Virus record (IMG/VR): IMGVR_UViG_3300009158_000031
Coordinates: 1 to 64,000 of that record
DNA length: 64,000 nt
Reading direction: 5' to 3' (one strand)
Positions within the stretch are counted from its first letter, which is position 1. The number at the start of each line of letters is the position of its first letter. Positions 1 through 64,000 of the stretch are shown here, piece by piece. Both the position numbers and the translations under genes were made by a program. The notes below the pieces were generated by a model. The model did no database searches. It was not told the DNA's origin and saw only the letters and a program-made list of their open reading frames with translations.

Positions 1-200
1 CTTGAAAACCTAATCCACTTGGACCTTGAATACCTTGAAGACCAGTAGTTCCAATTGTACCTTGATATCCTTGAAAACCTAATCCACTTGGACCTTGAAT
101 ACCTTGAAGACCAGTAGTTCCAATTGTACCTTGATATCCTTGAGCGCCTAATCCACTCGGACCTTGAATACCCTGAGCACCAGTAGTTCCAGAAGCTCCA
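1..200. repeat. 69-bp tandem duplication (23-aa unit) within the collagen gene
   Basis: Positions 1-69 recur at 70-138, with a diverged third copy from 139. Confidence 0.85.
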
Positions 201-676
201 GCACCTTGATATCCTTGAAAACCTAATCCACTCGGACCTTGAATACCTTGAATACCAGTAGTTCCGGAAGGTCCGGCAATACCATCTGGACCTTGACGTC
301 CTTGTCGACCTTGATTACCAGTTAAACCGATAGGTCCTTGTAAACCTTGAAGTCCAGTACCTACAGAACCTTGATATCCTTGATCTCCTTTAGCTCCTTG
401 AACACCAGATCCTTGATTACCTTGATAACCCTGATCACCTTTAGCACCTTGATAACCTTGATAACCCTGAGATCCTTTAGCTCCTTGTACACCTTGATAA
501 CCTTGAGATCCTATACCTGGACCTTGTACCCCTTGAAATCCAGTAGCTCCTTGAAAACCTAATCCACTTGGACCTTGCGATCCAGTTAAGCCTTCCGAAC
601 CAGTCGAACCTTGAAATCCTTGAAATCCAAGTTCAACAAGTAATCCATTTTGTGGGGATCTTGTACCTATTGCCAT
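1..676 (-). CDS. Collagen-like (G-X-Q repeat) fibre protein, runs off the left edge
   Basis: Not in the ORF track. ATG at 676 (minus) reads MAIGTRSPQNGLLVELGFQGFQGSTGSEGLTGSQGPSGLGFQ..., with Gly-X-Y repeats open to position 1. Confidence 0.9.
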   Translation of the reverse strand, partial: MAIGTRSPQNGLLVELGFQGFQGSTGSEGLTGSQGPSGLGFQGATGFQGVQGPGIGSQGYQGVQGAKGSQGYQGYQGAKGDQGYQGNQGSGVQGAKGDQGYQGSVGTGLQGLQGPIGLTGNQGRQGRQGPDGIAGPSGTTGIQGIQGPSGLGFQGYQGAGASGTTGAQGIQGPSGLGAQGYQGTIGTTGLQGIQGPSGLGFQGYQGTIGTTGLQGIQGPSGLGFQ

Positions 677-700
677 TGTTAATATACTTTGATATTTTAT

Positions 701-708
701 TATCTATC
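701..708 (-). promoter_or_regulatory. Putative late promoter (GATAGATA) for the collagen gene
   Basis: Variant of the RATAWATA motif seen upstream of many structural genes. Confidence 0.45.
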
Positions 709-779
709 TCCGGATAAAGAGTTGTTTTTTCGTGGGATGAAAGAAATTTTTATTTGTTTTTATGTGAGAACTGGGTAAT

Positions 780-837
780 AATGTTAATAACTTTTTGTGC
801 TAAAATTTTTTTATACCAACCTTTTTTATTATATTTG
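780..837 (+). promoter_or_regulatory. Bacteroidota-type sigma promoter (early/middle) with upstream TGTTAATAAC box
   Basis: TATATTTG at 830-837 fits the Bacteroidota -7 consensus TAnnTTTG. The same architecture recurs at about 3090 and 21474. Confidence 0.75.
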
Positions 838-862
838 TATATACAATTTAAAACATATACAT

Positions 863-1393
863 ATGACACAATTACAATGTACAAGGTTTTCTTTAATAAA
901 GAATACCAAGCCATTAGGCACCGAAGATTTGCTAACAGTTTTAAACGAAATTGCATCTGACAAATACAAAGTTCAAATCGAAGAAATTCGTAAAGCCGAA
1001 AATCCTTCAAAATCTCCTTTGAAAGATAAACTTCCATTATTTACACCGACCGGTATCTTCTCTCATCGTTCAATGGCCGGACTAGAATCTTACAATGGTA
1101 TTATATGCCTCGATATTGATGGTGTATCAAATCCACAAGAACTAAAAGAAAAAGCAAAAACATTACATTGGGTATATGCTGCTTTTATTACTCCTTCTGG
1201 CCAAGGACTTAAAGTTCTAGTAAAAACTAATGCAACTTCCGAAACCTACAAACAAACCGAAATTCTGGTTGCCGAAGCATTTTTTAATATAACCGGTTCA
1301 TCTCGAGATAATCACTGCAAAGATATTGCAAGAATTCAATTCGTTTCACACGATCCAGATATTTACATTAACGAACATTCTGTAACATTTTAA
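863..1393 (+). CDS. BT4734/BF3469-like (VirE N-terminal, primase-like) protein
   Basis: Motifs LKDKLPLFTPTGIF, YNGIICLDID, FITPSGQGLK and DNHCKDIARIQFVSHDP. Start moved to ATG 863, downstream of the promoter. Confidence 0.8.
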   Translation: MTQLQCTRFSLIKNTKPLGTEDLLTVLNEIASDKYKVQIEEIRKAENPSKSPLKDKLPLFTPTGIFSHRSMAGLESYNGIICLDIDGVSNPQELKEKAKTLHWVYAAFITPSGQGLKVLVKTNATSETYKQTEILVAEAFFNITGSSRDNHCKDIARIQFVSHDPDIYINEHSVTF

Positions 1394-1436
1394 TTAATCA
1401 AATCAATAGAAAACATCATATAAAATAAAACACAAT

Positions 1437-1730
1437 ATGTATACCGAATCTACATTAGATCCTGCTGCTAAATCAGTATTGGAACACTTAAAATCAAATT
1501 GCGAAGAAGAAATTAAGATGATTGAAGATTGTATTAAGCTACGTCTTCATATGTCAAATGGTCTTACATCGAAAGAAAGAGAACAAAATCTTTTTGATCC
1601 ATTTCAACTACAACTAGTTATTCATGATACTTATGATTTAGAAATGCATGCATATGACGTTGGTGCATGGGAAACGCAAAAACAAACATTAGATACAATT
1701 AATCAATTATTAGAATATGAAGTCGAATAA
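1437..1730 (+). CDS. Hypothetical protein
   Basis: ORF in the operon with an A-rich upstream region. Confidence 0.7.
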   Translation: MYTESTLDPAAKSVLEHLKSNCEEEIKMIEDCIKLRLHMSNGLTSKEREQNLFDPFQLQLVIHDTYDLEMHAYDVGAWETQKQTLDTINQLLEYEVE

Positions 1731-2208
1731 ATCAAGAATTATACTATGCGGTAAAGCTGCATCAGGAAAAGATCATCTTCGAAAAATCCTCGAAGGTCGC
1801 GGTTTTAAGTATGGTGTATCTTATACTACTCGTCCACCACGTCAAGGAGAAATTGATGGTAAAGATTATTTCTTTTTAGAAGAATCTGAATTTAACGATC
1901 TAATCGAACAAAATTTCTTCTATGAATATGTAACCTTTAATGGTTGGTTCTATGGAACATCAAAAGATCAATGGTATAACACCGATGATATATTCATTAT
2001 GACTCCTTCAGGTATTCGCAAGCTACATGCAGCCGATAGAAAATCTTCGTTTATCATTTGTATTGATATTCCTAGAGAAACCAGAAAAGCTAGATTAACT
2101 GAAAGAAATGATACGGCAGATTCTATTGATCGTCGATTAGATGCAGATGATCGAGATTTTGAAGGATTTAACGATTTTGATATCGTAATCAACAATGAAA
2201 ATTTTTAA
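1717..2208 (+). CDS. gmk: Guanylate kinase
   Basis: P-loop GKAASGKD, plus SYTTRPPRQGEIDGKDYFF and FYGT. Confidence 0.9.
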   Translation: MKSNKSRIILCGKAASGKDHLRKILEGRGFKYGVSYTTRPPRQGEIDGKDYFFLEESEFNDLIEQNFFYEYVTFNGWFYGTSKDQWYNTDDIFIMTPSGIRKLHAADRKSSFIICIDIPRETRKARLTERNDTADSIDRRLDADDRDFEGFNDFDIVINNENF

Positions 2209-2212
2209 ATAT

Positions 2213-2644
2213 ATGGAAAAGAAATCAAAAAAACCAAGTTGGAACGAAATTATACATCGTCCACAATTACCAGAAGGATGGAGTGTTATCGAACAACAAA
2301 CATCTCTTAAATGTTCAACCACCAATTTTGTTAGATGGGGAAAAACTCATCATAATGGACAACCTGAAAGAATTTGGGTAGTATTAGTGGAACATAATCC
2401 TGAATATTACGCTGTACCTTTCGTTGTTCGAGGAGGATTACATGCTAAAGGTCCTTCAGGATTAAGTTACTTTCAAGACATTAAATCAGCAACAGAATGC
2501 TTGGTTATTATTATGGAAGCTACTGATCGTTGGATTGAAGAAATCAACTCAGAGAAATATATCAAAGCTTACAATGATAAAATTGAAGCTGCGATTAAAG
2601 CTGACGAAAAACGAAGAAAGGATTCATCCGAACTTTATGCATAA
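2213..2644 (+). CDS. Hypothetical protein
   Basis: ORF; the ATG just after the gmk stop is the preferred start. Confidence 0.7.
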   Translation: MEKKSKKPSWNEIIHRPQLPEGWSVIEQQTSLKCSTTNFVRWGKTHHNGQPERIWVVLVEHNPEYYAVPFVVRGGLHAKGPSGLSYFQDIKSATECLVIIMEATDRWIEEINSEKYIKAYNDKIEAAIKADEKRRKDSSELYA

Positions 2645-3086
2645 TTATTTAGTAGTATCTCAGAGTGGAGATTTTGGCTTAAACAAGCAATTAGCTCTAA
2701 AGGTAATGAGTATATTGAAGATGGAACATGGAAAAGATTCTGTCTATATAAATGCATCTGGCTTTACTAAAGCGGATTATGCATTTAATAAGATTATATT
2801 CATTATTCCTGAATGGAATGGAACATATCCATATCTATTCAAACAAATCATCGATAATTCAGAATGGCCTTCTCTTTTAGATAAAAAGAAAGTTCTGCTT
2901 ATTGGTACATCAAATGGTAAATTTGGTAATGTTATGGGAGTCAATCACTTTGAGTATACTCTTAATTATGTCGGTTCTTCCGTCTTTACGAAGAAGGTTT
3001 ATGTACCTAAATTAACAGAAAATATAGAAAACGAAGAGTATATAGGTTATCTAAAAGATGTACTATTAGAGTTCCATTTAGCATAA
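2637..3086 (+). CDS. NAD(P)H-dependent FMN reductase (flavodoxin-like)
   Basis: IIPEWNGTYPYLFKQIID and KKVLLIGTSNGKFG resemble the PEYNxSxPxxLKxxxD family motif. Confidence 0.75.
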   Translation: MHNYLVVSQSGDFGLNKQLALKVMSILKMEHGKDSVYINASGFTKADYAFNKIIFIIPEWNGTYPYLFKQIIDNSEWPSLLDKKKVLLIGTSNGKFGNVMGVNHFEYTLNYVGSSVFTKKVYVPKLTENIENEEYIGYLKDVLLEFHLA

Positions 3087-3088
3087 AA

Positions 3089-3156
3089 ATGTTAATAACT
3101 TTCCGAAAATAAATGTCAAAAAAGTTTTTTATTCCACAAAAAAGTATTATATTTGT
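3089..3156 (+). promoter_or_regulatory. Bacteroidota-type promoter, near-identical to 21473-21540
   Basis: TGTTAATAAC...TTTTTTATTCCACAAAAAAGTATTATATTTGT, with TAnnTTTG at 3148-3155. Confidence 0.8.
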
Positions 3157-3176
3157 ATATACAAAATAATCAAATA

Positions 3177-5075
3177 ATGAACATACGAGAAAAAGAAAAT
3201 TTATACCTTTTAGCCAAAACTAAATATTACGAAGGTGAACCTATTCTATCCGATTTCGAATTCGATAATCTCGAAGATGAATTAAAGCTAGAAAATTCTC
3301 AAGTAATTAAAATTGTAGGTTCTCAAGATCTAAAGGATATTAAGTTTAATCACGTATCTCCTATGCTTTCGTTAAACAAAATTCAAGTTCAACGAAACGA
3401 ATCAATCACTGTTGCTAATACTAAATATCTTACATGGTTAACTGCCAATCAAAGTAATACTTCCTTACAAATGGAAGCTACTCCTAAATTCGATGGTTCT
3501 TCTTGTAATTTGATTTACGAAAATGGTAAACTAACTCTCGCATTAACTCGTGGTGATGGTGCTAAAGGCCAAAATATTATTGAAAAAATGAAATTGATTG
3601 TACCTAATACAATCTCTTCAAAAGATAAAATCGAAATTCGAGGTGAAGTGGTTATTCCAGTAACTACGTTCGATTCTAAATATGCCGCAATATATAAAAA
3701 TCCACGAAACTTCGTTGCTGGTATTCTAGGTAGGGATATCGTCGATACCTCAATTATTTCAGATTTTCATTTTATAGCATTCGAATGCAGAATTCATACA
3801 AACACATCTCAACACCATTCAAACACTCTACAATTCTTAATCGATAATCAATTCAGAACTACACCAAAAATGATTATGTTCGATAAATTCGAATATGCTT
3901 ATAATGAAATACATAATTATCGAACAAACGGTTCACCTTACCAATTAGATGGTATGGTTATTAAATTCCCAGAAAATTTAAGAAATGTAATTGGCGAAAC
4001 CGATTATGCACCTAAATGGGCAGTAGCAATTAAATTTCCTCCAAAGGAATCTATTACCACAATCAAAAAAATTATATGGAACGTTGGTATATCTTCTGAA
4101 TTTACACCAGTTGCAGTACTCGATCCAATCGATTTAGATGGAACTATCGTTTCAAATGTTAATCTTCATAATTATGGTAATGTAATACGTCAAGGTTTAC
4201 TTCCAGGTGCTCAAGTAATTATCGTAAAATCTGGTGATATCATTCCTATCGTTCAAAAAGTTATTAAACCTTCTACTGAATCTATCGAAAAATATCTACC
4301 TTCTCCGTGTTCTTCTCAATGTAAAATTGAAGTACAAGGTAATATTCACTTAGTATGTACAAATCCTACATGTCCTAACAAATCAATTCTACAATTAATG
4401 CGAGGAATTGGTACCTTCGGTTTTCGAAATGTAGCCGGATCTACGATTAAGAAAATTCACAAAGCAGGTATACAATCAATACATGATATATTCGATAATT
4501 CTAAATTCAACGAACAAAAACTAATTGAAAGTGGCGAATTTAAAAAAGGAAGATCGCTAGAAATTCTTCTTAATTCTCGAAATAATCCAGAAAGAAAAAT
4601 AACGCTTCCCCTGGTTATTGCATCGTTATCCTTCGATAACGTTGGATTTTCTACTGCTACACAAATAGCTAAGTTATTCGAAAACAAAACACCTGATTGG
4701 ACCGGATTATCATCTGCATCTTATTTACCTTTCTTAAATAAACAATCTACTGAATATCTATCAGTTCTTCGCTTAATACAAACTCTAGAATCTAATGGAT
4801 TTGCAATACAAAGCGAAGAAGTTCGTACAATTTCAGTAAATTCAATTATCTTTGAAATGACCGGATCACCAAAACCTTATGGATTTAAAACCAAGGAAGA
4901 TTTCTTAAAGTTAATTACCAACAATGGTTATTCTCATGGTGATCTTAATGATAAATGCAAAATATTAATTACTGACGATATCAATTCAAATTCATCTAAA
5001 ATGACAAAAGCTAAAAAGTTAGGTGTTGAAATCATGACTTATGAAGATATTCTTAATAAAATCAAGAATATATAA
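3177..5075 (+). CDS. ligA: NAD-dependent DNA ligase
   Basis: KxDG motif (PKFDG), TRGDG, RGEV, NPRN, DGMVIK, PKWAVAIKF, a Cys4 Zn finger and a C-terminal BRCT domain. Confidence 0.95.
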   Translation: MNIREKENLYLLAKTKYYEGEPILSDFEFDNLEDELKLENSQVIKIVGSQDLKDIKFNHVSPMLSLNKIQVQRNESITVANTKYLTWLTANQSNTSLQMEATPKFDGSSCNLIYENGKLTLALTRGDGAKGQNIIEKMKLIVPNTISSKDKIEIRGEVVIPVTTFDSKYAAIYKNPRNFVAGILGRDIVDTSIISDFHFIAFECRIHTNTSQHHSNTLQFLIDNQFRTTPKMIMFDKFEYAYNEIHNYRTNGSPYQLDGMVIKFPENLRNVIGETDYAPKWAVAIKFPPKESITTIKKIIWNVGISSEFTPVAVLDPIDLDGTIVSNVNLHNYGNVIRQGLLPGAQVIIVKSGDIIPIVQKVIKPSTESIEKYLPSPCSSQCKIEVQGNIHLVCTNPTCPNKSILQLMRGIGTFGFRNVAGSTIKKIHKAGIQSIHDIFDNSKFNEQKLIESGEFKKGRSLEILLNSRNNPERKITLPLVIASLSFDNVGFSTATQIAKLFENKTPDWTGLSSASYLPFLNKQSTEYLSVLRLIQTLESNGFAIQSEEVRTISVNSIIFEMTGSPKPYGFKTKEDFLKLITNNGYSHGDLNDKCKILITDDINSNSSKMTKAKKLGVEIMTYEDILNKIKNI

Positions 5076-5083
5076 CTAACAAC

Positions 5084-5425
5084 ATGAACAAGCTACCTAC
5101 ATATCAAGAGTTCTTAAATGAATCATTAGTTATCCTTTCTTTGAAAGGTATAATGAAGAATGAATTTATGAACAATATAGAACTTAAGCAAGAGTTCGAA
5201 ACCGCTAGAAGATTATTCTTCGACAATGGTTCATGTTTATTCGATCACATTGAAGGCGATCGATTTACGCTAAGAACGCATTCTACATTCGAAACTTCGG
5301 ATATGGATGCACTCATTACAAAGATCAACGACGAAATTGAAAGGTTTTCTTTCAAGAGAGTCGGTCCGGCTAAAAAGAATATCATTAAAGAAAATCTTTG
5401 GTCTCTTAAAGCCAAACTTAATTGA
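5084..5425 (+). CDS. Putative internal head protein with a capsid-targeting N-terminus
   Basis: MNKLPTYQEFLNE resembles T4 IP MKTYQEFIAE. Late motif AATATATA at 5067-5074. Confidence 0.6.
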   Translation: MNKLPTYQEFLNESLVILSLKGIMKNEFMNNIELKQEFETARRLFFDNGSCLFDHIEGDRFTLRTHSTFETSDMDALITKINDEIERFSFKRVGPAKKNIIKENLWSLKAKLN

Positions 5426-5473
5426 TACTTTTTAATCATTTCATTCATTTAATTATTATTAATCCCACAAAAC

Positions 5474-6184
5474 ATGACAAAATACTTTAAGTATTCTGAC
5501 TTTGAGCAAGCGTTTCTTTGCATTAATGGCGAAATAATTACCAATCCTGAATATCGTTCAACTTCTCGATTAGGTGATATGTTAGAAATTCAAAGTCTTA
5601 CATATGAAGTTGCAGATCCAACAACATATAAATTCACAAACGAAAACATCGGCAGATTAAATTACGATTATGCAGATACATTTTATCAATGGATGATATC
5701 TGGATCTACTGATAATGAAGCACTTCTTAAAGATTATCCTAATGTTGCAAGATTCATGGAAAAACCTAAATCTCCTGATCTTCCAGCAAATTTCAATACA
5801 TTCTATGGTCCTCGTATTCTAGAACAACTACCTCACGTTATCAAAGAACTTAAAGATCATCCTGATACTCGTCGAGCAGTAATTTCTATCCTTGATAAAA
5901 GTGATGTACTTCTTCTCGATAAACCAAATGAAACTCTTGAATTTCCTTGTTGTGATTCTGCAACATTCTCTATTCGTGAAGGTAAGCTGAATATTCACTT
6001 ACATATGCGTTCACAAAATATAGGTCAAGTACTTAAGCTGGATATGTATCTATGGGGTAGATTTCAAACGCAAATTGCTGAAGAATTAGGTTTACCTGTT
6101 GGTAGATTCGTTTCAACTGTAGTTTCTGCTCATGTATTCGAAAAAGATATTGCTTACTTAAATGACTTAATTATTAATTCGTAA
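5474..6184 (+). CDS. Thymidylate-synthase-fold dCMP-modifying enzyme (gp42-like, atypical)
   Basis: Motifs YGPRI, DTRRAV, catalytic PC, MRS and SAH. Asp occupies the cytosine-specificity position (RSQNIGQVLKLD). Confidence 0.85.
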   Translation: MTKYFKYSDFEQAFLCINGEIITNPEYRSTSRLGDMLEIQSLTYEVADPTTYKFTNENIGRLNYDYADTFYQWMISGSTDNEALLKDYPNVARFMEKPKSPDLPANFNTFYGPRILEQLPHVIKELKDHPDTRRAVISILDKSDVLLLDKPNETLEFPCCDSATFSIREGKLNIHLHMRSQNIGQVLKLDMYLWGRFQTQIAEELGLPVGRFVSTVVSAHVFEKDIAYLNDLIINS

Positions 6185-6194
6185 ATCCAAACAA

Positions 6195-7511
6195 ATGAAA
6201 GATAAAAAACTCCAAGTATTCTATGCAGTTCAAGTATCAAACTTTACATTAGTAAATGGCAAACCTAAATGGTTATTGCGAAATGATGCATGCACTAACA
6301 TTGCAATCGGAATCATCTCTACGGTTTTAAAGAGATATCCTGATCAATTCAAATTTTTAATTAAACTTCCTTCTGCTTATGATACAGTAGATGTGGTTCA
6401 ATTAGAAGATCTATTTAAACCAGAATTTCATAAAGATATCGAATTTCTTATTGATGATATCCCTCATTCTCCAGTAACTAGTCGCTATCATTTCGATATG
6501 CAACGATATCTCGTTCATCCTGAATATGCAAAAGCTTTCAGCGAAGTAGATCTTATGATTAATGATGAAAATACATTAACGAAGAATTGGCGAGTACTTT
6601 TCAATGAAATGAAATTAACCATCCCAATCATTTCTACGAATTATTTCCTCGATTCACCTATCGCAAATAAAGTTCCAGAAAAACTTCGTTATTATGAACG
6701 TCAAATGGAATCTTTTATTACATCGGATATTGCTGCATTTCAATGCGAAGCTGGCAGAGTCGAAGCTATGGAAGCTTATGATGTTTTATTTAAGACTCGT
6801 GAGATTCTAGCTCCTCAATCCGTATGGGGTGTTGGTGCACATTATGCCGAAATCGAAGAATATCATACAGATAAAAAATTCGAGATACCTACAATTTACT
6901 TTGGCAATCGTATTTCGGATACTGCAAATCGTTATACTAATTATGATACATTCGCCGAAGCAATTGGTATTCTATCGACTATCACCGATAAACCATTTCG
7001 AGCAGTAATGCTTAATCCAACTCGTAAAGTTACTGCCGATCAATTGAATTTAATTGCAGATCTATCTAAACATCAAGTTGAAGTAATGTCTAACGATGAA
7101 AAATTCACTCGTCAAGATTATCTAACATTCATCAACAAATCTCATATTGCTTGTAACCTATTCGTCACCGAAGTTCATGGTGGTGTTACTCATTGTGAAG
7201 CAATGATGGCTAAGAATATTTTGGTAATGCCTAAAGTAAATAATTACTGGCACAAAATGAAAAAGGCTGGTCATGAAGATTATCCTCTATTCACTGCACT
7301 CGATTCAACGAATTCTCATAAACCAGATGCTCGTGATGTAGCAGAAAAATTGAAGATTGCTCTTAATTATATAGATACTCCTATAGAAAATCAATTAAGA
7401 GAATTATGTCATAATGTCGGTTATAAATACGAATCTTACGAATCTGCTTGTGATCGTATCGTAAATGATATACGTTCGCTTGTTCTTCCTATCTTGAATA
7501 ATAAAAACTAA
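6195..7511 (+). CDS. GT-B glycosyltransferase (GT4/alpha-glucosyltransferase-like)
   Basis: C-terminal donor-binding motif EVHGGVTHCEAMMAKNILVMP and YFGNR. Lies in the modification operon. Confidence 0.7.
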   Translation: MKDKKLQVFYAVQVSNFTLVNGKPKWLLRNDACTNIAIGIISTVLKRYPDQFKFLIKLPSAYDTVDVVQLEDLFKPEFHKDIEFLIDDIPHSPVTSRYHFDMQRYLVHPEYAKAFSEVDLMINDENTLTKNWRVLFNEMKLTIPIISTNYFLDSPIANKVPEKLRYYERQMESFITSDIAAFQCEAGRVEAMEAYDVLFKTREILAPQSVWGVGAHYAEIEEYHTDKKFEIPTIYFGNRISDTANRYTNYDTFAEAIGILSTITDKPFRAVMLNPTRKVTADQLNLIADLSKHQVEVMSNDEKFTRQDYLTFINKSHIACNLFVTEVHGGVTHCEAMMAKNILVMPKVNNYWHKMKKAGHEDYPLFTALDSTNSHKPDARDVAEKLKIALNYIDTPIENQLRELCHNVGYKYESYESACDRIVNDIRSLVLPILNNKN

Positions 7512-7520
7512 TTAACAATT

Positions 7521-7555
7521 TGACGAGGAGTAATCATTTGGTTACTCCTTTGTCA
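7521..7555 (+). other. Intergenic stem-loop (weak terminator or processing site)
   Basis: TGACGAGGAGTAATC-ATTT-GGTTACTCCTTTGTCA inverted repeat. Confidence 0.55.
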
Positions 7556-7571
7556 TATAATAATTAAACAT

Positions 7572-8126
7572 ATGGCAAACTTAATTCTACTTGAAGGCTT
7601 ATCCAGAACAGGCAAATCAACTATTTCAAAATCGATTGCTGATGAATTTGGATTTCGTAATTTCTCCATTAAGACTAAGATGCCGGATTATGTACAAAAT
7701 TTACCTGATTTTTATCATGGTATGCACGTTTTAGCAAATGAATTATTCAGATCTTTTCCCCATGAAACTTTCATCTTAGATAGATCTTTTTTATCTGAGA
7801 TGGTTTATTCTCAATTTTTTAACAGACATTCATATATAAATAACGATCAAGTCATTTGCGATTTACTTCTAGATAACAAGTTTATACTTGTACTTCTAGA
7901 TAACAATCATCAAAATTATTTAGATCGTGGACCAAAAGATAAAATCACTTATTCTGAACAAGAATTTATTAAACAGAAAGATCTTTTCCAATGGCACTTC
8001 CATAATTTCCGTGACAAATACGATCCACAATCATGGCGAGATAGATTTTTACACATTGATACATCAATCACAACTCTAGAAGATACAACAAAACAAATTA
8101 AAACAAAGATAAAACAAGTATTATGA
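7572..8126 (+). CDS. dNMP (thymidylate-kinase-like) kinase
   Basis: P-loop LEGLSRTGKST and the ILDRSFLSE motif. Confidence 0.85.
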   Translation: MANLILLEGLSRTGKSTISKSIADEFGFRNFSIKTKMPDYVQNLPDFYHGMHVLANELFRSFPHETFILDRSFLSEMVYSQFFNRHSYINNDQVICDLLLDNKFILVLLDNNHQNYLDRGPKDKITYSEQEFIKQKDLFQWHFHNFRDKYDPQSWRDRFLHIDTSITTLEDTTKQIKTKIKQVL

Positions 8127-9280
8127 AAAATAAAGCAGCGATAGTAACCGGTAGTTCAGGTCTTATTGGTTCGCAAACGGTTAAATCTCTTATTGAAAAG
8201 GGATATTATGTGATTGGCATTGATAATGATATGCGATCATATTTTTTCGGATCCGATGCATCTACTAAAGAATCTGAACAAAAAATGTTATCTGATTATG
8301 GTAGAGAAAAATTCAATCCTGTAAGTATCGATATTCGAGATTATGAAGGATTGGAATTCGTATTCAAATATCTAACAGAAAATATAACTACTCTTCTTGG
8401 AGAACCAGTTGAATTTGATTTTGATTTAGTTGTTCATACCGCAGCACAACCTTCACATGATTGGGCAGCTAAAGAACCTCTAACTGATTTTTCTGTTAAT
8501 GCAATCGGTACCATGAATTTACTAGAATTAACTCGACTATATGCACCAAAAGCAACCTTCATCTTTACTTCGACTAACAAAGTTTATGGTGATACTCCTA
8601 ATCGTTTGAATTTAGTTGAATTGGAAACTCGATATGAAGCAGTATCTAATCTTTCGAAAAATCTTATCGAGGTAGATGAATTTATGTCAATCGACCATAC
8701 TAAACATTCCATCTTCGGTGCATCTAAAGTTGCTGCTGATATTATGGTTCAAGAATATGGAAGATATTTTGGAATGAATACCGTAGTATTTCGAGGTGGT
8801 TGTTTAACTGGACCTAATCATGCAGGTGCTGAACTTCATGGATTCTTATCTTACTTAATCAAATGTATTGTTAATAACAAACCTTATACCATCTTTGGTT
8901 ATAAAGGAAAACAAGTTCGAGATAACATTCATTCATCAGATCTAGTAAATATGTTCTGGCATTATCATCAAAATCCTATTCCAGGTGCAGTGTATAATGC
9001 AGGTGGTGGTCGAGAAAACAGCACATCTATTCTTGAAGCTATCGCAACCACAAATACTATTCTTAAAGAAGAAAATCCTGAACATAAAGATTGGAAGAAT
9101 TTCAAAATCTCCAATGATGCTCGAATCGGTGACCATCAATGGTATATCTCAGATCTAACTAAATTTAAGACTGATTATCCACAATGGCCTGGAATTACAA
9201 TTTCATTAGATGAAACTATTCGTCAAATAATCAAATTTGAACAAACAAAAACAGCTGAAGTACTAAATGAAGCGAATTAA
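8123..9280 (+). CDS. NAD-dependent NDP-sugar epimerase (CDP-paratose 2-epimerase-like SDR)
   Basis: TGSSGLIG, AAQPSHDWAA, STNKVYGD, HSIFGASKVAAD and GKQVRDNIH. Confidence 0.9.
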   Translation: MKNKAAIVTGSSGLIGSQTVKSLIEKGYYVIGIDNDMRSYFFGSDASTKESEQKMLSDYGREKFNPVSIDIRDYEGLEFVFKYLTENITTLLGEPVEFDFDLVVHTAAQPSHDWAAKEPLTDFSVNAIGTMNLLELTRLYAPKATFIFTSTNKVYGDTPNRLNLVELETRYEAVSNLSKNLIEVDEFMSIDHTKHSIFGASKVAADIMVQEYGRYFGMNTVVFRGGCLTGPNHAGAELHGFLSYLIKCIVNNKPYTIFGYKGKQVRDNIHSSDLVNMFWHYHQNPIPGAVYNAGGGRENSTSILEAIATTNTILKEENPEHKDWKNFKISNDARIGDHQWYISDLTKFKTDYPQWPGITISLDETIRQIIKFEQTKTAEVLNEAN

Positions 9281-10535
9281 CATTGGCGTAATCATTTATA
9301 CGAAGATTGGTACTAAAACTTCTATTCTTCTAGGAGAATTCGAGTTTTGGAACGATTTTCAACGAATGAACCCTGATTGTGACTTCTATTTTATATCAAT
9401 ATCGAAGAACACAACAAAGAGTATTATTGACCATCAACATCTACTTAACTTTCCAGTTAGGATGATACAGGTGTATGATGTGAAGGATCTTTCCAAGCTA
9501 AATAACCTTTCTGGGATATTTTCATATATGACTAGAAATACCTTCTTTGGAGGTCAAATGAATCCATCATGTGTTCATAATTACGTGATATCTGCTTACT
9601 GTAGCAATACGCTAAACCTTCCTTTATTTATTAGAACTCCTGATTCAGAATATCCCTATTTGGATTATAAGAAAATGGCGGATGTTCGAATTGAGAAAGC
9701 TACACCAAGTACACCTAAATTCATTAGAGAAAATAAACGTTTTCTAGATGTTATGACTGCAGATATCAAATATGAAAATGTTTATTTTGTAGCCAATGGA
9801 TCTCGTCATATGTGTGATTGGGTACAAGATATTGTATACCATGATATTCCAGATGTTATGAGAATAATGGAACCTAAAGAAATTTCTAGAAGAACTCTTT
9901 ATGTTTCGGATGATGTTCTATTCAATCTTCATATTAATAGAGAGCGTTATGCAAATCTAAATGTTGAAGTAAAGAATAATAAGCTTTTGTTTATTGGATT
10001 CCTTTCCGGATCAGTTGCAAAAAATCGTTTAGTTGCTTTAACTAAAATGTTGAAGGAAAAAACCGAAGAAATTCCTATGGATATTATTGGACCTGGAGCA
10101 GATTTGTTGATAGAAGATATTATTCGTGAGGATGTTACTCTTGAAAACCGTTCAGTTTTTGGTGATGAATTTTTCAAGCTACTTAATACATATTTAGCTT
10201 ATGTGTTTATTGGTAAAGGTAATGCGATAAACAAATATGTAAACAAAACAATTTACGATTGTATATCTGCAAAATGTCCTATTGTCGTTTACTCTGCATG
10301 TGATACTAATCAAGCTATTTTTAAGAGCAACGAATATTATTTCTCTAACGAATCCGAACTAAAAACAACCATGGATAAATTAAGAGATCCTGCAATTCGT
10401 AATCGTTGGATCGATGAACAGAAAGCTGATATTGAAGAAAAATTAACACATAACGAAGAGATATTTAAGTTCTCTCAATTCTGTAAGCCTAAAGATCAAG
10501 TTGTTAATAACATTAGAATCGAGCCATTATTCTAA
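9267..10535 (+). CDS. T4 beta-glucosyltransferase-like DNA glycosyltransferase
   Basis: TFFGG parallels T4 BGT NFFGG, and TPDSEYP parallels FTDIRLP (catalytic Asp). The C-terminal KTIYDCISAK...YYFSNESEL parallels BGT RVWETMAS...FYVNNRAEL. Confidence 0.75.
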   Translation: MKRINIGVIIYTKIGTKTSILLGEFEFWNDFQRMNPDCDFYFISISKNTTKSIIDHQHLLNFPVRMIQVYDVKDLSKLNNLSGIFSYMTRNTFFGGQMNPSCVHNYVISAYCSNTLNLPLFIRTPDSEYPYLDYKKMADVRIEKATPSTPKFIRENKRFLDVMTADIKYENVYFVANGSRHMCDWVQDIVYHDIPDVMRIMEPKEISRRTLYVSDDVLFNLHINRERYANLNVEVKNNKLLFIGFLSGSVAKNRLVALTKMLKEKTEEIPMDIIGPGADLLIEDIIREDVTLENRSVFGDEFFKLLNTYLAYVFIGKGNAINKYVNKTIYDCISAKCPIVVYSACDTNQAIFKSNEYYFSNESELKTTMDKLRDPAIRNRWIDEQKADIEEKLTHNEEIFKFSQFCKPKDQVVNNIRIEPLF

Positions 10536-10551
10536 TTCATAAAATAATAAA

Positions 10552-11166
10552 ATGAATATATTTGTACTAGATCAAGATCCGAGAATTGCTGCACAAATGC
10601 ATTGTGACAAACATGTTCCAAAAATGATTATCGAACATGCGCAAATGATGACGGCTGCATATTATTCTACTTTAGGTATTAGCCGAAAGAAAGAAATTCC
10701 GGATCAACAATTTGTAGTAAATGAAATGTTTCGCGGTTGGCCTAGAAGAAATGCCGATGGAAGTGAATGGCATTATGCAATATCACATGTCAATCATCCA
10801 TGCACAATTTGGACACGAGCTTCAATCGAGAATTTTAATTGGTTACTAGATTGTACTGAAGAACTTTGTTACGAATTCACTCGTCGTTGGGGTGGTAAAC
10901 ATTCAATCGAAAAGATCGTAGATTGGATGCGTCAAAATCCTCCTAAATTGCCTTCTTCTAAACAAACTCCTTTCGCAATGGCAATGCCGGATTGTTTTAG
11001 AACTACTAATCCGATTGAATCTTATCGTAGATACTATGGCATGAAAACAACTTACATGAAAGTAGCTTGGATTCGAGGAACTCAACCGGATTGGTGGTCA
11101 GATCAATTTGCCAAAGATTGCGTTAATCAATATTATATTGCAAACCCAGCCTTGTTGGTTGGATAA
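10552..11166 (+). CDS. Pyrimidine-dimer DNA glycosylase / endonuclease V-like
   Basis: MNIFVLD...HCDKHVPKMIIEHAQM, HVNHPCTIW, FAMAMPD and ESYRRYY. Confidence 0.85.
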   Translation: MNIFVLDQDPRIAAQMHCDKHVPKMIIEHAQMMTAAYYSTLGISRKKEIPDQQFVVNEMFRGWPRRNADGSEWHYAISHVNHPCTIWTRASIENFNWLLDCTEELCYEFTRRWGGKHSIEKIVDWMRQNPPKLPSSKQTPFAMAMPDCFRTTNPIESYRRYYGMKTTYMKVAWIRGTQPDWWSDQFAKDCVNQYYIANPALLVG

Positions 11167-11185
11167 ATAAAAAAAACCGACACTA

Positions 11186-11791
11186 ATGCGTCTATTAACA
11201 AAAACCGAGTTTGATGCTCTTGTGCTTAATGAATCATATGATGATTACAAGAAAAGCATTAATGAAAATATCAAATATCACATAGAAAATGAGCTAACTA
11301 TATCTGAATCAATATTTAGAGTAGGATCTGAAGCTTATTTAGATTTCGTTAATGAAATGAGAGCACTTTGGAGAGATGGTAAAATATCAATATCCGAAGA
11401 CGATCAATTTATTTTAGAAAAATTATATACTGGCCAAAAAGGAACTTATACCGACCGAGATACTGATCGAAAGAAAACTGTTAATTTTGATGATCCTCAA
11501 TTATCTCCAAAGGAAATTGATACACTCTATTATGTTTATCGTCCATCTCCTTCAGGAGATAAAGATAAAGATACTGGTTTACCAAAAGCTATCATGATTG
11601 GATTTGGTGAAAAAACTGGTCCTGGTGAAGATGATGTTAGAGATAAACATCAGGATCCAGGTAAACGTGCTGGATTTCTAGCTAGACAAAATTGCAAAGA
11701 GAAGAAAGATGAATATGCTTCTGGTTGGTGGTCATGTAACATACATAAATTCTGGAAACAACTAGGACTTAAAACAAACGATCCATGGTAA
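11186..11791 (+). CDS. Putative virion/internal head protein
   Basis: Late motif at 11162, LNE/INE putative cleavage sites, and a C-terminal FLARQNC...GWWSC phage domain. Confidence 0.55.
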   Translation: MRLLTKTEFDALVLNESYDDYKKSINENIKYHIENELTISESIFRVGSEAYLDFVNEMRALWRDGKISISEDDQFILEKLYTGQKGTYTDRDTDRKKTVNFDDPQLSPKEIDTLYYVYRPSPSGDKDKDTGLPKAIMIGFGEKTGPGEDDVRDKHQDPGKRAGFLARQNCKEKKDEYASGWWSCNIHKFWKQLGLKTNDPW

Positions 11792-12114
11792 ATAAAGACT
11801 GTAATTGTAAGAATTGCGAATGCAAAGAAAGAGAATCTTTTTATCTAACATTCGAAGATTATAAACCTTTTACTGATAGTTATTTCAATGGATCTCTTGT
11901 TCGTAAATTTCCTAAAGAGACACCGGCTCATTTACTCAAATGGCATATAGACGATGAAGATCGTACAATATATCCGGTAGAAGAGAATGATTGGAAATTT
12001 CAATTTGATAATAAGTTACCTATCTCGTTTGATAGTAAAATTGAAATTCCTAAGGGAATTCAACATAGAATAATAAAAGGAACCACCGATCTAATCATCT
12101 TAATCGAAAAGTAA
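11785..12114 (+). CDS. Small cupin-like phage protein
   Basis: WHIDDEDR...IPKGIQHRIIKG pattern. Confidence 0.55.
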   Translation: MVNKDCNCKNCECKERESFYLTFEDYKPFTDSYFNGSLVRKFPKETPAHLLKWHIDDEDRTIYPVEENDWKFQFDNKLPISFDSKIEIPKGIQHRIIKGTTDLIILIEK

Positions 12115-12503
12115 TGGCTATTATACAACAAGAATTTCAACACGATCCATGGAAAATGCTTATAGGTTGCATCATGCTAAATCAAACTAGCAATAAAAAT
12201 GTACGCCAAGTAATATACGCATTCTTCGAGAAATGGCCAAATCCACTTTCCGTTTTACGAGCAAATCCAGATGATATTCGAGAACACATCAGACCTTTAG
12301 GATTCTATAATCGTAGAACTGCTACTATACAAAAATTCTCACAAGATTACATATCTAAATCTTTTAATCGAATAAGTGAACTTCATGGCATTGGCAAATA
12401 TGCCGAAGATTCATATGAAATCTTTATTCGCGGTAATGAAAATGTACAACCAACCGATAAGATATTGATTCGTTATCTTGCCGGTGAATTTATCGATCAA
12501 TAA
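12114..12503 (+). CDS. MBD4-like HhH-GPD DNA glycosylase
   Basis: HDPWKMLIGCIMLNQTS, PLGFYNRR, ELHGIGKYAEDSYEIF and VQPTDKIL match the MBD4 glycosylase domain. Confidence 0.85.
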   Translation: MAIIQQEFQHDPWKMLIGCIMLNQTSNKNVRQVIYAFFEKWPNPLSVLRANPDDIREHIRPLGFYNRRTATIQKFSQDYISKSFNRISELHGIGKYAEDSYEIFIRGNENVQPTDKILIRYLAGEFIDQ

Positions 12504-12538
12504 CCGGAATATATAACTAGAAATAAATTCTTTGAATA

Positions 12539-13090
12539 ATGAATAAACATATACCTTCCTTCAATTCTTTCATAAATGAAGGAAAAGAAATTCCTATTGA
12601 AGTGACTAAAGGTCAAGCTGCCTATTATAAAGGTCTTCCTAAATCTACTGCTCAAAAGAAGAAATCTCAAATCACCGCACAAGCAGAGAAACCTTCAGAT
12701 GATCCTTCAGCATATAAAGCTTTACCTGGAGATAAAAAAGCTCAATCTAAAGGAATAGTTAAAACTTCATCTCATGTGAAAAAATACAAAGAGATGTTTG
12801 GTGAATCTGTTATTAATGAAAAAGAAGAGGAACTTAAAAAAGGACCTATCGAAAACCCAGATATTGAAAAAGCTTTAAAGAATAAGGTAGAAGAAACCGG
12901 AGTAGATTTAGATATACTTCGAGTAGTTATGCGAAGAGGAATGGCTGCTTGGAAAGCTGGTCATCGTCCAGGAGCTACTCAAGAACAATGGGGTTATGCA
13001 AGAATTGCTTCTTTTGTTACTAAAGGACCTACTTACAAATCAACTGACTCAGATATGGCTAAAATCGCAAGAGATAGAGGTCAATTATAA
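12539..13090 (+). CDS. Putative internal head protein (conserved viral RGxAAWxxGHRPGATxxQW domain, possibly DUF5824)
   Basis: N-terminus MNKHIPSFNSFINE and a late motif at 12508. Confidence 0.6.
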   Translation: MNKHIPSFNSFINEGKEIPIEVTKGQAAYYKGLPKSTAQKKKSQITAQAEKPSDDPSAYKALPGDKKAQSKGIVKTSSHVKKYKEMFGESVINEKEEELKKGPIENPDIEKALKNKVEETGVDLDILRVVMRRGMAAWKAGHRPGATQEQWGYARIASFVTKGPTYKSTDSDMAKIARDRGQL

Positions 13091-13123
13091 CTCGAATATA
13101 TAAAATAACAAAAAAATAGAACA

Positions 13124-13639
13124 ATGCAAAAATTCACCGAATTCGTAAAAGCCCGTGAAACTTCTATTGAAGAAAATGCTAAAGCAGAAATTGCCGCAAA
13201 ATTCAATGAATTATACGAAGCAAAATTAAAAGAAATGGGAGCTAAATCTCCTTTAGATCTTACTGAAGAAGATTCTCAAGTTTTCTTTGAATACCTTAAG
13301 AGCTTAAAAGAAGCTGAATTAACTAAAGCTGACGTTAAGAAAGCCGTTAAAGCCGAGACTAAAGGTCTTGAGAAAAAAGTTGATGCTGCTGAAAAGAAAG
13401 CTGAAGCTGCCGAAGATACTGCTAAAGATGCAGAAAAAGATGCAAAGAAAGCTGGTCAAGATGAAGTTACCGATGAAAAATCTTTCAGAGAGTATGCTAC
13501 TAACCTACTTAAAACTGCACATCCTGATGATTTCGATGAGAAAATTGCTAACAAAGTAATTGATGGTATCATCGCTAAAGTTGAAGATGATAATTGGGGT
13601 GAGGCTATTGGCCGTTTAACTTCTGGTCTGGGAGGATAA
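13124..13639 (+). CDS. Putative internal/prohead core protein, charged coiled coil
   Basis: N-terminus MQKFTEFVKARE, K/E/A-rich, late motif at 13095. Confidence 0.55.
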   Translation: MQKFTEFVKARETSIEENAKAEIAAKFNELYEAKLKEMGAKSPLDLTEEDSQVFFEYLKSLKEAELTKADVKKAVKAETKGLEKKVDAAEKKAEAAEDTAKDAEKDAKKAGQDEVTDEKSFREYATNLLKTAHPDDFDEKIANKVIDGIIAKVEDDNWGEAIGRLTSGLGG

Positions 13640-13663
13640 TCAATAATATAAAACAAACACAAT

Positions 13664-14170
13664 ATGAAACATATTAAAACATTTGAAATCTTCGTTAATG
13701 AAGCAGTTAAATTCAATCCAAGAAATCTAGATCAAGGAACTTTCTTTGATTTTATCGATAGTATGGATGCAGAAACTATTGAAGATTATGGAGTTGAAAT
13801 GGATAACATGACTAAAGGTTATGAAGCCGTTGCTAAAGAATTAGGTGGTAATTTAAAAAACGTTAGCTTTGGTGATTCAGAGAATAATGATTATGAATTT
13901 TTTAAATTCTTAATGAATGTTTCTTTAGGAAGCATGGCATTTGATAAAGGAGTTAAACTTCCTGAAGTAAAATCTTTAAAAACTTTTAATATTCCATCAG
14001 GTTGGAGAGACGGTGATAATCAAGCTACATTGGTAGAAATTCCAGGAGTAGCGAATTACGTTACTTGGTTAGATGGTGATGATTTTTCTAATTTTGATTA
14101 TTGTGCTTATAAATCTTCGGATCTTCCCAAGATTGCAAAATGGGCTCAAGAGAATTACGTAGAATCTTAA
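13664..14170 (+). CDS. Putative internal head protein
   Basis: MKHIKTFEIFVNE capsid-targeting-like N-terminus. Confidence 0.6.
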   Translation: MKHIKTFEIFVNEAVKFNPRNLDQGTFFDFIDSMDAETIEDYGVEMDNMTKGYEAVAKELGGNLKNVSFGDSENNDYEFFKFLMNVSLGSMAFDKGVKLPEVKSLKTFNIPSGWRDGDNQATLVEIPGVANYVTWLDGDDFSNFDYCAYKSSDLPKIAKWAQENYVES

Positions 14171-14187
14171 TTCAATTATAACTTATT

Positions 14188-14235
14188 AACAAAGAAGGAT
14201 TTGGACGCTATGCGACTGAATCCTTTTGTTTTTTG
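14188..14235 (+). terminator. Rho-independent terminator
   Basis: AACAAAGAAGGATT...AATCCTTTTGTT stem followed by a T-tract. Confidence 0.7.
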
Positions 14236-14276
14236 ATTTCATAATAATAATACGATAAATAGAAATAAATTAGCAT

Positions 14277-14882
14277 ATGCCTAAAACATTCATGAAATAT
14301 CAGGATTTCGTTGATCCTAAAAGATCAGGGAAATATCAGAGCATCACGATATTTGATGTTGATGATACGTTAGTCGTAACTAAATCTCAAATTAAAGTAA
14401 TTGATACTAATACCAATAAGTCTTTTACTTTAACTCCGGCAGAATTTAATGAATTTGAAAAGAAATCTCATCATGAAATGGATTATTCAGATTTCAAAAA
14501 CCTAGATATTCTAAAGGCCGGTAAAATTATAGAAAATATCTTCTCTATCCTTAAGAAAGAAATGCGTAAAGGCGGAAGAGTTGGTATTATCACTGCCAGA
14601 GACGATCGAAATCTAATCTATCAATTTCTACTTCATCATGGAGTAGTGGTTAATCCAAATTACATATTTGCAGTTAATGATCCTGAACTTGAATTTACTG
14701 GAAGCGTAGCTGAAAAGAAAAAACAAGCCTTTATAGAATTAATAAAGATTGGATTTAGAGACTTTACATTTTATGACGATGATGCTGAAAATATACGAAT
14801 TGCTAAAGAGTTAGATGGTGAAATTGAAGGTATACATATTAAGACTAAACATGTAAAGGTAAGATGGAACAACAAAGACTGA
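14277..14882 (+). CDS. HAD-superfamily phosphatase
   Basis: Motif I FDVDDTL, motif II ITAR, a Lys, and motif IV FYDDD. Confidence 0.8.
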   Translation: MPKTFMKYQDFVDPKRSGKYQSITIFDVDDTLVVTKSQIKVIDTNTNKSFTLTPAEFNEFEKKSHHEMDYSDFKNLDILKAGKIIENIFSILKKEMRKGGRVGIITARDDRNLIYQFLLHHGVVVNPNYIFAVNDPELEFTGSVAEKKKQAFIELIKIGFRDFTFYDDDAENIRIAKELDGEIEGIHIKTKHVKVRWNNKD

Positions 14883-15343
14883 TACACCGAAACGATCAAA
14901 AGATTGATACATTCGCAGAAATCGTTGAATCGATTGCTACTTTATCTGCCGCATCAACTAAGAAAGTTGCATGTATGGCTATTCACAAAAATTTTATTAA
15001 GATTGCATCCTTTGGATATAATGGATCTTATGCTGGTGCTCCCATCAACGAAACAACTGGAACCGAAGAAGATTCGCTAGAACCTGGTAATTCAGGATTT
15101 ATTCATGCAGAAGTTAACATGATTTCGAAATTTCGAGAACATGATCCTGAAAATTATATCGTTTTTCTTACGCTTTCTCCTTGCAAAATGTGCACTAAGA
15201 TTCTAGTTAATTCTGGATTTAAAATGGTGTATTGGTTAGAAGATTATCGAGAACAAGAACATCTCACTATTTTCGATGAATGTGGAATTCATTATGGTAA
15301 TATAAACAAACTCAAAAAAGATTATTTCAAATTAGTAAAATGA
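14864..15343 (+). CDS. dCMP deaminase
   Basis: GYNG, HAE and SPCKMC zinc motifs. Confidence 0.9.
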   Translation: MEQQRLIHRNDQKIDTFAEIVESIATLSAASTKKVACMAIHKNFIKIASFGYNGSYAGAPINETTGTEEDSLEPGNSGFIHAEVNMISKFREHDPENYIVFLTLSPCKMCTKILVNSGFKMVYWLEDYREQEHLTIFDECGIHYGNINKLKKDYFKLVK

Positions 15344-15762
15344 AATATACTCTAACAATTCTAAAACCAGATGCAATATCTCGTGGAATAGAATCTAAAA
15401 TCACCAAACACATAACCGATGCCGGTTTTCAAATTGCCGCTCGTAAAAGAATTCACCTAACAAATGAAGAGGCCTACGATTTCTATGAGGTACACAAAGA
15501 CAAACCTTTCTTTAGATCTCTTGTAGATTACATGACTTCTGGAGCTTGTGTATTTATGGTTCTTCGTAATGAGAATTCTCCTAATGCAATAGATCATTTT
15601 CGTAAGTTAATAGGATCTACCGATCCGGCTGAAGCAGAGGAAGGAACCATTCGTAAAATGTATGCAGAATCCCTAGAAAGAAACTCTATCCATGGATCTG
15701 ATTCACCGGAATCAGTTATTAAGGAGTGTGATCTTATGTTTCCGGAATTATCGTTCAATTAA
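15340..15762 (+). CDS. ndk: Nucleoside diphosphate kinase
   Basis: LKPDA, FYEVHKDKPFF, GSTDP, GTIR and NSIHGSDS. Confidence 0.95.
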   Translation: MKYTLTILKPDAISRGIESKITKHITDAGFQIAARKRIHLTNEEAYDFYEVHKDKPFFRSLVDYMTSGACVFMVLRNENSPNAIDHFRKLIGSTDPAEAEEGTIRKMYAESLERNSIHGSDSPESVIKECDLMFPELSFN

Positions 15763-15774
15763 AATTAATAAATT

Positions 15775-16137
15775 ATGATAGGTGAAGAATTAGACAAATA
15801 TATCCAAAATCGAGTTAAAGAAGTTTTGGATAATTCAAAATTCCCTGAATATGATGACATTCATAGTGATTCATTTTCAGAGTTAATTGACAAATTAATA
15901 ATTGTACATATTAGATTATGGTACTTAGAAGATGTTATGAGTGTTGAAAAGGATGCTGATAAAATGATGATCCTTAAAAAGAAAGCCGATATAACTTTTA
16001 AAGAGAAACGTCCTATGTTAGTAAGATCAATCGATAAAATTATCAATAATATGTGTACTGGTAAATTTTCTCCTCCATCAGAAAGTCCAAAATTATATGT
16101 TGGATTTACGGATGACGATGAAAAAATTAATGCCTAA
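15775..16137 (+). CDS. Small helical protein (DUF4254-like), glycosylation-locus associated
   Basis: ELIDKLIIVHIRLWYLED motif; translationally coupled to the next GT-like gene. Confidence 0.45.
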   Translation: MIGEELDKYIQNRVKEVLDNSKFPEYDDIHSDSFSELIDKLIIVHIRLWYLEDVMSVEKDADKMMILKKKADITFKEKRPMLVRSIDKIINNMCTGKFSPPSESPKLYVGFTDDDEKINA

Positions 16138-17003
16138 TGAAATATATCATAACATCAAAAAATGTTCGTTCTGGTACTAGCGTAGATGATGCCGCTGATC
16201 CATTTCAAGTTACCGAAATAGCAACTGAATTAATAATAACTCGGTTGTATTTGATACATCTGTTAAATACCTCGATTATAGACATTGAAGATACTATCGT
16301 ATGTATAGGAGATAGACGATGTTTATATACAAACATTTTCAAAAATGTTATGTCATTCGAAGATTATACTAATTCTATTGACATCGATAAAAAAGATGTT
16401 ATAGATCTATTAGAATCCAGCAAATTTAATTCGCTTGCCTCTGGATTAGTAGACTCGAGAGAATTACCATATCTACCTTTTTATCGAAATTGGGATAGAG
16501 ATAAAAATCATATTTTAAACGTTGAAGATAGTGATCTATCAGATTATGATTTATCTTCACCGTTCTTGTGTTTAGTTATTCGAAAACGAAGTGCATGGTC
16601 AGAAAAAAACATGTCAAATGATTTTTGGAATGATGTTATATCTGAATTAGAAAATCGAGGAATTAAAATATTCGTATTTGGAAAAGAAACTGAGGGTTTT
16701 TGTACAGAAAAAACGAAGCAAATTAAAACATTTCGAGATTGGTGTTCTATTGTTAAACATGTTAATTGTAAACATGTTGCTAGTACAATGACTGGTGGAG
16801 TATATCCTCTTATCGTATTTGGAAATTCAAATTGTAAAATGACAATAATCGACAATACCAATCTTAAGAAAGCTCATGGACACGATCCATCGTTCTATAA
16901 CTCATGTATAAATTTCTCTAATATCGAAATGAAATTTATCGAAAATATACCAACAATAAAAGAATTTGCCGATGAATTATGTAGTAATTACATCAATAAA
17001 TAA
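16137..17003 (+). CDS. Putative GT-B (GT9-like) glycosyltransferase
   Basis: The C-terminal half RKRSAWSEKN...FWNDVI...IFVFGK...MTGG has the GT9-like layout. Confidence 0.45.
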   Translation: MKYIITSKNVRSGTSVDDAADPFQVTEIATELIITRLYLIHLLNTSIIDIEDTIVCIGDRRCLYTNIFKNVMSFEDYTNSIDIDKKDVIDLLESSKFNSLASGLVDSRELPYLPFYRNWDRDKNHILNVEDSDLSDYDLSSPFLCLVIRKRSAWSEKNMSNDFWNDVISELENRGIKIFVFGKETEGFCTEKTKQIKTFRDWCSIVKHVNCKHVASTMTGGVYPLIVFGNSNCKMTIIDNTNLKKAHGHDPSFYNSCINFSNIEMKFIENIPTIKEFADELCSNYINK

Positions 17004-17955
17004 TTTAACCGAATCTATTCGAAAATTCTCGGCAATACCGGATTGGCATGTTATTGTTGTAGGCGATTTAAAGAGTAAAAGATATTCACATCCAAATGTG
17101 ACTTATCTAGGAGTAGAAGAACAAACGAAACTTAATTTATTTAGTGCATTAACAACTCCATACAATCATTATTCAAGAAAGAATTTAGGTTATTTGTACG
17201 CTATAAGTAAAGGAGCTAATCTAATTTTTGATACTGACGATGATACTATTCCGTATGATGATTGGTATCCAAGAGATTTTGTATGCGATAAATTGGTAGA
17301 TGGATCAACCGTTATCAATCCCTATACGCTATTCACTAAAGAAAAATGTTGGCCTAGAGGATTAGACCTATCTCATATAAATAAGCCAAATACTTACACG
17401 ATATCTAATAAAGGCTCAAAGATAGGTGTTTGGCAAGGAGTAATTGATGATGATTCAGATTTTGATGCAATATATCGATTAACCATAAATAAGCACATAA
17501 AATTTAATAAAGAAGATGATGTCGCAATAGGAACACGATGTTACACCCCTTTCAATACACAAAGTACTTTATGGAATACTAAATTTCATTCTTTGCTTTA
17601 TGTTCCCATCTCAGTAGATTTCAGATTTACGGATATTCTAAAAGGTTATATAGCTCAAAGAATTATGTGGGATTATGGATATCAGGTGGGTTTTCATTAT
17701 CCTAACACATATCAAGTTAGAAATGAGCACGACTTCTATAAAGATTTTCTAGACGAGATTTCCATGTACCGATCAATTCCTTCATTGATGAATACTCTAG
17801 AAAGTATAAAACTCAAAAATGAGTCTATTGAAAATGATCTATTTTCGGTTTATTCTGCTTTATTAGATATTGGCATCGTGAAAGAGGAAGAGATGATAAA
17901 CCTACAACATTGGATAGATGATATCTCTAAGTTATCTAAAAAGGATTTAAGGTAA
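16972..17955 (+). CDS. STELLO/DUF288 (GT75-related) glycosyltransferase
   Basis: VITSIN, VIVVGDLKS, YNHYSRKNLGYLYAI, IFDTDDD, WPRG, PFNTQST and FRFTDILKGY. Confidence 0.8.
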   Translation: MNYVVITSINNLTESIRKFSAIPDWHVIVVGDLKSKRYSHPNVTYLGVEEQTKLNLFSALTTPYNHYSRKNLGYLYAISKGANLIFDTDDDTIPYDDWYPRDFVCDKLVDGSTVINPYTLFTKEKCWPRGLDLSHINKPNTYTISNKGSKIGVWQGVIDDDSDFDAIYRLTINKHIKFNKEDDVAIGTRCYTPFNTQSTLWNTKFHSLLYVPISVDFRFTDILKGYIAQRIMWDYGYQVGFHYPNTYQVRNEHDFYKDFLDEISMYRSIPSLMNTLESIKLKNESIENDLFSVYSALLDIGIVKEEEMINLQHWIDDISKLSKKDLR

Positions 17956-18103
17956 TATCTATAAAGGAATATTCCGTTCAACTGAGGTCACGAGAGATAT
18001 CTAGAGAGATCCTTCAGTTTATCTACTATTAACTAAAACATTAAGAAAGATCCTAAAATATTTGGCTTTTCTTTTTTGATATATACTAAAAATACTCTGT
18101 CCA

Positions 18104-18640
18104 ATGAATGGAGAAATGCTCGTAGTAGCTAACCAATTTTTAGTAAGACTTAATAAAGTAGGATTCGTTTCTAGCGATATTCGAGTAAGATCTATTGCTC
18201 ATACTGGTAATTATACAACCAGAACGAACTTTGCGAATTATGAGCAATTCTCGACTACGTTTGGTCAAGTTTTCGATTCTAACAGCCCAACTGATTATAT
18301 TGGAGATTATCCTTTTATTGAATCAATAAATATCACATATCCAAGATTAGGATATACCAACCTATTTAGATGTTATGACATTCTCAATAAACGGAAAATT
18401 GTTCAGACGGTAGGTGTAACAAAGAATAGTCAATCTAACAATTCATTAAGAGAAAGAGATCAATCAGATATAGCTAAAGTGAGAGATTTGGAAAGAGCTC
18501 TATCAAATCTAAATAATGAATTTGATACATACAAAATATCAGCTAATTCCACATATGCGGCTATCATTCAATATTATGTTGATCGTAATTATGTTATTGA
18601 TGGTTATGTTGATACTAAATCCGATACACTTATAAAATAA
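18104..18640 (+). CDS. Putative structural protein
   Basis: Late motif GATATATA at 18078, a coiled coil and a C-terminal YVxxNYVxxGYV. Confidence 0.6.
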   Translation: MNGEMLVVANQFLVRLNKVGFVSSDIRVRSIAHTGNYTTRTNFANYEQFSTTFGQVFDSNSPTDYIGDYPFIESINITYPRLGYTNLFRCYDILNKRKIVQTVGVTKNSQSNNSLRERDQSDIAKVRDLERALSNLNNEFDTYKISANSTYAAIIQYYVDRNYVIDGYVDTKSDTLIK

Positions 18641-18652
18641 TTAATATAAATA

Positions 18653-19915
18653 ATGGCTACTGGACCATACACCAATTCGTTAAACTTTCGTTTAAACCGA
18701 ACAAAACCTCTAAATTATACAGATTTAGATAATAACTTTAGATATCCAAATCAATGGGGACTCGATCGATCATATCTGTCAGGTATGATGGTTGTTTCGT
18801 ATGATTTTGGTTATACTGCATCAGATTCAATATCTATGTATATTGCTTCTAGCGATCATACGAGTACTATGCTTAATGCTCCAGGATTAACTGGTGCTCA
18901 ATGGACTGCAATTGCAGTTCCTAGTGCTGGATATGTTGGTCCAACCGGACCTCAAGGTGGAATTGGTGCTCAAGGTGCTGGATCTCAAGGATCTCAAGGT
19001 CCTCAAGGTTATCAAGGTGTTACCGGTTTTCAAGGAGTTCAAGGATCTCAAGGAGCTACTGGTATTCAAGGACATACTGGATATCAAGGGGTTCAAGGTA
19101 CTAAAGGAGATCAAGGTTTTAAAGGAGATCAAGGATTCCAAGGAGCTCAAGGTTATACTGGTAATAAAGGAGATCAAGGTTTTCAAGGTATTCAAGGAAC
19201 TGTAGGTAATCAAGGATTCCAAGGAGCTCAAGGAGAACAAGGAGATCAAGGTAACTCTATTACTGGATCTCAAGGAGATCAAGGATTTCAGGGAGATCAA
19301 GGATTTCAGGGAGATCAAGGTACTAAAGGAGATCAAGGTATTCAAGGTATTACTGGGCCAGGAGTTGGGTCTCAAGGACCTACTGGTTTCCAAGGTATTC
19401 AAGGAGCTAAAGGAGATCAAGGATTTCAAGGTATTCAAGGATCTAAAGGAGATCAAGGATTTACTGGATTTCAGGGTAATCAAGGACCTACCGGTTTCCA
19501 AGGTAATCGAGGTAATCAAGGATATCAAGGAGATCAAGGTTATCAGGGATATCAAGGTTATCAGGGATATCAAGGAGATCAAGGATTTCAAGGATTCGAT
19601 ACAGCATATGCTGCTATAAATAATCAAGTTTCTAGTTACACATTAGTGTTAGCCGATGCTGGTAAATTAGTGGAAATAGATAATGCCGCATCTTCAATTC
19701 TTACGGTTCCTTTGAATGCATCGGTTGCTTTTCCTGTAGGTACTCAAATTATTATTGCTAGACTTGGTACTGGTGAGGTGAGCGTTGTTGGTACTGGTGG
19801 TGTAACGGTTGTTAGTGCAAATTCATTTACATTCTTAAATAATCGATACTCATCTGCATCTCTCATAAAAAGAGGTACCAATGCATGGTATCTATTTGGA
19901 GATCTTAAACCTTAA
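18653..19915 (+). CDS. Collagen-like tail/head fibre protein
   Basis: N-terminal PLNYTDLDNNF fibre-attachment motif, a long G-X-Q collagen tract, and a C-terminal YTLVLADAGK domain typical of phage fibres. Confidence 0.85.
   Translation: MATGPYTNSLNFRLNRTKPLNYTDLDNNFRYPNQWGLDRSYLSGMMVVSYDFGYTASDSISMYIASSDHTSTMLNAPGLTGAQWTAIAVPSAGYVGPTGPQGGIGAQGAGSQGSQGPQGYQGVTGFQGVQGSQGATGIQGHTGYQGVQGTKGDQGFKGDQGFQGAQGYTGNKGDQGFQGIQGTVGNQGFQGAQGEQGDQGNSITGSQGDQGFQGDQGFQGDQGTKGDQGIQGITGPGVGSQGPTGFQGIQGAKGDQGFQGIQGSKGDQGFTGFQGNQGPTGFQGNRGNQGYQGDQGYQGYQGYQGYQGDQGFQGFDTAYAAINNQVSSYTLVLADAGKLVEIDNAASSILTVPLNASVAFPVGTQIIIARLGTGEVSVVGTGGVTVVSANSFTFLNNRYSSASLIKRGTNAWYLFGDLKP
18929..19600 (+). repeat. Collagen Gly-X-Y coding repeats (GFQ/GDQ/GYQ)
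   Basis: 9-nt periodic caagg repeats. Confidence 0.9.
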
Positions 19916-19930
19916 TAAATTTAAAACGAT

Positions 19931-20659
19931 ATGATAATTGGATCTATAGGAACTGTTAGTTCTACTTGGGAACCACCAATACCTATGAGTGGTTTAATGG
20001 AATGGTATGAACCTGGTAATACGGCCGGTATTATCATTGCCAATCCACCGACCACGCCTATGGATGAGATGATAAACCTTGCTAATCCAACAGGCTCACC
20101 AAAATATCAACAATTATTTGTTTCTGAATTTGGAAGTGATTTACTTGGAGCTACCACGATAACAACAAATGCAACTTCGAATAGTTGGAGTAATTCAACG
20201 GATTGGAGTTCTATGACTGCATATACAGTAATTATCATATCTAAATATAACGATCCATCAAATAATCTAGAAAATACTTTTACAAACTTAGGTGGACCAG
20301 TCACGTTTAACTTAGGTAATGGTAATAATGGTGGTCATGGAAAAATAAATTTATGTATAGTCAATGGAGATGTTTTATACGCAGGAGATGCCGCCGATAT
20401 ACTTTGGGGAATGTATACTTTATGCGGTAGCACAACCATTAAATTAAATTTTTATAGAAATGCGAATCCAACTTCAATTCTAAGTCCACCTGCTAATTTC
20501 CGACCTCTTCCCGGAGGAACCCTGATTTTTTCATTTGATCCACCTGAAACATCTTCGTCGGTTGGTGCGGTTTTGCTCTATAATAGAATAATAACCGATG
20601 ATGAAAGAAATTCGATATTTCAACATTATAAGAAACAATTTCCTTTATCTGATACTTAA
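19931..20659 (+). CDS. Fibre-associated protein, LamG/ConA-like
   Basis: GLMEWY...VGAVLLYNRIITDDE pattern; follows the fibre gene. Confidence 0.55.
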   Translation: MIIGSIGTVSSTWEPPIPMSGLMEWYEPGNTAGIIIANPPTTPMDEMINLANPTGSPKYQQLFVSEFGSDLLGATTITTNATSNSWSNSTDWSSMTAYTVIIISKYNDPSNNLENTFTNLGGPVTFNLGNGNNGGHGKINLCIVNGDVLYAGDAADILWGMYTLCGSTTIKLNFYRNANPTSILSPPANFRPLPGGTLIFSFDPPETSSSVGAVLLYNRIITDDERNSIFQHYKKQFPLSDT

Positions 20660-20667
20660 CATACAAC

Positions 20668-20699
20668 AAAAGCTCTAGAAATTAATCTAGAGCTTTTTT
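20668..20699. terminator. Bidirectional rho-independent terminator
   Basis: AAAAGCTCTAGA-aattaa-TCTAGAGCTTTT lies between the convergent + gene and the tmRNA. Confidence 0.85.
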
Positions 20700-20713
20700 C
20701 ATTTAAGTGGAAG

Positions 20714-21149
20714 TGGAGCTGGAGGGAATCGAACCCTCGTCTTGTTCAGCTAATACTAAGAATTCATTTACAGGCTTAGTTTGGTTTATGACACCAACAA
20801 ACTTTTGTGCATTTCGTTTTTCTTGTTGACTTAATGCTCGGTCAAGTTTACTCTTCGGTATAAGCCGAATTTCACAGAACAATTAACAGCGATCTTAATG
20901 GGTTACTGATTGTTCTCGGATGGTACTACTAACCCTTTTTCCCGGTGTGCACATTTTTTTAATATCAGTAAGTGCGACTGATTGGTTAGGCAGCGATAGC
21001 TACTTCACCACCAACGAATGCCATAGCATCTTCGAAGGTAAAAGTTGACGTATTGTCAGTTATTGTTTTGATAGGTAATTTAAGTGTTTCCATCTAACAC
21101 TGCCTGCATTCAAAGAACTACGACTGCCAATCGATGCCTGGTCAGCCCC
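20714..21149 (-). ncRNA. ssrA: tmRNA
   Basis: 5' GGGGCTG pairs with 3' CAGCTCC-A, giving the G3:U Ala identity. T-arm GAGGGTTCGATTCCCTC. Internal tag frame 21057-20986 reads DNTSTFTFEDAMAFVGGEVAIAA*. Confidence 0.95.
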
Positions 21150-21189
21150 ATATTAATTTGTGTATGTATTATATGTATACTACAGAAAC

Positions 21190-21218
21190 AAAAAAAGGAG
21201 AGTACGAATACTCTCCTT
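21190..21218 (-). terminator. Rho-independent terminator (UUCG loop)
   Basis: Minus strand AAGGAGAGTA-TTCG-TACTCTCCTT followed by a T run, downstream of the lipoprotein gene. Confidence 0.85.
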
Positions 21219-21240
21219 AATGCGATTGATGTTGGTACAA

Positions 21241-21408
21241 TTACTTAGTAGTAGCAGTATCAACACAAGTGGCTTTGCAAGTGGTATCAACCGAAGTTGA
21301 ATCTGTTGCAACCATCGTAGAATCAGTTGCTGTTGCAGTTGATTCAGGAGCATTTCCACAAGAAGCTAAAGCTACCGTTGCGATTAATGCGAAAATTACG
21401 TTTTTCAT
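21241..21408 (-). CDS. 55-aa lipoprotein (missed by the ORF track)
   Basis: MKNVIFALIATVALAS-CGNAPESTATATDSTMVATDSTSVDTTCKATCVDTATTK*. It has an SPII lipobox (LAS-C) and its own terminator. Confidence 0.85.
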   Translation of the reverse strand: MKNVIFALIATVALASCGNAPESTATATDSTMVATDSTSVDTTCKATCVDTATTK

Positions 21409-21472
21409 AAATTAATTATTTTAAATTGTTATAAGATAGTTATATGTAAGCCTAGGTTCGTTAGTTTTGGTA

Positions 21473-21540
21473 TTGTTAACAAGTTTCCTAAAATAAATGT
21501 TAAAATATTTTTTTATTCCACAAAAAAGTATTATATTTGT
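21473..21540 (+). promoter_or_regulatory. Bacteroidota-type promoter, copy of 3089-3156
   Basis: 32 identical bp with 3125-3156; TAnnTTTG at 21532-21539. Confidence 0.8.
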
Positions 21541-21562
21541 TATAACCAATTAAATAAATTAT

Positions 21563-21763
21563 ATGAGCATCACAAAACAAATTGAAGAAAAAATCCAAAA
21601 TGATCCAATCTTTGCAGAATTATACGAACAACACGAATCTGCAAAATTCCATCGTTTACTCAATAAGACAATAAACATTCAAGAAGCACTATCTAACTTC
21701 TTTAATGAAACTCCCATGAACAAAAATGAAAATCCTTCATATAATAAATTACATAACATATAA
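21563..21763 (+). CDS. Hypothetical protein
   Basis: First ORF after the promoter. Confidence 0.65.
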   Translation: MSITKQIEEKIQNDPIFAELYEQHESAKFHRLLNKTINIQEALSNFFNETPMNKNENPSYNKLHNI

Positions 21764-21765
21764 AC

Positions 21766-22074
21766 ATGGGAAATAAACTTACAAAATCTGAATCTGAGCA
21801 GATAACTGCACTCGCTAAAGAGTTTGCTCAGTTTTGGGAAACCATCAATGAAAGAGAAAGAGAATTGAATAAAATTGATGAAAGAAAAACGGAAATACAA
21901 ACCGAACTTGGATATGTTCTTAATAGAATAAATGAAGTTCGTGTAGAAGAGAAAAAATTTACTGATAAATTAAAGAAAAAATATGGAAATTGTGAAATCA
22001 ATATGGAGACGTTTGAAGTCTATCCTATTGCCGAAGAATCGGCTAAATCAAAAAACAACGTACCTAATGTTTAA
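21766..22074 (+). CDS. Coiled-coil hypothetical protein
   Basis: Heptad pattern and a C-terminal KKYGxxxINxET. Confidence 0.7.
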   Translation: MGNKLTKSESEQITALAKEFAQFWETINERERELNKIDERKTEIQTELGYVLNRINEVRVEEKKFTDKLKKKYGNCEINMETFEVYPIAEESAKSKNNVPNV

Positions 22075-22372
22075 CGTTTTTCGTTATCCCTATGGTAAAA
22101 TGTTATCTGCATCTAAATCAGGTTACCGAGAAAAAAATCCAGGAAACGAAGTATTCTTCAATGCAAATATCTTCACCGTGGAAGATGGCAAAATTTGGTA
22201 TGGTGATATCGACTATACTAAGGATCGAGAAACTTTAGAGAAGATCGCAACAAAATTGGAACGAAATCTATACATCCTAAAGGAGTTAGATGGTCGTTTC
22301 GAAAACGAAAAAATTGAAGCTAATCAAATTAAGAAAAAAGCTATTAAGCTTATTCAACCTACAAAATTCTAA
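22067..22372 (+). CDS. Hypothetical protein
   Basis: ORF with the start moved to ATG 22067. Confidence 0.7.
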   Translation: MFNVFRYPYGKMLSASKSGYREKNPGNEVFFNANIFTVEDGKIWYGDIDYTKDRETLEKIATKLERNLYILKELDGRFENEKIEANQIKKKAIKLIQPTKF

Positions 22373-22376
22373 TAAT

Positions 22377-22955
22377 ATGGAAGAGTTAGAAGTAAAGAAA
22401 AAATACCAATGGACTTCCGGTCCTAGATCCAATCAATTAGAAGTTTATCTTGCAGAAGACGAAACTCATATCTGGTTTGAAAGTGGTAGAAATGTACAAA
22501 AAGAAATGATGGATGTTCAACTTCGACAAATTGAAGATTCGATGTACAATTCATTAGTTGGTGCACAAACTGAACGTGAACGTATACAAGGTTTACTAGG
22601 AAATGATGCACCATTGACAATGTCAAATATCACTCCTGAGCAATTGGGATTAAATCAACCGGCACATATTGTTGAAGTCGCACCACCAGCACCTATCAAA
22701 GAAGAAAATCCAATTTCTCTTATTCTAGCCAAACAAAAAAAGCTGGAAGTAGTCGATATCAAAATGAATATGCCGGTAGAAATTCCTTCGGCTAAAGTTT
22801 TCGAATTTCTTACAATGATGTTCGATGAAGAAGAAGTACTTGATATTCTATCGGCTAAAATCACAGAGAAATTCTCTACCGAAGATATCCAAATCATTGT
22901 TAGAAATTCAATCATAAAATATTATACAGAAGAAAATAATTCAAAACCAGAATAA
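22377..22955 (+). CDS. Hypothetical protein
   Basis: ORF with the start moved to ATG 22377. Confidence 0.7.
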   Translation: MEELEVKKKYQWTSGPRSNQLEVYLAEDETHIWFESGRNVQKEMMDVQLRQIEDSMYNSLVGAQTERERIQGLLGNDAPLTMSNITPEQLGLNQPAHIVEVAPPAPIKEENPISLILAKQKKLEVVDIKMNMPVEIPSAKVFEFLTMMFDEEEVLDILSAKITEKFSTEDIQIIVRNSIIKYYTEENNSKPE

Positions 22956-22956
22956 T

Positions 22957-23295
22957 ATGAAAAAACCACAATCTCAAGCAAGAGCACAACGTCGTGCATA
23001 TGAATCTTTCCTAAAACAAACTAATCCACAAGCTTATAAGCAATGGAAAGCTGAATCTATCGAAAGAGGAAATCAAATACATGAATCTAATGTTGAGGCT
23101 GTTCGTAAAGCAGAGGAAGAACATTATGAAAAATTACAAACTTCAATTATTGAATCAATGAGAGCAGATGGAAAATCTGATTCTGAAATTGATGCATATG
23201 TTGCTGATTGGGTACAAACCATTAAAGTATGGGGTTCCGGAGAAAGACCTAAAAGAATTAGAGAAATTCACCGAGAAAAATTAAATAAAGCCTAA
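22957..23295 (+). CDS. Hypothetical protein
   Basis: Tightly packed operon ORF. Confidence 0.7.
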   Translation: MKKPQSQARAQRRAYESFLKQTNPQAYKQWKAESIERGNQIHESNVEAVRKAEEEHYEKLQTSIIESMRADGKSDSEIDAYVADWVQTIKVWGSGERPKRIREIHREKLNKA

Positions 23296-23636
23296 TGGTT
23301 TCTATCGAATTAACTAATGCTTCGAATGGATTAATCAAAAAAATTACAGATACCAATTATAATGGTGCCGGTGAGCGCTTTGAGGAAGTTATCGTTTATC
23401 AGATAGATAATAAAGAACAACGCTTCGAAGTAATCACTGATTTTTTGTATGAGATATCTGCCGATTTAGGTTTAGATCTAGGAAGCGATTTTTCTTCGGC
23501 TCAATTAAAGATTAATGCGGATTGGGGCGAAAATTATAATCCATCTATAAAAGAGATCGATGATAAAATCAAAGAGTTACAAGAAGTAACTAAATTTCTT
23601 AAGTCTATTAGGAAATCAAAAGAAGGAAATATATAA
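23295..23636 (+). CDS. Hypothetical protein
   Basis: TAATG translational coupling. Confidence 0.7.
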   Translation: MVSIELTNASNGLIKKITDTNYNGAGERFEEVIVYQIDNKEQRFEVITDFLYEISADLGLDLGSDFSSAQLKINADWGENYNPSIKEIDDKIKELQEVTKFLKSIRKSKEGNI

Positions 23637-23639
23637 ACA

Positions 23640-24017
23640 ATGCCGATTCAATCAAAAAACGTTTTTCTTGTCAAATGCGAAATAGCTGTGTTTGAATCTC
23701 TATTCTCAAAAAAGAAGAATTTAGAGGTTATAAACCATCGAGAAATTCGTGAAAAGATGCAGAATTCGGACTATCAAAAATTTGAACCATCTGATGATGT
23801 GGTTCAACTTCAAATAATCAAGAAAATAAACACATTCAAGGATTGTAAGAGAACCGAAACTCTATACATTCATCGTGAAAAAGTTGACAAAGACTTTATC
23901 CAAAGAATTAAAGGACTTCTTAAATCCTCTCCGTTTATTATCGAATATCATCTATTACATGATGGTAAAATGGAAAGAGGGATAAAACGAGAATTCGATA
24001 CCATCAAAGAAATCTAA
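23640..24017 (+). CDS. Hypothetical protein
   Basis: Operon ORF. Confidence 0.7.
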   Translation: MPIQSKNVFLVKCEIAVFESLFSKKKNLEVINHREIREKMQNSDYQKFEPSDDVVQLQIIKKINTFKDCKRTETLYIHREKVDKDFIQRIKGLLKSSPFIIEYHLLHDGKMERGIKREFDTIKEI

Positions 24018-24018
24018 A

Positions 24019-24558
24019 ATGATAACATCTAATATCCTAGATAAAAAATCAATTTGTCATGGATTTATTTCATCCACAAGTAAGCCAGATGTTTTGATTC
24101 CTTTTAAAGGAATTATAGAAGATATTCAATTTCATGAAAACTTTCCCAGATATTCTATTCGAATTATCAAGTTTTACGATAACATATACTTCTTAAAAGA
24201 ATTTTTGACTGATGGATTCTATCAACAAAAATTTGAAGGAAAACCAAAATCTGTTACAATTCCTGCTTCGATAAAAACCGTTCCTGATCTCGAATCTTGG
24301 ATAGTCTCTTGCCGATTTGTGGTTGAGAGTAACTTTGTCGTAAAGACTAAAAATGAAATGGTAGAGATATTCACAAAGCTTCAAGAGTATCTAATTGCAA
24401 AAGCCTATCGAGAGATTCAACAATTCTCGGTAAGATCTTTATTAGAATCTCCTCTTAAGCTAGAATCAAAAGTTGAACTTAAGGCTAGAATTAAGCGAAT
24501 GTACGGAGATAAGTTCAAATCGATCGAAGATCTCGATTCTTTCTTGGATTGCATATAG
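24019..24558 (+). CDS. Hypothetical protein
   Basis: Operon ORF. Confidence 0.7.
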   Translation: MITSNILDKKSICHGFISSTSKPDVLIPFKGIIEDIQFHENFPRYSIRIIKFYDNIYFLKEFLTDGFYQQKFEGKPKSVTIPASIKTVPDLESWIVSCRFVVESNFVVKTKNEMVEIFTKLQEYLIAKAYREIQQFSVRSLLESPLKLESKVELKARIKRMYGDKFKSIEDLDSFLDCI

Positions 24559-24603
24559 TCTAAGATGGAATGAGAATATATAATAAAATAGTATTCACAA
24601 ATT

Positions 24604-26349
24604 ATGGCAAATGGTAGTACCCCACAGAATATAAATGCAACCGAGTATTATGGTATTGTTGGTGCACCGGAAAATGGTGGAAAAGCAATAATCGGTTCTT
24701 TCTATGATGGAACCTATGATTGGCCAGCACCAAAACCGGTAAAGGCTCAAGGACAAGAAATTACATCTTCTCTTCAAGGCAGAAAAGCTCCAAGTTCAAT
24801 ATTCAATAGATATGCCATATTTTTCTATAATAATCGAGTTGGATCGGTTGGTACTACAACTGATCAATATCTAGATGATCCCAAATGGTATACTGATGCA
24901 GAAAAGAAGAGAGTTCAAAATCCTACGGCTGCACAAATTATTAAATGGTCAAGAGAAAGTAAACAGGCTAATCAAGCCGATTTTGCATGGGAAGATTTCC
25001 TTTGGTGTAAGAATTATGGAGTAGTTCCAAATAATTATATGATTACTTTACGTCGTTTTAAGATGCCAGTTAATGATGATCTTTTAGATGCTGGAAAAAA
25101 TCCTGCTCCGGATGTTGGTCGTATGATTGCTTGGGTTGATGGAGAAGCTAATACATGGGAAGCAGTTGGTTTGAAATGGACACAAAAATTAAAATGGAAG
25201 GATCTTGAATCGAAAGTTAGTGAGGTAACCTCTTCAAGTCAAGCTTCCGGTAATGAAGGTGCCGCTCTTTCGAAAAAGATGCCAATCCTCGGAGCTGTCG
25301 TACAACAAGGGTCATATTTGTCTCAAAAGGACAATGCACAATCATCTTTAGCCGGAAATAACAAAGGTCAATCATTTGACCCATATTCCGATCCATCTAA
25401 AATTTATGGAAATATTAATGTAATTGAAAAGATGATTATTAGAGATAGAGGTTTAGACTTTACTCAAGAGATGACTGTCAAATTTGAATTTGAATTGCGA
25501 TCTATCGATGGAATAAATCCTAGAATTGCAATGTTAGATTTACTATCAAATGTAATGGTATGCACTTATAATAAAGGTCAATGGTGGGGTGGAGAAATTC
25601 GTTTTACTGGAGGAGCAAATTCTCGTAACATTAAACCTTTAGGAAATCCTGCGCTATTAGCTTCTGGTGATTATGGTGGATATTTAAAATCATTAACCTC
25701 TGGAATATCTGAAAGAATTGGTTCATTAACCGGTGGTGCTGGACTTTCTCTTGAAGGTATTGGTAATGCCGCTAAAAATCTAGGAGGTAATTTGATGGCT
25801 AAAATTGCCGGAGGTGCTTTAGATGATATGGGTAGACCGGATCCATCAGCAATGAACGGTATTCAATCTCTTCTAAGCGGAGCTGATACTGGAGAATGGC
25901 ATCTTACAGTTGGAAATCCAATGAATCCTATTCTTATGGTAGGTAATCTTGTATTAGATAAAACTGATGTTAAAATACATGGTGCATTGGGATTAGATGA
26001 TTTTCCTACGAAACTAGAAGTTGTATGTACATTAAAACCTGCAAGATCTAGAGATTTAAACGATATTATGGGAATGTTTCATAGAGGAGGTAGAACTTAT
26101 TTAACAAATCCTCCAGCTGCACAAAAATTTGGAGATGGATCGAAACAATTAAATCCAGGAGTTACTCCAAAACATCCTAAGAAAAATAAAAAATCGCCAA
26201 AAGTTGGAAGTGGACAAGATGCACAGAAATTTTATTATGCCGATGCATCATTCTTTTCAAATGATGCTAGAGCTAAGGCTCGATTCCCTAATCAAACGGA
26301 TGAAGCTGCAAAAGCAATCCTTCAACAAGTGGCAGGAATGCTAGATTAA
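24604..26349 (+). CDS. Putative baseplate/tail-tube initiator structural protein
   Basis: First gene of the baseplate cluster; late motif at 24575. Confidence 0.5.
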   Translation: MANGSTPQNINATEYYGIVGAPENGGKAIIGSFYDGTYDWPAPKPVKAQGQEITSSLQGRKAPSSIFNRYAIFFYNNRVGSVGTTTDQYLDDPKWYTDAEKKRVQNPTAAQIIKWSRESKQANQADFAWEDFLWCKNYGVVPNNYMITLRRFKMPVNDDLLDAGKNPAPDVGRMIAWVDGEANTWEAVGLKWTQKLKWKDLESKVSEVTSSSQASGNEGAALSKKMPILGAVVQQGSYLSQKDNAQSSLAGNNKGQSFDPYSDPSKIYGNINVIEKMIIRDRGLDFTQEMTVKFEFELRSIDGINPRIAMLDLLSNVMVCTYNKGQWWGGEIRFTGGANSRNIKPLGNPALLASGDYGGYLKSLTSGISERIGSLTGGAGLSLEGIGNAAKNLGGNLMAKIAGGALDDMGRPDPSAMNGIQSLLSGADTGEWHLTVGNPMNPILMVGNLVLDKTDVKIHGALGLDDFPTKLEVVCTLKPARSRDLNDIMGMFHRGGRTYLTNPPAAQKFGDGSKQLNPGVTPKHPKKNKKSPKVGSGQDAQKFYYADASFFSNDARAKARFPNQTDEAAKAILQQVAGMLD

Positions 26350-26350
26350 T

Positions 26351-26944
26351 ATGGTTATTAAATTACTCAATCTGAAAAATGAAATGATTCGTAATGGTGA
26401 AACCATGGTGGATTTTTTATCAAATAATTTCAAAGTAAATTACTTTGACCCTCAGTTAGAAATAGGTAAAATTATGCTAATTGAAGAACGTCACTTATGT
26501 AGGTTAGATTTAATCTCATATGAAGCATATGCATCTATTGATTTTGTTGATGTTATAATGAAATTTAATCAAATCACTAACCCATTCTCTATGCAGATAC
26601 ATGATTTAATTGTATGTCCTACAAGAGAATCCGCTTCAAGATTCTATCAACAAGAAGCATTACGTAATGATAAATTAATTCTAGACACTAAAGCATTATT
26701 TATAGATCCTAGTAGAGCTAGTCAAAAAGATAAAGCTCGATTAGAACAACTACAAAAAATCGCAGATAAGCGTAAAAATGGATCGAAAGAAATTAAACCT
26801 GCGAATTTACTTAAAGCCGGAGAAGTTCCTTTTATTGCCGATGGTACCGCATTGAGATTTTCACCATATAACTCTAAGGCTAGACCTTCATTAACGGATT
26901 CCACTTCACAGATACCAAAAACCAGTGATAATAGAAACATATGA
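26351..26944 (+). CDS. Baseplate wedge protein, T4 gp53-like (LysM-like)
   Basis: RLDLISYEAY...IMKFNQITNPF pattern. Confidence 0.7.
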   Translation: MVIKLLNLKNEMIRNGETMVDFLSNNFKVNYFDPQLEIGKIMLIEERHLCRLDLISYEAYASIDFVDVIMKFNQITNPFSMQIHDLIVCPTRESASRFYQQEALRNDKLILDTKALFIDPSRASQKDKARLEQLQKIADKRKNGSKEIKPANLLKAGEVPFIADGTALRFSPYNSKARPSLTDSTSQIPKTSDNRNI

Positions 26945-28482
26945 GTAATTTTGAAAGAAGTATTGTAACTCTTATAGAACCAACTATTAAAGTCGATGCT
27001 CTGTTTCTACAGGATTCAGAATCTAAAGAAGCGATTGATAAAAAAAGTTCTGCTGCACCTAGTGGTGATGATAAATTAAAACAATCAAATAGACAAGGTT
27101 TTACTTCTCCAGTTATCTTTATCAATACGACTAAATTTGAAGAGGCAGAAATAGATAGCTTTGAACTTGATATGTATGGTCCTGTACCAACAATAAGTTT
27201 TTCTATTACTGATGCAACTAGGAAAATGAATATTTCTGGTCCTTTAGATGGTGATGTAATTTCGTTGTATATGAAACCGCCGGATGATAAGAATCAAAGA
27301 CCCTTTAGAATGGATTTTGATATAACATCAATGGATCCTTCCGGAGATGCTAATTTTCGTTTTGAAGGATTGATGAAAATTCCAGGTTTATATGCCGAAA
27401 CAAACAAATCATTTCCAAAAGATACTTCATTTAATCATCTACAAGATGTTGCTGAATTTTTAAAAATTGGTTTTGCTTCCAATGAGACTCTTACTCAAGA
27501 TAAAATGATTAGACTTTGTCCTTATACAACTTTGAATGAGTTTTTAGATGAAACTGTTAATAGCTCTTATAAAGATGATGATTCTTTCTTTTGTTGGTTT
27601 ATCGATCCATATTACTATTTGAATTTCGTAAACCTAAATAAACAATTTTCATTAGATGATAAAACGGATCCAATCAATATAACCAATGGAAATATTGGTT
27701 TAGGTTGGGATCAAGGAGAAACAGAAAAATCCGTAAAAGGATCTTTAGTTTTATCGAATAAAAATGATAAAGTCGGAACTAACGTTTACATAAAAACTTT
27801 CTCGTTAGAGAATAATGCCGCGGCAATAGCATTAAGTGAAGGTTATAAAAGATATGCTCAATATTATAATGTAGGTGATGGTAAGGCTAAAGGCGAATAC
27901 GTTTCTAATTTTGTAGATCCTTTAACTACTAAAGGAGCAGAAGATAAGCTAATATTAGCTAAAGGAAGAAGAGACGAAGATCGATACAAGAAACAAGTTA
28001 AATATAAATGGTTAGGTAAACTTTCAGGAGATGTTGATGGAGGAAATATGCATGACAATTTTATATTCTCTGAAGTTCTCAATCATCAAAATAAGAAAGA
28101 AATAACCAAACAATCTTTAAAGATAGAAATGGAACAGGTGAATTTTTACATATATAAATATATGAGAATTCCAATTCTAATTTATCAAGGTGCAGAGAAT
28201 AAAAGTTCATTTAGTAGAGCAGATTCAAGAGATAAAGATTTAGGAGAAAACAAATCAGATGCTGATCCTAATGGTCGTAGTGATATTCAAGGAAATACTC
28301 AAACTGCTCCAGGAGGAAAAGTTGGAGATGACGAAAGAGACGCAATCAAAAACGAATTTTTGAGTGGGTATTATGTAGTTAGTGGAATGAAATATAAATG
28401 GACTTCTCCTGGACCAATAAGCATGGAAATGACTCTTCTTCGTAGAGAATGGCCAATACCAGCTAAGTTGAAAAATTATTAA
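26941..28482 (+). CDS. Putative baseplate hub (gp27-like)
   Basis: Position between the gp53-like gene and the spike; C-terminal FLSGYYVVSGMKY...MTLLRREW. Confidence 0.55.
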   Translation: MSNFERSIVTLIEPTIKVDALFLQDSESKEAIDKKSSAAPSGDDKLKQSNRQGFTSPVIFINTTKFEEAEIDSFELDMYGPVPTISFSITDATRKMNISGPLDGDVISLYMKPPDDKNQRPFRMDFDITSMDPSGDANFRFEGLMKIPGLYAETNKSFPKDTSFNHLQDVAEFLKIGFASNETLTQDKMIRLCPYTTLNEFLDETVNSSYKDDDSFFCWFIDPYYYLNFVNLNKQFSLDDKTDPINITNGNIGLGWDQGETEKSVKGSLVLSNKNDKVGTNVYIKTFSLENNAAAIALSEGYKRYAQYYNVGDGKAKGEYVSNFVDPLTTKGAEDKLILAKGRRDEDRYKKQVKYKWLGKLSGDVDGGNMHDNFIFSEVLNHQNKKEITKQSLKIEMEQVNFYIYKYMRIPILIYQGAENKSSFSRADSRDKDLGENKSDADPNGRSDIQGNTQTAPGGKVGDDERDAIKNEFLSGYYVVSGMKYKWTSPGPISMEMTLLRREWPIPAKLKNY

Positions 28483-28496
28483 AATAAAAGAAAGAA

Positions 28497-30293
28497 ATGG
28501 CATTTTCAGCTAGATCCGCAAAATATAAAGATGGAGCACTTAATAGATTTGTAAAGACTAATTTATTTTTTGAAACAAATCCATATATTCTATTTCAGGA
28601 TCCTACATATCTAGGATTCAAACTATTCTTTTTGGTTAATCAACCGGATAGTAAGTTATTATCAGATGAGCCTTTGCCTAATACCGCAATGTCATACTTG
28701 TATAATATTGGAGATACCGCTAGAATGCATTATCTTCAAAAATTCGTACAACATTTAGTTGCTATTAATCAACAAACTCCTTGGTTCTTTCAATCAATTG
28801 AAGGTTTAGCAGAGGCATGGAAACATGGTTTTCAAGAAGCAGATTTTAAACCTAAATTAGGTGATGATAGAAAAATTTCTATTAAATGTTTGGAAAGTAT
28901 AGATCTTCGCATGACTGCATTAATAGATCTTTATCGTAAAGCATGTTTTGATTGGCCAAATAGAAGAGAAGTAGTTCCCAAGAATTTAAGACAATTTACG
29001 ATGTATATTTATTGTTATGAGAATCGTACTATAAATGTTAAAGGTCAACCTGGCTCTAATTCCCTATCATCTCTTAAAGAATATGCCGCATTGCCTGAGG
29101 TTAATCAAAGACAAATAGATCAAAATAAAATTTTATTAGGTTTACCATTAAGTAAAGGTGGTGGAGCAAAACCTATTCCATCTGCTACCGAAATTACAGC
29201 CGGTGTACAAAGTATTATTGGTATAGGAGGAGGAGAAGAGGATGATGGTTTTGATAATGATTCTCAGTTTGCAAATACCATCAATGATAATATTAATAGA
29301 GTAATGTTTAAATTTGATCTTTGTGAATGGTTACCTGACGAGAGCGGGGTTATTGGTGCTAAAATTAATAACATAACTGGTGAAGCGGCTGATCAAACTC
29401 TAGCATTCTCATATAAAACCGTATATGAAGAAAATGTTTATAATATGTTTTCCGGAATTAGTGTTACCGATCTAAATTATATTCTAGATCAATCATCATT
29501 AGATAATGCTGATAAAACATTAACCGGATTAAGATCTAAATTTACTGAAGGTGGTGGATTTGGTTTACAATCCATTACAAATGGAAATTTTAATGCACTT
29601 ACGCCTTTTGCATCTATGGCTGCTGATAGATTAACTGAAGCAATTTCTTCTAAAGCTAAAGGTCTTCTATTAGGTAATATATTTGGATTTTCTCCAGCAA
29701 ATGTTGCTGGTGCTGCACAATCAATACTTACTGGAGATCCATCCGCGATGGTTCAAGGAGTAACACAATTAGCTAATGCTGGTGGTGGTGCATCTATAAA
29801 AAATGCCACAAATAAAATTCAAGGAGCACCAAACGTATTCGATTCAATTACTGGAGCATTAGGCGGTATCGTCGATAATGGTGATCTAGGAAACATATTT
29901 AATGATAGATCTGCTTCATTGGCAAATGATAATGGACCAGATGCTAAATCTCAAGGAACGGGTAATCCTACGGCTTCATTGGCAAACGATAATGGACCGG
30001 ATGCTAAATCACAAGGAACGGGTAATTCAACAGCCTCTTTAACAAATAATAATAGTTCTGGTGCTAAATCACAGGGAAAAGGCAATGATCAATCTTCTTT
30101 ATCGAATGATAATGGTTCAGATGCTAAATCCCAAGGAACAGGTAATTCAACTGCATCATTATCTAACAATCCTAGCTCTGGTGCTAAAACTCAAGGTTCA
30201 GGTAATCCAACTGCTTCTTTAGCAAATGATAATGGACCAGATGCTAAATCACAAGGAACAGGTAATGATCGAGCTTCATTGTCTAATGGATAA
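28497..30293 (+). CDS. Tail-tube-fold baseplate protein (gp54-like) with C-terminal 20-aa repeats
   Basis: Genomic context, a tube-like N-terminal half (CLESIDLRM) and a repeat tail. Confidence 0.45.
   Translation: MAFSARSAKYKDGALNRFVKTNLFFETNPYILFQDPTYLGFKLFFLVNQPDSKLLSDEPLPNTAMSYLYNIGDTARMHYLQKFVQHLVAINQQTPWFFQSIEGLAEAWKHGFQEADFKPKLGDDRKISIKCLESIDLRMTALIDLYRKACFDWPNRREVVPKNLRQFTMYIYCYENRTINVKGQPGSNSLSSLKEYAALPEVNQRQIDQNKILLGLPLSKGGGAKPIPSATEITAGVQSIIGIGGGEEDDGFDNDSQFANTINDNINRVMFKFDLCEWLPDESGVIGAKINNITGEAADQTLAFSYKTVYEENVYNMFSGISVTDLNYILDQSSLDNADKTLTGLRSKFTEGGGFGLQSITNGNFNALTPFASMAADRLTEAISSKAKGLLLGNIFGFSPANVAGAAQSILTGDPSAMVQGVTQLANAGGGASIKNATNKIQGAPNVFDSITGALGGIVDNGDLGNIFNDRSASLANDNGPDAKSQGTGNPTASLANDNGPDAKSQGTGNSTASLTNNNSSGAKSQGKGNDQSSLSNDNGSDAKSQGTGNSTASLSNNPSSGAKTQGSGNPTASLANDNGPDAKSQGTGNDRASLSNG
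29913..30290 (+). repeat. 60-bp coding tandem repeat, six full copies plus a partial one (ASLANDNGPDAKSQGTGNxT)
   Basis: Successive 60-nt lines align, with synonymous divergence. Confidence 0.9.
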
Positions 30294-30315
30294 CCAAATC
30301 ATATAATAGTATACG

Positions 30316-30993
30316 ATGGCAATAAGAGACTTTTCAAAAGACGATTTACGAAACACCTCATGGTTAGGTGAAGTGGTAGATATTGCTGATCCTCAAAAAA
30401 TTGGTCGCATCAAAGTTAAAGTATTTGGTAAATTCGACGAATTAACTAATGATGCTATTCCATGGGCTTATCCAGGAAATAATATTTCTGCCGGAAGTGC
30501 GGATGGTGGATCTTTCTTTTCGGTTCCTAAAATGGGATCTATAGTTTCTATTAAATTTGATAATGGAAATATCTATTACCCTGAATATTTTTTCAATCAG
30601 CATTTATCACAAGATGCACGTAAAGAAATTGAGAATTCTTATGAAAACGCTCATATAATAGTTTATGATACTGTTACTGATGGAAAACTTAAAATCTTCT
30701 TTACTCAAGAAAAGGGACTTATGCTAGATTATAAAGAGACTCAAATTAACATCAAACCAGACAAATCTATTGTGATAAAAGCGGAGAATGTTATAATCGA
30801 TCAAGCAAAATCAATTGAATTAGGAAAAGGTGCAACGGATCCAGTAATTTTAGGAAATGCTTTCTTGACTCTTTTTAATGCACATACTCATTTAGGTAAT
30901 CTAGGAGCTCCTACATCACCACCGACCTCACCAATGACTCCGGCTGCTCATCTTAGTGGTAAAGGATCTACTCCACAAACTACCGTAAAATAA
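30316..30993 (+). CDS. Baseplate central spike (gp5/gpV-like, no lysozyme domain)
   Basis: OB-fold WLGEVVDIADPQKIGRIKVKV...IPWAYP...VPKMGS and apex metal motif FNAHTH. Confidence 0.85.
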   Translation: MAIRDFSKDDLRNTSWLGEVVDIADPQKIGRIKVKVFGKFDELTNDAIPWAYPGNNISAGSADGGSFFSVPKMGSIVSIKFDNGNIYYPEYFFNQHLSQDARKEIENSYENAHIIVYDTVTDGKLKIFFTQEKGLMLDYKETQINIKPDKSIVIKAENVIIDQAKSIELGKGATDPVILGNAFLTLFNAHTHLGNLGAPTSPPTSPMTPAAHLSGKGSTPQTTVK

Positions 30994-31003
30994 TAAAAAG
31001 AAT

Positions 31004-31399
31004 ATGCCTTTAATCCCAATTGCAATAGAAACTCCTCTAGATACTGCGTTTAAAGCATCTAGAAATAAATTCAAAATATCTTCTAGAAAAGCCTTTCTTG
31101 ATGCAATGACAAAATTTAAAACAGAATCTGCAGCAGCAGCTGCAGAGAAAACAATTAATAAAGATGGAATTTTTGATACTGCAGTAGCAGCTGCATCTGA
31201 TGTTTTTATGAATGAGATGGATAACGCCTATGGCGATACATTTGAAGGTCTAGGTAAAATTATCGCTGCACAAGTAGACGCTTACATCAGAACAATGACT
31301 ATCATTGTTCCTCCAGGACAAGTTGTTCTTACTCCTTTTGCTCCATCCCCACTTCCTGGATCAACAACCGCACCTTCACCTCCAGCAATAATCTCATAG
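31004..31399 (+). CDS. Spike-adjacent hypothetical structural protein
   Basis: Genomic context. Confidence 0.55.
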   Translation: MPLIPIAIETPLDTAFKASRNKFKISSRKAFLDAMTKFKTESAAAAAEKTINKDGIFDTAVAAASDVFMNEMDNAYGDTFEGLGKIIAAQVDAYIRTMTIIVPPGQVVLTPFAPSPLPGSTTAPSPPAIIS

Positions 31400-31462
31400 A
31401 AACGAGAGATATATAATCTAATAATACAATAATCTATTTATATTCACTTAACAAACAAAAAA

Positions 31463-32632
31463 ATGACAGAACAAATCGAATCTTTAATGACTAAAAAAGT
31501 ATGGACCGACACAGATTGGGAAAACTATGAGTCAGAATCCTTTGGGAAACGAAGAATCAACAAAAAAATTAAACACACTCTAGGTGACACCTCAAAAGTC
31601 TTTTACAATGGGCCAGACGCTCAAAAGATTTATGATTTGTATATGGGATCTCTTTCAAATTTAAAAGAACCTAAAACTGGAGATGTTGTCCTTGCAACCG
31701 TTTTATCGGTTAATCAAGAAAAAAATCATGCTATTCTCTATGTAGGCTGGAGAGAAGATGCTATCCTAGATCTTAAAAAAGAATTAGCCGAGTACATTCC
31801 TAACATTAAAGTAGGAAATCAAATTGAGGTTATCATTGAGACTAAAGGTCAAAATGTGCCTATTACCGCATCTTATTCTAAAAACATTCAAGCCCTTAAG
31901 CGTAACGAAGTATTCGATGCTATTGGCAAAAATGTTGCTTATGCCGCTAAAGTTGAAGAACTTATTCATGGTGGTTACTTCTTAAACATTGATGGAGTTC
32001 GTTGTTTCATGCCAGGATCTCTTGGTGGAATGAACAAATTAGTTAACTTCGAATCTTTAATTGGCCAAACTATTTATGTAGTTCCCATCAATTACTCAAA
32101 AGAGAAAGATTATATCGTGGTTTCTCATCGCGAATATCTTAAAGCTCTGGTTCCTCAAGAAATTGAAAAACTTATCATTAGTCAAAAATACAATGGTTTC
32201 GTTACTGGAACTAGCCGACATGGAATATTCGTTGAATTTAATGGTTGCTTAACTGGATTAATTACCAAATCAGATATCGATGATATGAACCTGGTAAATT
32301 ACAACGAAGGTCGTATTAAACCAGGTGATCCAATTGAATTCTATTTAAAAGAAGTTCTCGATGATACAAAAATCATCCTTTCTTGTAAACCGGAAACTAT
32401 TATTAATGAATGGGACGGAATCGAAGATAAATACAAAGTGCCATCGATGGTAACTGGTAAAGTGAAGAGAATCGTGAAATACGGAATATTCGTTGAACTA
32501 GAACCTAAAATCGTAGGCTTATTACATAAATCACATCTTAATGAAGATATGCAATTTGAAGTTGGTCAAGATATCGATGTTAAAATCGTAAAGATCGACA
32601 AAGAATCCAAGAAAGTAGACTTTACTGTATAA
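31463..32632 (+). CDS. Ribosomal protein S1-like multi-S1-domain protein
   Basis: About four S1/OB repeats, including GGYFLNIDGVRCFMPGS, IVVSHRE, HGIFVEF...GLI and YGIFVELEPKIVGLLHKS. Confidence 0.85.
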   Translation: MTEQIESLMTKKVWTDTDWENYESESFGKRRINKKIKHTLGDTSKVFYNGPDAQKIYDLYMGSLSNLKEPKTGDVVLATVLSVNQEKNHAILYVGWREDAILDLKKELAEYIPNIKVGNQIEVIIETKGQNVPITASYSKNIQALKRNEVFDAIGKNVAYAAKVEELIHGGYFLNIDGVRCFMPGSLGGMNKLVNFESLIGQTIYVVPINYSKEKDYIVVSHREYLKALVPQEIEKLIISQKYNGFVTGTSRHGIFVEFNGCLTGLITKSDIDDMNLVNYNEGRIKPGDPIEFYLKEVLDDTKIILSCKPETIINEWDGIEDKYKVPSMVTGKVKRIVKYGIFVELEPKIVGLLHKSHLNEDMQFEVGQDIDVKIVKIDKESKKVDFTV

Positions 32633-32670
32633 TTTCTTTAAGATAAATAATAAAAGGAAATGGTAAGGAA

Positions 32671-34029
32671 ATGGATTATAACTCACTTAATTTTACACCT
32701 CTATTCGAAAAGAGCTTAGTAAGGGTTACTGCTGAATTTCACAGTGACAAGAGTAATAGTGCAGCACTTGAAACATTATCGAAGGATCTGAAGCGTAAGG
32801 TAACTCCTTCAGATCCTTCTTCTATGTCTTTCCAGTTGAAAAGAGATGAATCCGGAAAATTCACATTTTCTACTGGATTCTTGTTGTACCGAGATGCTCG
32901 GCTTACGTTAATAGATCTATTCAAATGGATGGAACGTAATTCAAAAACCGAAAGAACGGATAATCTTTATCTAGATCTTAAGTTTATTGATGTAATTTCA
33001 GGACCTTTCAAAGGAACTTTGTTTAATACATCTACAAAAATTGATTCAATTGATAAAATCAAATTCGCTTTAGGATTTGATGAAGATGCCGTGTATAAAG
33101 TTTTCCCATCTAGAAAGAATGGATTTAATTCTCAAACTATTCGAAATTTCGCACCTCAACAAAAGTTTTTAGTGAAAACTAAATACATAGATCCTACATC
33201 ATATGATATTCCAAACACTCTTAATAGTGGAGTAAACTTCGAAACTTTAACTGATGGATATGTTAGATTACAATATATTGGTGGAACTAAATATGAAGAA
33301 AAATCTAGTGAAATTCTTACAATCCTTAATCAATTCACGATCACTGCTTGGGATTCGGTTATTAATAAAACTTACACCAAAGACAATTTAGATAAATTTG
33401 TATCTATGTTATCAAGAACAAAAGGTGCAAGAGAAGCCTATTTAGATTATGATTTATTTCTTAAGAATTTTCCAAAAGTTAAATTTACGGTAGATCTATT
33501 AGGTGATAAGAAAATTCTTGAATCTTATTATGGAATTTTAAAAGATCGAGTATATGAGATATTCAGTAATATTACAATTGAAGGTGATTGCGATCTTAAT
33601 TATGATACTCTTCTTTGTACGTTTCAAATACGTTCAGCTAAATTTAGAGCTAACAAACTAGTTAAAATAGACTTTATTGATTGTGAAATTGCGAGTGGAT
33701 CTTTTGAAATGTGTGATTTTTATGATTGTCGATTAATTGATTCATCTTTAAATTATTGCAATTTATTTCTACATTCTATTGTTGATAGATCTAATATATT
33801 AGATTCCTTTGCAAATAGAACGGTTCAACTTAAAAATTGTGAAATTGATGGTATGAATACCGTTATTAATTGCGATGTTATTGGAGGACTAATTAAAAAA
33901 TGTAAAGTCGGTGAACATGCTAGCATTGCAAAAGATGTCGTTGTTATCGAATATTCACCAATCAAATCAGGGTATTTTGTTGCTGGTGATAGAGTAATTA
34001 TACCTACAAAAAAATTTAATACACTGTGA
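32671..34029 (+). CDS. Hypothetical late protein: possible degenerate amidoligase-like N-domain plus a beta-helix C-domain
   Basis: GVNF...YVRLQYIGGTKYE resembles phage amidoligase motifs; Cys/Ile periodic C-terminus; late motif at 32642. Confidence 0.4.
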   Translation: MDYNSLNFTPLFEKSLVRVTAEFHSDKSNSAALETLSKDLKRKVTPSDPSSMSFQLKRDESGKFTFSTGFLLYRDARLTLIDLFKWMERNSKTERTDNLYLDLKFIDVISGPFKGTLFNTSTKIDSIDKIKFALGFDEDAVYKVFPSRKNGFNSQTIRNFAPQQKFLVKTKYIDPTSYDIPNTLNSGVNFETLTDGYVRLQYIGGTKYEEKSSEILTILNQFTITAWDSVINKTYTKDNLDKFVSMLSRTKGAREAYLDYDLFLKNFPKVKFTVDLLGDKKILESYYGILKDRVYEIFSNITIEGDCDLNYDTLLCTFQIRSAKFRANKLVKIDFIDCEIASGSFEMCDFYDCRLIDSSLNYCNLFLHSIVDRSNILDSFANRTVQLKNCEIDGMNTVINCDVIGGLIKKCKVGEHASIAKDVVVIEYSPIKSGYFVAGDRVIIPTKKFNTL

Positions 34030-34811
34030 TAGACAATTGTAACGATCCAAATTCTCCGGCTGCAATAGCTTACGATCAATTCATATCGGATGTTCAACAA
34101 GAATTAAGTGTTGCTTGTGCTTTACCGTTCACAACACCAAGACCAGAAATTGAACGTATTATTAAGTATTCTGCTGATTGGTTCTATAAAAAATACGAAG
34201 ATGCGGTTGAGGAAAAATACTACATTATTCCTGTAACCTGGTTTAGTTTACCTCAATTTAAAAGAGAAAGATCTATAACTCTTCCTGATTGTGTTTTTTC
34301 CGTTTTCTCTGTTAAAAAGCTAAGAGAAGATTTTGGACGTAATATGACATTTGATGGTACTGCCGATTTTGGTATTGAACGTTTGTTCTTATCAGATTCT
34401 GTTTCATTAGGTCAAGGAACGGAAAACTTAATGTATTACACATTGAACATGTATTGGTTAGACGTTGCATCGCATATAATCAATCACACCATCAGTTTTA
34501 ATTATAACCGTAATACTCATAAATTATTCTTTCCTGGACAAACTCCGGATAGAGATTGTGTGTTACATACATATACTAAGCTACCAATTGATATGTTAAT
34601 GAGAGATGAATTATTCTTTCGTTATGTAGTAGCTAAATGTAAAATGCAATTATCTAGAGTAATTGGAACATTTGACTTTAATCTTCCTGGAGGAATAAAA
34701 ATTAATTTCGATTTGATTCGAGGTGAAGGTGAAAGTGCTCTAGAAAAGATTGAAGAAGAAATCAAATCCGAAGAAGGAATGGATTTTTTCTTTACATCTG
34801 GAGGATCTTAA
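34026..34811 (+). CDS. Neck / head-tail adaptor (T4 gp13-like)
   Basis: C-terminal RYVVAKCKMQLSRVIGTFDFNLPGGIKINFD resembles gp13 (LPGGV). Confidence 0.7.
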   Translation: MIDNCNDPNSPAAIAYDQFISDVQQELSVACALPFTTPRPEIERIIKYSADWFYKKYEDAVEEKYYIIPVTWFSLPQFKRERSITLPDCVFSVFSVKKLREDFGRNMTFDGTADFGIERLFLSDSVSLGQGTENLMYYTLNMYWLDVASHIINHTISFNYNRNTHKLFFPGQTPDRDCVLHTYTKLPIDMLMRDELFFRYVVAKCKMQLSRVIGTFDFNLPGGIKINFDLIRGEGESALEKIEEEIKSEEGMDFFFTSGGS

Positions 34812-34878
34812 TATACATCGAGACGATCATACCGGATCATCTAATGAAACGAAAATAAACCTAAAAGAATTAATATTA

Positions 34879-35247
34879 ATGGCAATTGACATATACTTAA
34901 GGATCCCTACCGATCCTAATTATGACCCAACGCAAATTGATGGCGATGACGAATTTCAACAATTTTTACAATTGATAGAAATGCTATTGACTACAAAAAG
35001 AGGTGAAGTTTTAGGTAATCCTGGTTTAGGTTGTAATTTAGAGCAATTTCTTTGGAATGAACAAATAACGTCTAGTGCAGTTAAGACTGAGATAATGACG
35101 CAAATTTTAGATTTTGGAAGTGATTATGGTACTAGAATTTCGTATGATATTGATGTCAATTTCATTGCAGGACCTATTACCGATAGTATTTTAGTAGATG
35201 TTTATATTGAAGATCAAAAAGTCTTAGGTATTGCAGCAACCCCTTAA
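34879..35247 (+). CDS. Baseplate wedge / sheath initiator (gp25-like)
   Basis: LLTTKRGEVLGNPGLGCNLEQFLW motif; start moved to ATG 34879. Confidence 0.85.
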   Translation: MAIDIYLRIPTDPNYDPTQIDGDDEFQQFLQLIEMLLTTKRGEVLGNPGLGCNLEQFLWNEQITSSAVKTEIMTQILDFGSDYGTRISYDIDVNFIAGPITDSILVDVYIEDQKVLGIAATP

Positions 35248-35267
35248 TAACATGAATAGATATAATA

Positions 35268-37043
35268 ATGGCAAAGCTTAACAAGATATTCACACCCAAT
35301 AGGATTGGATACCAACAACTTATTAATGATACATACCTTTACCTGATAGATACTTACTCTCAGGCACAAACTGTATTTTCTAAGGCTTCGCCTTATGGAC
35401 AATTACTTGATGTAATTAATAACTTCTCTCAGCTATTCTTCTTATATTTAGAAGATGCGATAGTGGAAAATAACATATTAACTGCACAGAAACAAAAATC
35501 TATTTATGGATTATCCCGATTAGTTGGGCACAATCCAACTAGAGCACTTTCTGCACAAGGAACTATTCGAGTTAAAATGAAACCTGGTGCTCAATCTGAT
35601 GTTAATGCGTCTTACCTTTTATTTCTTAATAAGAGTAAATTAAATTGCATAAATAATGGATTAGATTATTTTGTCCAAATGGGTAATGCTCTAGGTAATA
35701 CTAAAATAGATTCAAACAATATTGGATTTACTAGTTTTAAATTAATTCAAGGTATATTAGATACGCAAACCGCTATATCTAATGGAGATCCTCTACAAAC
35801 TTATAATTTCCAAACCGATAGACCTATAGAAAACGATATGGTTTATGTTTTTGTTAATGGAGAACCTTTTGATATTAAAGACTCTCTATACGATATGACT
35901 AGAGATCAAAAGCAATGTATGGTTAAAACTGGTGTTGCCGGTGGTATTGACGTTATTTTTGGAAATGAAGATTATGGATACATTCCTCCTTTTGGTAATA
36001 AAATTATGGTTGAATATGTAAAAACTGATGGTTTTCAAGGAAATATTTTTGGAAAAGGTAATTCAATACAATTCAAATGGGCAGATCCTGCATATACTAA
36101 TACCGGAGAAGAAATTGATATTAATGAATTTTTTATAACAGAAATAGAAAAACCTCTTATTTTAGGTGCAGATGAAGAACCGGTAGAATTAACAAAACTA
36201 ATTGCTCCTAAAACTTCTAGATCTTTTGTCCTAGCAAATCCAGACAATTACGTTAATTTACTTTCAAGATTTAATTATTCATATGTGGATGCATATACTA
36301 CAAAAGATGATGGATTCGTTGCAGATGACAATGTGATTTATTTATTTTTGCTACCAGATATTTCTAGAAGATTATCCAAAAATGCAGATTATTTTACAAC
36401 AGATATCAAAAACTTCTATTTAGATACAGATGAAAAAGATGCAATTATTTCATATATTAATCAAAGTGGAAGACAGATAATTTCAACAGAATTAAGTGTT
36501 GTTGATCCGGTTATTAAAAAATATGCGGTAAATGTTTTTCTTAGAGTATTTGATACGGTAGATACAACAACGATTAAAAATGACGTTATCAATCAAATAA
36601 CAAATTACTTAATTAATGTTACTCGAAGAGACAGAGTTCCTAAATCGGATTTGGTTGCTATTATTGAGGCAATTAACGGAGTAGATTCAGTAGATGTAAC
36701 TTTCGTTTCTCAAGAAAATGAAGATGCAATTATTGATGGATTTTATTATAGAGTAGAAAAGACCTCTTCTATAGTTAGATCATTAACAACCGAGACTTTA
36801 AAGAAAATAACGGTTGCACCTGGTCAAAATCCCAATTTAGGATTAGACGAATTTGGTGATATTGTTATCGAACAAAATGAAGTACCTATTATTAGAGGTG
36901 GATGGTATGATCGAAATAATAATTTCTATGAAGAAGGATTAAGTGAAAGAGATTTCTCTTCGGTTAACGTCATCATAAAAAGTGTAATTCCGGAAACTCT
37001 ATCTACTAGAATAACCATGAAAAATAAAGATGCCATTAAATAA
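35268..37043 (+). CDS. Baseplate wedge protein (gp6/baseplate J-like)
   Basis: TAQKQKSIYGLSRLVGHNP, VIFGNEDYGYIP, GADEEP and AINGVDSV. Confidence 0.85.
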   Translation: MAKLNKIFTPNRIGYQQLINDTYLYLIDTYSQAQTVFSKASPYGQLLDVINNFSQLFFLYLEDAIVENNILTAQKQKSIYGLSRLVGHNPTRALSAQGTIRVKMKPGAQSDVNASYLLFLNKSKLNCINNGLDYFVQMGNALGNTKIDSNNIGFTSFKLIQGILDTQTAISNGDPLQTYNFQTDRPIENDMVYVFVNGEPFDIKDSLYDMTRDQKQCMVKTGVAGGIDVIFGNEDYGYIPPFGNKIMVEYVKTDGFQGNIFGKGNSIQFKWADPAYTNTGEEIDINEFFITEIEKPLILGADEEPVELTKLIAPKTSRSFVLANPDNYVNLLSRFNYSYVDAYTTKDDGFVADDNVIYLFLLPDISRRLSKNADYFTTDIKNFYLDTDEKDAIISYINQSGRQIISTELSVVDPVIKKYAVNVFLRVFDTVDTTTIKNDVINQITNYLINVTRRDRVPKSDLVAIIEAINGVDSVDVTFVSQENEDAIIDGFYYRVEKTSSIVRSLTTETLKKITVAPGQNPNLGLDEFGDIVIEQNEVPIIRGGWYDRNNNFYEEGLSERDFSSVNVIIKSVIPETLSTRITMKNKDAIK

Positions 37044-37291
37044 TGTATAAAGACAGTATCTATACGAAGATGTTAAATGAATCTTCTAATTTAAAATATA
37101 AAGGATTTGAGTATCAGAATACAAATATAATGGAAAAATTTGTTTCTAACCGAATGACCGGAAATCCAATAATGGCTGGATTTCTTAAATTACTTAGTCC
37201 AATTTTTATAAATTGGCTAGAATCTGTTAAAAGAGTTCAATTCTTTTACAACTACATAATTGATAAAAACGATAATAGTATAAACCGATAA
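37043..37291 (+). CDS. Small baseplate-associated protein
   Basis: TAATG coupling on both sides. Confidence 0.6.
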   Translation: MYKDSIYTKMLNESSNLKYKGFEYQNTNIMEKFVSNRMTGNPIMAGFLKLLSPIFINWLESVKRVQFFYNYIIDKNDNSINR

Positions 37292-40200
37292 TGTTCAAAT
37301 ATCTTAATTTTTTTAGTAAAGATGGTGAATATCTTTCATTTGATTACGACGAGACTACTGATTTTTGGTCTGGTCGAATTGACATGAATACGGTTTCTCA
37401 AGGACTAATAGAAGACTACCAAATTTATATAATGGAAGAGGTTTGGAATCCAAACCCTGGCCAAATCGAATATAGCTGGCCAAGATTGTCTACGATCGAT
37501 GGTGTTCGAGCTTACTTCAATGCCGATGGTATAGCAAAACCTCTATCGGATTATTCACCAGAATCATATGATGTTACTCAGATATTTATGTATGATCCAA
37601 TATCATCTACTCCGGCAGATGGTTTGAATCAAGTTCCAGAACCTTATGTAAAATCTGATTATGAATTAGGTGGTACTCCAGGAGCAACAGGAACTTATAT
37701 AATTAATCAAATATATGGTAATCCTTATTCATCTGGATCTACTGCAGTCGGTCAACAACCAATAACTATAGGTGCAACTATTGGATATGGATATAGCAAT
37801 ATAGGAGATTATCAACATGGATCTACCGGAGATTATCCATACATATCATATACAAATAATCCTTATAATAGAGCAATGCAAATCAATCTGGCTTTTAGAC
37901 CAGATGATGAAGATGCCTATAAAACATACTTATTTCTTGAAACTTTAGGAGGAACCGCTTTCGCTAAAATTGAAATATATGGTGAAGGTCTAAATGAAGA
38001 TGAACGTCTTCGTGCATTATTAGAAACTTTAGGTTATGATATTCTACCGAGTGATTCTATAATATTTGATTCATCAGATGTTAATGAACCAAACCCGGAT
38101 TGGAATTTGATTAACCGAAAGAGAAAAGAACTCATAAATGAACATTCGAATATCTTTCCTTTCTTAGGTTCCTATAAAGCCCTGATTAATATTATTAAGT
38201 TTTATGGATATCAAAATGTAAGAGTTAAAGAATATTGGAAGAATGTAGATTTACAATCTAAGAATTATGGAAAGGTTCGCCAAACAAATATTATTGATAT
38301 ATTTTCACCAGCTGCTAATTTCAATGATGCTAGAACTTTACCTAGTAAAATATACAAGAAGACTAATCAATTCGGTTTATTCTATGACATAACTGAGGCA
38401 ACTAATGAATTTGATGATGATGGATTGCCTATCGTAAAGGAATCCTTTACTTTTACTATTCAAGAAGTTTTAATTAAGCTATTTGCTTTAAAGAAAAAGC
38501 TAGAACAATTCTTTCTTCCACTCAATACCAGAATTATTGATATTGTTGGCGAAGCTATTTACTTTGCTAAATATGATATTAATGTTTGGAATGACCAATC
38601 AAGAATTGAAGCTGTTAGTTTAGGAATCAATCCAACAATAAGTATTATTCCTGGAATAACTGGTCAAATAGAAGATCTTCGTCCTCTATATTTCTATGGA
38701 GCGGCAGTTGGTCCAGATCTTACTGTAGGCGGAACTTCTAATTATTACTCATGGAATATTCAAGTAGGAAATACGGCTAGTACTGTAGGTCCTTTGAGTT
38801 CTATACAAACCTATTATTTGGATCTAGTTCCTGCCGGATCTACAACATATTATCGAGTTGCTACTACTGTTAAGACTGATGATGATAATGGAAAACAAAT
38901 TTATCCGGCAAATGTTATTGTTGATAAAATGATAACCGATTGGAAAGGTGCTACTGAATCAGTATTCCGTAATTATAACATTTTTCAAGAAGGAGGAACT
39001 AGTGGAGTAATGCGAATCGTATCTACAATCGAAGGTGCTAGTGGAACAGTATTTGCTGGATGGTATTCTAATACAACTACCGCAATTCCTTCAGGAACTT
39101 ACCTATCACCTGGACTTACTGGTGGTACTGCAACATATATTGATATTTCCCCAAACGGAACATTCGGTCCAACCGGTGCATCTATTGGATATTATGGAAG
39201 TGCATTCATTGGATATTTCGATGGATTAAACCGAACAGTATACGAACTTAATGATGAACCTGATATTCCGGTTGGATATTCAATAGTTCTTCAAAATGAT
39301 ACATTTGATTTAACATGGGATGAAGCTGAAGTATCATATAATCAATTAGATATCGTTGGATCAACCGGTCCAAGTGCTGGATCTGGATATACTTTATTCT
39401 CATCATTTGATAATAGCTATGAAGTTACTGGATGGACATCGGTGAGTGGTGGACCTACTGGAGCTTATCCTATAGGTGCAACCTACATTAGTATACCGGT
39501 AGTTCAAGGTGCCACAGATTTTCCAACATCCCTTTATCCATACACAAATCAATATTCTTGGTATAATGTCGGTGATAGAGGATTCGTTGAATTAGAATGG
39601 AAAATTGAAATGGTTCCTGGAGCCGGTGCTACATTTACTCATACGTCACCAAGATTATCTGCAAGAGATGGATATCAATATCCTATAATCCTACCTTATG
39701 TTGGTAAATATCGAGTTACCCTTAAGATGTGGGATCTTTGGAATAATATGTCAATTAGAGTGAATGATGATTTCATTACGGTTAACGAAAGTGGAGCATC
39801 TGACTTTATTGGATGGTATCAGCAATTACAGAAATCCTACAATTGGAATGATGCTGATAGAAGATATCCAGTACAAAGTGATTATTCAATATTATCAGAA
39901 GAATGGAAAGATTCACATAAACCAGTTTTACGATGGAAAGATTATAATTCTACATGGGCATTACCTTTCCATCCTAATGAAGAGATTGGTATGTGTGACC
40001 TTACATATGACACATTAGACACAATCGAATTTTATCAATCTAAAACTAATACTAATTACGTCGATAATTACATTGACAAATTTCCTTACACATGGGATCT
40101 AGTAGGTGATTGGATGTCATGGTTCGATGGTTATCATTTATGGTGGGATGGAACTGGACCCAAGTTCAGTCAAGCTATTGTAAATTCTTTAGGTTATCAA

Positions 40201-41376
40201 ACTGGATCTACTGGATCTACTGCATATATGTATGTGTCTAGAGGAAACAGTACATTAAATATAAATGAAGGAACTCAAATACTTTGGACTGATGGTCCAA
40301 CAGGATTTAGTGGTCCAACCGGTGCTAGTGCTGCTCCATCTGGAGGAACTGGATCTATCATTTATTCTGCATCTAATGCTAGGGTTTATGTTTGGAATGG
40401 AACCGAATGGAAATATAGTAATGAGGATCTAGATGGTATTGCGATTCCTAATGTAACTTCCGGTTCAACTTCAGGATATATTGAAGCCATTAAGAAGATA
40501 AATGGTATTGGAGAAACTAATCCACATAACGTATTCCCTGATCTAATTGGATATTACGATGAGGTTTATGATACAAGCTACATACCTCAACCTAGAATTA
40601 CTTTAGTATCGAGAGATTATAGTCATAAAGGTCAATATAAATTCAATTATGGATTTAATTATGCTATACCGGCTGGAGGAACTATGATCGCTGGTACCGG
40701 TACAGTAACTTCATTTGAAACTCCGTTCTTTGGATATGCTGGAGATATGCCCGCCACATTTGAAATTTATGAAATCAACGGATATTCTTCTATTTTAATA
40801 GGACCAACCACTTCAACCGGAATGATAGATCCATTTGTTACTGGAGCAACTAATTTAATAGATCTAGCTAAGTACTTAAATGAGGCATCTGATTTAGGTT
40901 ATCCTGGTTTGATGGAGTATACATATAATACTGTATATTCAGCACCTGGATGGACCGGTGGAGCAGGACCTACTTCGTCAATACCTGTAAAAATACAGGC
41001 AATTGCCAAAGCCTTTACTTCCCCATTTCATGTAGATGTTGAATATACTGGTAACATTGTAGGTACAACTTATGGAAGACCATCAATACAAAATATTGAT
41101 TGGGATGCTATTAGAATACTTAAATATCGTGAAATTCTACCAAGAATGACACTTTTGAGCTTCTGTTATGATAATTCAAAAATGAAAGGAAAGAAAAATC
41201 CTGTATGGATTATCACAAGAGAAGGAAGTAATTCTACTGAGAATATATACTATAATAATCAGTACTTTTCGTACTTATTTAGAGATTCAGGAGATTATAC
41301 AATATCTCTTCAACTTGAAGATACTAACGGAAACATAAGTAAAATAGATAAAAAACAAATAATAAAAATTGTATAA
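37291..41376 (+). CDS. Large baseplate wedge protein (gp7-like) with Ig/PKD-like domains
   Basis: GSYKALINIIKFYGY gp7-like motif and PKD-like GKYRVTL / GDYTISL. Follows the gp6-like gene. Confidence 0.6.
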   Translation: MFKYLNFFSKDGEYLSFDYDETTDFWSGRIDMNTVSQGLIEDYQIYIMEEVWNPNPGQIEYSWPRLSTIDGVRAYFNADGIAKPLSDYSPESYDVTQIFMYDPISSTPADGLNQVPEPYVKSDYELGGTPGATGTYIINQIYGNPYSSGSTAVGQQPITIGATIGYGYSNIGDYQHGSTGDYPYISYTNNPYNRAMQINLAFRPDDEDAYKTYLFLETLGGTAFAKIEIYGEGLNEDERLRALLETLGYDILPSDSIIFDSSDVNEPNPDWNLINRKRKELINEHSNIFPFLGSYKALINIIKFYGYQNVRVKEYWKNVDLQSKNYGKVRQTNIIDIFSPAANFNDARTLPSKIYKKTNQFGLFYDITEATNEFDDDGLPIVKESFTFTIQEVLIKLFALKKKLEQFFLPLNTRIIDIVGEAIYFAKYDINVWNDQSRIEAVSLGINPTISIIPGITGQIEDLRPLYFYGAAVGPDLTVGGTSNYYSWNIQVGNTASTVGPLSSIQTYYLDLVPAGSTTYYRVATTVKTDDDNGKQIYPANVIVDKMITDWKGATESVFRNYNIFQEGGTSGVMRIVSTIEGASGTVFAGWYSNTTTAIPSGTYLSPGLTGGTATYIDISPNGTFGPTGASIGYYGSAFIGYFDGLNRTVYELNDEPDIPVGYSIVLQNDTFDLTWDEAEVSYNQLDIVGSTGPSAGSGYTLFSSFDNSYEVTGWTSVSGGPTGAYPIGATYISIPVVQGATDFPTSLYPYTNQYSWYNVGDRGFVELEWKIEMVPGAGATFTHTSPRLSARDGYQYPIILPYVGKYRVTLKMWDLWNNMSIRVNDDFITVNESGASDFIGWYQQLQKSYNWNDADRRYPVQSDYSILSEEWKDSHKPVLRWKDYNSTWALPFHPNEEIGMCDLTYDTLDTIEFYQSKTNTNYVDNYIDKFPYTWDLVGDWMSWFDGYHLWWDGTGPKFSQAIVNSLGYQTGSTGSTAYMYVSRGNSTLNINEGTQILWTDGPTGFSGPTGASAAPSGGTGSIIYSASNARVYVWNGTEWKYSNEDLDGIAIPNVTSGSTSGYIEAIKKINGIGETNPHNVFPDLIGYYDEVYDTSYIPQPRITLVSRDYSHKGQYKFNYGFNYAIPAGGTMIAGTGTVTSFETPFFGYAGDMPATFEIYEINGYSSILIGPTTSTGMIDPFVTGATNLIDLAKYLNEASDLGYPGLMEYTYNTVYSAPGWTGGAGPTSSIPVKIQAIAKAFTSPFHVDVEYTGNIVGTTYGRPSIQNIDWDAIRILKYREILPRMTLLSFCYDNSKMKGKKNPVWIITREGSNSTENIYYNNQYFSYLFRDSGDYTISLQLEDTNGNISKIDKKQIIKIV

Positions 41377-41379
41377 AAA

Positions 41380-41952
41380 ATGAGTATTTCAATAACCTCG
41401 CTTAACGGAACTGATGCACTATCATCATCTAGAATAACCATTAACGACAACTTTGCAACAATTAGTGATGCATTAAATTCAGTACTCGCTATCATTGATA
41501 TTTCAACCGGTAAGATTAATAATTCTGCCTATGGAAGTGATAACGATATTGAAACCGAAGATCTAATTGTTAGAGGATCAACTGGTGGTGGTATTACAGT
41601 TATTACCGGAAGTGTTACAGTCAATAATGGAAATGTAATTTCTGGTGGATATGTTGAATTAGGTTCTGGATCAAATGTTAGATTTGAAAAAATTAACAGA
41701 GTATTTAACAGTTCTCCATCATCTACTATTCCGATAATTAATTTCTCGGGAACTGCTGGAACTGGTGGTGTTGGACCTGTTGGTGCAATGATTCTTCCTC
41801 GTTTAGCACTTGCTGATATTATAGACATTCGTTACCCACAAATTGGTGCGGTTGTTAATGTTGTTACTGGTGCTAGTTGCTATCCAGTAATATGTACACA
41901 ATCTGGAACTACTGGAACTTGGAAACCGCTTACCTTAGGTACAGCAATATAA
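41380..41952 (+). CDS. Short fibre/baseplate attachment protein
   Basis: N-terminal D-x-L-x5-INDNF motif (T4 gp9/gp10-like). Confidence 0.55.
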   Translation: MSISITSLNGTDALSSSRITINDNFATISDALNSVLAIIDISTGKINNSAYGSDNDIETEDLIVRGSTGGGITVITGSVTVNNGNVISGGYVELGSGSNVRFEKINRVFNSSPSSTIPIINFSGTAGTGGVGPVGAMILPRLALADIIDIRYPQIGAVVNVVTGASCYPVICTQSGTTGTWKPLTLGTAI

Positions 41953-41967
41953 TAAAATTAATAATTA

Positions 41968-44013
41968 ATGGCTACACCTTTATTAAGTCCACTAAGGGTA
42001 CAAGGAGGAACATTTTATACTTTCACGTCTTCAGCTGAAGACATTTCGAAAACGTTTACTGACGATGATACTCGATTCGTCTTTTCGAAGTATGCTCTCC
42101 TTGATATCCCAGATGTAAGAACTCCATCTAATAATCGAGAAAATTATCTTGTATGGGAAGGGATTGGATCCGTTGCAGCTGGTGGAACTTCATCCGTAGC
42201 CACTTTATCAATAGATGATAATATTAATGCGGCAGAATCTCTTCAAAATTATTTACTTAATTTTGAACAATTAATCCTAGAAGGAAGTAATACTTTAGCT
42301 AGAGGATATAATCAATCTGAACTATACACAGTTTCTGAACGTTTGTTTTGGCGATGGTTAGCTCAAGTAAATGCCATTCGTTTTAAAAATGCCACTGCAT
42401 CTGAAAGTGCAGCCGGTACAAGATATACTGAAGAAGATTCTTCATCAGTTTATAATAAAGTTGTTAAATATCTAGGCGATATTGACATTATCAATAATGT
42501 ATCTAGAGACGGTCATTCATATTCAGAAATTTATTTGAATGTGCCTACTCAACATGGAAATACTCCATTTGCTCTATTCAAAACTTACCAAGATTATAAT
42601 TACTTCCCTGGAGGAATTTGGTCTAATGGAAACACTTATATTGATGGTCGTGATTCTGGATCTACTTCACCAAGTGGTTTAGATTTAAGAGCTTATTATG
42701 ATAGTGATTTAACTGATTATTACTCTACCGGTGCCACATTTGGTATGGTAACTAACAATTCAGGTTTTGCTAAAATTTCAGGAGGTAGTGCTAAACCAGT
42801 ACTCATATCTAATATGGATGGTGCTATCCTGGATTTTGAAGCCGCTTCATATCGTCCTATCGTTGATGATCCAGGTATTAATATCATTCCTGAATGGAAT
42901 GCCAGTGGTGCTGCTGGAGACTTCTCATTTAATGCAGTTCTAGTTTATTATGATGTTTATCAATCATCCAATCCTACAGTAAGAGCAAGAAACCTTTATG
43001 GTATTCTATTCCTAGATGATTATACTAACGCTTCATCTAGTTTCTCATATCTAAAAAGATTCGATAAATACAAACCAAATGCCATTACCAAACTAAATGG
43101 TAATTCATATGGATTGAAGCTAAATCTAAAATTTGATACATCTGCTGATAATGTTGGAGTTGAAACTGTAATCAATGATTACAATACATTTTCTATGGAT
43201 TTATTCATTGATGCTTCTGTTAGATTACAAGAAGCCGGTGAAATGTTTTTGCGACAAAGAAATGACGTTTCAGAAATCCGTCAAGAAATTTTAAATTTAA
43301 AAAATGTTGCATATTCTCAAGGCGGTTTAGATCTTTTAGCTCAAAGACTTTCTCTTCTGGAAAAACAATTAAATAATGCTAGATTAGCATTCTCTAGTGA
43401 AACTTCGTTATTAGATCTAATTGATAAAAATTCAGAGGATATTAGTAATATTCTTTCTGGAAGAACTAGTATTAGTTTAACCTATGATCTTGGTACTTTT
43501 ATGCCAGGTCCTGGAATTCTAATAGACAAATCAATACCTAATCAAATAAAGATTATCAATCGTAAACAAAATTACGATAATTTCGTTATTTGTAAGAATA
43601 CATCCGGACAATTGCTTACCGATGTAAATAATGGTCGAGTGGTTACTTCAACTACAAACGGAAACGTTTTAACTTTAGGTACATTTACCAATTACTTTAA
43701 ACAAAAAAATACAAATGCTGATCCTGATACTGGTATTGAAACTTTACAAGATTCTTTGTATATAAATATAGACGATACAAACGTTAAGTGGAAAAAAGGT
43801 CAAACTTTTAGATTAGTATTTAATGACCCTATAGCAACCGATGGCTACAACATGGTTTTCCGAACAGACGCTGCTAATACTTTAGGCGGTGGTGCCTATG
43901 GAAAAATAATTTATACCGTACTTACATCAGAATTATTATCATCAAAACCTATAATTGAAATTACTTGTACTGATGATAGTGGTTTCAATTTCGAATTAGA
44001 CATATTAAGATAA
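41968..44013 (+). CDS. Virion structural protein
   Basis: 681 aa in the structural module, with a central coiled coil. Confidence 0.6.
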   Translation: MATPLLSPLRVQGGTFYTFTSSAEDISKTFTDDDTRFVFSKYALLDIPDVRTPSNNRENYLVWEGIGSVAAGGTSSVATLSIDDNINAAESLQNYLLNFEQLILEGSNTLARGYNQSELYTVSERLFWRWLAQVNAIRFKNATASESAAGTRYTEEDSSSVYNKVVKYLGDIDIINNVSRDGHSYSEIYLNVPTQHGNTPFALFKTYQDYNYFPGGIWSNGNTYIDGRDSGSTSPSGLDLRAYYDSDLTDYYSTGATFGMVTNNSGFAKISGGSAKPVLISNMDGAILDFEAASYRPIVDDPGINIIPEWNASGAAGDFSFNAVLVYYDVYQSSNPTVRARNLYGILFLDDYTNASSSFSYLKRFDKYKPNAITKLNGNSYGLKLNLKFDTSADNVGVETVINDYNTFSMDLFIDASVRLQEAGEMFLRQRNDVSEIRQEILNLKNVAYSQGGLDLLAQRLSLLEKQLNNARLAFSSETSLLDLIDKNSEDISNILSGRTSISLTYDLGTFMPGPGILIDKSIPNQIKIINRKQNYDNFVICKNTSGQLLTDVNNGRVVTSTTNGNVLTLGTFTNYFKQKNTNADPDTGIETLQDSLYINIDDTNVKWKKGQTFRLVFNDPIATDGYNMVFRTDAANTLGGGAYGKIIYTVLTSELLSSKPIIEITCTDDSGFNFELDILR

Positions 44014-44014
44014 A

Positions 44015-47000
44015 ATGAGCGAAACTAAATATACATTAACTACCCTTCTTAGTGACCTACTGGCATTACAGAATAATGGTTACGAGATTATGAGTAAACT
44101 ATCTGAGGTAGTTTCTTCTAAATCAGATACCGTTGAAATACTTGTACTAGATCCTAGTGATCGTAGTAAAATGATGACTGTTAAAGTTCCATCATTCGGT
44201 GCAATGAAAGAGCAAATCTCTGCATTATCGAAAAATGTAGAAGCCCTTTCAGGTGTAGGAGAATCCGCATCTAATGTTCAATTATCTGATGGTTCATTTA
44301 GAAAAATTTTAGTTAGCGAACTTAAAAAAGAGGCTGCTAATATTCAAAAAGTTGCAAATCCAACTACTTTTAATACACGAGAAAATTGGTTCTTTGAATC
44401 TTTTCTTAATCCTTTAATGTATGTTTCATACGATCTAACTGATCAAGTTAAATTCAATACTGAAAATGTAGATGTTGCTCGTTACATCCTTAGTTTAGAT
44501 ACTTTTGAAAAAACTCAAGTATTCGAGCAAAGACTTAAAGGTAGATCAGATATTAGTTATGATGATTTTGTAAAGATTTTAATTGATTATAATATTGCCT
44601 ATTTCCTAGATAAAGACGTTATCACTGTTCCTCCTAGAGCAGTTAGATTCTATGGAGATTTTTCAGTTCTTAATGTTGAAGATTCTACAATATCTAATGT
44701 TGTAGATGGAGTAACTATACAAAACCGTCAAATCATTGTTCAACTAGATAATCTTTTCTATAATGATTCTAATTCTCCTTATTTAGCTACTCAATCTCTT
44801 AAATTAGGAGATTATCTAATAATCAAAGGTGGAAGAGGAAATACTCGATATGAAATTACATCAATCGATGGAGGTCAACGTAAAGTTGCTCTTAAATTAA
44901 TTGAAGGATTCGATCCAGTTTCAATTGGAGCTGGAGTTTTATCTTTTTATACAGAAGATGTTTCGACGATCAGCATTAATATTAATGTAGGATTCAATGA
45001 AAACTGTGTGGTATTCATTAAACCAATTGATCCAGAATCTAAATTAGAAGCTATCAAATGGTCTCCAGGATCTTCTTTCTATACAAATGAATTAACTATC
45101 GTAGATCAAGCTACAGGAAACTTAATATTCTTATCGGATTATTATAAGAATTCCGTAATTGACTTTGGTGCTTTTCTTTATTCAATGTCTAAAGAGAAAG
45201 TTCCACCTGCTATTTTCGGATTAGTTCCTGATGCTCCAAAACTTAATGCCGGAGATTTTAAAGTGGTACAAATCAATAATCATTTAACAGATACTTCACC
45301 GGCTGCTAAATTGAAAGGTCTTCAAGCAGATAAAATTCGTATTTCCGCTGATATATCTTCATTGGATGCATCTATTAATCAATTGAGATCCAAGATACAA
45401 ACCGTTAAATATACAACTACTCGTTTAAGAGATGTAGATGAGAATAAACTTAATGCGCTAATAACACAAAAAGATGCAGCAACTCAGCTATATGGTACTA
45501 CGGTTAATGAGATCGTTAAAATTGGAACAGATCCAAACTCTGATATTGTTCCTAAATACCGACTTAGAGGTTTCTTTCCAATACCACAACCTAAATTATC
45601 AGATAGAACAAACCCTCAACAAGTTGTTCAATTCAATATTCAATACCGATACTTACAGAAAAATGGAAGTGCTAATTCACCGCAACAAATTCCTTTTACT
45701 GATAACAACGGTCAACCTAGAACAGGAACTTTTTCTACATGGACAGAATACAAATCCGAAGTAAGAAAGAGAGCAGTGGATCCTACAAGCGGTTCTCAGA
45801 AATGGGTGGTTGAAGATGTTGAAAATCCTGATTATGTAAATATCAATCAAATAGATATTGCTATTCAAGCCGGAGAAGCCGTTGAATTTAAAGTTCAATC
45901 TTTATCTGAAGCTGGATGGCCAATATCGCCTTCAACTTCCGTTTATAGCGAAACTATTAAAGTTGATTTTCCTTCAGATTTAGAAGTAGATCAAGGATTA
46001 ACGAAGATAATCGAACAAGCAAAACAAGATAAAGTTAGAGTAGATCTAGAACTTGCTCTTATTCAAGATGGAGTTCCTCAACATATATCTACATCATTTA
46101 CTCAAGGAGAAAATTATTGGGCACATAACGCATTCGATATTGCTTCCGGATTCTTAACACCTGAAAATAATATTCTCTCATTATTTGATAAAATAAATGA
46201 TTTACAAACGCAAATACAAAATCTTGCTGCACTTATTACGGTTGCAAAAGGTGTATTAGTAGTTAAAGTTATTGAGGATGGTGGTACTGAATATAGTGTT
46301 GAAGCTAATAAAACGCTTAAGATTTTTGCTGGAAACTATAAAGATGAAGTTGCCGGATTAAACGTTAAGAAAGGCGTTATTATGACTAAGAATTATTATG
46401 TTCAAATTCAAAATGCCGATACATCTCCATTAGAAATGTATGCAAGAATTTGGGGTTCTAAATATCAAATTGCAAATGCATCTTATTCAGAAGGTTTTGG
46501 ATATTCTACAACGGATTCAGATTATAATACCGTTAGACGCTATGATTATGTTCCTTTAGGACTTTCAAATCCTGCAACCCTAGATGTTAATAGATATGGA
46601 ATTATCAATCGTCAACCAGAACAAAGTGCTCAAGTTAGAGGTCAATTTATTAATTCTCGTTTCCTAGCAATCGATGGAATTTCTAAATTATTTTCTAATG
46701 TTGGTGGTGCTACTTATGGAGTTGAACGTACTGACTTATTCTTACAATATGGAACTGGTGGTCTTCCATCAGCTACTACACAAGCAAATGCTCAATATGC
46801 CACTTCGTTAGATCAAATGGAATATTTTGCTGGAACTACCGCATTAAGTGCAATAACATCTTTAGCAAATGGACAGGCTGCCTCAGATTTTATTTGGAAA
46901 CCTACACCTACGGTAAATTCTAAATTTGTGGTTGGATCTACTTCATCTATTATTAATACATTCTATGATAGTGATATTCTAATTCACATTGACCATCCAT

Positions 47001-47743
47001 CAATTATTGATTGGCAAACTGCATGTGCTGGATCTACTGCAAATCTACTTAATATAACTAAAGGTACAATAAGAAATTCTCGTTTTGCTCCTGTTCAAGT
47101 TCCTAATTATGGATATGGAAGACAAAGTGCTCTTTATTTTAATGGTGCTTCTGCCGGTGCAATTGGTGCAACATATTCTAAGGTTGCCTTTGTTGAATAC
47201 GATCAATATTTATTAGGTCCTAAATCATGTGGATCTTATCTATTCCTTAATCCAAATACTCATGGAGATGTAGTGGTTGATGGTAGCGGATTCGATGCAG
47301 TTAAGACTGTGCAATTTGGTGGAGCTAATGCTATTAATATTCCCATCACTTTTCAATATCGAATGACTGATTATTTTGGATTTGGAACTTCCGGATTAGG
47401 AAAAATTGGAGGAAATCTAAATGCATCTCCGAATGCAAATGTTGAATATTCAAAAACGATTGGTATAGACATTTACACAAATCCCAAGGAAACTCAAAGG
47501 TTCTCATTTGATATTGAAATTACCGCTAGATATCGTTCTAATTCTATCGTAGGTTCTCTTTTACCAGTAACTACATTCGAATCCCAAATTAATACATTAA
47601 CTAATGTGGTTAAGAACATTAATCCTACAGTTACTCAAATTAAAGGAACTGGTATTAGTCAAGTATCGTCGGCTCCAGCTCCAAAGACTAAAGCTGGAAT
47701 TTCGTCTCTTAAGAATCTGATCAAATCTGCTAAAGGTGGTTAA
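44015..47743 (+). CDS. Large virion structural protein
   Basis: 1242 aa with coiled coils, in structural context. Confidence 0.6.
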   Translation: MSETKYTLTTLLSDLLALQNNGYEIMSKLSEVVSSKSDTVEILVLDPSDRSKMMTVKVPSFGAMKEQISALSKNVEALSGVGESASNVQLSDGSFRKILVSELKKEAANIQKVANPTTFNTRENWFFESFLNPLMYVSYDLTDQVKFNTENVDVARYILSLDTFEKTQVFEQRLKGRSDISYDDFVKILIDYNIAYFLDKDVITVPPRAVRFYGDFSVLNVEDSTISNVVDGVTIQNRQIIVQLDNLFYNDSNSPYLATQSLKLGDYLIIKGGRGNTRYEITSIDGGQRKVALKLIEGFDPVSIGAGVLSFYTEDVSTISININVGFNENCVVFIKPIDPESKLEAIKWSPGSSFYTNELTIVDQATGNLIFLSDYYKNSVIDFGAFLYSMSKEKVPPAIFGLVPDAPKLNAGDFKVVQINNHLTDTSPAAKLKGLQADKIRISADISSLDASINQLRSKIQTVKYTTTRLRDVDENKLNALITQKDAATQLYGTTVNEIVKIGTDPNSDIVPKYRLRGFFPIPQPKLSDRTNPQQVVQFNIQYRYLQKNGSANSPQQIPFTDNNGQPRTGTFSTWTEYKSEVRKRAVDPTSGSQKWVVEDVENPDYVNINQIDIAIQAGEAVEFKVQSLSEAGWPISPSTSVYSETIKVDFPSDLEVDQGLTKIIEQAKQDKVRVDLELALIQDGVPQHISTSFTQGENYWAHNAFDIASGFLTPENNILSLFDKINDLQTQIQNLAALITVAKGVLVVKVIEDGGTEYSVEANKTLKIFAGNYKDEVAGLNVKKGVIMTKNYYVQIQNADTSPLEMYARIWGSKYQIANASYSEGFGYSTTDSDYNTVRRYDYVPLGLSNPATLDVNRYGIINRQPEQSAQVRGQFINSRFLAIDGISKLFSNVGGATYGVERTDLFLQYGTGGLPSATTQANAQYATSLDQMEYFAGTTALSAITSLANGQAASDFIWKPTPTVNSKFVVGSTSSIINTFYDSDILIHIDHPSIIDWQTACAGSTANLLNITKGTIRNSRFAPVQVPNYGYGRQSALYFNGASAGAIGATYSKVAFVEYDQYLLGPKSCGSYLFLNPNTHGDVVVDGSGFDAVKTVQFGGANAINIPITFQYRMTDYFGFGTSGLGKIGGNLNASPNANVEYSKTIGIDIYTNPKETQRFSFDIEITARYRSNSIVGSLLPVTTFESQINTLTNVVKNINPTVTQIKGTGISQVSSAPAPKTKAGISSLKNLIKSAKGG

Positions 47744-47820
47744 TAAGATCTTATAGGTGATATATCATCTAATATCATAGAGTAGATCTATGAACTAAAC
47801 TAATTGGATAAATATATTGT

Positions 47821-50800
47821 ATGGCAAATAAGATACTAAAGAGAACCTCATTCGGTCTCATAAGAACTAATCCTAGATTATCAACTAACGTAAAAATAGT
47901 TGCAAGCTCTTCAGATGAACTTTTTCTGGAGAGTATAGACTCGAATCCAATTTTAAGTAGCTCTTTATATAAAGGGTATGGAGTACAAGGTTACTATTCA
48001 CAAGATCTTTTTAATTTTTTCAATCAAGGAAATGCAATTCCTAAAAATCTTCTTTACGAAGTATACGAAGAAGATGGAGCTATTTCAGTAAAAGATCGTT
48101 ATAAATTTCAAAGAGATTTCACATATGCTTTAGGATCTTATCCTAAAAATTCAAAGTTATATACCGAAGAATTTGCTGCATTTGCTCCTCTTTGGTTAGA
48201 ACGAGACAATATTCCTGACTATTTTATCATATTTAGAATGGATGGTCCAGTTACCAAGAATATCAATACTGCTGAATATTCTGGAATTGATAAAGATACT
48301 GATCCTATATTGGATAAACTTATTAAAAGTCCAGATCTATTTTTCTCTAATTATATTCAAAAGGCTAAAATCATTGCTCAATTTGATCTGACTGGTAACA
48401 CAAACGTTGGATCATATATTCGTCGACATGTCAATGATCCTAATTTCCCAGAAGCTCCTCTATACTTTTCGCCAGAAGAAGGAGATTTAACTTATTGGCA
48501 AGGAATATCTCTAGATGAAGGCGGATTCACTAGAAAATCAGAGCCAATTAATACTGAATATGTTTTACCAGACAAGACTATAATTGAATCTGAAGATTTT
48601 ATCACGTTTGGTTTTTCTAGAAATTCTATTGTTTGTGCAAATCTATTAAACATGGAATTTTTATTCGATGATACCGAGCAAGAAGATTACAAATTCTATC
48701 GTTACTTTGGTATGTACGTTAGTGAACAGGAATTAGGACAATTCACGATTGATCCAGATAGGCTATATGCCGATAGATTTGTTGAAAATACTCAATCACC
48801 AATTCCTATTCTTCCTAATGTAGGAGATCCAACATTAGCGGAAAATCAAATACAAACAAATCCAAAAGGTCTTAAAGTTTATCCTAGAATTATTACAGGT
48901 TCTACCGGAATTTATTCAGGTAGATTACTTACATGGGAAGAAACTCAAAAACCGAGGTTTGGTTATTTAAAAGATACCCTTGGTAATGTTTATTCAATAG
49001 ACAATAATTATAAATGGGATAGCGAATATCAAAATCCAGGAACAACGGCTAAAGGAGATACATATACCGATAGTTCATTCTTAAGAGTAAAAGATACTAC
49101 CGTCAATTGGGCAGCATTTGGCGGATTCCAAGAGCCTTTTAAGTATATTACCACTCAACAAAATGGATTGAATGGAAGTGCTAATTTTGCATTTGATGTA
49201 CTAAAAAAACCAAAAGGAAAGGATCAGATTAGAATTAAATATATCAATCCTACTAATTCAAAGGCATCTACTAAAATTACAACCGGTAATACCTTTAAAG
49301 CTTTAATAGATCAATATACAATTAGAGGAAATTCCAGTCTATCTGCCGGAACTAATGATGGAAATGAATATAGTACTTTAGGTACAACCGATCAAGTTGC
49401 TAGTTCAATAGCATTAGCTATTAATAACATAACATCATTAATTACAAGAGATCCTAGTAATTTCGGTGAAGAAATTTTATTTGAAGCGGTTTCGCAAAAA
49501 TCGACAGTAGTTGTTTATTATAAAAATACATCTGAAATTTTTAACAATATAGAATTTAGTATATTTGCTGACGTTCTTTATGCTGAAGATATACCTTATT
49601 CCAGTCCTTCCTCTTTATCTGAATGGAATCAAGAACAATATTTAGCATCTCCAATTTTTACATCAACCGGTGCCACTTATAATGCATCTCAAATGGGATT
49701 TGTTTATAAATATAAATTTGTAGGAGGAAATACGAAACCAGGTACTAGATTTATAATTGAAAAAGATTTTGTTGATAATTTCCTAGATCAAACCGATAAA
49801 ACTTATGTTAAAACCGATAAAGGATATTCTACAATAGTTCATGAATACTCGAATTATCTAGATTCTCCTCTTTATGAAGGAGCTAATATTGTTGGATTTA
49901 CCGGACTTGATAAATATTATGTTCTATCGATAACCGAGAAAACTCATTCATTAGAAATAGGAAGTGAAGGAAAGATACCTTTAAGAAAGCTAATAAAAAA
50001 TTCAGTTGGTTATCTTTCATTAATGCCTATTAGAGATTTTGATTTTGACTTCTTCAATACAGATTACAATAAAGATGGAGATGCTTCATTAGACAATCTA
50101 TTTGAATGGGAATTAGGTGAAGGAGTTTTAGGAGATGGTTATGTTGCCGGTTCTTATGCCGGAGCCACTTCGCTTTTAGTTACCACTAAAAATGCCTTCA
50201 CTAATCAAACTTTATATCCTATTCCAGTTGGTGCAAATTCACCTTCATTAAGAGTGGTATTCGCAAAAAGTCCTACTGGAGAAAAAGGTATGACCGGAGC
50301 TCTGCTTAATTTGCATGAAATATACACAACGGTAGATGGCGGAGATACTTGGAACATTTATCAATCTCTACCCGCTTTTGATTATATCGATTTAGATTGG
50401 GCAGAAAACGATATTTTTATGTCATCTTCATCGGAAGAATATCCTACTATTAGAAAATTTAGCGTTACTTCGACCGGTGCAAGTCAACTAGCAATTATAA
50501 AATTAATGGATTATCCAAATTTTGGAATGCGAACTTTATCGGCTATCAACGAAGATGAGGTTGTTTTTGCTGGAACTAGAACATATCCTGAACCAGCCGA
50601 ATATCCTGAATATTTTCCATATCAAAATCAGAATGAATTGTTCTTCTATAACAGACCTTATGGTAGATGGACTACGATAGGTGCAACCGCAATAGCTCCA
50701 ATAACCCGAGCAGATTTAGGTGCTGAAGGTATTCAAGGAGGAATTGGTCAATTTGCAAGCGGAGATCCACAAGCAACATCTTATCAATCTGCGTATATTG

Positions 50801-53800
50801 GCTCAAATTTTGGATTTAAACTTCAGGCAAATTTAGTCAATCCTTTTAATTTTTGTCAATTCGGAATACCGGGTAATACAGGAGGTGGAACTGCTGGAGA
50901 TATGCCACTTTGGAGTTGTGGTGACGGAAGATTTAAAGTTGGTCCAGATATCGTCGCATACAATGGATTAGGTGCATTACTTACTGCTCAAGATATGTCT
51001 GGTGGAGGTGCATCTGCTGAATGGGTATTTCAAAATATTTCGACTGGAGCTACTACTGTAGCAGCGTTTGGTATTACTGGATCTTATTCAGATCATTATA
51101 ATGTTATGGACGGAAAACCAGTAGGTGCCTTATCTTTCTTTAGTGTTGGAGGAGCTGGATCTAGCGCATCCGTATATTTGGGAAAAGACATGGTGCTCAG
51201 TAATTATTTAGTAAGTAATTATAATACAACTAGAAAATATGTTATCGGAAGAAATATGTGGAATCAAAATGATTTTGCTACTCAATTCGGTAATTCATTA
51301 AATTTAGTATCTGCAACCTTTCCAGAATTCGGAGGAATATTTACTGCAACTTGGAATCAGGGAGATGATCCTATCTATAATGCCTCATTTGATATGCCAG
51401 GACACTCAATTTACATACCTGAGCAAACTGGATGTGTTGCTGCAATTCCAACCGGTACAAACACCGATTCATCAATATGGGGCAAAGCGACGAATTTAGA
51501 TACTGGTTTAATTGGACCGGCAAATCTAACATTCGATTATCGACAAATGTATTGGGATACGATTCCAGCAAGTGCTCCAACTGCCGGATATGGTTATGGT
51601 TTACCTAAATTTGATGGAATTGATGGTGAATTATACCTTCAAACTGGATATGCCATAGATGCTATTCAATCGAATAATTTTACTTTTCGATCAATATATC
51701 ATGTATGGAAGTGGAGTGCTAGTCTAAGTCAATGGCGATGGGAAGATCGTACTCTTTATGATAATGAAATAGCGGTTAAAACGGTTACATTTGAAGATAA
51801 ACCTATTTGGTTTGGTGTAGCTCCTCTAGGAGGAATTGAGGCAGTAGAAGCTAGTGGCACTGGAAACTTAAATACTGGAGGAACTATTTTCTCATGGGAT
51901 GAAGATAGAGGAATTCAAGTTCTTTATTATTTTGGTGGAACTGCTACAGTTCAACCAAGAGGTTCTTTGATTGACGATCCAACAAACTCGGGTTTTCATC
52001 GACTTTTCGGTTGCGCAAGTGGAGGACCTTTTAGTCTTGATCTAGATGCCCTTTATTCAACTGCTCTTCCGGCAAATTTTATGTTTCCTAAAGATAATAC
52101 TGGACAATTCCAAGCTAACAACGGTTCGATGTTTACCACAACATCCACTTTTGGAAGTGGTATTTTAGGAGGAATTTCGATTGGATCTTCGGCAAATCCT
52201 CATAGATTACATGGAGTATCATCCGCTGGAGGAATTGGCGGACAAGGAGTTGTATGGAGCTATGATGCTAATTTACCAATTAATGTTAGTACTTCATATC
52301 AAGTAGAAGCTAATTTTAAAGGAGCTACAAATGGAGCTAATCCTCTTTATGCTCCATTCCAAGGTCCTGAAGGATTCGTTTATGGAGATGTTTATAGCGG
52401 ATCCGATTTTGGATTAGGAGCTCTTTATAAAATTGCTCCGATTGCTCCTACTGGACAGGTTTGGTATGGAAATTTTGACACTAATTATATTTCCGGTTTA
52501 ACTGGATCCGGTACTATATTTGAAGATTATGATGGAGAATCCGAATTCGTTTCGATATCTGCTACTAAATCTGCGCAATTCCATACTGTTGGTAATACGG
52601 TAGTTGCACTATCGAATTATTCAACTGGCCTTATAGGATCTGTAGGAGCTAGTGCTGGTCCCTGGATTTATGGAACTAAATTTATAGGTTCCACTTCGTT
52701 ATCCAATCAATATCAACCAATGGGACCTACTGGAGCCAGTGTTGGAGGTACTTCTGGTGGATACTTCTATTCATTTAATCGAGTAAAGAATTTCCCTTGG
52801 TTAGGATCCACTGCAAATCCGGATTATTATGTTGTAAGTGGACAATCCACATTCGCTAATACTTCTGGAGCAACTTCAATTGTAATATCTAGAGGAATTA
52901 CTGGATTCTCACCTATAACAGATTACGGTATAATTAAACCGATACCTACTAGTCTTAATTTAGGTTCTGGTCCAGCATACTCAACATCGGCACATGAAAA
53001 TGATTTTGGATTATTATCTTTATGGACCTTAACTCAAGGAGGAAATCTTCTAAATTCAGTTATCGGAACAACTTCAGTCAATGTGGCATGGGGAAGTATC
53101 ACTTTACCAGGAGCTACTAATACAAGTCCTTCATTTGGAGAAGATCTAGAAATATTCCCAGTAGATATTCCTGATGAAAATCCATTTGTTCAATGGTGGG
53201 CGCTTACCGAGGAATCTAGAAACAATGTTACCGAAGCCGTTGGTGCTGAATCTCCTTTTACCATCACTGGAGGATTCCAAAAACTTATTGGTTTATACAA
53301 TGAATATGATGATACGGCAGATGACATAACAAATGAATATGATCGTCTAAAAGAAAATGACAATCCTACACTTTCAGTTTATTCTAGAGTAGTTCCATTT
53401 ATAAACAAATGGGTTTATGATAATGAATCAACTGACGTTAGAGAAAATGGATATCGTCTAAATGTCGATCAAGCATTCGGTATGTTCAATTTTACGCCTT
53501 CATTTGATGAATATAATAGAAATCCCAAGCTATTTACTCATGAATGGTATTATCTACAAGAATATCCCAAGTATATGACATTCGATGAAAAGCGAAATTC
53601 ATTTTCATATTTCGATTCAGCAATTATTAATCCTACTGGACCTACTGGTGATTATGCTTCTTATACAGGAATAACCGGATCTTCCGGTGGTGGTTTATAT
53701 AGTATAGTCGATGATTATTTCGTTGATTATTTCACTAGAGAAACGGTGGATGGAAATCCAGTGCCTAGAGATTTTAGATATTCAATATTCAATGGTGGAA

Positions 53801-55788
53801 ACGATTTTGCCTTTGCCGAAGCTTTATTTAGAGGAGCTAAGGTTGCAATTAAAGACCGAAGTGGTACATCTAATATTGATTATAATGTTGAGGAAATTAA
53901 AACAGTTCCTAGCGCAATATATGATGATTATAAATTCTCAGCAATATTAACTTATGGAGAATCTACTGCAATCAAAGCTATCAAAAATGATAAATGGAAA
54001 ACTTTAACGGTTTTAATCGAAGCTGATATGAATGATCCGCTTTTAACAAATTATGTTGGAGATCGTTGGATTGATCGTGCTTACTTATACTCGGCAAACG
54101 ACAAATATAGCTATGTTGGATATGGTGGTGCTTTTCAATATGCCGATATTGTAATTAAAGGATCTATTAATGGTTGGGTAGATACTGGAGAATATTTTGA
54201 AATTTATAGCGGAACGGATATTAATGGAGAACAACCGGATTTTAGAAATGATTTAACTCTTAATCAAGAAGGTGGATTCAATTCCGTATACCTAGCTAAT
54301 ACGGTAGGTGTAACTACATACATATATAAATTTGGAGGAATATTTGATATTTCTACTAGATCATTTAAATGTACAACGATTGAAGGTCTTCCACTCAATC
54401 CAACTTTAACGCCTAATGGTTATAATTCATATGTGAATATTCGAAATGCTTGGCCGGGTTCAGTGAGAGCAGATTATACAAAACCATTTCAACCAGGAAT
54501 TGGATCTCGGATATATTATGAATTCGGTGGATATAACGCATATTCTAATATCTTAACCGGTATTAGCTTTGCTTCTATTGCCGATGCATTTAATAGTGGA
54601 GATCCACATGTTCAATATATTCAAGTAAACGATGATGGTACTGTAGAATTTAATACATTTATGCTTTCAGTATTACCACCGGATGATCTTGTTAAAGCCA
54701 GTTATTTAGACATTGCTACATCTCAAGATAAACCTTCTGGTCTACAATCATCAGTTGATATTGGATTCGAATTAATAGGTGCACCAAGAGTAGAATTATC
54801 TAGAATGAACAGATATCGTGGAGAATATGTTCCCAGATGGTATGATGTTATTAAATTTGTAGATGAAACGGATCTTAAAGAAGAAGGTCTTCAATATCTT
54901 AATATTAATATATGGGATGTTCAACGTGGAGGAAGTGGAAGTACGGCTTCGCCATATTACTATTGGAAAGATGAATCGTTAGGAATTATCCCGAATCTTT
55001 ATGTTTATAAAGTTAATGTTGAAAATCCAAATATAGTTGGTGGACAAAATATAACTGGCTCAACTCGTTCAATATATCCAGCAATAGGAGAGATTTCTAT
55101 TGACCATAAAGACTTCTTTGTATTTCGTTCTAATTGGGATCCGTATTATTATTGGAAATATATACGACGTAATATATCTCAAGCGGTTATAGGTACAAGA
55201 GAACCTAAAGAAGAAAAAGCTTTTTTTGGATCTAAGGTTATTGCTATTCCGGATTCTCCAATTATTGAAAAATTTGATGGAGGAGCTATTGATAGAAACG
55301 ATTTTGGTCGAAGATCTACTAGGGCTAAAATCAAAACAATAACTCAAGATATTGTATTTGAAATAACTAATACTACTGCCATACAAAAAGAGTTAACCTT
55401 AGATGTTTATGTTACATCAGCATTAAGTAAATGGTTAATCTCCGAAGGATTTGGTGCTGAATTTACTAAATATATGGATCCTGATTATTCATTTGATCAG
55501 CGAACAATAGACGACGATATCACTAAATACATCGAAGAAAATATCTTTGATCGGTATGAGGTATCGAACATAACATTCTGGGAAAAGACTTATCAACCAA
55601 ATATTGTTGAACCTTTGATTCGATTAGATTATACAGATGCTCAAAAGAAAGATAATGGTTATGTGGTTTCGACTAATTTCCAAACCGTTCCTTTGGGAAA
55701 TAACCCATTGAATTTTAGCTTGATATATAAACTACCAACAGACAAGCAAGTGTCTATTTCTTGCACAGTCACATTAAATAAAAAATAA
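47821..55788 (+). CDS. Very large virion/baseplate protein with a beta-propeller-like insert
   Basis: 2655 aa; late motif at 47807; Asp-box TVDGGDTW and GloVer-like repeats. Confidence 0.65.
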   Translation: MANKILKRTSFGLIRTNPRLSTNVKIVASSSDELFLESIDSNPILSSSLYKGYGVQGYYSQDLFNFFNQGNAIPKNLLYEVYEEDGAISVKDRYKFQRDFTYALGSYPKNSKLYTEEFAAFAPLWLERDNIPDYFIIFRMDGPVTKNINTAEYSGIDKDTDPILDKLIKSPDLFFSNYIQKAKIIAQFDLTGNTNVGSYIRRHVNDPNFPEAPLYFSPEEGDLTYWQGISLDEGGFTRKSEPINTEYVLPDKTIIESEDFITFGFSRNSIVCANLLNMEFLFDDTEQEDYKFYRYFGMYVSEQELGQFTIDPDRLYADRFVENTQSPIPILPNVGDPTLAENQIQTNPKGLKVYPRIITGSTGIYSGRLLTWEETQKPRFGYLKDTLGNVYSIDNNYKWDSEYQNPGTTAKGDTYTDSSFLRVKDTTVNWAAFGGFQEPFKYITTQQNGLNGSANFAFDVLKKPKGKDQIRIKYINPTNSKASTKITTGNTFKALIDQYTIRGNSSLSAGTNDGNEYSTLGTTDQVASSIALAINNITSLITRDPSNFGEEILFEAVSQKSTVVVYYKNTSEIFNNIEFSIFADVLYAEDIPYSSPSSLSEWNQEQYLASPIFTSTGATYNASQMGFVYKYKFVGGNTKPGTRFIIEKDFVDNFLDQTDKTYVKTDKGYSTIVHEYSNYLDSPLYEGANIVGFTGLDKYYVLSITEKTHSLEIGSEGKIPLRKLIKNSVGYLSLMPIRDFDFDFFNTDYNKDGDASLDNLFEWELGEGVLGDGYVAGSYAGATSLLVTTKNAFTNQTLYPIPVGANSPSLRVVFAKSPTGEKGMTGALLNLHEIYTTVDGGDTWNIYQSLPAFDYIDLDWAENDIFMSSSSEEYPTIRKFSVTSTGASQLAIIKLMDYPNFGMRTLSAINEDEVVFAGTRTYPEPAEYPEYFPYQNQNELFFYNRPYGRWTTIGATAIAPITRADLGAEGIQGGIGQFASGDPQATSYQSAYIGSNFGFKLQANLVNPFNFCQFGIPGNTGGGTAGDMPLWSCGDGRFKVGPDIVAYNGLGALLTAQDMSGGGASAEWVFQNISTGATTVAAFGITGSYSDHYNVMDGKPVGALSFFSVGGAGSSASVYLGKDMVLSNYLVSNYNTTRKYVIGRNMWNQNDFATQFGNSLNLVSATFPEFGGIFTATWNQGDDPIYNASFDMPGHSIYIPEQTGCVAAIPTGTNTDSSIWGKATNLDTGLIGPANLTFDYRQMYWDTIPASAPTAGYGYGLPKFDGIDGELYLQTGYAIDAIQSNNFTFRSIYHVWKWSASLSQWRWEDRTLYDNEIAVKTVTFEDKPIWFGVAPLGGIEAVEASGTGNLNTGGTIFSWDEDRGIQVLYYFGGTATVQPRGSLIDDPTNSGFHRLFGCASGGPFSLDLDALYSTALPANFMFPKDNTGQFQANNGSMFTTTSTFGSGILGGISIGSSANPHRLHGVSSAGGIGGQGVVWSYDANLPINVSTSYQVEANFKGATNGANPLYAPFQGPEGFVYGDVYSGSDFGLGALYKIAPIAPTGQVWYGNFDTNYISGLTGSGTIFEDYDGESEFVSISATKSAQFHTVGNTVVALSNYSTGLIGSVGASAGPWIYGTKFIGSTSLSNQYQPMGPTGASVGGTSGGYFYSFNRVKNFPWLGSTANPDYYVVSGQSTFANTSGATSIVISRGITGFSPITDYGIIKPIPTSLNLGSGPAYSTSAHENDFGLLSLWTLTQGGNLLNSVIGTTSVNVAWGSITLPGATNTSPSFGEDLEIFPVDIPDENPFVQWWALTEESRNNVTEAVGAESPFTITGGFQKLIGLYNEYDDTADDITNEYDRLKENDNPTLSVYSRVVPFINKWVYDNESTDVRENGYRLNVDQAFGMFNFTPSFDEYNRNPKLFTHEWYYLQEYPKYMTFDEKRNSFSYFDSAIINPTGPTGDYASYTGITGSSGGGLYSIVDDYFVDYFTRETVDGNPVPRDFRYSIFNGGNDFAFAEALFRGAKVAIKDRSGTSNIDYNVEEIKTVPSAIYDDYKFSAILTYGESTAIKAIKNDKWKTLTVLIEADMNDPLLTNYVGDRWIDRAYLYSANDKYSYVGYGGAFQYADIVIKGSINGWVDTGEYFEIYSGTDINGEQPDFRNDLTLNQEGGFNSVYLANTVGVTTYIYKFGGIFDISTRSFKCTTIEGLPLNPTLTPNGYNSYVNIRNAWPGSVRADYTKPFQPGIGSRIYYEFGGYNAYSNILTGISFASIADAFNSGDPHVQYIQVNDDGTVEFNTFMLSVLPPDDLVKASYLDIATSQDKPSGLQSSVDIGFELIGAPRVELSRMNRYRGEYVPRWYDVIKFVDETDLKEEGLQYLNINIWDVQRGGSGSTASPYYYWKDESLGIIPNLYVYKVNVENPNIVGGQNITGSTRSIYPAIGEISIDHKDFFVFRSNWDPYYYWKYIRRNISQAVIGTREPKEEKAFFGSKVIAIPDSPIIEKFDGGAIDRNDFGRRSTRAKIKTITQDIVFEITNTTAIQKELTLDVYVTSALSKWLISEGFGAEFTKYMDPDYSFDQRTIDDDITKYIEENIFDRYEVSNITFWEKTYQPNIVEPLIRLDYTDAQKKDNGYVVSTNFQTVPLGNNPLNFSLIYKLPTDKQVSISCTVTLNKK

Positions 55789-55792
55789 GTAA

Positions 55793-58345
55793 ATGGCTAA
55801 CATTTCAATAAAAGAACTTTTTCCAGCGGATTCGCTAATAAATGCCGTTGAAAAAATAAATTTTAACTTCGATCAAGTAATTCTTGGTGGCGGTGGCCCT
55901 CAAGGAGATACTGGTGTTACTGGTCCTGCTGGTGGACAAGGTCCAGTAGGAGATCGAGGAAATTATTGGTTTGCTGGAACTACTTATGGAGGAGTTACTG
56001 GTGATGCCTATGGTAATCCATTAGAATTAGGTGATGGATTTGTAAGTAGTGGAGGAACTGTCTACATATACTCTTTTACTGGAGGTTCAACCGGATGGTA
56101 CAATACCGGAATTAGTCTTGTTGGTCCTAGTGGTCCTCAAGGAGTTACTGGTGGATCATTCGAATGGCAATATTTTAGAGGAGCTACCGACATTGGTGTT
56201 AACTCATGGATTGCTGCTACTGCATATGGTGCAACTACGACGGTTAGTTCAAATCGAGATATTATTTCGTATGTTGGTGCCGAGAAGAATATTGTATTTA
56301 TGGGATCTACTGGTTGGGCAATTGACCAACTTTCGGATTTTGGTTACTTCCCGACTGGATCTAATTTACAAAAACAGCTACCTACATTAACAGTAATTCA
56401 AAGATATATTGATGGAGATAGTGTTAGTGGAATTGCATTTGGTGCAGTAGGTTTAACTTCTGGTACTGCTGGAACACTTCCTACTTCAGGAGATCTTAAT
56501 GAACCGGTATCTGCTCTAGATTTTACATATTATGGATTTGAAACTACAACAACGGATCCTTGGTATAACGGAACTCTTATACAAAGAGCGGTTATTCACT
56601 CACCTAAAATGCCTATGGCAATTAAGATTGGTGGAACCACTCCTCTAGAAACACCGGCTAACCTTTATATAGAATCTCAATTCTTAAAATTTAACGATTA
56701 TCTAAGTGAAAAATCTTGGTTAACCGGAAACGATTCAACCGGATCTACTCCATTAGGTTTTCATCATATATTTTCAAAATCCGTTGGATTAAATCCTCTT
56801 TCAACCGGAGTTGGTAAACAAGGTGCTGTGGTACTTCAAGGAATTGATGGAACTTATTCGATAGGATCTTATCAACATCGATTGGGAAATACCATTATTG
56901 GTACTACTGCCGGTTTAGCTGGTAATATTGTTGCTGGATTAATTATATCAAGAGGAAATACCGGTGGAATTAGTGCATCAAATAATTACGATTCTCATAT
57001 ATCATTACATGCCGATAACACATCAAATGCAGTTGCAAAAATTATTGCTTCAACTGATGCGAATGGAATTCCTAGAACTCAATTTGCTTCGAGTCGTTTA
57101 GGTATTATTGGTGCTACTCCAGGAGCTACTGGATCTGCCGGATTTTTAAAAGGCGCTTGGAATTCAGAAAATTATACGCCTAAGGTTCCCTTTCACATCA
57201 TTCAAGATAGTGGAAATCTAAATACAATTAATGGATCAGGTGCTGGTATATCCAGTTTAACTCTTCCTGCAAATTTATCTGGTTTAAGAGTTTTATCAAT
57301 GACTGATGTTATTGATGCTCGAGGTGGTGGTCTTATTCATGGACTTACTCCAGCTTATAATATTACATCTTTATCAGGTCCAATGGGAGCTACTGTAATT
57401 TATTCATGGGATGATATTGTTCTAAGAACATTTGCTAGAGGAGCAACAAATATGTCTCCTAACATTTGGGTTAATCCTGGAGGAAGTGCAAATGGTGGAT
57501 CTTTAATAGTAGGTTTAAGTTTTCCAACTACTTCGTCTAATCTTTTAGGAGGAACCGGTCAATATATTAGATCTAAACTTGCCATTGGTGGATCAATAAC
57601 TGTAGGAGAGATTGCATGGCATAGAGATTATCAACCACCAACAAATGGTATTAGACTTCAAGGTTCTATATACCAAGGGGTAACCGCAAATAATCCAGGA
57701 GCTTCTGCATCATTTGATGGTTATGGATATTATGGAGGAACCGGAGGAATTGGATCTGAATCATTTTTAGCGATTGGTGATTCTACATTTACTGCTAGAG
57801 CATTAGGTGGATATAAATATTACCAATCACAAGTTGGAAATGGAGGAATTCCATCAATATTTGCTGGAGCATTCCAAGGACCTATAATTATTGAAGGATC
57901 TAATAAAACAACGGATGGAGCAAATGGTCAATTACAAGATATTCGTATAGTTAACTCAAGTATGTTTAATCATGCGGCTGCCTTAATTGGAGGAAAAGTT
58001 ATTATTGGAGGATCTGCATATTCTCAATCATGGTACACAAAAGACCCGTATTATACCGGTGGTTTAGTTGCTAATGTAGTTGTAGTTGGAGATCCAATAA
58101 CCGGAGCTACTGTATCAGGACATGGTTTAGGTTATCCTGAAACTGCTGCTCTATCAGTTAACTCAACAACTAAAGGTTTTGCACCACCGAGAATGAGCCA
58201 GACACAAAGAGTTGCAATGGGATCCGTCGCCCAAGGTCTTATGGTTTATCAAGTAACTGGAACTCCCGGTGCTCCTGGTCCTACTGGAGAAGGTTTATAT
58301 ATGTACACTAGTGCTGGATGGACTGGTCCAATGAGATTCTCGTAA
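55793..58345 (+). CDS. Tail fibre protein
   Basis: N-terminal DSLxxAxxKINxNF, short collagen segments, and a C-terminal STTKGFAPPRM...QGLMVY motif common in Bacteroidota fibres. Confidence 0.75.
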   Translation: MANISIKELFPADSLINAVEKINFNFDQVILGGGGPQGDTGVTGPAGGQGPVGDRGNYWFAGTTYGGVTGDAYGNPLELGDGFVSSGGTVYIYSFTGGSTGWYNTGISLVGPSGPQGVTGGSFEWQYFRGATDIGVNSWIAATAYGATTTVSSNRDIISYVGAEKNIVFMGSTGWAIDQLSDFGYFPTGSNLQKQLPTLTVIQRYIDGDSVSGIAFGAVGLTSGTAGTLPTSGDLNEPVSALDFTYYGFETTTTDPWYNGTLIQRAVIHSPKMPMAIKIGGTTPLETPANLYIESQFLKFNDYLSEKSWLTGNDSTGSTPLGFHHIFSKSVGLNPLSTGVGKQGAVVLQGIDGTYSIGSYQHRLGNTIIGTTAGLAGNIVAGLIISRGNTGGISASNNYDSHISLHADNTSNAVAKIIASTDANGIPRTQFASSRLGIIGATPGATGSAGFLKGAWNSENYTPKVPFHIIQDSGNLNTINGSGAGISSLTLPANLSGLRVLSMTDVIDARGGGLIHGLTPAYNITSLSGPMGATVIYSWDDIVLRTFARGATNMSPNIWVNPGGSANGGSLIVGLSFPTTSSNLLGGTGQYIRSKLAIGGSITVGEIAWHRDYQPPTNGIRLQGSIYQGVTANNPGASASFDGYGYYGGTGGIGSESFLAIGDSTFTARALGGYKYYQSQVGNGGIPSIFAGAFQGPIIIEGSNKTTDGANGQLQDIRIVNSSMFNHAAALIGGKVIIGGSAYSQSWYTKDPYYTGGLVANVVVVGDPITGATVSGHGLGYPETAALSVNSTTKGFAPPRMSQTQRVAMGSVAQGLMVYQVTGTPGAPGPTGEGLYMYTSAGWTGPMRFS

Positions 58346-58362
58346 TAAAAAATTAAAAAATT

Positions 58363-59142
58363 ATGAAATTTGACTATAAAAAATTGAAGCTTAATCAAAT
58401 CTTAATGATTGGATTTGTGATTGTGCTGCTTCTATTTCTTAGACAATGTTCAGTTACGGATGGTCTTAAAGATGAATTGATGGTAGCCGGACAAAATGAA
58501 AAAGCACTTAACGACTCAGTTAGAGAAACAACTAATAAGCTAGGCGAACAAGTTTTTCTAAAGAACACCTTCATTGCAGACGGTAAGAAACTTAAAGAAC
58601 TTAATGCGGAACTTTATAGAGAAGTTAAAAATCTAAAGGGTGACGTTAAGATGATTACTACCGCCAATGCCGGAATCAAATCGGATCCAATTTATCTGAC
58701 AAATACCATCACTAAATATGCCGATGGAATTGTAGATATTGGTTGGAAATATGATTCCATCTTTTCGAAAGGTAATTACAGAAAGTTGGCAGGGATATCT
58801 AAGATTCAATACGATTCAGCGAATGTTCTAGATAAAGGAACCACTATAACACAAGATGAAATCGGTATCTCGGTGACCACAGGTTTGGTTAAACTTGATG
58901 GATCTTATCAAATATTTGTAAAATCTAATTATCCTGGAATGACAATTTCTGATATACAAGGATCTATTCTTGACAAGAACATGATTCAATCTGATGAATC
59001 TTCTTGGGTATTTGGACCTTATGTAGGTGTTGGTGTTGGTGTTGATCCCATGAATAAAACTATTGGACCTAATGTATCTTTTGGATTGGGAATTACATAT
59101 AACTTGAATAAGAAGATTAAAAGGCTCTTTAAGCCCTTCTAA
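58363..59142 (+). CDS. Membrane protein, spanin candidate
   Basis: N-terminal hydrophobic segment ending LRQC, a coiled coil, and C-terminal amphipathic beta-strands GPYVGVGVG...GLGITYNL. Confidence 0.5.
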   Translation: MKFDYKKLKLNQILMIGFVIVLLLFLRQCSVTDGLKDELMVAGQNEKALNDSVRETTNKLGEQVFLKNTFIADGKKLKELNAELYREVKNLKGDVKMITTANAGIKSDPIYLTNTITKYADGIVDIGWKYDSIFSKGNYRKLAGISKIQYDSANVLDKGTTITQDEIGISVTTGLVKLDGSYQIFVKSNYPGMTISDIQGSILDKNMIQSDESSWVFGPYVGVGVGVDPMNKTIGPNVSFGLGITYNLNKKIKRLFKPF

Positions 59143-59155
59143 ATAATAAACGTAA

Positions 59156-61750
59156 ATGGCTACATCTTCAAAATTTATTTTACTTAATGATGCGGTATTG
59201 ATGGAATACATCTATGCGGATCAGGCTCAAATAAATGTACCAGGGAACGAATTCCGTATCCCTACTACAACTGCACCGTTATGGAAGACTCAAAATCTAC
59301 ATACCGGAGAATATCAAATTCTTAATGATGATGCTTGTGGAATAATTCAGGATGGTCTTCCAGTAGGAACGGCTAATATCCGAAATCATTCATATGCTCA
59401 AATCTCAAGATCTAAAGTTGCAGAATTAGATATTGATCGTATTGTATTCTATAATGATTTCGATACAGATCTTACTTCGTCTGCTAGTTTACCTATCAGT
59501 TTCAACACAGGAAAATCTCCGGTATATGATACTGTCAAATTTCATCTTGTACAAGGATTTAATTTTCAAGGTAATGAAGCTTTTGCGGCATCAATAAAAG
59601 CCAAGAAGAGAAATGGAACTAATCTAATTTTAGCCAATATACTTTATTCTAAATCAGATGCATGGGAAACTCTTAATCCATCATCATTCTTATTTGGTGG
59701 TAGAGTTTATGATTCATATGTAGAAGTAAGAGTTCTTTCTCTTTACAATCTAGTATATGATTATTGGTATACTACACTTAATGGAGATTCAGTTGCTGAA
59801 AAAATTACGGATGGATCCGGTTTTGAACCTTCTCAAAATATACAAATAGATTTTAGATTTTTGAATAATCCAACTTTTGTTGATGGACAAAATTATCTAA
59901 CTTTTTACGAAGGAGTTCAAGCAGAAATACCTACTAAAGATCAATTCGAATCTATTAGTGCTTATATTGCAGAATCTAATGATGGTGATTATATAGAATT
60001 TTATGGAAAATTCAATGGTGATATTATCGAGAATTTTATTCTAGATATTAATGCATCTGGTTATGATTACATGTTACTTCACGATTTAGTCGTTTCTGAA
60101 TATGTTTACGATCAAACTAGTGCAACTTATGCGTGGGTACAAACTGCCGATGTTCAACTTTCACAAGTTGACAATTATGATTTACCCAATACATTTCGTC
60201 CAGTAATTAAGAACACGAATGCAATATCTTTTAAAATAGATTATGTACTTCGACTATATAATAGATCAGATAATTCACAAATTTGGAAAGCCTCATCTAT
60301 GATTTCTAGTAAGGTTAATAAATATGGAAGAGTTCTTAAGGCTATTAATTTAGGTTCAAATCCTATTCAACTTAAAGTATACAATCAATTAGTATCTAAA
60401 GAAATAAATTTACAAAGGGCTTTAGATCCAGTCATTAGCAATGTAAGATATTTGACATCGTTCACCGACAATAACGCTATTTCTATCGCATGGGATAATA
60501 TTACTACTGGTGGAACTGCCACTCAAGGAACTATTCAAAATGTGTTACAAAACGGAACTAATCTGAGAATATATCCTCAAAGTTTAGGAAGAATAATGGT
60601 ATCTAAAGGAACCTCGTATGTACGTTTTACTTTATATCAGACTAAAAATAATGCTAATACAATTCTAGATCTTTCTGGTCTAGGTGATGTTATTTTAGAA
60701 TTTGGATCTAATACTGATGAATCTATTACATTTGATGAATTTCCAACAACGGCAGCCGATAAAGCAAGAGGTCAAGTTGTATTTCGTTTAAATGAAACTC
60801 AATCAACTAATATTCTAGGTTTAAAAAATCGAGAATTTAATCTTTACATACGAAATGAAAAGGGAACTACTGCCGGTTTAACCGGAGTAACTTCTATGGA
60901 AATAACCAATACAGCAGCAGCTAATGATGCATCCTCTAGAGGAGAAAAACAACAACTCTATACTGGTAAATTCTATTCATCTAGCGAATATGCTAAATTA
61001 AAAGAAATTGATAAAATTGAAGATCTTCTAATAACCATTAACGAAAAAAATGGTCAAATCAGTAGACAAGAAACGATTATCGTTGAAAGAAATTCTACCG
61101 TTGTTAACAAAGATAATCAAATTTCATCTCTTAATTCTCAATTAACTAAATCTAATTCAGATTTATCTCAGGCTTTAACAAATAACGCTGCATTAGTAGC
61201 AGCAGATAATATAGAAGACGCTGAATTCAATGCAACAATTGCTTCATTATCAAAACAATTATCTACAATTCAATCCGTAGTAGGACAACAAACTACATTT
61301 ATACAAAATATAAGTAATGAAAAGACTACATTGACTAACGAGAATAATCGTTTGCTAGCTTTAATAAGTACTCTTAATGCAACAATCTCTGCTTTACGAG
61401 CAGTTCCAGTTCAACAACCGATTCAGACTTTTACTCCTATAGAAGTTAGAAACTTTGGAACTTCTAGTAGTATTTCTGCGAATACCAATTTGATAAGCTC
61501 TCCTACTGCAATAACTAGAAATGAAGTAGCAGTATTACCTCCTTCTTCTTCAGTTATATCTAGTCCTGTTCCTAGTTTTGCAGTTACTCCAGTATCAGCT
61601 CCTAGAGTGGTAACGGTTTCTCCGAATGTAATTGCCGCTCCATCGGTAACAATTTCAGTTCCTGCACCTTTCCAAACTGCAATTAAAGGAACTAATGTTA
61701 AAGGAACTAATGTTAAAGGAACTTCATCTAAAGGAACAAATCAACAATAA
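59156..61750 (+). CDS. Structural protein with a C-terminal coiled coil and low-complexity tail
   Basis: 864 aa; ends with KGTNV repeats. Confidence 0.6.
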   Translation: MATSSKFILLNDAVLMEYIYADQAQINVPGNEFRIPTTTAPLWKTQNLHTGEYQILNDDACGIIQDGLPVGTANIRNHSYAQISRSKVAELDIDRIVFYNDFDTDLTSSASLPISFNTGKSPVYDTVKFHLVQGFNFQGNEAFAASIKAKKRNGTNLILANILYSKSDAWETLNPSSFLFGGRVYDSYVEVRVLSLYNLVYDYWYTTLNGDSVAEKITDGSGFEPSQNIQIDFRFLNNPTFVDGQNYLTFYEGVQAEIPTKDQFESISAYIAESNDGDYIEFYGKFNGDIIENFILDINASGYDYMLLHDLVVSEYVYDQTSATYAWVQTADVQLSQVDNYDLPNTFRPVIKNTNAISFKIDYVLRLYNRSDNSQIWKASSMISSKVNKYGRVLKAINLGSNPIQLKVYNQLVSKEINLQRALDPVISNVRYLTSFTDNNAISIAWDNITTGGTATQGTIQNVLQNGTNLRIYPQSLGRIMVSKGTSYVRFTLYQTKNNANTILDLSGLGDVILEFGSNTDESITFDEFPTTAADKARGQVVFRLNETQSTNILGLKNREFNLYIRNEKGTTAGLTGVTSMEITNTAAANDASSRGEKQQLYTGKFYSSSEYAKLKEIDKIEDLLITINEKNGQISRQETIIVERNSTVVNKDNQISSLNSQLTKSNSDLSQALTNNAALVAADNIEDAEFNATIASLSKQLSTIQSVVGQQTTFIQNISNEKTTLTNENNRLLALISTLNATISALRAVPVQQPIQTFTPIEVRNFGTSSSISANTNLISSPTAITRNEVAVLPPSSSVISSPVPSFAVTPVSAPRVVTVSPNVIAAPSVTISVPAPFQTAIKGTNVKGTNVKGTSSKGTNQQ

Positions 61751-62317
61751 ATGATACTTCAAAATAGAAATGATCTTTTTAAAGTTGAGTTACCTAGAAT
61801 ATTCGTACCTCAAGAAATAAAAGATCGATACGCACCATACCTCTTTAGGATGCCAACTCCAGTAACGGATGTGGCCGATATTGTGAATTATTCTATTCAA
61901 TCAATAACTATTCCTAATTTTAATTTTCAACCAATTGAACAGGTTAAGCCTGGTTATTATGCAGAAGCTAAAGGTACTACAAGAAGATTTCGTCAAGCTC
62001 TATCACCAGAGATGTTAATTGATAGAAACTTCACCGTCACATTTCAGCTGTTAGACGGAAATGTTAATTATTGGATATTATTAGAAACATTCTTTCATTA
62101 TTATAGCTTTGATAATCGTAATCCATATACATTTGATGTTCCTATTGGTATATTTGATGCTGAAGGAAATAAGATGTACTCATCAATATTCAAAGATTGT
62201 TTGTTTACCGGAATGAATCAATTCACACTTTCTTATTCAGAATTAACTCCTGAATTTAGAACCTTCGAAGCTACATTTGCATTTAATGAGATAAAATTAG
62301 AATTTGAAACTCAATAA
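61751..62317 (+). CDS. Tail-tube-fold protein (gp3 tail terminator-like)
   Basis: SIQSITIP...FTVTFQL...FKDCLF...FEATFAF pattern of the tube/terminator fold. Confidence 0.55.
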   Translation: MILQNRNDLFKVELPRIFVPQEIKDRYAPYLFRMPTPVTDVADIVNYSIQSITIPNFNFQPIEQVKPGYYAEAKGTTRRFRQALSPEMLIDRNFTVTFQLLDGNVNYWILLETFFHYYSFDNRNPYTFDVPIGIFDAEGNKMYSSIFKDCLFTGMNQFTLSYSELTPEFRTFEATFAFNEIKLEFETQ

Positions 62318-62318
62318 A

Positions 62319-62957
62319 ATGAAATTTTACAAATATCATGAATTTCTAAATGAGGCATCTATTGCATCGGTGATTGATAGAATAGGAAATGAAGAGAATA
62401 TTCAAATTGAAAATATGGATGATTATGTTAATCATTTCATAAATATAGGCGCAAAAAGGATTGCCGGCGGTTCATCTGCTGAAATACTCGAATACCAAGG
62501 TGGAGTTATCAAGATATATGCTCCTATCAATGATCCAGGAATGACTAGATATTTAGCATTTTGTTTATCTAATAAAACGAATTCATATACTCCTAAAATA
62601 GAAAAAATTCTAAAGGTTTGGGCCAATGAAGAAAGATGGATATTTGCAGTATTCATGGAAAATCTAGAAAAACCAAGTGGAGATTTTACCAATGAATTAA
62701 ACATGTATTTAGAAACTCAATTAAAGGGATATCGTTTCGGTAATAATAAAGAGGATACCAACTTTTTTGAAGGTTTAAAATCTATTATAATTAAATATTC
62801 AAAAGATTCAGATAAAAAATCTTTAAACGATATAATTGCATTCCTTAATGGATCAATTGACAAATATCGATATCAGGTAGATTTTGGTCCTCAGAATTGG
62901 ATGATGCGAAGAGGTCAATTAGTTTTAATTGATCCATTTTGGCCAAGTATGGAATAG
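62319..62957 (+). CDS. Ser/Thr protein-kinase-fold protein with a capsid-targeting-like N-terminus
   Basis: Gly loop IAGGSSAEI, VIK lysine, MENL hinge, catalytic DFGPQN and metal-binding LIDP. N-terminus MKFYKYHEFLNE. Confidence 0.75.
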   Translation: MKFYKYHEFLNEASIASVIDRIGNEENIQIENMDDYVNHFINIGAKRIAGGSSAEILEYQGGVIKIYAPINDPGMTRYLAFCLSNKTNSYTPKIEKILKVWANEERWIFAVFMENLEKPSGDFTNELNMYLETQLKGYRFGNNKEDTNFFEGLKSIIIKYSKDSDKKSLNDIIAFLNGSIDKYRYQVDFGPQNWMMRRGQLVLIDPFWPSME

Positions 62958-62994
62958 GATTGAATATATAAATTAATATAAAAACAACAAACTA

Positions 62995-63300
62995 ATGAAT
63001 ATCATTCCAACATTTGATGGATTTATTAACGAAGGAAAGATTTCCATCGGAAAAATGAATTTTTTTGTACGAGTTTTTAACGATGCAAAAGGACTATACG
63101 TACAATTTATACCGGATGGCAAGACTTTAGATAAATTTTCTAAGAATGACATGGTAGAAAATATAAAAGATAAACTAGATTCAGCAATGCCTCAATTTGC
63201 AAGTGCTCTTTGGTTCGCAATTGACAATCAAGCCACAGGAGTAATTTTCAGATTAGACCCATATAAATTAGAAGAAATAATTACAAAAGCTATTAAATAA
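62995..63300 (+). CDS. Putative internal head protein
   Basis: N-terminus MNIIPTFDGFINE; late motif at 62963. Confidence 0.6.
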   Translation: MNIIPTFDGFINEGKISIGKMNFFVRVFNDAKGLYVQFIPDGKTLDKFSKNDMVENIKDKLDSAMPQFASALWFAIDNQATGVIFRLDPYKLEEIITKAIK

Positions 63301-63665
63301 TGAAAACATTCAAAGAATATCTTATTGAAAGTAATACTTTCTCTGAAGAAGAAATCAAAGCACTTAATGAAAATCTTAAGTCTGAATTAACTGAAGCTGA
63401 AGAAGCTAAAATCGATAAAGCTATCAAAGAATTTTGTAGTCAATATCTTGATAAAAACAAGAATATAAAAGAATTTAATGAAGAGCTTACAAATGAAGGT
63501 TTTCTAGGATCTATCCTAGGAGGTCTTACCGGTTTTGCTCTAGGATCTTCGATCGGTAAAATTATTGCAAATGTACTAGGTATTGAGAGAGGCGTAATTT
63601 ACGATTTACTAACAAGTAGACTTGTTGGAGCTGCATTAGGTGCTGCATTAGGAAAACGTGTATGA
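63300..63665 (+). CDS. Putative internal head protein with a glycine-zipper C-terminus
   Basis: N-terminus MKTFKEYLIE; LTNE is followed by GFLGSILGGLTGFALG...VGAALGAALG. Confidence 0.65.
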   Translation: MKTFKEYLIESNTFSEEEIKALNENLKSELTEAEEAKIDKAIKEFCSQYLDKNKNIKEFNEELTNEGFLGSILGGLTGFALGSSIGKIIANVLGIERGVIYDLLTSRLVGAALGAALGKRV

Positions 63666-64000
63666 TAATAGGAATTGATTTCTCAATTAACAGTACAGCC
63701 GTATCTATAAACGAAGGAGGTAACCTCACTCTATTTTCATTCGTTCCAAATTTTCAATCAGGTAAAGCCGCATTCAGAACACATGATGCAATACGAGAAA
63801 TTGTCACGGTTGTTAGCTATAATAAAGAACCTAATACTAAAGATAGTTTAGAAGATCAAAGAATTAAGATTCGTAATGCTAACGAATTATCCGATCAAAT
63901 AATATCTCACATTAGACCTTATTTAGAAGAAGCAGAATTTATCAATATAGAAGGTTTCTCATTTGGATCTAAAGGAAATTCTTTCATCGATCTAATATCA
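63662..64000 (+). CDS. RuvC-like Holliday junction resolvase (truncated at the window end)
   Basis: Not in the ORF track. MIIGIDFSINSTAV...FINIEGFSFGSKGNS has the RNase H-fold D and E motifs. Confidence 0.8.
   Translation, partial: MIIGIDFSINSTAVSINEGGNLTLFSFVPNFQSGKAAFRTHDAIREIVTVVSYNKEPNTKDSLEDQRIKIRNANELSDQIISHIRPYLEEAEFINIEGFSFGSKGNSFIDLIS

What the first reader, a model, noticed from the sequence alone, without database searches (positions are those of the whole stretch)
5084..63665. Dispersed family of genes with a T4-like capsid-targeting N-terminus, suggesting an injected payload set
Unrelated proteins share an N-terminal pattern of roughly K/T-F/Y-x-E/D-F-x-x-E. Examples are 5084 MNKLPTYQEFLNE, 12539 MNKHIPSFNSFINE, 13124 MQKFTEFVKARE, 13664 MKHIKTFEIFVNE, 62319 MKFYKYHEFLNE, 62995 MNIIPTFDGFINE and 63300 MKTFKEYLIE, with weaker cases at 11186 and 14277. 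Known: T4 internal proteins start MKTYQEFIAE and are cut after Glu by gp21. Most of these genes also have their own late motif, even when they sit among early genes. Inference: they form a modular set of packaged, possibly ejected, effectors.
Basis: partly seen in the sequence, partly recalled or inferred. Interest (0 to 1): 0.75.

Follow-up and report, generated by a model that had tools for sequence, protein, structure and literature searches.

The report
Capsid-targeting leader on many jumbo-phage genes
About one gene in eight of this uncultured 254-kb lake phage begins with the same 10-14-residue tag, which closely matches phage T4's capsid-targeting signal, so the phage probably loads dozens of unrelated proteins into its head.

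Summary
The window is the first 64 kb of a 254,393-bp T4-related jumbo phage from lake water. A profile scan of all six frames finds 35 strong copies of M-K-x-I-x-T-[FY]-x-x-F-[LIV]-N-E, and every one sits directly behind a start codon. About 12 looser variants bring the total to roughly 47 of 335 genes. Seven or eight lie in the window. The parts behind the leader are mutually unrelated.

The four best-conserved positions are the four shown by mutagenesis to drive targeting and cleavage of the T4 IPIII capsid targeting sequence. The phage encodes a gp21-type prohead protease, a gp23-type capsid protein, a portal and a gp55-type late sigma factor.

The same leader occurs in a complete 256-kb relative, in the 462-kb phage LR756500, and 245 times around 79 related capsid genes. 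The cultured relative PAU has its own variant on two genes deposited as 'internal capsid protein'. A late-type promoter motif precedes structural genes and a third of the family.

The best reading is a cleaved capsid-targeting propeptide on a fast-changing cargo set. Packaging, cleavage and ejection are inferred, not shown. Gene 14277 is not a member.

The parts
5084..5425 (+). Leader-bearing gene (113 aa). Leader MNKLPTYQEFLNE|S occupies 5084-5122. The mature part has no known domain.
   Evidence: Matrix score 24.9 directly behind the ATG. No Pfam or PHROG match. It lies between an NAD-dependent DNA ligase (3177-5075) and a thymidylate-synthase-like gene (5474-6184).
5068..5075 (+). Late-promoter-like motif ATATATAA (context GAATATATAAC), 16 nt upstream of the 5084 start.
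   Evidence: Promoter matrix score 17.9. The same motif precedes the portal, protease-scaffold, sheath and baseplate genes.
11186..11791 (+). Looser variant member (201 aa), MRLLTKTEFDALVLNE|S. A promoter-like motif lies at 11163-11170.
   Evidence: (motif score 12.3). RNA-library contigs cover 11338-11833 in all four runs laid.
12539..13090 (+). Leader-bearing gene (183 aa). Leader MNKHIPSFNSFINE|G occupies 12539-12580. The mature part carries a DUF5824 domain.
   Evidence: Matrix score 18.9. PF19141 E=1.4e-14. Of its best 120 homologues in metagenomes, 65 reach the strict leader cut-off (matrix 14 bits or more, N-terminal) and most others carry variant leaders. AlphaFold2 gives residues 1-15 pLDDT under 50, detached from the fold. 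Promoter-like motif at 12509-12516, score 20.6.
13124..13639 (+). Looser variant member (171 aa), MQKFTEFVKARE|T. A promoter-like motif lies at 13096-13103.
   Evidence: motif score 21.2. It has the highest RNA-library contig depth of the 6-kb stretch in all four lake metatranscriptomes. One strain shows an in-frame 12-nt insertion.
13664..14170 (+). Leader-bearing gene (168 aa). Leader MKHIKTFEIFVNE|A occupies 13664-13702.
   Evidence: Matrix score 23.4. Weak promoter-like motif at 13646, score 10.0. No domain found. High RNA-library contig depth.
14277..14882 (+).
   Evidence: phrog_415 match over residues 21-179. No [LIV]-x-E site. The G010 homologue starts MAFSTEKILIFDLDD with no leader.
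37043..37291 (+). Possible extra variant member (82 aa) inside the baseplate module: MYKDSIYTKMLNE|SS, with Met in place of Phe at -3.
   Evidence: The spacing is identical to the family (aromatic at position 7, L-N-E at 11-13). Not followed up.
62319..62957 (+). Leader-bearing gene (212 aa). Leader MKFYKYHEFLNE|A occupies 62319-62354. The mature part has a T7 gp0.7-like protein-kinase fold.
   Evidence: Matrix score 21.5. ESM Atlas feature score 0.97 to clusters carrying PF27024 Phage_T7_kinase; structure TM 0.58-0.67 to phage kinase-like clusters. Weak phrog_15752 match.
62995..63300 (+). Leader-bearing gene (101 aa). Leader MNIIPTFDGFINE|G occupies 62995-63033. A promoter-like motif lies at 62964-62971.
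   Evidence: Matrix score 24.1. Promoter score 18.3. The G010 homologue also starts with a leader, MKHTTNFESFINE.
63300..63665 (+). Leader-bearing gene (121 aa) with a T4-length 10-residue leader, MKTFKEYLIE|S (63300-63329).
   Evidence: Matrix score 17.7. The spacing is identical to T4 MKTYQEFIAE.

Best explanation
The shared N-terminus is a capsid-targeting propeptide of the T4 type.

Proposed mechanism:
- A short amphipathic segment presents two aromatic residues, at -6 and -3 from the cleavage Glu. These dock the newly made protein onto the scaffolding core while the prohead assembles.
- The phage's gp21-type (Peptidase_S77) prohead protease is here fused to a coiled-coil scaffold. It then cuts after the invariant Glu of F-[LIV]-N-E, usually before Gly, Ala or Ser.
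- The leader leaves, and the mature protein stays in the head with the DNA.

The tag is portable. It sits on about 35-47 unrelated proteins, roughly 10-14% of the genes. Most have no known domain, but they include these:
- a kinase-like fold (62319);
- a RimK-type ATP-grasp enzyme (109121);
- a PAP2 phosphatase (223447);
- a KTSC protein (222842);
- a DUF5824 protein (12539).

These genes carry their own late-type promoter motif or lie in arrays behind late structural operons. The cargo set turns over quickly between related phages while the tag stays.

Shown:
- the motif, its position, its enrichment and its spread across the clade;
- its match to the T4 CTS determinants;
- the presence of the T4-type head and late-transcription genes;
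- the promoter-motif association.

Inferred: binding to the core, cleavage, retention in the virion and ejection into the host.
For: 1. Position and enrichment. There are 35 matrix hits, all N-terminal. Positional enrichment appears without assuming any motif.

2. The mature parts are unrelated. Synonymous codons vary at the conserved residues; pairwise identity is 0.63 and 0.70 at codon positions 1 and 2 against 0.46 at position 3. Selection therefore acts on the peptide.

3. Match to T4. The CTS is MKTYQEFIAE. It scores 16.1 bits on this phage's leader matrix, which 1 of 69,956 internal nine-mers reaches. The conserved positions equal T4 IPIII residues 4 and 7 (targeting) and 8 and 10 (processing). 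An independent set gives the same picture: 120 homologues of the 12539 protein, picked by whole-protein similarity, show 88% aromatic, 99% F/Y/W, 92% L/I/V and 91% Glu, with a variable P2.

4. Machinery in the same genome:
- PF03420 protease at 101682-103583;
- PF07068 capsid protein at 103692-105302;
- portal, gp2-like, gp4-like and gp55-like late sigma, plus sheath and tube.

5. Candidate cleavage sites of the same form in head proteins:
- R-V-N-E|A at the end of the protease domain, conserved in G000, G010 and LR756500;
- x-[LIFM]-[IL]-N-E at the capsid-protein N-terminus in all 79 IMG/VR relatives examined;
- [LIVF]NE is more enriched in the protease-scaffold protein than in any other protein of the genome: 8 against 1.1 expected, p=2e-5.

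6. Clade-wide spread:
- the complete relative G010 has 19 leader genes, one of them between portal and protease;
- LR756500 has 13;
- 245 leader-type N-termini lie on the gene strand against 3 on the opposite strand in 1.23 Mb around related capsid genes;
- 165 of 176 matrix hits in 80 other IMG/VR loci are N-terminal.

7. The cultured relative PAU:
- a variant leader, MK[ST][IL][ST]xLYExKLNE|[AS], on at least 7 genes;
- two of these, gp142 and gp154, are deposited as 'internal capsid protein';
- the PAU mature capsid protein, by N-terminal sequencing, is 520 of 585 aa (PMC5646251), within one residue of L-M-E64|N.

8. Cargo behaviour:
- where a cargo has a G010 homologue, it usually keeps a leader or leader-like N-terminus (5 of 8 score 11.5 or more on the leader matrix, 3 score 10 or less), while two excluded enzymes (5474, 14277) have leaderless homologues;
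- in the phages HTVC008M and Melnitz, the DUF5824 domain lies within proteins of about 600 aa, near the C-terminal end in HTVC008M, and the match does not include a leader.

9. Promoter motif. GA[AT]ATATAA[AT]A lies 23-32 nt upstream of the portal, protease, sheath and baseplate genes. It precedes 16 of 47 family members against 28 of 281 other genes (p=6e-5). It occurs 56 times on the + strand and 5 times on the - strand.

10. Transcription. In four lake metatranscriptomes, contigs cover the leader genes at 12.5-14.2 kb most deeply. The flanking metabolic genes are covered little or not at all.
Against: - There is no direct evidence that any of these proteins is in a virion or is cleaved.
- The mature parts are not basic (median pI 6.4, no different from other proteins), unlike T4 IPI-III.
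- 35-47 cargo species would be far more than T4's handful.
- The [LIVF]NE enrichment in the scaffold was not reproduced in G010, which has one site.
- P2 of the leaders drifts to Ala, Ser or Thr in the more distant clade while the capsid-protein site keeps Asn. A hoped-for co-variation is therefore absent.
- The protease-leader complex prediction gave no answer.
- The basis of PAU's 'internal capsid protein' annotation could not be traced.
- Metatranscriptome contig depth is a poor measure of expression, and RNA libraries can hold DNA.
- Gene calls are my own crude ORF calls.
Confidence: 0.72

Rival explanations
1. The leader is only a recognition and cleavage tag for the phage protease: activation of proproteins, or timed destruction. 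The proteins are not retained in the capsid or delivered to the host.
For: The conserved P3-P1 residues and the small P1' residue fit a protease site. Similar x-N-E sites occur in the scaffold, which in T4 is degraded and expelled.
Against: In T4, gp21 cuts the core and shell proteins after the shell has assembled around the core, so cleavage implies prior targeting. The two aromatic positions, which in T4 serve targeting rather than processing, are as conserved as the cleavage residues. There is a single site followed by a folded domain, not the multiple sites expected for destruction.
Confidence: 0.1
2. The conserved start is a feature of translation or the mRNA: an A-rich, unstructured initiation region suited to hosts that do not use Shine-Dalgarno pairing. 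Alternatively it is a general N-terminal stability element with no sorting role.
For: Some codon preferences go beyond the amino acid: ACA for Thr in 18 of 19 cases, ATA for Ile, and AAA. Upstream regions lack an obvious ribosome-binding site.
Against: Conservation is strongest at codon positions 1 and 2. Phe, Asn, Glu and Leu/Ile/Val use mixed synonymous codons near genomic proportions. Structural genes such as the capsid protein, sheath and portal lack the leader. The motif matches the T4 CTS residue for residue, although T4's host does use Shine-Dalgarno sites.
Confidence: 0.05
3. The shared 5' ends are recombination handles that let gene cassettes be swapped between phages. The peptide itself is incidental.
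For: Cargo content differs greatly between relatives: about 8 of the 47 G000 members have a G010 homologue. The four genes at 133186-134528 share near-identical leader codons. The genes sit in arrays.
Against: Mean pairwise nucleotide identity of the leaders is only 0.59 over 33 nt, too low and too short for efficient homologous exchange in general. The peptide is conserved across phages whose capsid proteins are only 52-56% identical, and the leader DNA of one relative shown (LR756500) uses different codons. This role could coexist with targeting; it does not replace it.
Confidence: 0.04
4. The tag sorts proteins to some other destination, such as the tail or baseplate lumen, the cell membrane or a phage-made compartment, rather than the capsid interior.
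For: Several members flank tail and baseplate modules: 62319-63665 follows the tail-fibre/baseplate block, the 133-137 kb array follows sheath and tube, and 37043 lies inside the baseplate module.
Against: The leader has no hydrophobic signal-peptide core, and the family is more hydrophilic than average. The closest functional precedent, and the protease needed to use the Glu site, are head-specific. In G010 and PAU, leader genes lie within the portal-protease-capsid block.
Confidence: 0.07

Closest known systems
Capsid targeting sequence (CTS) of phage T4 internal proteins IPII/IPIII (MKTYQEFIAE, cut by gp21)
   Same: - It is an N-terminal propeptide of about 10 residues on otherwise unrelated proteins.
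- It has the same pattern: K-T-aromatic-x-E-F-aliphatic-x-E.
- It has the same four key positions.
- The phage encodes gp20-, gp21- and gp23-type head genes and a gp55-type late sigma factor.
- Gene 63300 in the window even has the T4 length.
   Different: - Here the leader is usually 13-14 residues (MK-x-I added in front), and P2 is mostly Asn.
- About 35-47 genes per genome carry it, against two N-terminal exact-pattern matches in ipII and ipIII of T4, plus the CTS-like gp61.1.
- The cargo is not basic and includes enzyme-like folds.
- The protease is fused to the scaffold.
Long propeptides of head and ejection proteins in phiKZ, 201phi2-1 and SPN3US (cleaved at S/A/G-x-E by a gp21-related protease)
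   Same: These are jumbo phages with many internal head proteins. The proteins are processed after Glu by a T4-related prohead protease, and their propeptides are thought to act in targeting.
   Different: Most of those propeptides are far longer than T4's 10-20 residues (four in SPN3US exceed 100), only about 8-19 proteins are processed, and no single short leader is shared across unrelated proteins. Here one short consensus tags dozens.
'Internal capsid proteins' gp142 and gp154 of Sphingomonas (Sphingobacterium) phage PAU, JQ362498
   Same: PAU belongs to the same broad clade (capsid protein about 33% identical). Both proteins start with a leader ending K-L-N-E|A. Further PAU genes around the portal-protease-scaffold-capsid block share it.
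   Different: The consensus differs (L-Y-E-x-K-L-N-E rather than F-x-x-F-L-N-E), and only about 7-10 genes carry it. The basis of the deposited annotation is unknown to me.

Membership tests
T4-type capsid targeting sequence (CTS) propeptide | Sits at the extreme N-terminus, about 10-20 residues, directly behind the initiator Met | tested here: met
   All 35 strong hits start 3-5 residues behind an ATG. One hit of 15 bits or more lies elsewhere in the six frames.
T4-type capsid targeting sequence (CTS) propeptide | Aromatic residues equivalent to IPIII Tyr4 and Phe7 (targeting determinants) | tested here: met
   In the seed set, which was picked with a pattern that requires these residues, position -6 is F or Y in 33 of 33 and position -3 is F, W or Y in 33 of 33. 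In the independent homologue set the figures are 88% and 99%. The T4 data come from PMC9026906.
T4-type capsid targeting sequence (CTS) propeptide | Aliphatic P3 and Glu P1 (processing determinants; gp21 cuts after [L/I]-x-E) | tested here: met
   Position -2 is L/I/V in 92-100% and position 0 is Glu in 91-100%. P1' is mostly G, A or S.
T4-type capsid targeting sequence (CTS) propeptide | The phage encodes a gp21-type prohead protease and a gp23-type shell that assembles on a scaffolding core | tested here: met
   PF03420 at 50.7 bits and PF07068 at 124 bits, both above the curated cut-offs. The portal is phrog_213. A coiled-coil region follows the protease domain.
T4-type capsid targeting sequence (CTS) propeptide | The same tag is carried by mutually unrelated mature proteins | tested here: met
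   BLASTP of the mature parts finds two weak pairs among 49. The Pfam content is diverse.
T4-type capsid targeting sequence (CTS) propeptide | The tag is necessary and sufficient for incorporation into the prohead | not testable with these tools
   This needs fusion and packaging experiments. The complex prediction gave no answer.
T4-type capsid targeting sequence (CTS) propeptide | The tag is removed after Glu in mature virions | not testable with these tools
   No virion proteome exists for this phage or its leader-bearing relatives. The only indirect datum is the PAU capsid protein: 520 of 585 aa by N-terminal sequencing, within one residue of L-M-E64.
T4 internal proteins IPI-IPIII (the proteins, not the tag) | Small, highly basic, DNA-associated mature proteins | tested here: not met
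   Median pI of the mature parts is 6.4, ranging from 4.3 to 9.6, and does not differ from the other proteins (p=0.96). No sequence similarity to ipII or ipIII beyond the leader was seen, but this was not specifically tested.
phiKZ/SPN3US-type head-protein propeptides | Long propeptides (mostly far longer than T4's 10-20 residues; four in SPN3US exceed 100) cut at S/A/G-x-E | tested here: not met
   The leaders are 10-16 residues, and P3 is L/I/V rather than S/A/G.
Sec or lipoprotein signal peptides | Positively charged N-region, hydrophobic core of 10-15 residues, A-x-A site or lipobox | tested here: not met
   The leader is acidic and amphipathic, with no hydrophobic run. Only one family member has any membrane-like segment.

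The most novel reading that the evidence does not exclude
A whole clade of uncultured jumbo phages, mostly from freshwater and probably infecting Bacteroidota, uses one short peptide 'address label' that can be read from sequence. More than 583 related capsid genes are in IMG/VR. With this label each phage loads 10-14% of its gene products into the capsid. The injected proteome of these phages could then be predicted from metagenomes alone. It turns over almost completely between relatives, as expected for an arms-race payload of host-takeover or anti-defence enzymes (kinase-like, ATP-grasp, phosphatase). The tag would also be a ready-made packaging handle for engineering such phages.
Probability: 0.55. 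Interest if true: 0.82.

Novelty: new variant of a known kind. Interest (0 to 1): 0.72.

Why it matters
The T4 CTS is a textbook curiosity attached to a few internal proteins, and it is used as a tool to pack foreign proteins into T4 heads.

Here a recognisably homologous tag sits on dozens of unrelated genes per genome, across hundreds of uncultured jumbo-phage contigs. If the tag works as it does in T4, three things follow.

- A large block of hypothetical proteins becomes a defined functional class: capsid cargo, likely delivered with the DNA.
- Which proteins jumbo phages bring into the cell becomes a directly testable question.
- It may help explain what large capsids and genomes are used for.

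It also offers a simple bioinformatic rule for finding candidate early-acting effectors and anti-defence proteins in metagenomes. My six full-text searches found no description of this expansion. That is a limited search, not proof of absence.

Tried and rejected
- Megablast of the structural region against INPHARED found no match, so there is no close cultured relative.
- Complex prediction of the protease domain (residues 1-175) with a 30-residue leader peptide returned 'no answer'. I do not use it as evidence either way.
- I expected P2 of the leaders and P2 of the capsid-protein N-terminal site to co-vary across 79 relatives. They do not. The capsid-protein site stays I/L-N-E while the leaders drift to Ala, Ser or Thr in the 52-56% identity clade.
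- The [LIVF]NE enrichment in the scaffold is significant in G000 but not reproduced in G010.
- I expected the cargo to be basic like T4's internal proteins. It is not.
- I looked for the same leader in Tenacibaculum PTm1 (none), pT24 and Lak-A1 (background level), and Pelagibacter HTVC008M and Methylophilales Melnitz (background level). The expansion is therefore specific to one subclade, and PAU has its own variant.
- NCBI-sourced homologues carried no organism names.
- I first listed 5474 (thymidylate synthase) and 14277 (PNK-like) as weak members, then excluded them.
- Paralogy as the explanation is rejected, because the mature parts are unrelated.
- I could not trace why PAU gp142 and gp154 were deposited as 'internal capsid protein'.

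Full report
WHAT THE WINDOW IS. The 64-kb window is the first quarter of a single 254,393-bp virus record from IMG/VR. It is linear, CheckV estimates it 83% complete, its GC content is 33%, and nearly all genes lie on the + strand. The genome encodes:
- a T4 gp21-type prohead protease (PF03420, 50.7 bits) at 101682-103583, as the N-terminal domain of a 633-aa protein whose remainder looks like a coiled-coil scaffold;
- a gp23-type major capsid protein at 103692-105302 (PF07068, 124 bits);
- a portal, gp2-like and gp4-like proteins, a gp55-like late sigma factor, and a tail sheath and tube.

The window from about 18 to 62 kb is the tail-fibre and baseplate module. By capsid protein, the nearest records are these:
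- the 462-kb uncultured phage LR756500 (54% identity);
- the Lak megaphages (40%);
- Tenacibaculum phages pT24 and PTm1, and 'Sphingomonas' phage PAU (about 33%).

PAU's host is really a Sphingobacterium (PMC3738902). Near-identical DNA is present in lake-water metatranscriptome libraries.

THE OBSERVATION. A crude ORF call of the whole genome shows the same start on gene after gene. I built a nine-column matrix ending at the Glu and scanned all six frames. It gave 35 hits of 16 bits or more. All are on the + strand and all lie 3-5 residues behind an ATG. Only one hit of 15 bits or more lies elsewhere. The scan also corrected two of my gene starts (185434 and 219667) and found one short gene I had missed (77976).

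The seed set was picked with a regular expression, so I repeated the test with no motif at all. Over all 334 ORFs:
- position 7 is aromatic in 61 (35 expected);
- position 10 is Phe in 42 (16 expected, p=2e-8);
- position 11 is L/I/V in 118 (71 expected, p=2e-9);
- position 13 is Glu in 51 (22 expected, p=2e-8).

The consensus is M-K-x-I-x-T-[FY]-x-[ED]-F-[LIV]-N-E, followed mostly by Gly, Ala or Ser. About a dozen further genes carry looser versions with one to three extra residues before the N-E. Examples are MKLLNFNEFITHLNE, MLKFNQFVNLILNE and MRLLTKTEFDALVLNE.

In the window the members are 5084, 12539, 13664, 62319, 62995 and 63300 (strong), and 11186 and 13124 (variants). Gene 37043 is a possible extra member. 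Gene 14277 is a PNK/HAD-like enzyme and not a member.

NOT A PARALOGOUS FAMILY. With the leader removed, an all-against-all BLASTP finds only two weak pairs among 49 proteins. Domain content is diverse and mostly empty:
- RimK-type ATP-grasp plus a Zn-protease-like region (109121);
- PAP2 (223447);
- KTSC (222842);
- DUF5824 (12539);
- a sub-threshold NleE-like match (218420);
- GT2 and DUF5856 on two variant members;
- a T7 gp0.7-like kinase fold for 62319.

Synonymous codons vary at the conserved residues. Pairwise identity of the leaders is 0.63 and 0.70 at codon positions 1 and 2 against 0.46 at position 3, so the peptide is what is conserved. There is still some excess of ACA, ATA and TTC codons. 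An AlphaFold2 model of the 12539 protein, built on 54 sequences, gives the first 15 residues pLDDT below 50 with a short helix at 8-12. The leader is therefore a detached appendage, not part of the fold.

THE LINK TO T4. Translating the T4 record gives ipII and ipIII = MKTYQEFIAE|A. The literature states that this 10-residue capsid targeting sequence (CTS) is cut once and leaves, and that anything fused to it is packaged (PMC8442874; PMC5694885). Amber-suppressor mutagenesis of IPIII placed targeting at residues 4 and 7 and processing at residues 8 and 10 (PMC9026906). Aligned on the Glu, these are exactly the four best-conserved positions here.

The same holds in a set chosen independently of the leader. 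Among the best 120 database homologues of the 12539 protein, those columns are 88% F/Y, 99% F/Y/W, 92% L/I/V and 91% Glu. The position between them and the Glu (P2) varies, as in T4's L/I-x-E rule. The T4 nine-mer scores 16.1 bits on this phage's matrix. Only 1 of 69,956 internal nine-mers of this proteome does as well, and that one is a mis-called true start. Gene 63300 (MKTFKEYLIE|S) even has the T4 length.

SITES OF THE SAME FORM IN HEAD PROTEINS.
- The tripeptide [LIVF]-N-E is more enriched in the protease-scaffold protein than in any other protein of the genome: 8 against 1.1 expected, p=2e-5.
- R-V-N-E|A at the end of the protease domain is conserved in G000, G010 and LR756500.
- The capsid protein begins M-Y-L-I-N-E|S. 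An x-[LIFM]-[IL]-N-E element within the first nine residues is present in all 79 IMG/VR relatives examined, at 52-100% identity.
- In the cultured relative PAU, the mature capsid protein was reported from N-terminal sequencing as 520 of 585 residues (PMC5646251, Table 1). That is within one residue of L-M-E64|N. G000 has L-Y-E42|N at the corresponding place.

These sites fit a T4-like specificity, but none has been shown to be cut in this phage. The scaffold enrichment is not reproduced in G010.

SPREAD.
In 80 loci, 165 of 176 matrix hits are N-terminal, and one 12.5-kb stretch carries 14 leader genes.
- CheckV rates the contigs tested as 20-54% complete at 40-150 kb, so they are pieces of jumbo genomes. 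The one complete record, G010 (256,444 bp with terminal repeats), has the S77 protease and 19 leader genes. One of these sits between portal and protease.
- LR756500 has 13 leader genes.
- Around 79 related capsid genes (1.23 Mb), there are 245 leader-type N-termini on the gene strand and 3 on the opposite strand.
- PTm1 has none. pT24, Lak-A1, HTVC008M and Melnitz are at background level.
- PAU has its own version, MK[ST][IL][ST]xLYExKLNE|[AS], on at least seven genes. They include gp142 and gp154, both deposited as 'internal capsid protein'. Related starts (MKTL[TV]QL[YF]E) occur on gp149, gp150 and the annotated scaffold gp152. I could not find the basis of that annotation.

MODULARITY AND TURNOVER. 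Only about 8 of G000's members have a homologue in G010. Those homologues usually keep a leader or a leader-like N-terminus: 5 of 8 score 11.5 or more on the leader matrix and 3 score 10 or less. The two excluded enzymes, 5474 and 14277, have leaderless homologues. In HTVC008M and Melnitz the DUF5824 domain lies within proteins of about 600 aa, near the C-terminal end in HTVC008M, and the match does not include a leader.

EXPRESSION SIGNALS.
- A motif GA[AT]ATATAA[AT]A lies 23-32 nt upstream of the start codons of the portal, protease-scaffold, sheath and several baseplate genes. It occurs 56 times on the + strand against 5 on the - strand.
- With a gp55-like sigma factor in the genome, it is a reasonable late-promoter candidate. 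T4's late promoter is TATAAATA; I state that from general knowledge.
- The motif precedes 16 of 47 family members against 28 of 281 other genes (p=6e-5).
- In the first 18 kb of the window, the neighbours of the leader genes are the DNA ligase, thymidylate-synthase-like, epimerase, HhH-GPD, dCMP deaminase and NDK genes. There the motif precedes 5 of 5 leader genes against 1 of 19 others (p=1.4e-4).
- Most other members sit in arrays directly behind late operons. Ten follow the sheath and tube, and five lie between gp55 and the gp4/gp2/portal block.
- In four lake metatranscriptome libraries, assembled contigs cover 12.5-14.2 kb (three leader genes) at the highest depth. They cover the flanking metabolic genes little or not at all. 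One strain has an in-frame 12-nt insertion in 13124.
- The tool warns that such depth is a poor measure of expression and that DNA can be present. I take this only as showing uneven, leader-gene-centred representation.

MECHANISM AND RIVALS. The most likely reading (0.72) is a T4-type capsid-targeting propeptide on a large, fast-changing cargo set. The leader docks on the scaffolding core through the two aromatic residues. The prohead protease cuts it after Glu, and the mature protein stays in the head. Ejection into the host follows by analogy with T4's internal proteins and Alt, and is the weakest link. The rivals are these:
- a cleavage-only tag (0.10);
- sorting to another destination (0.07);
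- a translation or mRNA element (0.05);
- recombination handles (0.04).
Each is argued in the rivals section. The points against the main reading are the lack of any proteomic evidence, the non-basic cargo, the unprecedented number of cargo species, and the negative or absent results listed under 'tried and rejected'.

NOVELTY. The kind is known (the T4 CTS). T4-even relatives are known to carry other CTS-bearing internal proteins (PMC3012670; PMC9026906). New here are the extended 13-residue form with Asn at P2, its presence on 10-14% of all genes including enzyme-like proteins, and its conservation across a large uncultured jumbo-phage clade. My literature searches found no report of this.

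Noticed in passing
window 20711-21149 (- strand): A phage-encoded tmRNA: Rfam RF00023, 85.6 bits, E=1.4e-33, full-length model match. ARAGORN did not call it.
   Followed up: partly
window 21241-21408 (- strand): A 55-aa minus-strand ORF with a lipoprotein-like signal (hydrophobic run followed by Cys). A G+C-rich hairpin with a T-run follows at about 21190-21220. It is one of very few minus-strand genes in the genome.
   Followed up: no
T4 record NC_000866 18966-19130 (locus L195): T4 gp61.1, a 54-aa hypothetical protein next to the primase gene, starts MKTFKEFIKE|D. It scores 18.2 bits on this phage's leader matrix, above ipII/ipIII (16.1), so it may be an unrecognised CTS-bearing T4 protein.
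   Followed up: partly
G000 106061-108646 (locus L006:6061-8646), outside the window: An 861-aa Lys/Ala/Glu-rich protein, two genes downstream of the capsid gene (after 105418-106041), ENDS in ...EYQFLINE. That is a leader-like motif at the extreme C-terminus. It also has TLFSEFVLNISE near its N-terminus. LR756500 has an ORF ending ...YDNFLNEK. The meaning is unknown; it may be a product mimic or a core-binding element.
   Followed up: no
PAU record JQ362498 110719-113735 (locus L222): In PAU, the annotated scaffolding protein gp152 and the small proteins gp149 and gp150, between portal and protease, begin with the same MKTL[TV]QL[YF]E segment as the leader-bearing 'internal capsid proteins'. 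This hints that the leader imitates the scaffold's own N-terminus.
   Followed up: partly
window 62319-62957: This cargo has a protein-kinase-like fold resembling T7 gp0.7 (ESM Atlas feature score 0.97; structure TM 0.58-0.67).
   Followed up: partly
window 13429: One lake strain carries an in-frame 12-nt insertion in gene 13124-13639. The insertion and many point differences keep the frame open.
   Followed up: no
loci L191 (HTVC008M) and L192 (Melnitz): The DUF5824 domain stands alone behind a leader in this phage. In T4-like pelagiphage and methylophage genomes it lies within 597-650-aa proteins, near the C-terminal end in HTVC008M (where the protein is annotated as a cytidyltransferase).
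   Followed up: partly
G000 218420-218818 (locus L013:8420-8815), outside the window: The mature part of this leader-bearing protein gives a sub-threshold match to PF20798, the NleE cysteine methyltransferase effector (22.9 bits against a cut-off of 27, E=7e-5), over nearly its whole length.
   Followed up: no

What the first reader, a model, noticed from the sequence alone, without database searches (positions are those of the whole stretch)
5474..10535. Five-gene DNA hypermodification operon predicting an unusual glycosylated cytosine
Seen: a contiguous co-oriented set of TS-fold enzyme, GT4-like transferase, dNMP kinase, NDP-sugar epimerase and T4 beta-glucosyltransferase homologue, with NDK and dCMP deaminase nearby. 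Known: T4 makes 5hm-dCMP with gp42, phosphorylates it with gp1, then glucosylates DNA with AGT/BGT using host UDP-glucose. Inference: this phage replaces C before replication and then adds one or two sugars. A dedicated sugar epimerase between the two GTs suggests the sugar is not plain glucose (a rare deoxy or epimeric sugar, or a disaccharide). This would be a candidate new anti-restriction/anti-CRISPR base in a Bacteroidota phage.
Basis: partly seen in the sequence, partly recalled or inferred. Interest (0 to 1): 0.9.

Follow-up and report, generated by a model that had tools for sequence, protein, structure and literature searches.

The report
Phage genes for sugar-coated 5-hydroxycytosine

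Summary
Five co-oriented, tightly packed ORFs at 5474-10535 encode a thymidylate-synthase-fold enzyme, a GT4-like GT-B glycosyltransferase, a thymidylate-kinase-like kinase, an extended-SDR "epimerase", and a homologue of T4 beta-glucosyltransferase. The two glycosyltransferases are recognisable only by predicted structure and profile comparison. dCMP deaminase and NDK lie 4-5 kb downstream.

The interpretation needs one central correction. The TS-fold enzyme is not a gp42-type dCMP hydroxymethylase. It is 53% identical to RB69 gp48 and carries the full Glu143/Cys146/Asn169/Asp177 signature of the flavin-dependent 5-hydroxy-dCMP synthases (Lee et al., NAR 2026). The order synthase, GT4-like enzyme, kinase matches RB69, DLP3 and RL38J1. 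The predicted base is therefore an O-glycosylated 5-hydroxycytosine.

Three things are new:
- A BGT-like transferase sits in such a cluster.
- The tyvelose-epimerase-like SDR has Phe in place of its catalytic Tyr.
- Relatives swap the sugar cassette (GDP-mannose dehydratase, aminotransferase fragment/acetyltransferase, methyltransferase, GT2) around a constant core.

The sugar cannot be predicted. Verdict: a new variant of a known kind, of moderate to good interest.

The parts
5474..6184 (+). Predicted 5-hydroxy-dCMP (5hodCMP) synthase, a thymidylate-synthase-fold, flavin-dependent dCMP 5-hydroxylase
   Evidence: It is 52.8% identical to RB69 gp48 and 24% to T4 gp42. It matches PDB 9iqu/9iqc at E 2.5e-76. 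The signature is Glu156 (ThyA L143), Cys159 (C146), Asn182 (D169) and Asp190 (N177). Of the 150 best representative clusters, 67 carry this full signature and 3 more carry it as far as they align, including 32 of the 34 top-ranked hits that cover the site.
6195..7511 (+). GT-B (GT4-like) glycosyltransferase, proposed first DNA 5hoC O-glycosyltransferase
   Evidence: The model has pLDDT 90.4. Foldseek PDB hits are 7mi0, GlgM, MshA 3c4q, BshA and SPS 6kih (E about 1e-10). MshA and 6kih are also the templates the paper reports for RB69 gp46:47 and DLP3 gp79. It lies between synthase and kinase, as in RB69, DLP3 and RL38J1. It lies within 2 kb of an Asn169 TS homologue in all 10 related loci that carry a TS homologue. 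It has an invariant E326...E335 motif.
7521..7555 (+). Stable RNA stem-loop in the only sizeable intergenic gap of the block
   Evidence: Folding gives dG -20.7 kcal/mol, z -5.8, with 0 of 200 shuffles reaching it. There is no U-tract, and the hairpin cannot be conserved in L005, where the gap is 23 nt.
7572..8126 (+). Thymidylate-kinase-like P-loop nucleotide kinase of the RB69 gp45 type
   Evidence: It hits phrog_761 at E 1.6e-16, the same family and the same profile range as RB69 gp45. BLASTP against RB69 gp45 gives 27% identity over 85 aa, E 2e-4.
8123..9280 (+). Extended SDR related to CDP-tyvelose 2-epimerase, with the catalytic Tyr replaced by Phe198; presumed NDP-sugar-modifying enzyme
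   Evidence: It matches 9rl0 and 1orr at E about 1e-31. The TNK segment is kept, but the YxxxK Tyr is Phe (HSIFGASK). Phe is invariant in phage relatives and in 80 of 80 bacterial homologues. It is the most conserved protein of the block, at 65-82% identity wherever it lies in the block (53% in L095).
9267..10535 (+). Homologue of T4 DNA beta-glucosyltransferase (GT-B), proposed second or alternative DNA glycosyltransferase
   Evidence: The model has pLDDT 92.2. The top PDB hit is T4 BGT 1qkj (E 1.3e-10). hhalign against a BGT family profile gives 95.1%, E 3.1e-8, aligning ORF5 237-393 to BGT 181-337; BGT R195, G188 and E272 correspond to invariant R254, G244 and D331. Its start overlaps the SDR stop by 14 nt.
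2637..3086 (+). Flavodoxin-like NADPH:FMN reductase homologue, a candidate supplier of reduced flavin to the synthase (inference)
   Evidence: Pfam FMN_red E 1.4e-5, just above the cutoff. It is conserved upstream of the block in 9 of 11 related loci. The start at 2637 is inferred from the homologues.
1717..2208 (+). Guanylate kinase (nucleotide-pool gene)
   Evidence: PF00625 E 5e-22. It is conserved in relatives.
14864..15343 (+). dCMP deaminase
   Evidence: PF00383 E 6e-14. It is conserved in relatives.
15340..15762 (+). Nucleoside diphosphate kinase, for the last phosphorylation step to 5hodCTP
   Evidence: PF00334 E 4e-46.
10552..11166 (+). Conserved 204-aa protein directly after the cassette, role unknown
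   Evidence: phrog_624 'DNA binding protein' E 3e-49. There is a weak, sub-threshold Pyr_excise hit (E 0.007). It is present after the cassette in 6 of the 11 loci compared. No solved relative was found.

Best explanation
The block is a 5-hydroxycytosine DNA hypermodification module of the RB69/DLP3/RL38J1 kind, with a different sugar part.

Proposed steps:
1. The TS-fold enzyme hydroxylates dCMP at C5, using a flavin and O2, to give 5-hydroxy-dCMP. This is inferred from 53% identity and the full active-site signature of enzymes with proven activity.
2. The thymidylate-kinase-like kinase and the phage NDK raise it to the triphosphate. This is inferred; the kinase's substrate is untested.
3. 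The phage polymerase incorporates it in place of dCTP.
4. After replication, the GT4-like enzyme transfers a first sugar from an NDP-sugar to the 5-OH. This is inferred from fold, from synteny and from its constant pairing with Asn169 synthases.
5. The BGT-like enzyme adds a second sugar or an alternative linkage. This is inferred from homology to a DNA glucosyltransferase.
6. The SDR, translationally coupled to the BGT-like gene, alters a host NDP-sugar into that enzyme's donor. This is the weakest step.
7. The conserved FMN-reductase-like protein upstream may supply reduced flavin. This is speculative.

The product would shield the genome from restriction and CRISPR nucleases.
For: Synthase:
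- It is 52.8% identical to RB69 gp48 and to Klebsiella phage EI gp040, against 24% to T4 gp42 and 28% to E. coli ThyA.
- PDB 9iqu/9iqc matches at E 2.5e-76.
- Alignment A3 shows Asn at ThyA-169, Asp at 177, Glu at 143 and Cys146, whereas T4 gp42 keeps Asp169.
- The paper shows that every Asn169 homologue tested makes 5hodC, and it names Asn169 as diagnostic.
- In a search of 1.84 billion representatives, 32 of the 34 top-ranked hits that cover the site carry E-C-R-N-D, and gp42-type D-C-R-D-D hits appear only below them.

Synteny: the order synthase, GT, kinase equals RB69 gp48/46:47/45, DLP3 gp80/79/78 and RL38J1 gp216/215/214.

Kinase: same PHROG as RB69 gp45.

ORF2:
- It has a GT4-like fold with the MshA and 6kih templates the paper reports for RB69 and DLP3 GT1.
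- Its family lies next to a TS homologue carrying RSQN or RSNN in all 10 related loci that have one, even where the TS is only 31-36% identical.

ORF5: the top structural hit is T4 BGT, and profile homology covers the donor domain.

Conservation: the five-gene order is conserved in L005, L006, L007 and L008; L100 has the same five genes with one extra ORF after the GT4-like gene.

Neighbours: NDK, dCMP deaminase and guanylate kinase lie nearby. An FMN_red-like ORF is conserved upstream in 9 of 11 loci.
Against: - There are no chemical data, and the phage is uncultivated.
- No dCTPase was found in the 64-kb window among the ORFs I scanned, so complete exclusion of C is not shown.
- No sugar nucleotidyltransferase was found among those ORFs either, so the donor must come from the host pool.
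- In RB69 the kinase shown to phosphorylate 5hodCMP was the gp1 type, not the gp45 type found here.
- ORF2 has no detectable sequence similarity to the Marfavirus GT1 (hhalign probability 0.1%). Its best viral structural neighbours are Arthrobacter phage glycosyltransferases of unknown target.
- Only the C-terminal domain of ORF5 aligns to BGT by sequence. BGT Arg191 and Arg269 are not kept, and the Asp100 equivalent could not be assigned.
- The SDR lacks the canonical catalytic Tyr.
- The hydroxylase needs O2, and the habitat is unknown.
Confidence: 0.7

Rival explanations
1. T4-type pathway. The TS homologue makes 5-hydroxymethyl-dCMP from methylene-tetrahydrofolate, a dNMP kinase phosphorylates it, and the transferases glucosylate hmC in DNA.
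For: A BGT homologue is present. Asp177 and an acidic residue at position 143 are shared with gp42-type enzymes. NDK and dCMP deaminase are nearby.
Against: The protein has Asn, not Asp, at position 169. It is 24% identical to gp42 against 53% to proven 5hodCMP synthases. gp42-type signatures appear only among more distant hits. The kinase is not gp1-like. No alpha-glucosyltransferase or gp56-type dCTPase was found among the scanned ORFs.
Confidence: 0.06
2. Only the synthase and kinase concern DNA. The SDR and one or both glycosyltransferases belong to a glycan cassette that decorates virion proteins or the host surface, so the DNA carries bare or singly glycosylated 5hoC.
For: In relatives the same slot holds typical glycan-pathway genes: GDP-mannose 4,6-dehydratase, GT2, an aminotransferase fragment, a hexapeptide acetyltransferase and a methyltransferase. 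The SDR's bacterial and megaphage homologues sit in polysaccharide-type clusters. The best viral structural neighbours of ORF2 are Arthrobacter phage glycosyltransferases of unknown target. A further STELLO-like GT lies at 16966-17955.
Against: The cassette is always inserted inside the nucleotide-modification block, between kinase and p204. ORF2 always lies close to an Asn169 synthase. ORF5's closest solved relative is a DNA glucosyltransferase. Published 5hoC phages build mono- to tri-glycosides with two or three GTs and carry their own sugar-pathway genes in the same cluster.
Confidence: 0.15
3. The pathway is as in the best explanation, but the sugar is an ordinary host hexose such as glucose from UDP-glucose. 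The Phe198 SDR is not a donor-forming epimerase; it could be a non-redox partner, a regulator, or an enzyme for a different step.
For: The catalytic Tyr of the SDR triad is Phe in the whole clade. In bacteria and in phages L094 and L096 this SDR is paired with a canonical Tyr-containing tyvelose-epimerase-like paralogue, which the window lacks. Relatives L097 and L098 have the core without any SDR.
Against: The SDR is the most conserved protein of the block and keeps the NAD-binding glycine motif and the TNK sugar-positioning segment. The BGT-like gene occurs only where the SDR is present (4 of 4 locus types) and overlaps it. From my own knowledge, other extended SDRs such as the CapE/FnlA group work with the Tyr replaced.
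Confidence: 0.25

Closest known systems
Arabinosyl-5-hydroxycytosine systems of Straboviridae: RB69 gp45-gp55 and gp3, Acinetobacter phage DLP3 gp76-83, HY126 Afh genes (Lee et al. NAR 2026, PMC13326640; Mahler et al. 2025)
   Same: The synthase is the same family, with 53% identity and the Asn169 signature. The core order synthase, GT4-like GT, phrog_761 kinase is the same. The logic of pre-replicative base replacement followed by glycosylation on DNA is the same.
   Different: The window has no arabinose-5-phosphate isomerase, no kinase/uridylyltransferase, no HAD phosphatase and no U32-like protein among the scanned ORFs. Instead it has a Phe198 tyvelose-epimerase-like SDR and a BGT homologue, and the paper states that RB69 and DLP3 lack T4 alpha/beta-GT homologues. 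ORF2 shows no sequence similarity to the Marfavirus GT1. The host lineage differs, and the genome is a jumbo one of about 254 kb.
Hexosyl-5-hydroxycytosine of Rhizobium phage RL38J1 (Pootjesviridae)
   Same: A 5hodCMP synthase, an adjacent GT and a kinase are present. Several GT-B transferases build oligo-hexosides, and an NDP-sugar-modifying enzyme is encoded by the phage.
   Different: RL38J1 uses a UDP-galactopyranose mutase rather than an SDR. Its synthase is more distant: Rhizobium phage homologues are about 34% identical. No BGT-like enzyme is reported for it.
T4 glucosyl-5-hydroxymethylcytosine pathway (gp42, gp1, gp56, alpha-GT, beta-GT)
   Same: Both have a TS-fold enzyme acting on dCMP, a nucleotide kinase, post-replicative DNA glycosylation and a beta-GT homologue.
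   Different: The chemistry of the first step differs: flavin/O2 hydroxylation against folate hydroxymethylation. The window protein has Asn169 where T4 gp42 has Asp169. The kinase family differs. No alpha-GT or gp56 was found, and an SDR is added.
CDP-tyvelose 2-epimerase (TyvE; PDB 1orr, 9rl0)
   Same: Both are extended SDRs. The window SDR matches at E about 1e-31 over residues 98-309, and keeps the TNK segment and the NAD-binding motif.
   Different: The catalytic Tyr164 equivalent is Phe198. The VAM segment and the Gly197-Trp207 loop are not conserved. The SDR belongs to a separate clade widespread in bacteria, with no characterised member that I could find.

Membership tests
[quoted passage not shown] | Thymidylate-synthase fold with the catalytic Cys (ThyA C146) | tested here: met
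   PF00303 and phrog_160 match. Cys159 aligns with C146.
[quoted passage not shown] | Asn at ThyA position 169 (D169N), the diagnostic residue given by Lee et al. | tested here: met
   The motif RSQN starts at residue 179, so Asn182 aligns with D169. T4 gp42 has RSND.
[quoted passage not shown] | Cytosine-specifying Asp at position 177 and an acidic residue at position 143 | tested here: met
   Asp190 and Glu156 are present.
[quoted passage not shown] | Close sequence relationship to a member with proven activity | tested here: met
   52.8% identity over 231 aa to RB69 gp48, E 2e-89 pairwise. The activity of gp48 is shown in PMC13326640.
[quoted passage not shown] | Binds FMN and forms 5-hydroxy-dCMP from dCMP and O2 | not testable with these tools
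   This needs an enzyme assay or in vivo nucleoside LC-MS.
T4-type dCMP hydroxymethylase (gp42) | Asp retained at ThyA position 169 and close similarity to gp42 | tested here: not met
   The protein has Asn182 and is 24% identical to T4 gp42 over 182 aa.
T4 gp1-type dNMP kinase | Sequence similarity to T4 gp1 (PDB 1dek/1del) | tested here: not met
   The PDB sequence search returns only a marginal thymidylate kinase hit (E 0.1) and no 1dek. The family is phrog_761, as for RB69 gp45.
GT63 (T4 DNA beta-glucosyltransferase family) | GT-B fold with BGT as closest solved structure | tested here: met
   1qkj is rank 1 (E 1.3e-10, TM 0.58 on the query and 0.68 on the target), and further BGT entries (1nzd, 1j39, 1c3j, 1bgt, 1bgu) are among the 50 hits listed.
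GT63 (T4 DNA beta-glucosyltransferase family) | Sequence-profile homology to BGT | tested here: inconclusive
   hhalign gives 95.1%, E 3.1e-8, but only for the C-terminal donor domain. There is no PHROG or Pfam hit.
GT63 (T4 DNA beta-glucosyltransferase family) | Conserved UDP-binding and catalytic residues. E22, D100, R191, R195 and R269 are invariant in my BGT alignment; E272 is taken from my own knowledge of BGT. | tested here: inconclusive
   R195 corresponds to invariant R254, G188 to G244 and E272 to invariant D331. R191 and R269 are not kept, although invariant K327 lies next to the R269 position. D100 and E22 lie in the unaligned N-domain.
GT4 retaining glycosyltransferases | GT-B fold closest to GT4 members and an EX7E-type acidic motif in the C-domain | tested here: inconclusive
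   The fold matches MshA, BshA, GlgM and sucrose-phosphate synthase. The invariant pair E326...E335 is spaced by eight, not seven, residues. No Pfam Glycos_transf_1 hit was found.
CDP-tyvelose 2-epimerase / NDP-sugar epimerases of the extended SDR class | NAD-binding Gly motif and the Thr-Asn-Lys sugar-positioning segment | tested here: met
   The motifs GSSGLIGS near the N-terminus and STNKVYG (T151, N152, K153) are present. The role of TNK is described in PMC13098431.
CDP-tyvelose 2-epimerase / NDP-sugar epimerases of the extended SDR class | Catalytic Tyr of the YxxxK motif | tested here: not met
   Phe198 stands in HSIFGASK, aligned without gaps to HSPYGCSK of 9rl0 and 1orr. Phe is found in all phage homologues and in 80 of 80 bacterial homologues.

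The most novel reading that the evidence does not exclude
This jumbo-phage lineage makes a 5-O-glycosyl-cytosine not yet described. The first sugar would be placed by the GT4-like enzyme. A second, rare sugar would be made by a new class of tyvelose-epimerase-like SDR that works without the canonical Tyr, and would be installed by a BGT descendant retargeted from hmC to a glycosylated 5hoC. Lineage members would exchange the sugar cassette (6-deoxyhexose, amino or acetamido sugar, methylated sugar) as an arms-race 'serotype' of DNA. The FMN-reductase-like protein would be a dedicated reductase partner, making the hydroxylase a two-component flavin monooxygenase.
Probability: 0.3. Interest if true: 0.75.

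Novelty: new variant of a known kind. Interest (0 to 1): 0.55.

Why it matters
Glycosylated 5-hydroxycytosine was recognised only in 2025-2026, and chemical structures are known only for arabinosides (Straboviridae) and galactose/glucose oligosides (RL38J1).

This locus extends the system to an uncultivated lineage of phages of roughly 200-300 kb that is well represented in metagenomes. The GT4-like family has 162 clusters at 90% identity, on contigs up to 294 kb.

It shows a natural combinatorial series: a fixed core of synthase, GT and kinase, with interchangeable sugar cassettes.

That gives concrete candidates for new DNA glycosyltransferases and donor specificities. These are useful for understanding evasion of restriction, CRISPR and type IV systems, and as tools for enzymatic DNA glyco-labelling.

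It also flags an uncharacterised bacterial SDR clade with a non-canonical active site.

Tried and rejected
- DNA and protein searches of ORF2, ORF5 and the whole block against 50,697 phage records found nothing.
- Sequence searches of ORF2 and ORF5 against Pfam, PHROGs, NCBIfam and PDB found nothing. Only structure prediction and profile comparison resolved them.
- hhalign of the ORF2 family against the Marfavirus GT1 and against the ORF5 family gave no relationship.
- Host assignment:
  - A genome scan with the ligase found nothing.
  - The Bacteroidota -7 promoter motif TANNTTTG is not enriched: 94 observed against 84 +/- 9 expected.
  - No tRNA genes were found.
  - Supportive but non-specific hints are the absence of Shine-Dalgarno motifs (6 of 52 genes, equal to background), a BT4734-like domain, GC of about 33%, and many Cytophagales, Chitinophagales and Flavobacteriales among the SDR's bacterial relatives.
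- The sigma-70 promoter and terminator scans of the block were at or below chance, so I do not claim a delimited operon. Nearly the whole window is co-oriented.
- The conserved 204-aa neighbour could not be assigned.
- The supplements of the NAR paper are not held, so I could not check whether one of its nine tested metaviromic synthases comes from this lineage.
- I considered a dUMP substrate (5-hydroxyuracil) and rejected it because of Asp at position 177.

Full report
**What is there**

The window is the first 64 kb of IMG/VR contig IMGVR_UViG_3300009158_000031 (254,393 bp). The locus fetched from that contig has the same coordinates as the window. GC is about 33%, and almost every ORF is on the + strand. 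The finding's coordinates match five ORFs exactly: 5474-6184, 6195-7511, 7572-8126, 8123-9280 and 9267-10535. They are separated by 10 nt, 60 nt, -4 nt and -14 nt.

**The five proteins**

- ORF1 is a thymidylate-synthase-fold protein (PF00303, phrog_160).
- ORF3 is a P-loop kinase of phrog_761. RB69 gp45 belongs to the same PHROG over the same profile range. It shows no similarity to T4 gp1.
- ORF4 is an extended SDR whose best solved relatives are the CDP-tyvelose 2-epimerases 9rl0 and 1orr (E about 1e-31).
- ORF2 and ORF5 are invisible to Pfam, PHROGs, NCBIfam, PDB sequences and the phage collection. Both have many metagenomic homologues: 162 and 53 clusters. With those alignments AlphaFold gives confident models, pLDDT 90.4 and 92.2.
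- ORF2 is a GT-B enzyme nearest to GT4 members: 7mi0, GlgM, MshA 3c4q, BshA and sucrose-phosphate synthase 6kih.
- ORF5's best PDB match is T4 DNA beta-glucosyltransferase, 1qkj (E 1.3e-10). A profile of the ORF5 family aligns with T4 BGT at 81% probability. Against a five-member BGT family profile it reaches 95.1%, E 3.1e-8, over the whole donor-binding domain. BGT R195, G188 and E272 correspond to invariant R254, G244 and D331. R191 and R269 are not kept.

The nearby dCMP deaminase and NDK are also correct.

**The key correction**

ORF1's nearest relatives in the phage collection are about 500 Straboviridae proteins at 49-54% identity. They are followed by Rhizobium phages at about 34%, and then by a drop to 30% or less. 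T4 gp42 is only 24% identical. The best PDB match, 9iqu/9iqc (E 2.5e-76), is nearly identical to RB69 gp48, as a comparison shows.

Lee et al. (NAR 2026, PMC13326640) showed the following:
- RB69 gp48 and DLP3 gp80 are 5-hydroxy-dCMP synthases.
- They carry a flavin and take the oxygen from O2.
- Asn at ThyA position 169 is diagnostic. All nine further Asn169 homologues they tested made 5hodC.

In my alignment with E. coli ThyA, T4 gp42, RB69 gp48 and Klebsiella phage EI, the window protein has Glu143, Cys146, Asn169 and Asp177. T4 gp42 keeps Asp169.

A full HMMER search of 1.84 billion representative proteins found 20 clusters at E <= 1e-30. Among the best 150 hits, 70 have the Asn169 pattern, including 32 of the 34 top-ranked hits that cover the site. 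Another 47 have the gp42 pattern D-C-R-D-D, and these rank lower. The predicted product is therefore 5-hydroxy-dCMP, not 5-hydroxymethyl-dCMP.

**Synteny**

RB69 (gp48, gp46:47, gp45), DLP3 (gp80, 79, 78) and RL38J1 (gp216, 215, 214) all place the first glycosyltransferase between the synthase and a thymidylate-kinase-like kinase. The window has the same triad.

Eleven related loci were compared.
- Ten have a TS homologue beside or within 2 kb of the ORF2-family gene. In every one the TS has RSQN or RSNN, that is Asn169. This holds even in L097 and L098, where the TS is only 31-36% identical to the window's.
- The eleventh, L095, is a short contig with no TS in the stretch fetched.

This constant pairing is the best evidence that ORF2 acts on 5hoC. 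ORF2 has no detectable sequence similarity to the Marfavirus counterpart, so the relationship is one of position and fold, not demonstrated orthology.

**A variable sugar cassette**

Around the constant core the accessory genes differ between relatives:
- SDR plus BGT-like: the window, L005/L006, L007/L008 and L100.
- SDR alone: L092/L093, a 294-kb contig.
- A second, canonical SDR, the Phe-type SDR, GDP-mannose 4,6-dehydratase, an unknown 373-aa protein and a GT2: L094 and L096.
- A DegT aminotransferase fragment and a hexapeptide acetyltransferase: L100.
- A methyltransferase and a GT2: L007.
- No SDR: L097.
- A U32-peptidase-like protein next to the synthase, as with RB69 gp50: L098.

In this sample the BGT-like gene occurs only where the SDR is present, and its start overlaps the SDR stop by 14 nt. 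This fits the 'glycodiverse' 5hoC derivatives anticipated by Lee et al.. The sugar added in this phage cannot be predicted from it.

**The SDR is odd**

It keeps the NAD-binding glycine motif and the Thr-Asn-Lys segment. In TaTyvE, Asn125 of that segment positions the sugar and is essential for activity (PMC13098431). However, the catalytic Tyr of YxxxK is Phe198: HSIFGASK against HSPYGCSK, with no gaps nearby.

Phe is invariant in the following:
- phage relatives;
- a 62%-identical copy inside an unrelated sugar cluster of the 635-kb uncultured phage LR745206;
- all 80 bacterial homologues fetched, at 53-60% identity. Many are Cytophagales, Chitinophagales or Flavobacteriales, but Patescibacteria, Planctomycetota, Verrucomicrobiota and others also occur.

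In bacteria its commonest neighbours are a canonical, Tyr-containing tyvelose-epimerase-like SDR (32 neighbour ORFs) and a small GT2 (30 neighbour ORFs). Phages L094 and L096 carry that canonical SDR too, together with a larger GT2.

It is the most conserved protein of the block, so it is under strong selection. I could not find a characterised member.

**Supporting cast**

A guanylate kinase (1717-2208), the block kinase and an NDK would cover nucleotide phosphorylation. The dCMP deaminase feeds dTMP synthesis, as in T4 (the role is from general knowledge).

A flavodoxin-like FMN-reductase homologue (about 2637-3086) is conserved upstream in 9 of 11 loci. Because the synthase family uses a loosely bound flavin and O2, I suggest it supplies reduced flavin. 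This is speculation.

No dCTPase and no sugar nucleotidyltransferase were found among the ORFs I scanned in the window. The remaining 190 kb of the genome were not examined.

**Host**

The host is not established. Absence of Shine-Dalgarno motifs (6 of 52 genes, equal to background) with 55% A leaders, a BT4734-like domain and low GC are compatible with Bacteroidota. The Bacteroidota -7 motif is not enriched, and a ligase-based genome scan found nothing.

**Verdict**

The feature is real and conserved. It is a member of the recently described 5-hydroxycytosine glycosylation systems rather than a T4-type hmC system. It differs from every published example in three ways: its sugar enzymes (a BGT homologue and a Phe-type SDR), its carrier (an uncultivated jumbo-phage lineage), and the cassette-like variation among relatives.

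I rate it a new variant of a known kind. My confidence in the mechanism as stated is 0.7, and about 0.85 for the 5hodCMP synthase step alone. Interest is 0.55.

Noticed in passing
window 8123-9280; bacterial loci L010-L089; L009:7998-9104: A large, uncharacterised clade of tyvelose-epimerase-like extended SDRs has Phe in place of the catalytic Tyr (HS[LIV]FG[AV]SK) in 80 of 80 bacterial homologues. The commonest neighbours are a canonical Tyr-containing paralogue and a small GT2.
   Followed up: partly
window 2637-3086 (ORF listed from TTG at 2535): A flavodoxin-like FMN-reductase homologue is conserved upstream of the block in 9 of 11 related loci. It may be the reductase partner of the flavin-dependent synthase.
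   Followed up: partly
window 7521-7555: A strong stem-loop (dG -20.7 kcal/mol, z -5.8) lies in the 60-nt gap between the GT4-like gene and the kinase. It has no U-tract, and the gap is only 23 nt in relative L005.
   Followed up: partly
P0296, P0297, P0299, P0301 (representative search): Several Asn169 synthase homologues of 427-463 aa carry a C-terminal extension. Three of the four (P0297, P0299, P0301) show an RH(G/A)xTxxN motif typical of histidine phosphatases, and P0296 has a variant of it. This suggests synthase-phosphatase fusions.
   Followed up: no
L098/L099 6126-7184: A U32-peptidase-like ORF lies directly after a distant Asn169 TS homologue. This echoes RB69 gp50, whose role is unknown.
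   Followed up: no
window 16966-17955: A third glycosyltransferase candidate (STELLO-like, Pfam E 6.5e-11) lies 6.4 kb downstream of the block. Its target is unknown.
   Followed up: no
window 18653-19915: A protein with collagen triple-helix repeats (Pfam E 1e-33) is encoded here. Relatives L007 and L008 encode an ORF of more than 1100 aa at the matching position, with only a faint collagen-repeat hit.
   Followed up: no
window 10552-11166: A 204-aa protein (phrog_624 'DNA binding protein', sub-threshold pyrimidine-dimer-glycosylase hit) follows the sugar cassette in 6 of the 11 loci compared. It may act on DNA.
   Followed up: partly
L103:301-1557 (LR756500, 462-kb uncultured phage): This 418-aa homologue of T4 beta-glucosyltransferase (26% identity) sits in a huge phage. 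Its length resembles ORF5, but it is not detectably closer to ORF5 by BLASTP.
   Followed up: partly
whole window: There are no tRNA genes. Shine-Dalgarno-like motifs occur at background frequency (6 of 52 genes), and leaders are 55% A. ORFs of 1242, 1361 and 2655 aa and a baseplate wedge homologue (35268-37043) lie in the second half.
   Followed up: partly
window 797-1393: A BT4734-like N-terminal domain (Pfam E 3e-24) is present. The family is named after a Bacteroides thetaiotaomicron protein. It is a weak host hint.
   Followed up: no

What the first reader, a model, noticed from the sequence alone, without database searches (positions are those of the whole stretch)
5474..6184. TS homologue keeps cytosine specificity but appears to have lost folate-chemistry residues
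By eye against E. coli TS and T4 gp42, the catalytic Cys (FPCC) and Arg-Ser are retained. The N177-equivalent is Asp (RSQNIGQVLKLD), the dCMP determinant seen in gp42. However, the D169-equivalent (pterin contact) is Asn, the conserved Glu of ELxW appears replaced (DTFYQW), and HxY is HVF. Inference: it may not transfer a methylene from folate and could install a different C5 group, for example a hydroxyl as in the arabinosyl-hydroxycytosine phages, or something new.
Basis: partly seen in the sequence, partly recalled or inferred. Interest (0 to 1): 0.8.

Follow-up and report, generated by a model that had tools for sequence, protein, structure and literature searches.

The report
Phage dCMP 5-hydroxylase, thymidylate-synthase family
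This gene of an uncultured freshwater jumbo phage is very probably a 5-hydroxy-dCMP synthase, a recently described flavin-using relative of thymidylate synthase that makes the base onto which phages hang sugars to protect their DNA; the enzyme is a new member of a known family, though the sugar genes beside it differ from the published arabinose pathway.

Summary
The catalytic Cys (C159), Arg-Ser (R179-S180), the R133-R134 pair, Y111 and H220 are kept. N177 is Asp (D190), D169 is Asn (N182), E58 is Phe (F70), Y209 is Phe (F222), L143 is Glu (E156), and the C-terminal folate lid is missing.

This is the published signature of 5hodCMP synthases (RB69 gp48, DLP3 gp80; NAR 2026, PMC13326640). Those enzymes hydroxylate dCMP at C5, carry a flavin (FMN or a related one) and take the oxygen from O2, and D169N is their diagnostic residue. 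The window protein is about 53% identical to the Mosigvirus enzyme and to solved structures 9iqu/9iqc (E 2.5e-76). It sits inside the clade bracketed by validated enzymes.

The published gene order (TS, glycosyltransferase, Tmk-like kinase) is kept.

What differs is the surroundings:
- a first glycosyltransferase of a family with no sequence similarity to the arabinosyltransferase;
- a T4 beta-glucosyltransferase-like second transferase;
- an SDR that has lost its catalytic Tyr;
- no arabinose genes;
- a lineage-conserved FMN-reductase-like gene upstream.

The sugar is unknown. No biochemistry was done here.

The parts
5474..6184 (+). 5-hydroxy-dCMP synthase candidate (thymidylate-synthase superfamily, D169N type), 236 aa. 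Key codons: R32 5567-5569; F70 (E58 position) 5681-5683; Y111 5804-5806; R133-R134 5870-5875; E156 (L143 position) 5939-5941; C159 (catalytic Cys) 5948-5950; R179-S180-Q181-N182 6008-6019 (N182 = D169 position); D190 (N177 position) 6041-6043; H220 6131-6133; F222 6137-6139.
6195..7511 (+). GT-B fold glycosyltransferase, 438 aa ('GT438' family). It lies immediately downstream of the TS homologue and is the presumed first DNA glycosyltransferase acting on 5-hydroxycytosine.
   Evidence: No Pfam, PHROG or NCBIfam hit and no tblastn hit in GenBank phages. AF2 model pLDDT 92.3, pTM 0.91. Foldseek PDB matches: MshA 3c4q TMq 0.66, BshA 6n1x 0.66, sucrose-phosphate synthase 6kih 0.64, E about 1e-10 to 1e-12. 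Atlas lead. Position conserved in 10 related loci.
7572..8126 (+). Thymidylate-kinase-like nucleotide kinase, 184 aa, counterpart of RB69 gp45 / DLP3 gp78. Presumed to phosphorylate the modified dNMP.
   Evidence: phrog_761 1.6e-16. 25% identity, E 2e-5, to the kinase in the DLP3-like cluster of Acinetobacter phage Bhz15. A kinase of this type lies within 5 kb of the TS homologue in 47/50 loci.
8123..9280 (+). Extended short-chain dehydrogenase/epimerase-family protein, 385 aa, closest to CDP-tyvelose 2-epimerase but with Phe in place of the catalytic Tyr (HSIFGASK). Role unknown; it is always found with the GT438 family.
   Evidence: Pfam Epimerase 6.9e-37. PDB 9rl0/1orr E about 1e-30, with alignment. 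FxxxK is conserved in every orthologue of this SDR type in the related loci. Co-occurrence.
9267..10535 (+). Second GT-B glycosyltransferase, 422 aa, structurally closest to T4 DNA beta-glucosyltransferase. Presumed DNA glycosyltransferase.
   Evidence: AF2 model pLDDT 92.3, pTM 0.88. Foldseek PDB best hit 1qkj, T4 beta-glucosyltransferase, E 7.7e-11, TMt 0.68. Atlas lead.
2640..3086 (+). NAD(P)H-dependent FMN-reductase-like flavoprotein, 148 aa from ATG 2640 (ORF listing gives a longer TTG start at 2535). Possible supplier of reduced flavin to the hydroxylase; this link is inferred.
   Evidence: Pfam FMN_red 1.4e-5. PDB ChrR and FMN reductases E 0.02-0.1. Atlas 0.94 to a viral FMN_red cluster. 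Found within 10 kb upstream of the TS homologue in all freshwater-clade loci and directly adjacent in L021.
5084..5425 (+). Conserved 113-aa ORF directly upstream of the TS homologue in nearly all GT438-type loci. No recognisable domain.
14864..15343 (+). dCMP deaminase. Belongs to the nucleotide-pool context of the pathway.
   Evidence: Pfam dCMP_cyt_deam_1 5.8e-14. Conserved near the cluster in relatives.
15340..15762 (+). Nucleoside diphosphate kinase. Plausible last step from modified dNDP to dNTP.
   Evidence: Pfam NDK 3.7e-46

Best explanation
ORF 5474-6184 encodes a 5-hydroxy-2'-deoxycytidylate (5hodCMP) synthase. This is a member of the thymidylate-synthase superfamily that has given up methylene-tetrahydrofolate and hydroxylates C5 of dCMP using a reduced flavin and O2.

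Proposed course (the steps are inferred from the characterised homologues):
1. C159 attacks C6 of dCMP as in all TS-family enzymes. D190 (N177 position) selects cytosine.
2. The activated C5 is oxygenated by a flavin-oxygen species bound where folate binds in ThyA.
3. The product is phosphorylated by the adjacent Tmk-like kinase and by NDK.
4. The phage polymerase incorporates it in place of dC.
5. The 5-hydroxyl is then glycosylated on DNA by the neighbouring GT-B transferases (6195-7511, then 9267-10535).

The result is sugar-decorated cytosines that block host nucleases. The sugar is not arabinose made by the published route, because those genes are absent from the cluster. Its identity is unknown.
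For: Shown here:
- TS-family homology.
- About 53% identity over 98% of the length to the gene-42-position enzyme of Mosigvirus phages, and E 2.5e-76 to PDB 9iqu/9iqc/9ir2, against 24% to T4 gp42.
- Complete signature F58/E143/C146/N169/D177.
- The signature is invariant or nearly so in 120 homologues. It separates cleanly from the E58/D143/D169 hydroxymethylase class among the 150 best of 1.84 billion representatives.
- In the ML tree all D169N proteins form one clade (SH-aLRT 90). The window protein groups with the Mosigvirus and DLP3-like Acinetobacter enzymes (95), and the Rhizobium IC12 enzyme (a D169N homologue from a Rhizobium/Agrobacterium phage, taken here as an RL38J1 relative) branches outside.
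- A glycosyltransferase lies within 1 kb downstream in 48/50 loci and a Tmk-like kinase within 5 kb in 47/50.
- The downstream proteins model as GT-B folds. Their best matches are MshA/BshA/sucrose-phosphate synthase and T4 beta-glucosyltransferase.

From the literature (PMC13326640):
- RB69 gp48 and DLP3 gp80 produce 5hodC in vivo.
- 18O2 labels the product.
- The purified enzyme carries a loosely bound flavin identified as FMN or a related flavin.
- D169N is diagnostic, and nine further D169N homologues were active.
- That paper cites He et al., Nat Chem Biol 2026, for a crystal structure with flavin.
Against: - No assay of this protein exists. Function is transferred across 47% sequence divergence.
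- The residue at the H147 position is Cys here and Thr in the validated enzymes. The consequence is unknown.
- The flavin-contacting residues could not be checked, because neither the coordinates of the solved structures nor the He et al. paper were available.
- No dCTPase or other dC-exclusion gene was found in these 64 kb, so complete replacement of C is not shown.
- The SDR of the cluster lacks the catalytic Tyr, so the sugar-donor step is unclear.
Confidence: 0.85

Rival explanations
1. It is a folate-dependent dCMP hydroxymethylase of the T4 gp42 type, as many database records annotate its Mosigvirus relatives, and makes 5-hydroxymethyl-dCMP.
For: It shares N177D and an acidic residue at the L143 position with gp42. 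GenBank records label the Mosigvirus homologues 'deoxycytidylate 5-hydroxymethyltransferase'.
Against: It is only 24% identical to gp42. It lacks the Glu (E58 of ThyA, E60 of gp42) and the Asp (D169) that every gp42-type sequence in the survey keeps. It falls in the other clade. The RB69 enzyme that carries those annotations was shown to make 5hodC, not 5hmdC (PMC13326640; PMC13390438).
Confidence: 0.04
2. It uses the same flavin-type pocket but installs a different C5 substituent, or acts on a different nucleotide (CMP, dCDP), so the first product in this lineage is not 5hodCMP.
For: It differs from the assayed enzymes at 47% of positions. It has Cys instead of Thr next to the catalytic Cys. 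It is coupled to a different glycosyltransferase family and an unusual SDR.
Against: All residues reported within 6 A of C5 that are constant among 5hodCMP synthases are the same here. Much more distant D169N homologues (Rhizobium RL38J1 type, about 31% identity) still make 5hodC. Freshwater relatives with 65-66% identical enzymes carry the standard arabinose genes (L014, L017).
Confidence: 0.08
3. It is a catalytically dead or purely regulatory TS-fold protein, for example a nucleotide-binding subunit.
For: Loss of several residues that are essential in ThyA (E58, D169, W80, W83, C-terminal lid).
Against: The catalytic Cys, the phosphate-binding Arg residues, Y94 and H207 are invariant across homologues down to about 50% identity. 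The same substitutions occur in enzymes with demonstrated activity.
Confidence: 0.02

Closest known systems
5hodCMP synthases of Escherichia phage RB69 (gp48), Acinetobacter phage DLP3 (gp80) and phage HY126 (PDB 9iqu/9iqc/9ir2, probably the HY126-type Mosigvirus enzyme)
   Same: About 53% identity over the whole length. Same length class (230-240 aa) and same active-site signature (F58, E143, C146, Q168, N169, V173, D177, F209). Same gene order: TS, glycosyltransferase, Tmk-like kinase.
   Different: The host phage is an uncultured freshwater jumbo phage (contig of 254 kb), not a member of the Straboviridae. It has Cys instead of Thr after the catalytic Cys. The neighbouring glycosyltransferase belongs to another sequence family. 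No arabinose-5-phosphate isomerase, kinase/uridylyltransferase or HAD phosphatase genes are present. An FMN-reductase-like gene lies upstream.
Rhizobium phage RL38J1 gp216 (Pootjesviridae 5hodCMP synthase; hexosylated 5-hydroxycytosine)
   Same: D169N, N177D, L143E and E58F signature (seen here in the relative IC12). It is a precedent for hexoses rather than arabinose on 5hoC.
   Different: Only about 31% identity. It keeps Tyr at position 209. The flanking genes are unrelated: the IC12 ORF just downstream shows no profile similarity to GT438.
T4 gp42 dCMP hydroxymethylase
   Same: TS fold, catalytic Cys, Asp at the N177 position (cytosine specificity), acidic residue at the L143 position. Its product is glycosylated on DNA.
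   Different: gp42 keeps E60 (ThyA E58) and the D169-position Asp and uses CH2-THF. Identity is 24% and it sits in a separate clade.
E. coli ThyA
   Same: Fold, Cys nucleophile, Arg quartet, Y94, H207.
   Different: E58F, D169N, N177D, L143E and Y209F. W80 and W83 are lost and there is no C-terminal folate lid.

Membership tests
5hodCMP synthase (flavin-dependent dCMP 5-hydroxylase branch of the TS superfamily) | Thymidylate-synthase fold/homology with the catalytic Cys (ThyA C146) | tested here: met
   Pfam PF00303 4.3e-13, PHROG 160 1e-35. C159 aligns with C146 in all alignments.
5hodCMP synthase (flavin-dependent dCMP 5-hydroxylase branch of the TS superfamily) | Asn at the ThyA D169 position (published diagnostic residue) | tested here: met
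   N182. Criterion taken from PMC13326640.
5hodCMP synthase (flavin-dependent dCMP 5-hydroxylase branch of the TS superfamily) | Asp at the N177 position and Glu at the L143 position (dCMP substrate, non-methyl product) | tested here: met
   D190 and E156. Criterion.
5hodCMP synthase (flavin-dependent dCMP 5-hydroxylase branch of the TS superfamily) | Phylogenetic placement among experimentally validated enzymes | tested here: met
   It shares a clade (SH-aLRT 95) with the Mosigvirus and DLP3-like enzymes, and the Rhizobium IC12 enzyme branches outside. The D169N clade has support 90. This was a quick IQ-TREE search of 40 rows with long outgroup branches.
5hodCMP synthase (flavin-dependent dCMP 5-hydroxylase branch of the TS superfamily) | Genomic coupling to a DNA glycosyltransferase and a Tmk-like nucleotide kinase | tested here: met
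   A GT-B protein starts 11 bp downstream and the kinase follows. The same arrangement is seen in 48/50 and 47/50 loci.
5hodCMP synthase (flavin-dependent dCMP 5-hydroxylase branch of the TS superfamily) | Binds flavin and hydroxylates dCMP with O2-derived oxygen | not testable with these tools
   Needs expression and LC-MS or 18O2 labelling.
5hodCMP synthase (flavin-dependent dCMP 5-hydroxylase branch of the TS superfamily) | 5-hydroxycytosine derivatives present in virion DNA | not testable with these tools
   The phage is uncultured and known only from freshwater metagenomes.
Classical folate-dependent thymidylate synthase (ThyA) | E58, D169 and N177, W80/W83, and the C-terminal lid that closes on CH2-THF | tested here: not met
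   F70, N182 and D190. The Trp residues are not conserved and the C-terminal 40 residues are absent. NCBIfam ThyA models score far below their cut-offs: 45-54 bits against 108-327.
T4 gp42-type dCMP hydroxymethylase | Glu at the E58 position (gp42 E60) and Asp at the D169 position, together with Asp at the N177 position | tested here: not met
   Only the N177D feature is present. All 56 gp42-type representatives in the survey read E-D-C-D-D-Y, whereas the window protein reads F-E-C-N-D-F.

The most novel reading that the evidence does not exclude
The enzyme is ordinary for its family, but the module around it may be an undescribed, more self-contained version of the 5-hydroxycytosine pathway. 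Three features point that way:
- a phage-encoded FMN reductase supplies the reduced flavin;
- a glycosyltransferase family unrelated in sequence to the arabinosyltransferases puts a non-arabinose sugar on 5hoC, and a T4 beta-glucosyltransferase-like enzyme adds to it;
- a conserved Tyr-less (FxxxK) SDR-like protein takes part in an unknown way.

Together these would give a DNA base not yet described. Related freshwater phages swap the sugar cassette (fucosyltransferase-like, acetyltransferase/deacetylase, arabinose) on the same hydroxylase core.
Probability: 0.35. Interest if true: 0.6.

Novelty: new member of a known kind. Interest (0 to 1): 0.4.

Why it matters
That makes the residue signature a reliable annotation rule. 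Many database records still call these genes thymidylate synthase or dCMP hydroxymethylase.

The survey here extends the published D169N rule in three ways:
- D169N is tightly coupled to replacement of E58 by a hydrophobic residue.
- The family is large in environmental viromes (at least 66 clusters at 50% identity among the best 150 hits).
- The hydroxylase, glycosyltransferase and kinase trio is its conserved core.

For this phage lineage the practical value is as a pointer. It has a second type of first glycosyltransferase, variable sugar cassettes and a linked flavin-reductase-like gene. These are candidates for new glycosylated cytosines, new DNA glycosyltransferases, and a partner for the flavin step, which the literature read here does not address.

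Tried and rejected
- DNA megablast of 4000-12000 against GenBank phages gave no match. No cultured close relative exists.
- tblastn of the 438-aa protein and of the FMN-reductase-like protein against GenBank phages gave no match.
- Profile-profile comparison of the GT438 family with the DLP3-type first arabinosyltransferase and with the ORF downstream of the Rhizobium IC12 enzyme showed no similarity. The relationship is at fold level only.
- Sugar identity could not be inferred from the SDR. Its best match is CDP-tyvelose 2-epimerase, but the catalytic Tyr is Phe, so the inference was dropped.
- A dCTPase or other dC-exclusion gene was looked for in the window with Pfam and PHROGs. None was found. 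The window is a quarter of the genome, so this says little.
- Reads of three lake or freshwater metatranscriptome runs (X6, X19, X20) and one DNA run (X3) were laid on 4500-10000. The RNA libraries gave only short, low-depth contigs (100% identical in X6), which does not prove transcription.
- He et al. (Nat Chem Biol 2026) and the supplement of the NAR paper are not held. Flavin-contact residues and the identities of the tested IMG/VR homologues could therefore not be compared with the window protein.
- The TS homologue itself was not modelled. With 53% identity to solved structures, the two structure jobs were better spent on the unannotated neighbours.
- There are no tRNA genes in the window.

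Full report
**The object.** Window 5474-6184 holds one ATG-initiated ORF of 236 codons on the + strand. It lies in a co-directional block of nucleotide-metabolism genes in 31-35% G+C DNA. It matches Pfam Thymidylat_synt (4.3e-13) and PHROG 160 'thymidylate synthase' (1e-35). NCBIfam ThyA models score far below their cut-offs. The window is the first 64 kb of IMG/VR contig IMGVR_UViG_3300009158_000031 (254,393 bp). Near-identical DNA occurs in several freshwater and lake metagenomes. The source is therefore an uncultured freshwater jumbo phage, and no GenBank phage matches it at the DNA level.

**Check of the observation.** I aligned the protein with sequences taken from annotated records: E. 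coli ThyA, T4 gp42, the Mosigvirus ATK48 homologue, and 120 metagenomic homologues.
- Four alignments agree: a 4-sequence MAFFT, a 124-sequence MAFFT, an L-INS-i of 40 sequences, and BLASTP against gp42.
- Kept: C146 = C159 (FPCC), R166-S167 = R179-S180, R126-R127 = R133-R134, Y94 = Y111, H207 = H220.
- Changed: N177 -> D190, D169 -> N182, E58 -> F70 (DTFYQW, with W61 = W73), Y209 -> F222 (HVF), L143 -> E156. W80 and W83 are lost, and the C-terminal lid that closes over the folate in ThyA is absent.
- The substitutions are a fixed signature. N169, D177, E143 and F209 occur in 120 of 120 homologues of 60-92% identity, and F58 in 118 of 120.

**What it is.** The nearest annotated relatives, at 50-54% identity over 98% of the length, are the genes in the gene-42 position of RB69-like Mosigvirus phages and of T4-like Acinetobacter, Klebsiella, Edwardsiella and Providencia phages.
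- The nearest solved structures are 9iqu, 9iqc and 9ir2 (E 2.5e-76). Their sequence is of the Mosigvirus type.
- Lee et al. (NAR 2026, PMC13326640) showed that RB69 gp48 and DLP3 gp80 convert dCMP to 5-hydroxy-dCMP and that 18O from O2 enters the product. The purified protein carries a loosely bound flavin, identified as FMN or a related flavin. Asn at the D169 position is the diagnostic residue.
- Nine further D169N homologues produced 5hodC. They included IMG/VR sequences, Shewanella phage Thanatos and Rhizobium phage RL38J1.
- That paper cites He et al. (Nat Chem Biol 2026; not held) for a flavin-bound crystal structure and an in vitro reconstitution.
- A second paper states that earlier 'hydroxymethyl' assignments for RB69 were erroneous (PMC13390438).

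**Placement in the family.**
- In a maximum-likelihood tree all D169N sequences form one clade (SH-aLRT 90).
- The window protein and its metagenomic relatives share a clade (95) with the Mosigvirus and DLP3-like enzymes. The enzyme of Rhizobium phage IC12, a D169N homologue taken here as an RL38J1 relative, branches outside. T4, Aeromonas and Bacteroides-phage hydroxymethylases and ThyA lie elsewhere. The window protein is thus bracketed by experimentally validated enzymes.
- An exhaustive phmmer search of 1.84 billion representatives, followed by a signature scan of the best 150, gave two clean classes.
  - 66 representatives read [F/L/M/Y]58-E143-C146-N169-D177. A further 16 have Ser or Cys at position 169.
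  - 56 representatives read E58-D143-C146-D169-D177-Y209, the gp42 type.
- Loss of the Glu and loss of the Asp are therefore coupled across the family. That fits the abandonment of folate chemistry; this last point is inference.

**Surroundings.** The published clusters have the order kinase / first arabinosyltransferase / TS homologue. Acinetobacter phage Bhz15 shows TS, glycosyltransferase, Tmk-like kinase, then two more transferases.

The window has the same core:

| Coordinates | Product | Evidence |
|---|---|---|
| 5474-6184 | TS homologue | above |
| 6195-7511 | 438-aa protein | see next paragraph |
| 7572-8126 | Tmk-like kinase | phrog_761 1.6e-16; 25% identity to the Bhz15 kinase, E 2e-5 |

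- *The 438-aa protein.* It has no family or tblastn hit. It models with pLDDT 92 as a GT-B glycosyltransferase. Its PDB neighbours are MshA 3c4q, BshA and sucrose-phosphate synthase 6kih. The paper reports the same entries for RB69 gp46:47 and DLP3 gp79. Its profile nevertheless shows no sequence similarity to the DLP3-type transferase.
- *The 422-aa protein (9267-10535).* It models with pLDDT 92. Its best structural match is T4 DNA beta-glucosyltransferase (1qkj, E 7.7e-11).
- *Survey of 55 loci carrying a TS homologue (54 of them with the D169N-type signature).* A transferase lies within 1 kb downstream in 48 of the 50 loci with enough flank. Ten are of the 438-aa family and 38 of the DLP3 type. 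A Tmk-like kinase lies within 5 kb in 47 of 50.
- *Association with sugar genes.* The 438-aa family always comes with an SDR and never with arabinose genes. The DLP3-type transferase mostly comes with the arabinose-5-phosphate isomerase, the bifunctional kinase/nucleotidyltransferase and the HAD phosphatase.
- *Variable cassettes in relatives.* Close relatives of the window phage carry different sugar cassettes on the same core: two SDRs plus a GT11 fucosyltransferase-like gene (L004); an SDR, a hexapeptide acyltransferase and a PIG-L deacetylase (L013); or the arabinose set (L014).

**Two oddities.**
- *The SDR lacks its catalytic Tyr.* The SDR at 8123-9280 is closest to CDP-tyvelose 2-epimerase (E about 1e-30). 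It has Phe where the catalytic Tyr of YxxxK stands (HSIFGASK against HSPYGCSK). This Phe is conserved in every orthologue of this SDR type in the related loci. A second SDR type found in some relatives keeps the Tyr. I therefore do not infer the sugar from it.
- *An FMN-reductase-like gene is linked to the hydroxylase.*
  - The ORF is 2640-3086 (Pfam FMN_red 1.4e-5; atlas 0.94 to a viral FMN_red cluster).
  - It lies 2.4-6 kb upstream of the TS homologue in every locus of the freshwater clade, whatever the sugar cassette or ligase type.
  - It is absent from the roughly 30 Straboviridae-type loci.
  - In L021 the 20-kb neighbourhood shares only this gene, the TS homologue and dCMP deaminase with the window. 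There the two genes are adjacent and divergent.
  - A dedicated flavin reductase feeding the hydroxylase is an attractive reading. It rests on synteny and weak homology only.

**Mechanism proposed.**
- Shown by homology: a TS-fold enzyme with the Cys nucleophile and the cytosine-selecting Asp.
- Inferred from the characterised homologues: C6 attack on dCMP; oxygenation of C5 by a reduced-flavin/O2 species bound in the former folate site; release of 5hodCMP.
- Inferred from context: phosphorylation by the Tmk-like kinase and NDK (15340-15762); incorporation by the phage polymerase; post-replicative glycosylation by the two GT-B enzymes.
- Not shown: any activity, the sugar, and whether cytosine is fully replaced. 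No dCTPase was found in these 64 kb.

**Rivals.**
- A gp42-type folate-dependent hydroxymethylase is excluded as far as sequence can exclude it. The protein lacks both residues that all gp42-type sequences keep, is 24% identical to gp42, and sits in the other clade.
- A different C5 chemistry or substrate cannot be ruled out without an assay. It is made unlikely because far more distant D169N enzymes still make 5hodC, and because freshwater relatives with 65-66% identical enzymes carry the standard arabinose genes.
- A dead enzyme is contradicted by invariance of the catalytic residues.

**Verdict.**
- The gene is a new, uncharacterised member of a family described in 2026, so it is not a new kind of enzyme.
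- The interest that remains lies in the neighbours: a second family of presumed 5hoC-DNA glycosyltransferases, a beta-glucosyltransferase-like partner, a Tyr-less SDR, swappable sugar cassettes and a linked flavin-reductase-like gene. These suggest undescribed glycosylated cytosines in freshwater jumbo phages.

Noticed in passing
window 2640-3086 (+); also L004 6457-6912, L013 5481-5948, L014 5795-6283, L021 9472-9942 (-), L022 3810-4280: An FMN-reductase/flavodoxin-like ORF accompanies the D169N TS homologue in every locus of the freshwater clade. In L021, which is otherwise non-syntenic, it is directly adjacent and divergent. It is absent from the Straboviridae-type loci and from GenBank phages (tblastn). 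It may be a phage-encoded reduced-flavin supplier for the hydroxylase. The ORF listing starts this ORF at TTG 2535, but relatives (145-162 aa) indicate ATG 2640.
   Followed up: partly
window 8123-9280 (+): The CDP-tyvelose-2-epimerase-like SDR has Phe instead of the catalytic Tyr (HSIFGASK). The Phe is conserved in all orthologues of this SDR type in related loci, while a second SDR type in some relatives keeps YxxxK. It also has a roughly 60-residue insertion after the Rossmann glycine motif.
   Followed up: partly
P0296, P0297, P0299, P0301 (representatives found): Relatives 49-54% identical to the window enzyme are fused at the C-terminus to a histidine-phosphatase (His_Phos_1) domain (427-463 aa). 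This fusion is not mentioned in the literature read here.
   Followed up: partly
P0316, P0340, P0345, P0346, P0351, P0356, P0357, P0360, P0362, P0398 and others: A minority of the hydrophobic-58 / E143 / D177 class carries Ser or Cys rather than Asn at the D169 position. A few carry Asp (P0327, P0358, P0387, P0392, P0411). Their product is untested, and they would be missed or miscalled by a strict D169N rule.
   Followed up: no
L012 454-1161 (Sphingomonas phage PAU gp182): The 'thymidylate synthase' of the cultured jumbo phage PAU has F58/E143/N169/D177 and branches at the base of the D169N clade. It is a predicted 5hodCMP synthase in an isolate that could be tested directly.
   Followed up: partly
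L004 11997-15705; L013 12033-17574; L014 11226-15080; 246-kb contig: Sugar cassettes downstream of the same hydroxylase core differ between close relatives: two SDRs plus a GT11 fucosyltransferase-like gene; an SDR plus a hexapeptide acyltransferase plus a PIG-L deacetylase plus another SDR; two SDRs plus a GT2; or the arabinose isomerase/nucleotidyltransferase set.
   Followed up: partly
window 10552-11166 and 12114-12503 (+): A pyrimidine-dimer-glycosylase-like / PHROG 624 'DNA binding' protein and a short HhH-GPD base-excision protein sit just after the modification cluster. The HhH-GPD gene keeps this position in the relatives. Whether they deal with unmodified or modified cytosine is unknown.
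   Followed up: no
window 12539-13090 (+); L048 434-1321, L055 1284-1820: A DUF5824 protein (weak match to the end of a PHROG labelled cytidyltransferase) recurs within 10 kb of the TS homologue in lineages that share little else with the window.
   Followed up: no
window 5084-5425 (+): A 113-aa ORF without recognisable domains lies directly upstream of the TS homologue in nearly all loci that have the 438-aa transferase family, and in none of the arabinose-type loci.
   Followed up: partly
window 16966-17955, 18653-19915, 31463-32632, 47821-55788 (+): Other features of the window: a STELLO-like glycosyltransferase domain protein, a collagen-repeat protein, a protein with C-terminal S1 RNA-binding domains among putative structural genes, and a 2655-aa ORF. 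Most large ORFs from 24 to 35 kb have no Pfam or PHROG match.
   Followed up: no
(GenBank phage records): The validated Mosigvirus-type enzyme is annotated variously as thymidylate synthase, dCMP hydroxymethylase, deoxycytidylate 5-hydroxymethyltransferase or hypothetical protein. None of the labels seen in the records listed names its demonstrated activity.
   Followed up: no
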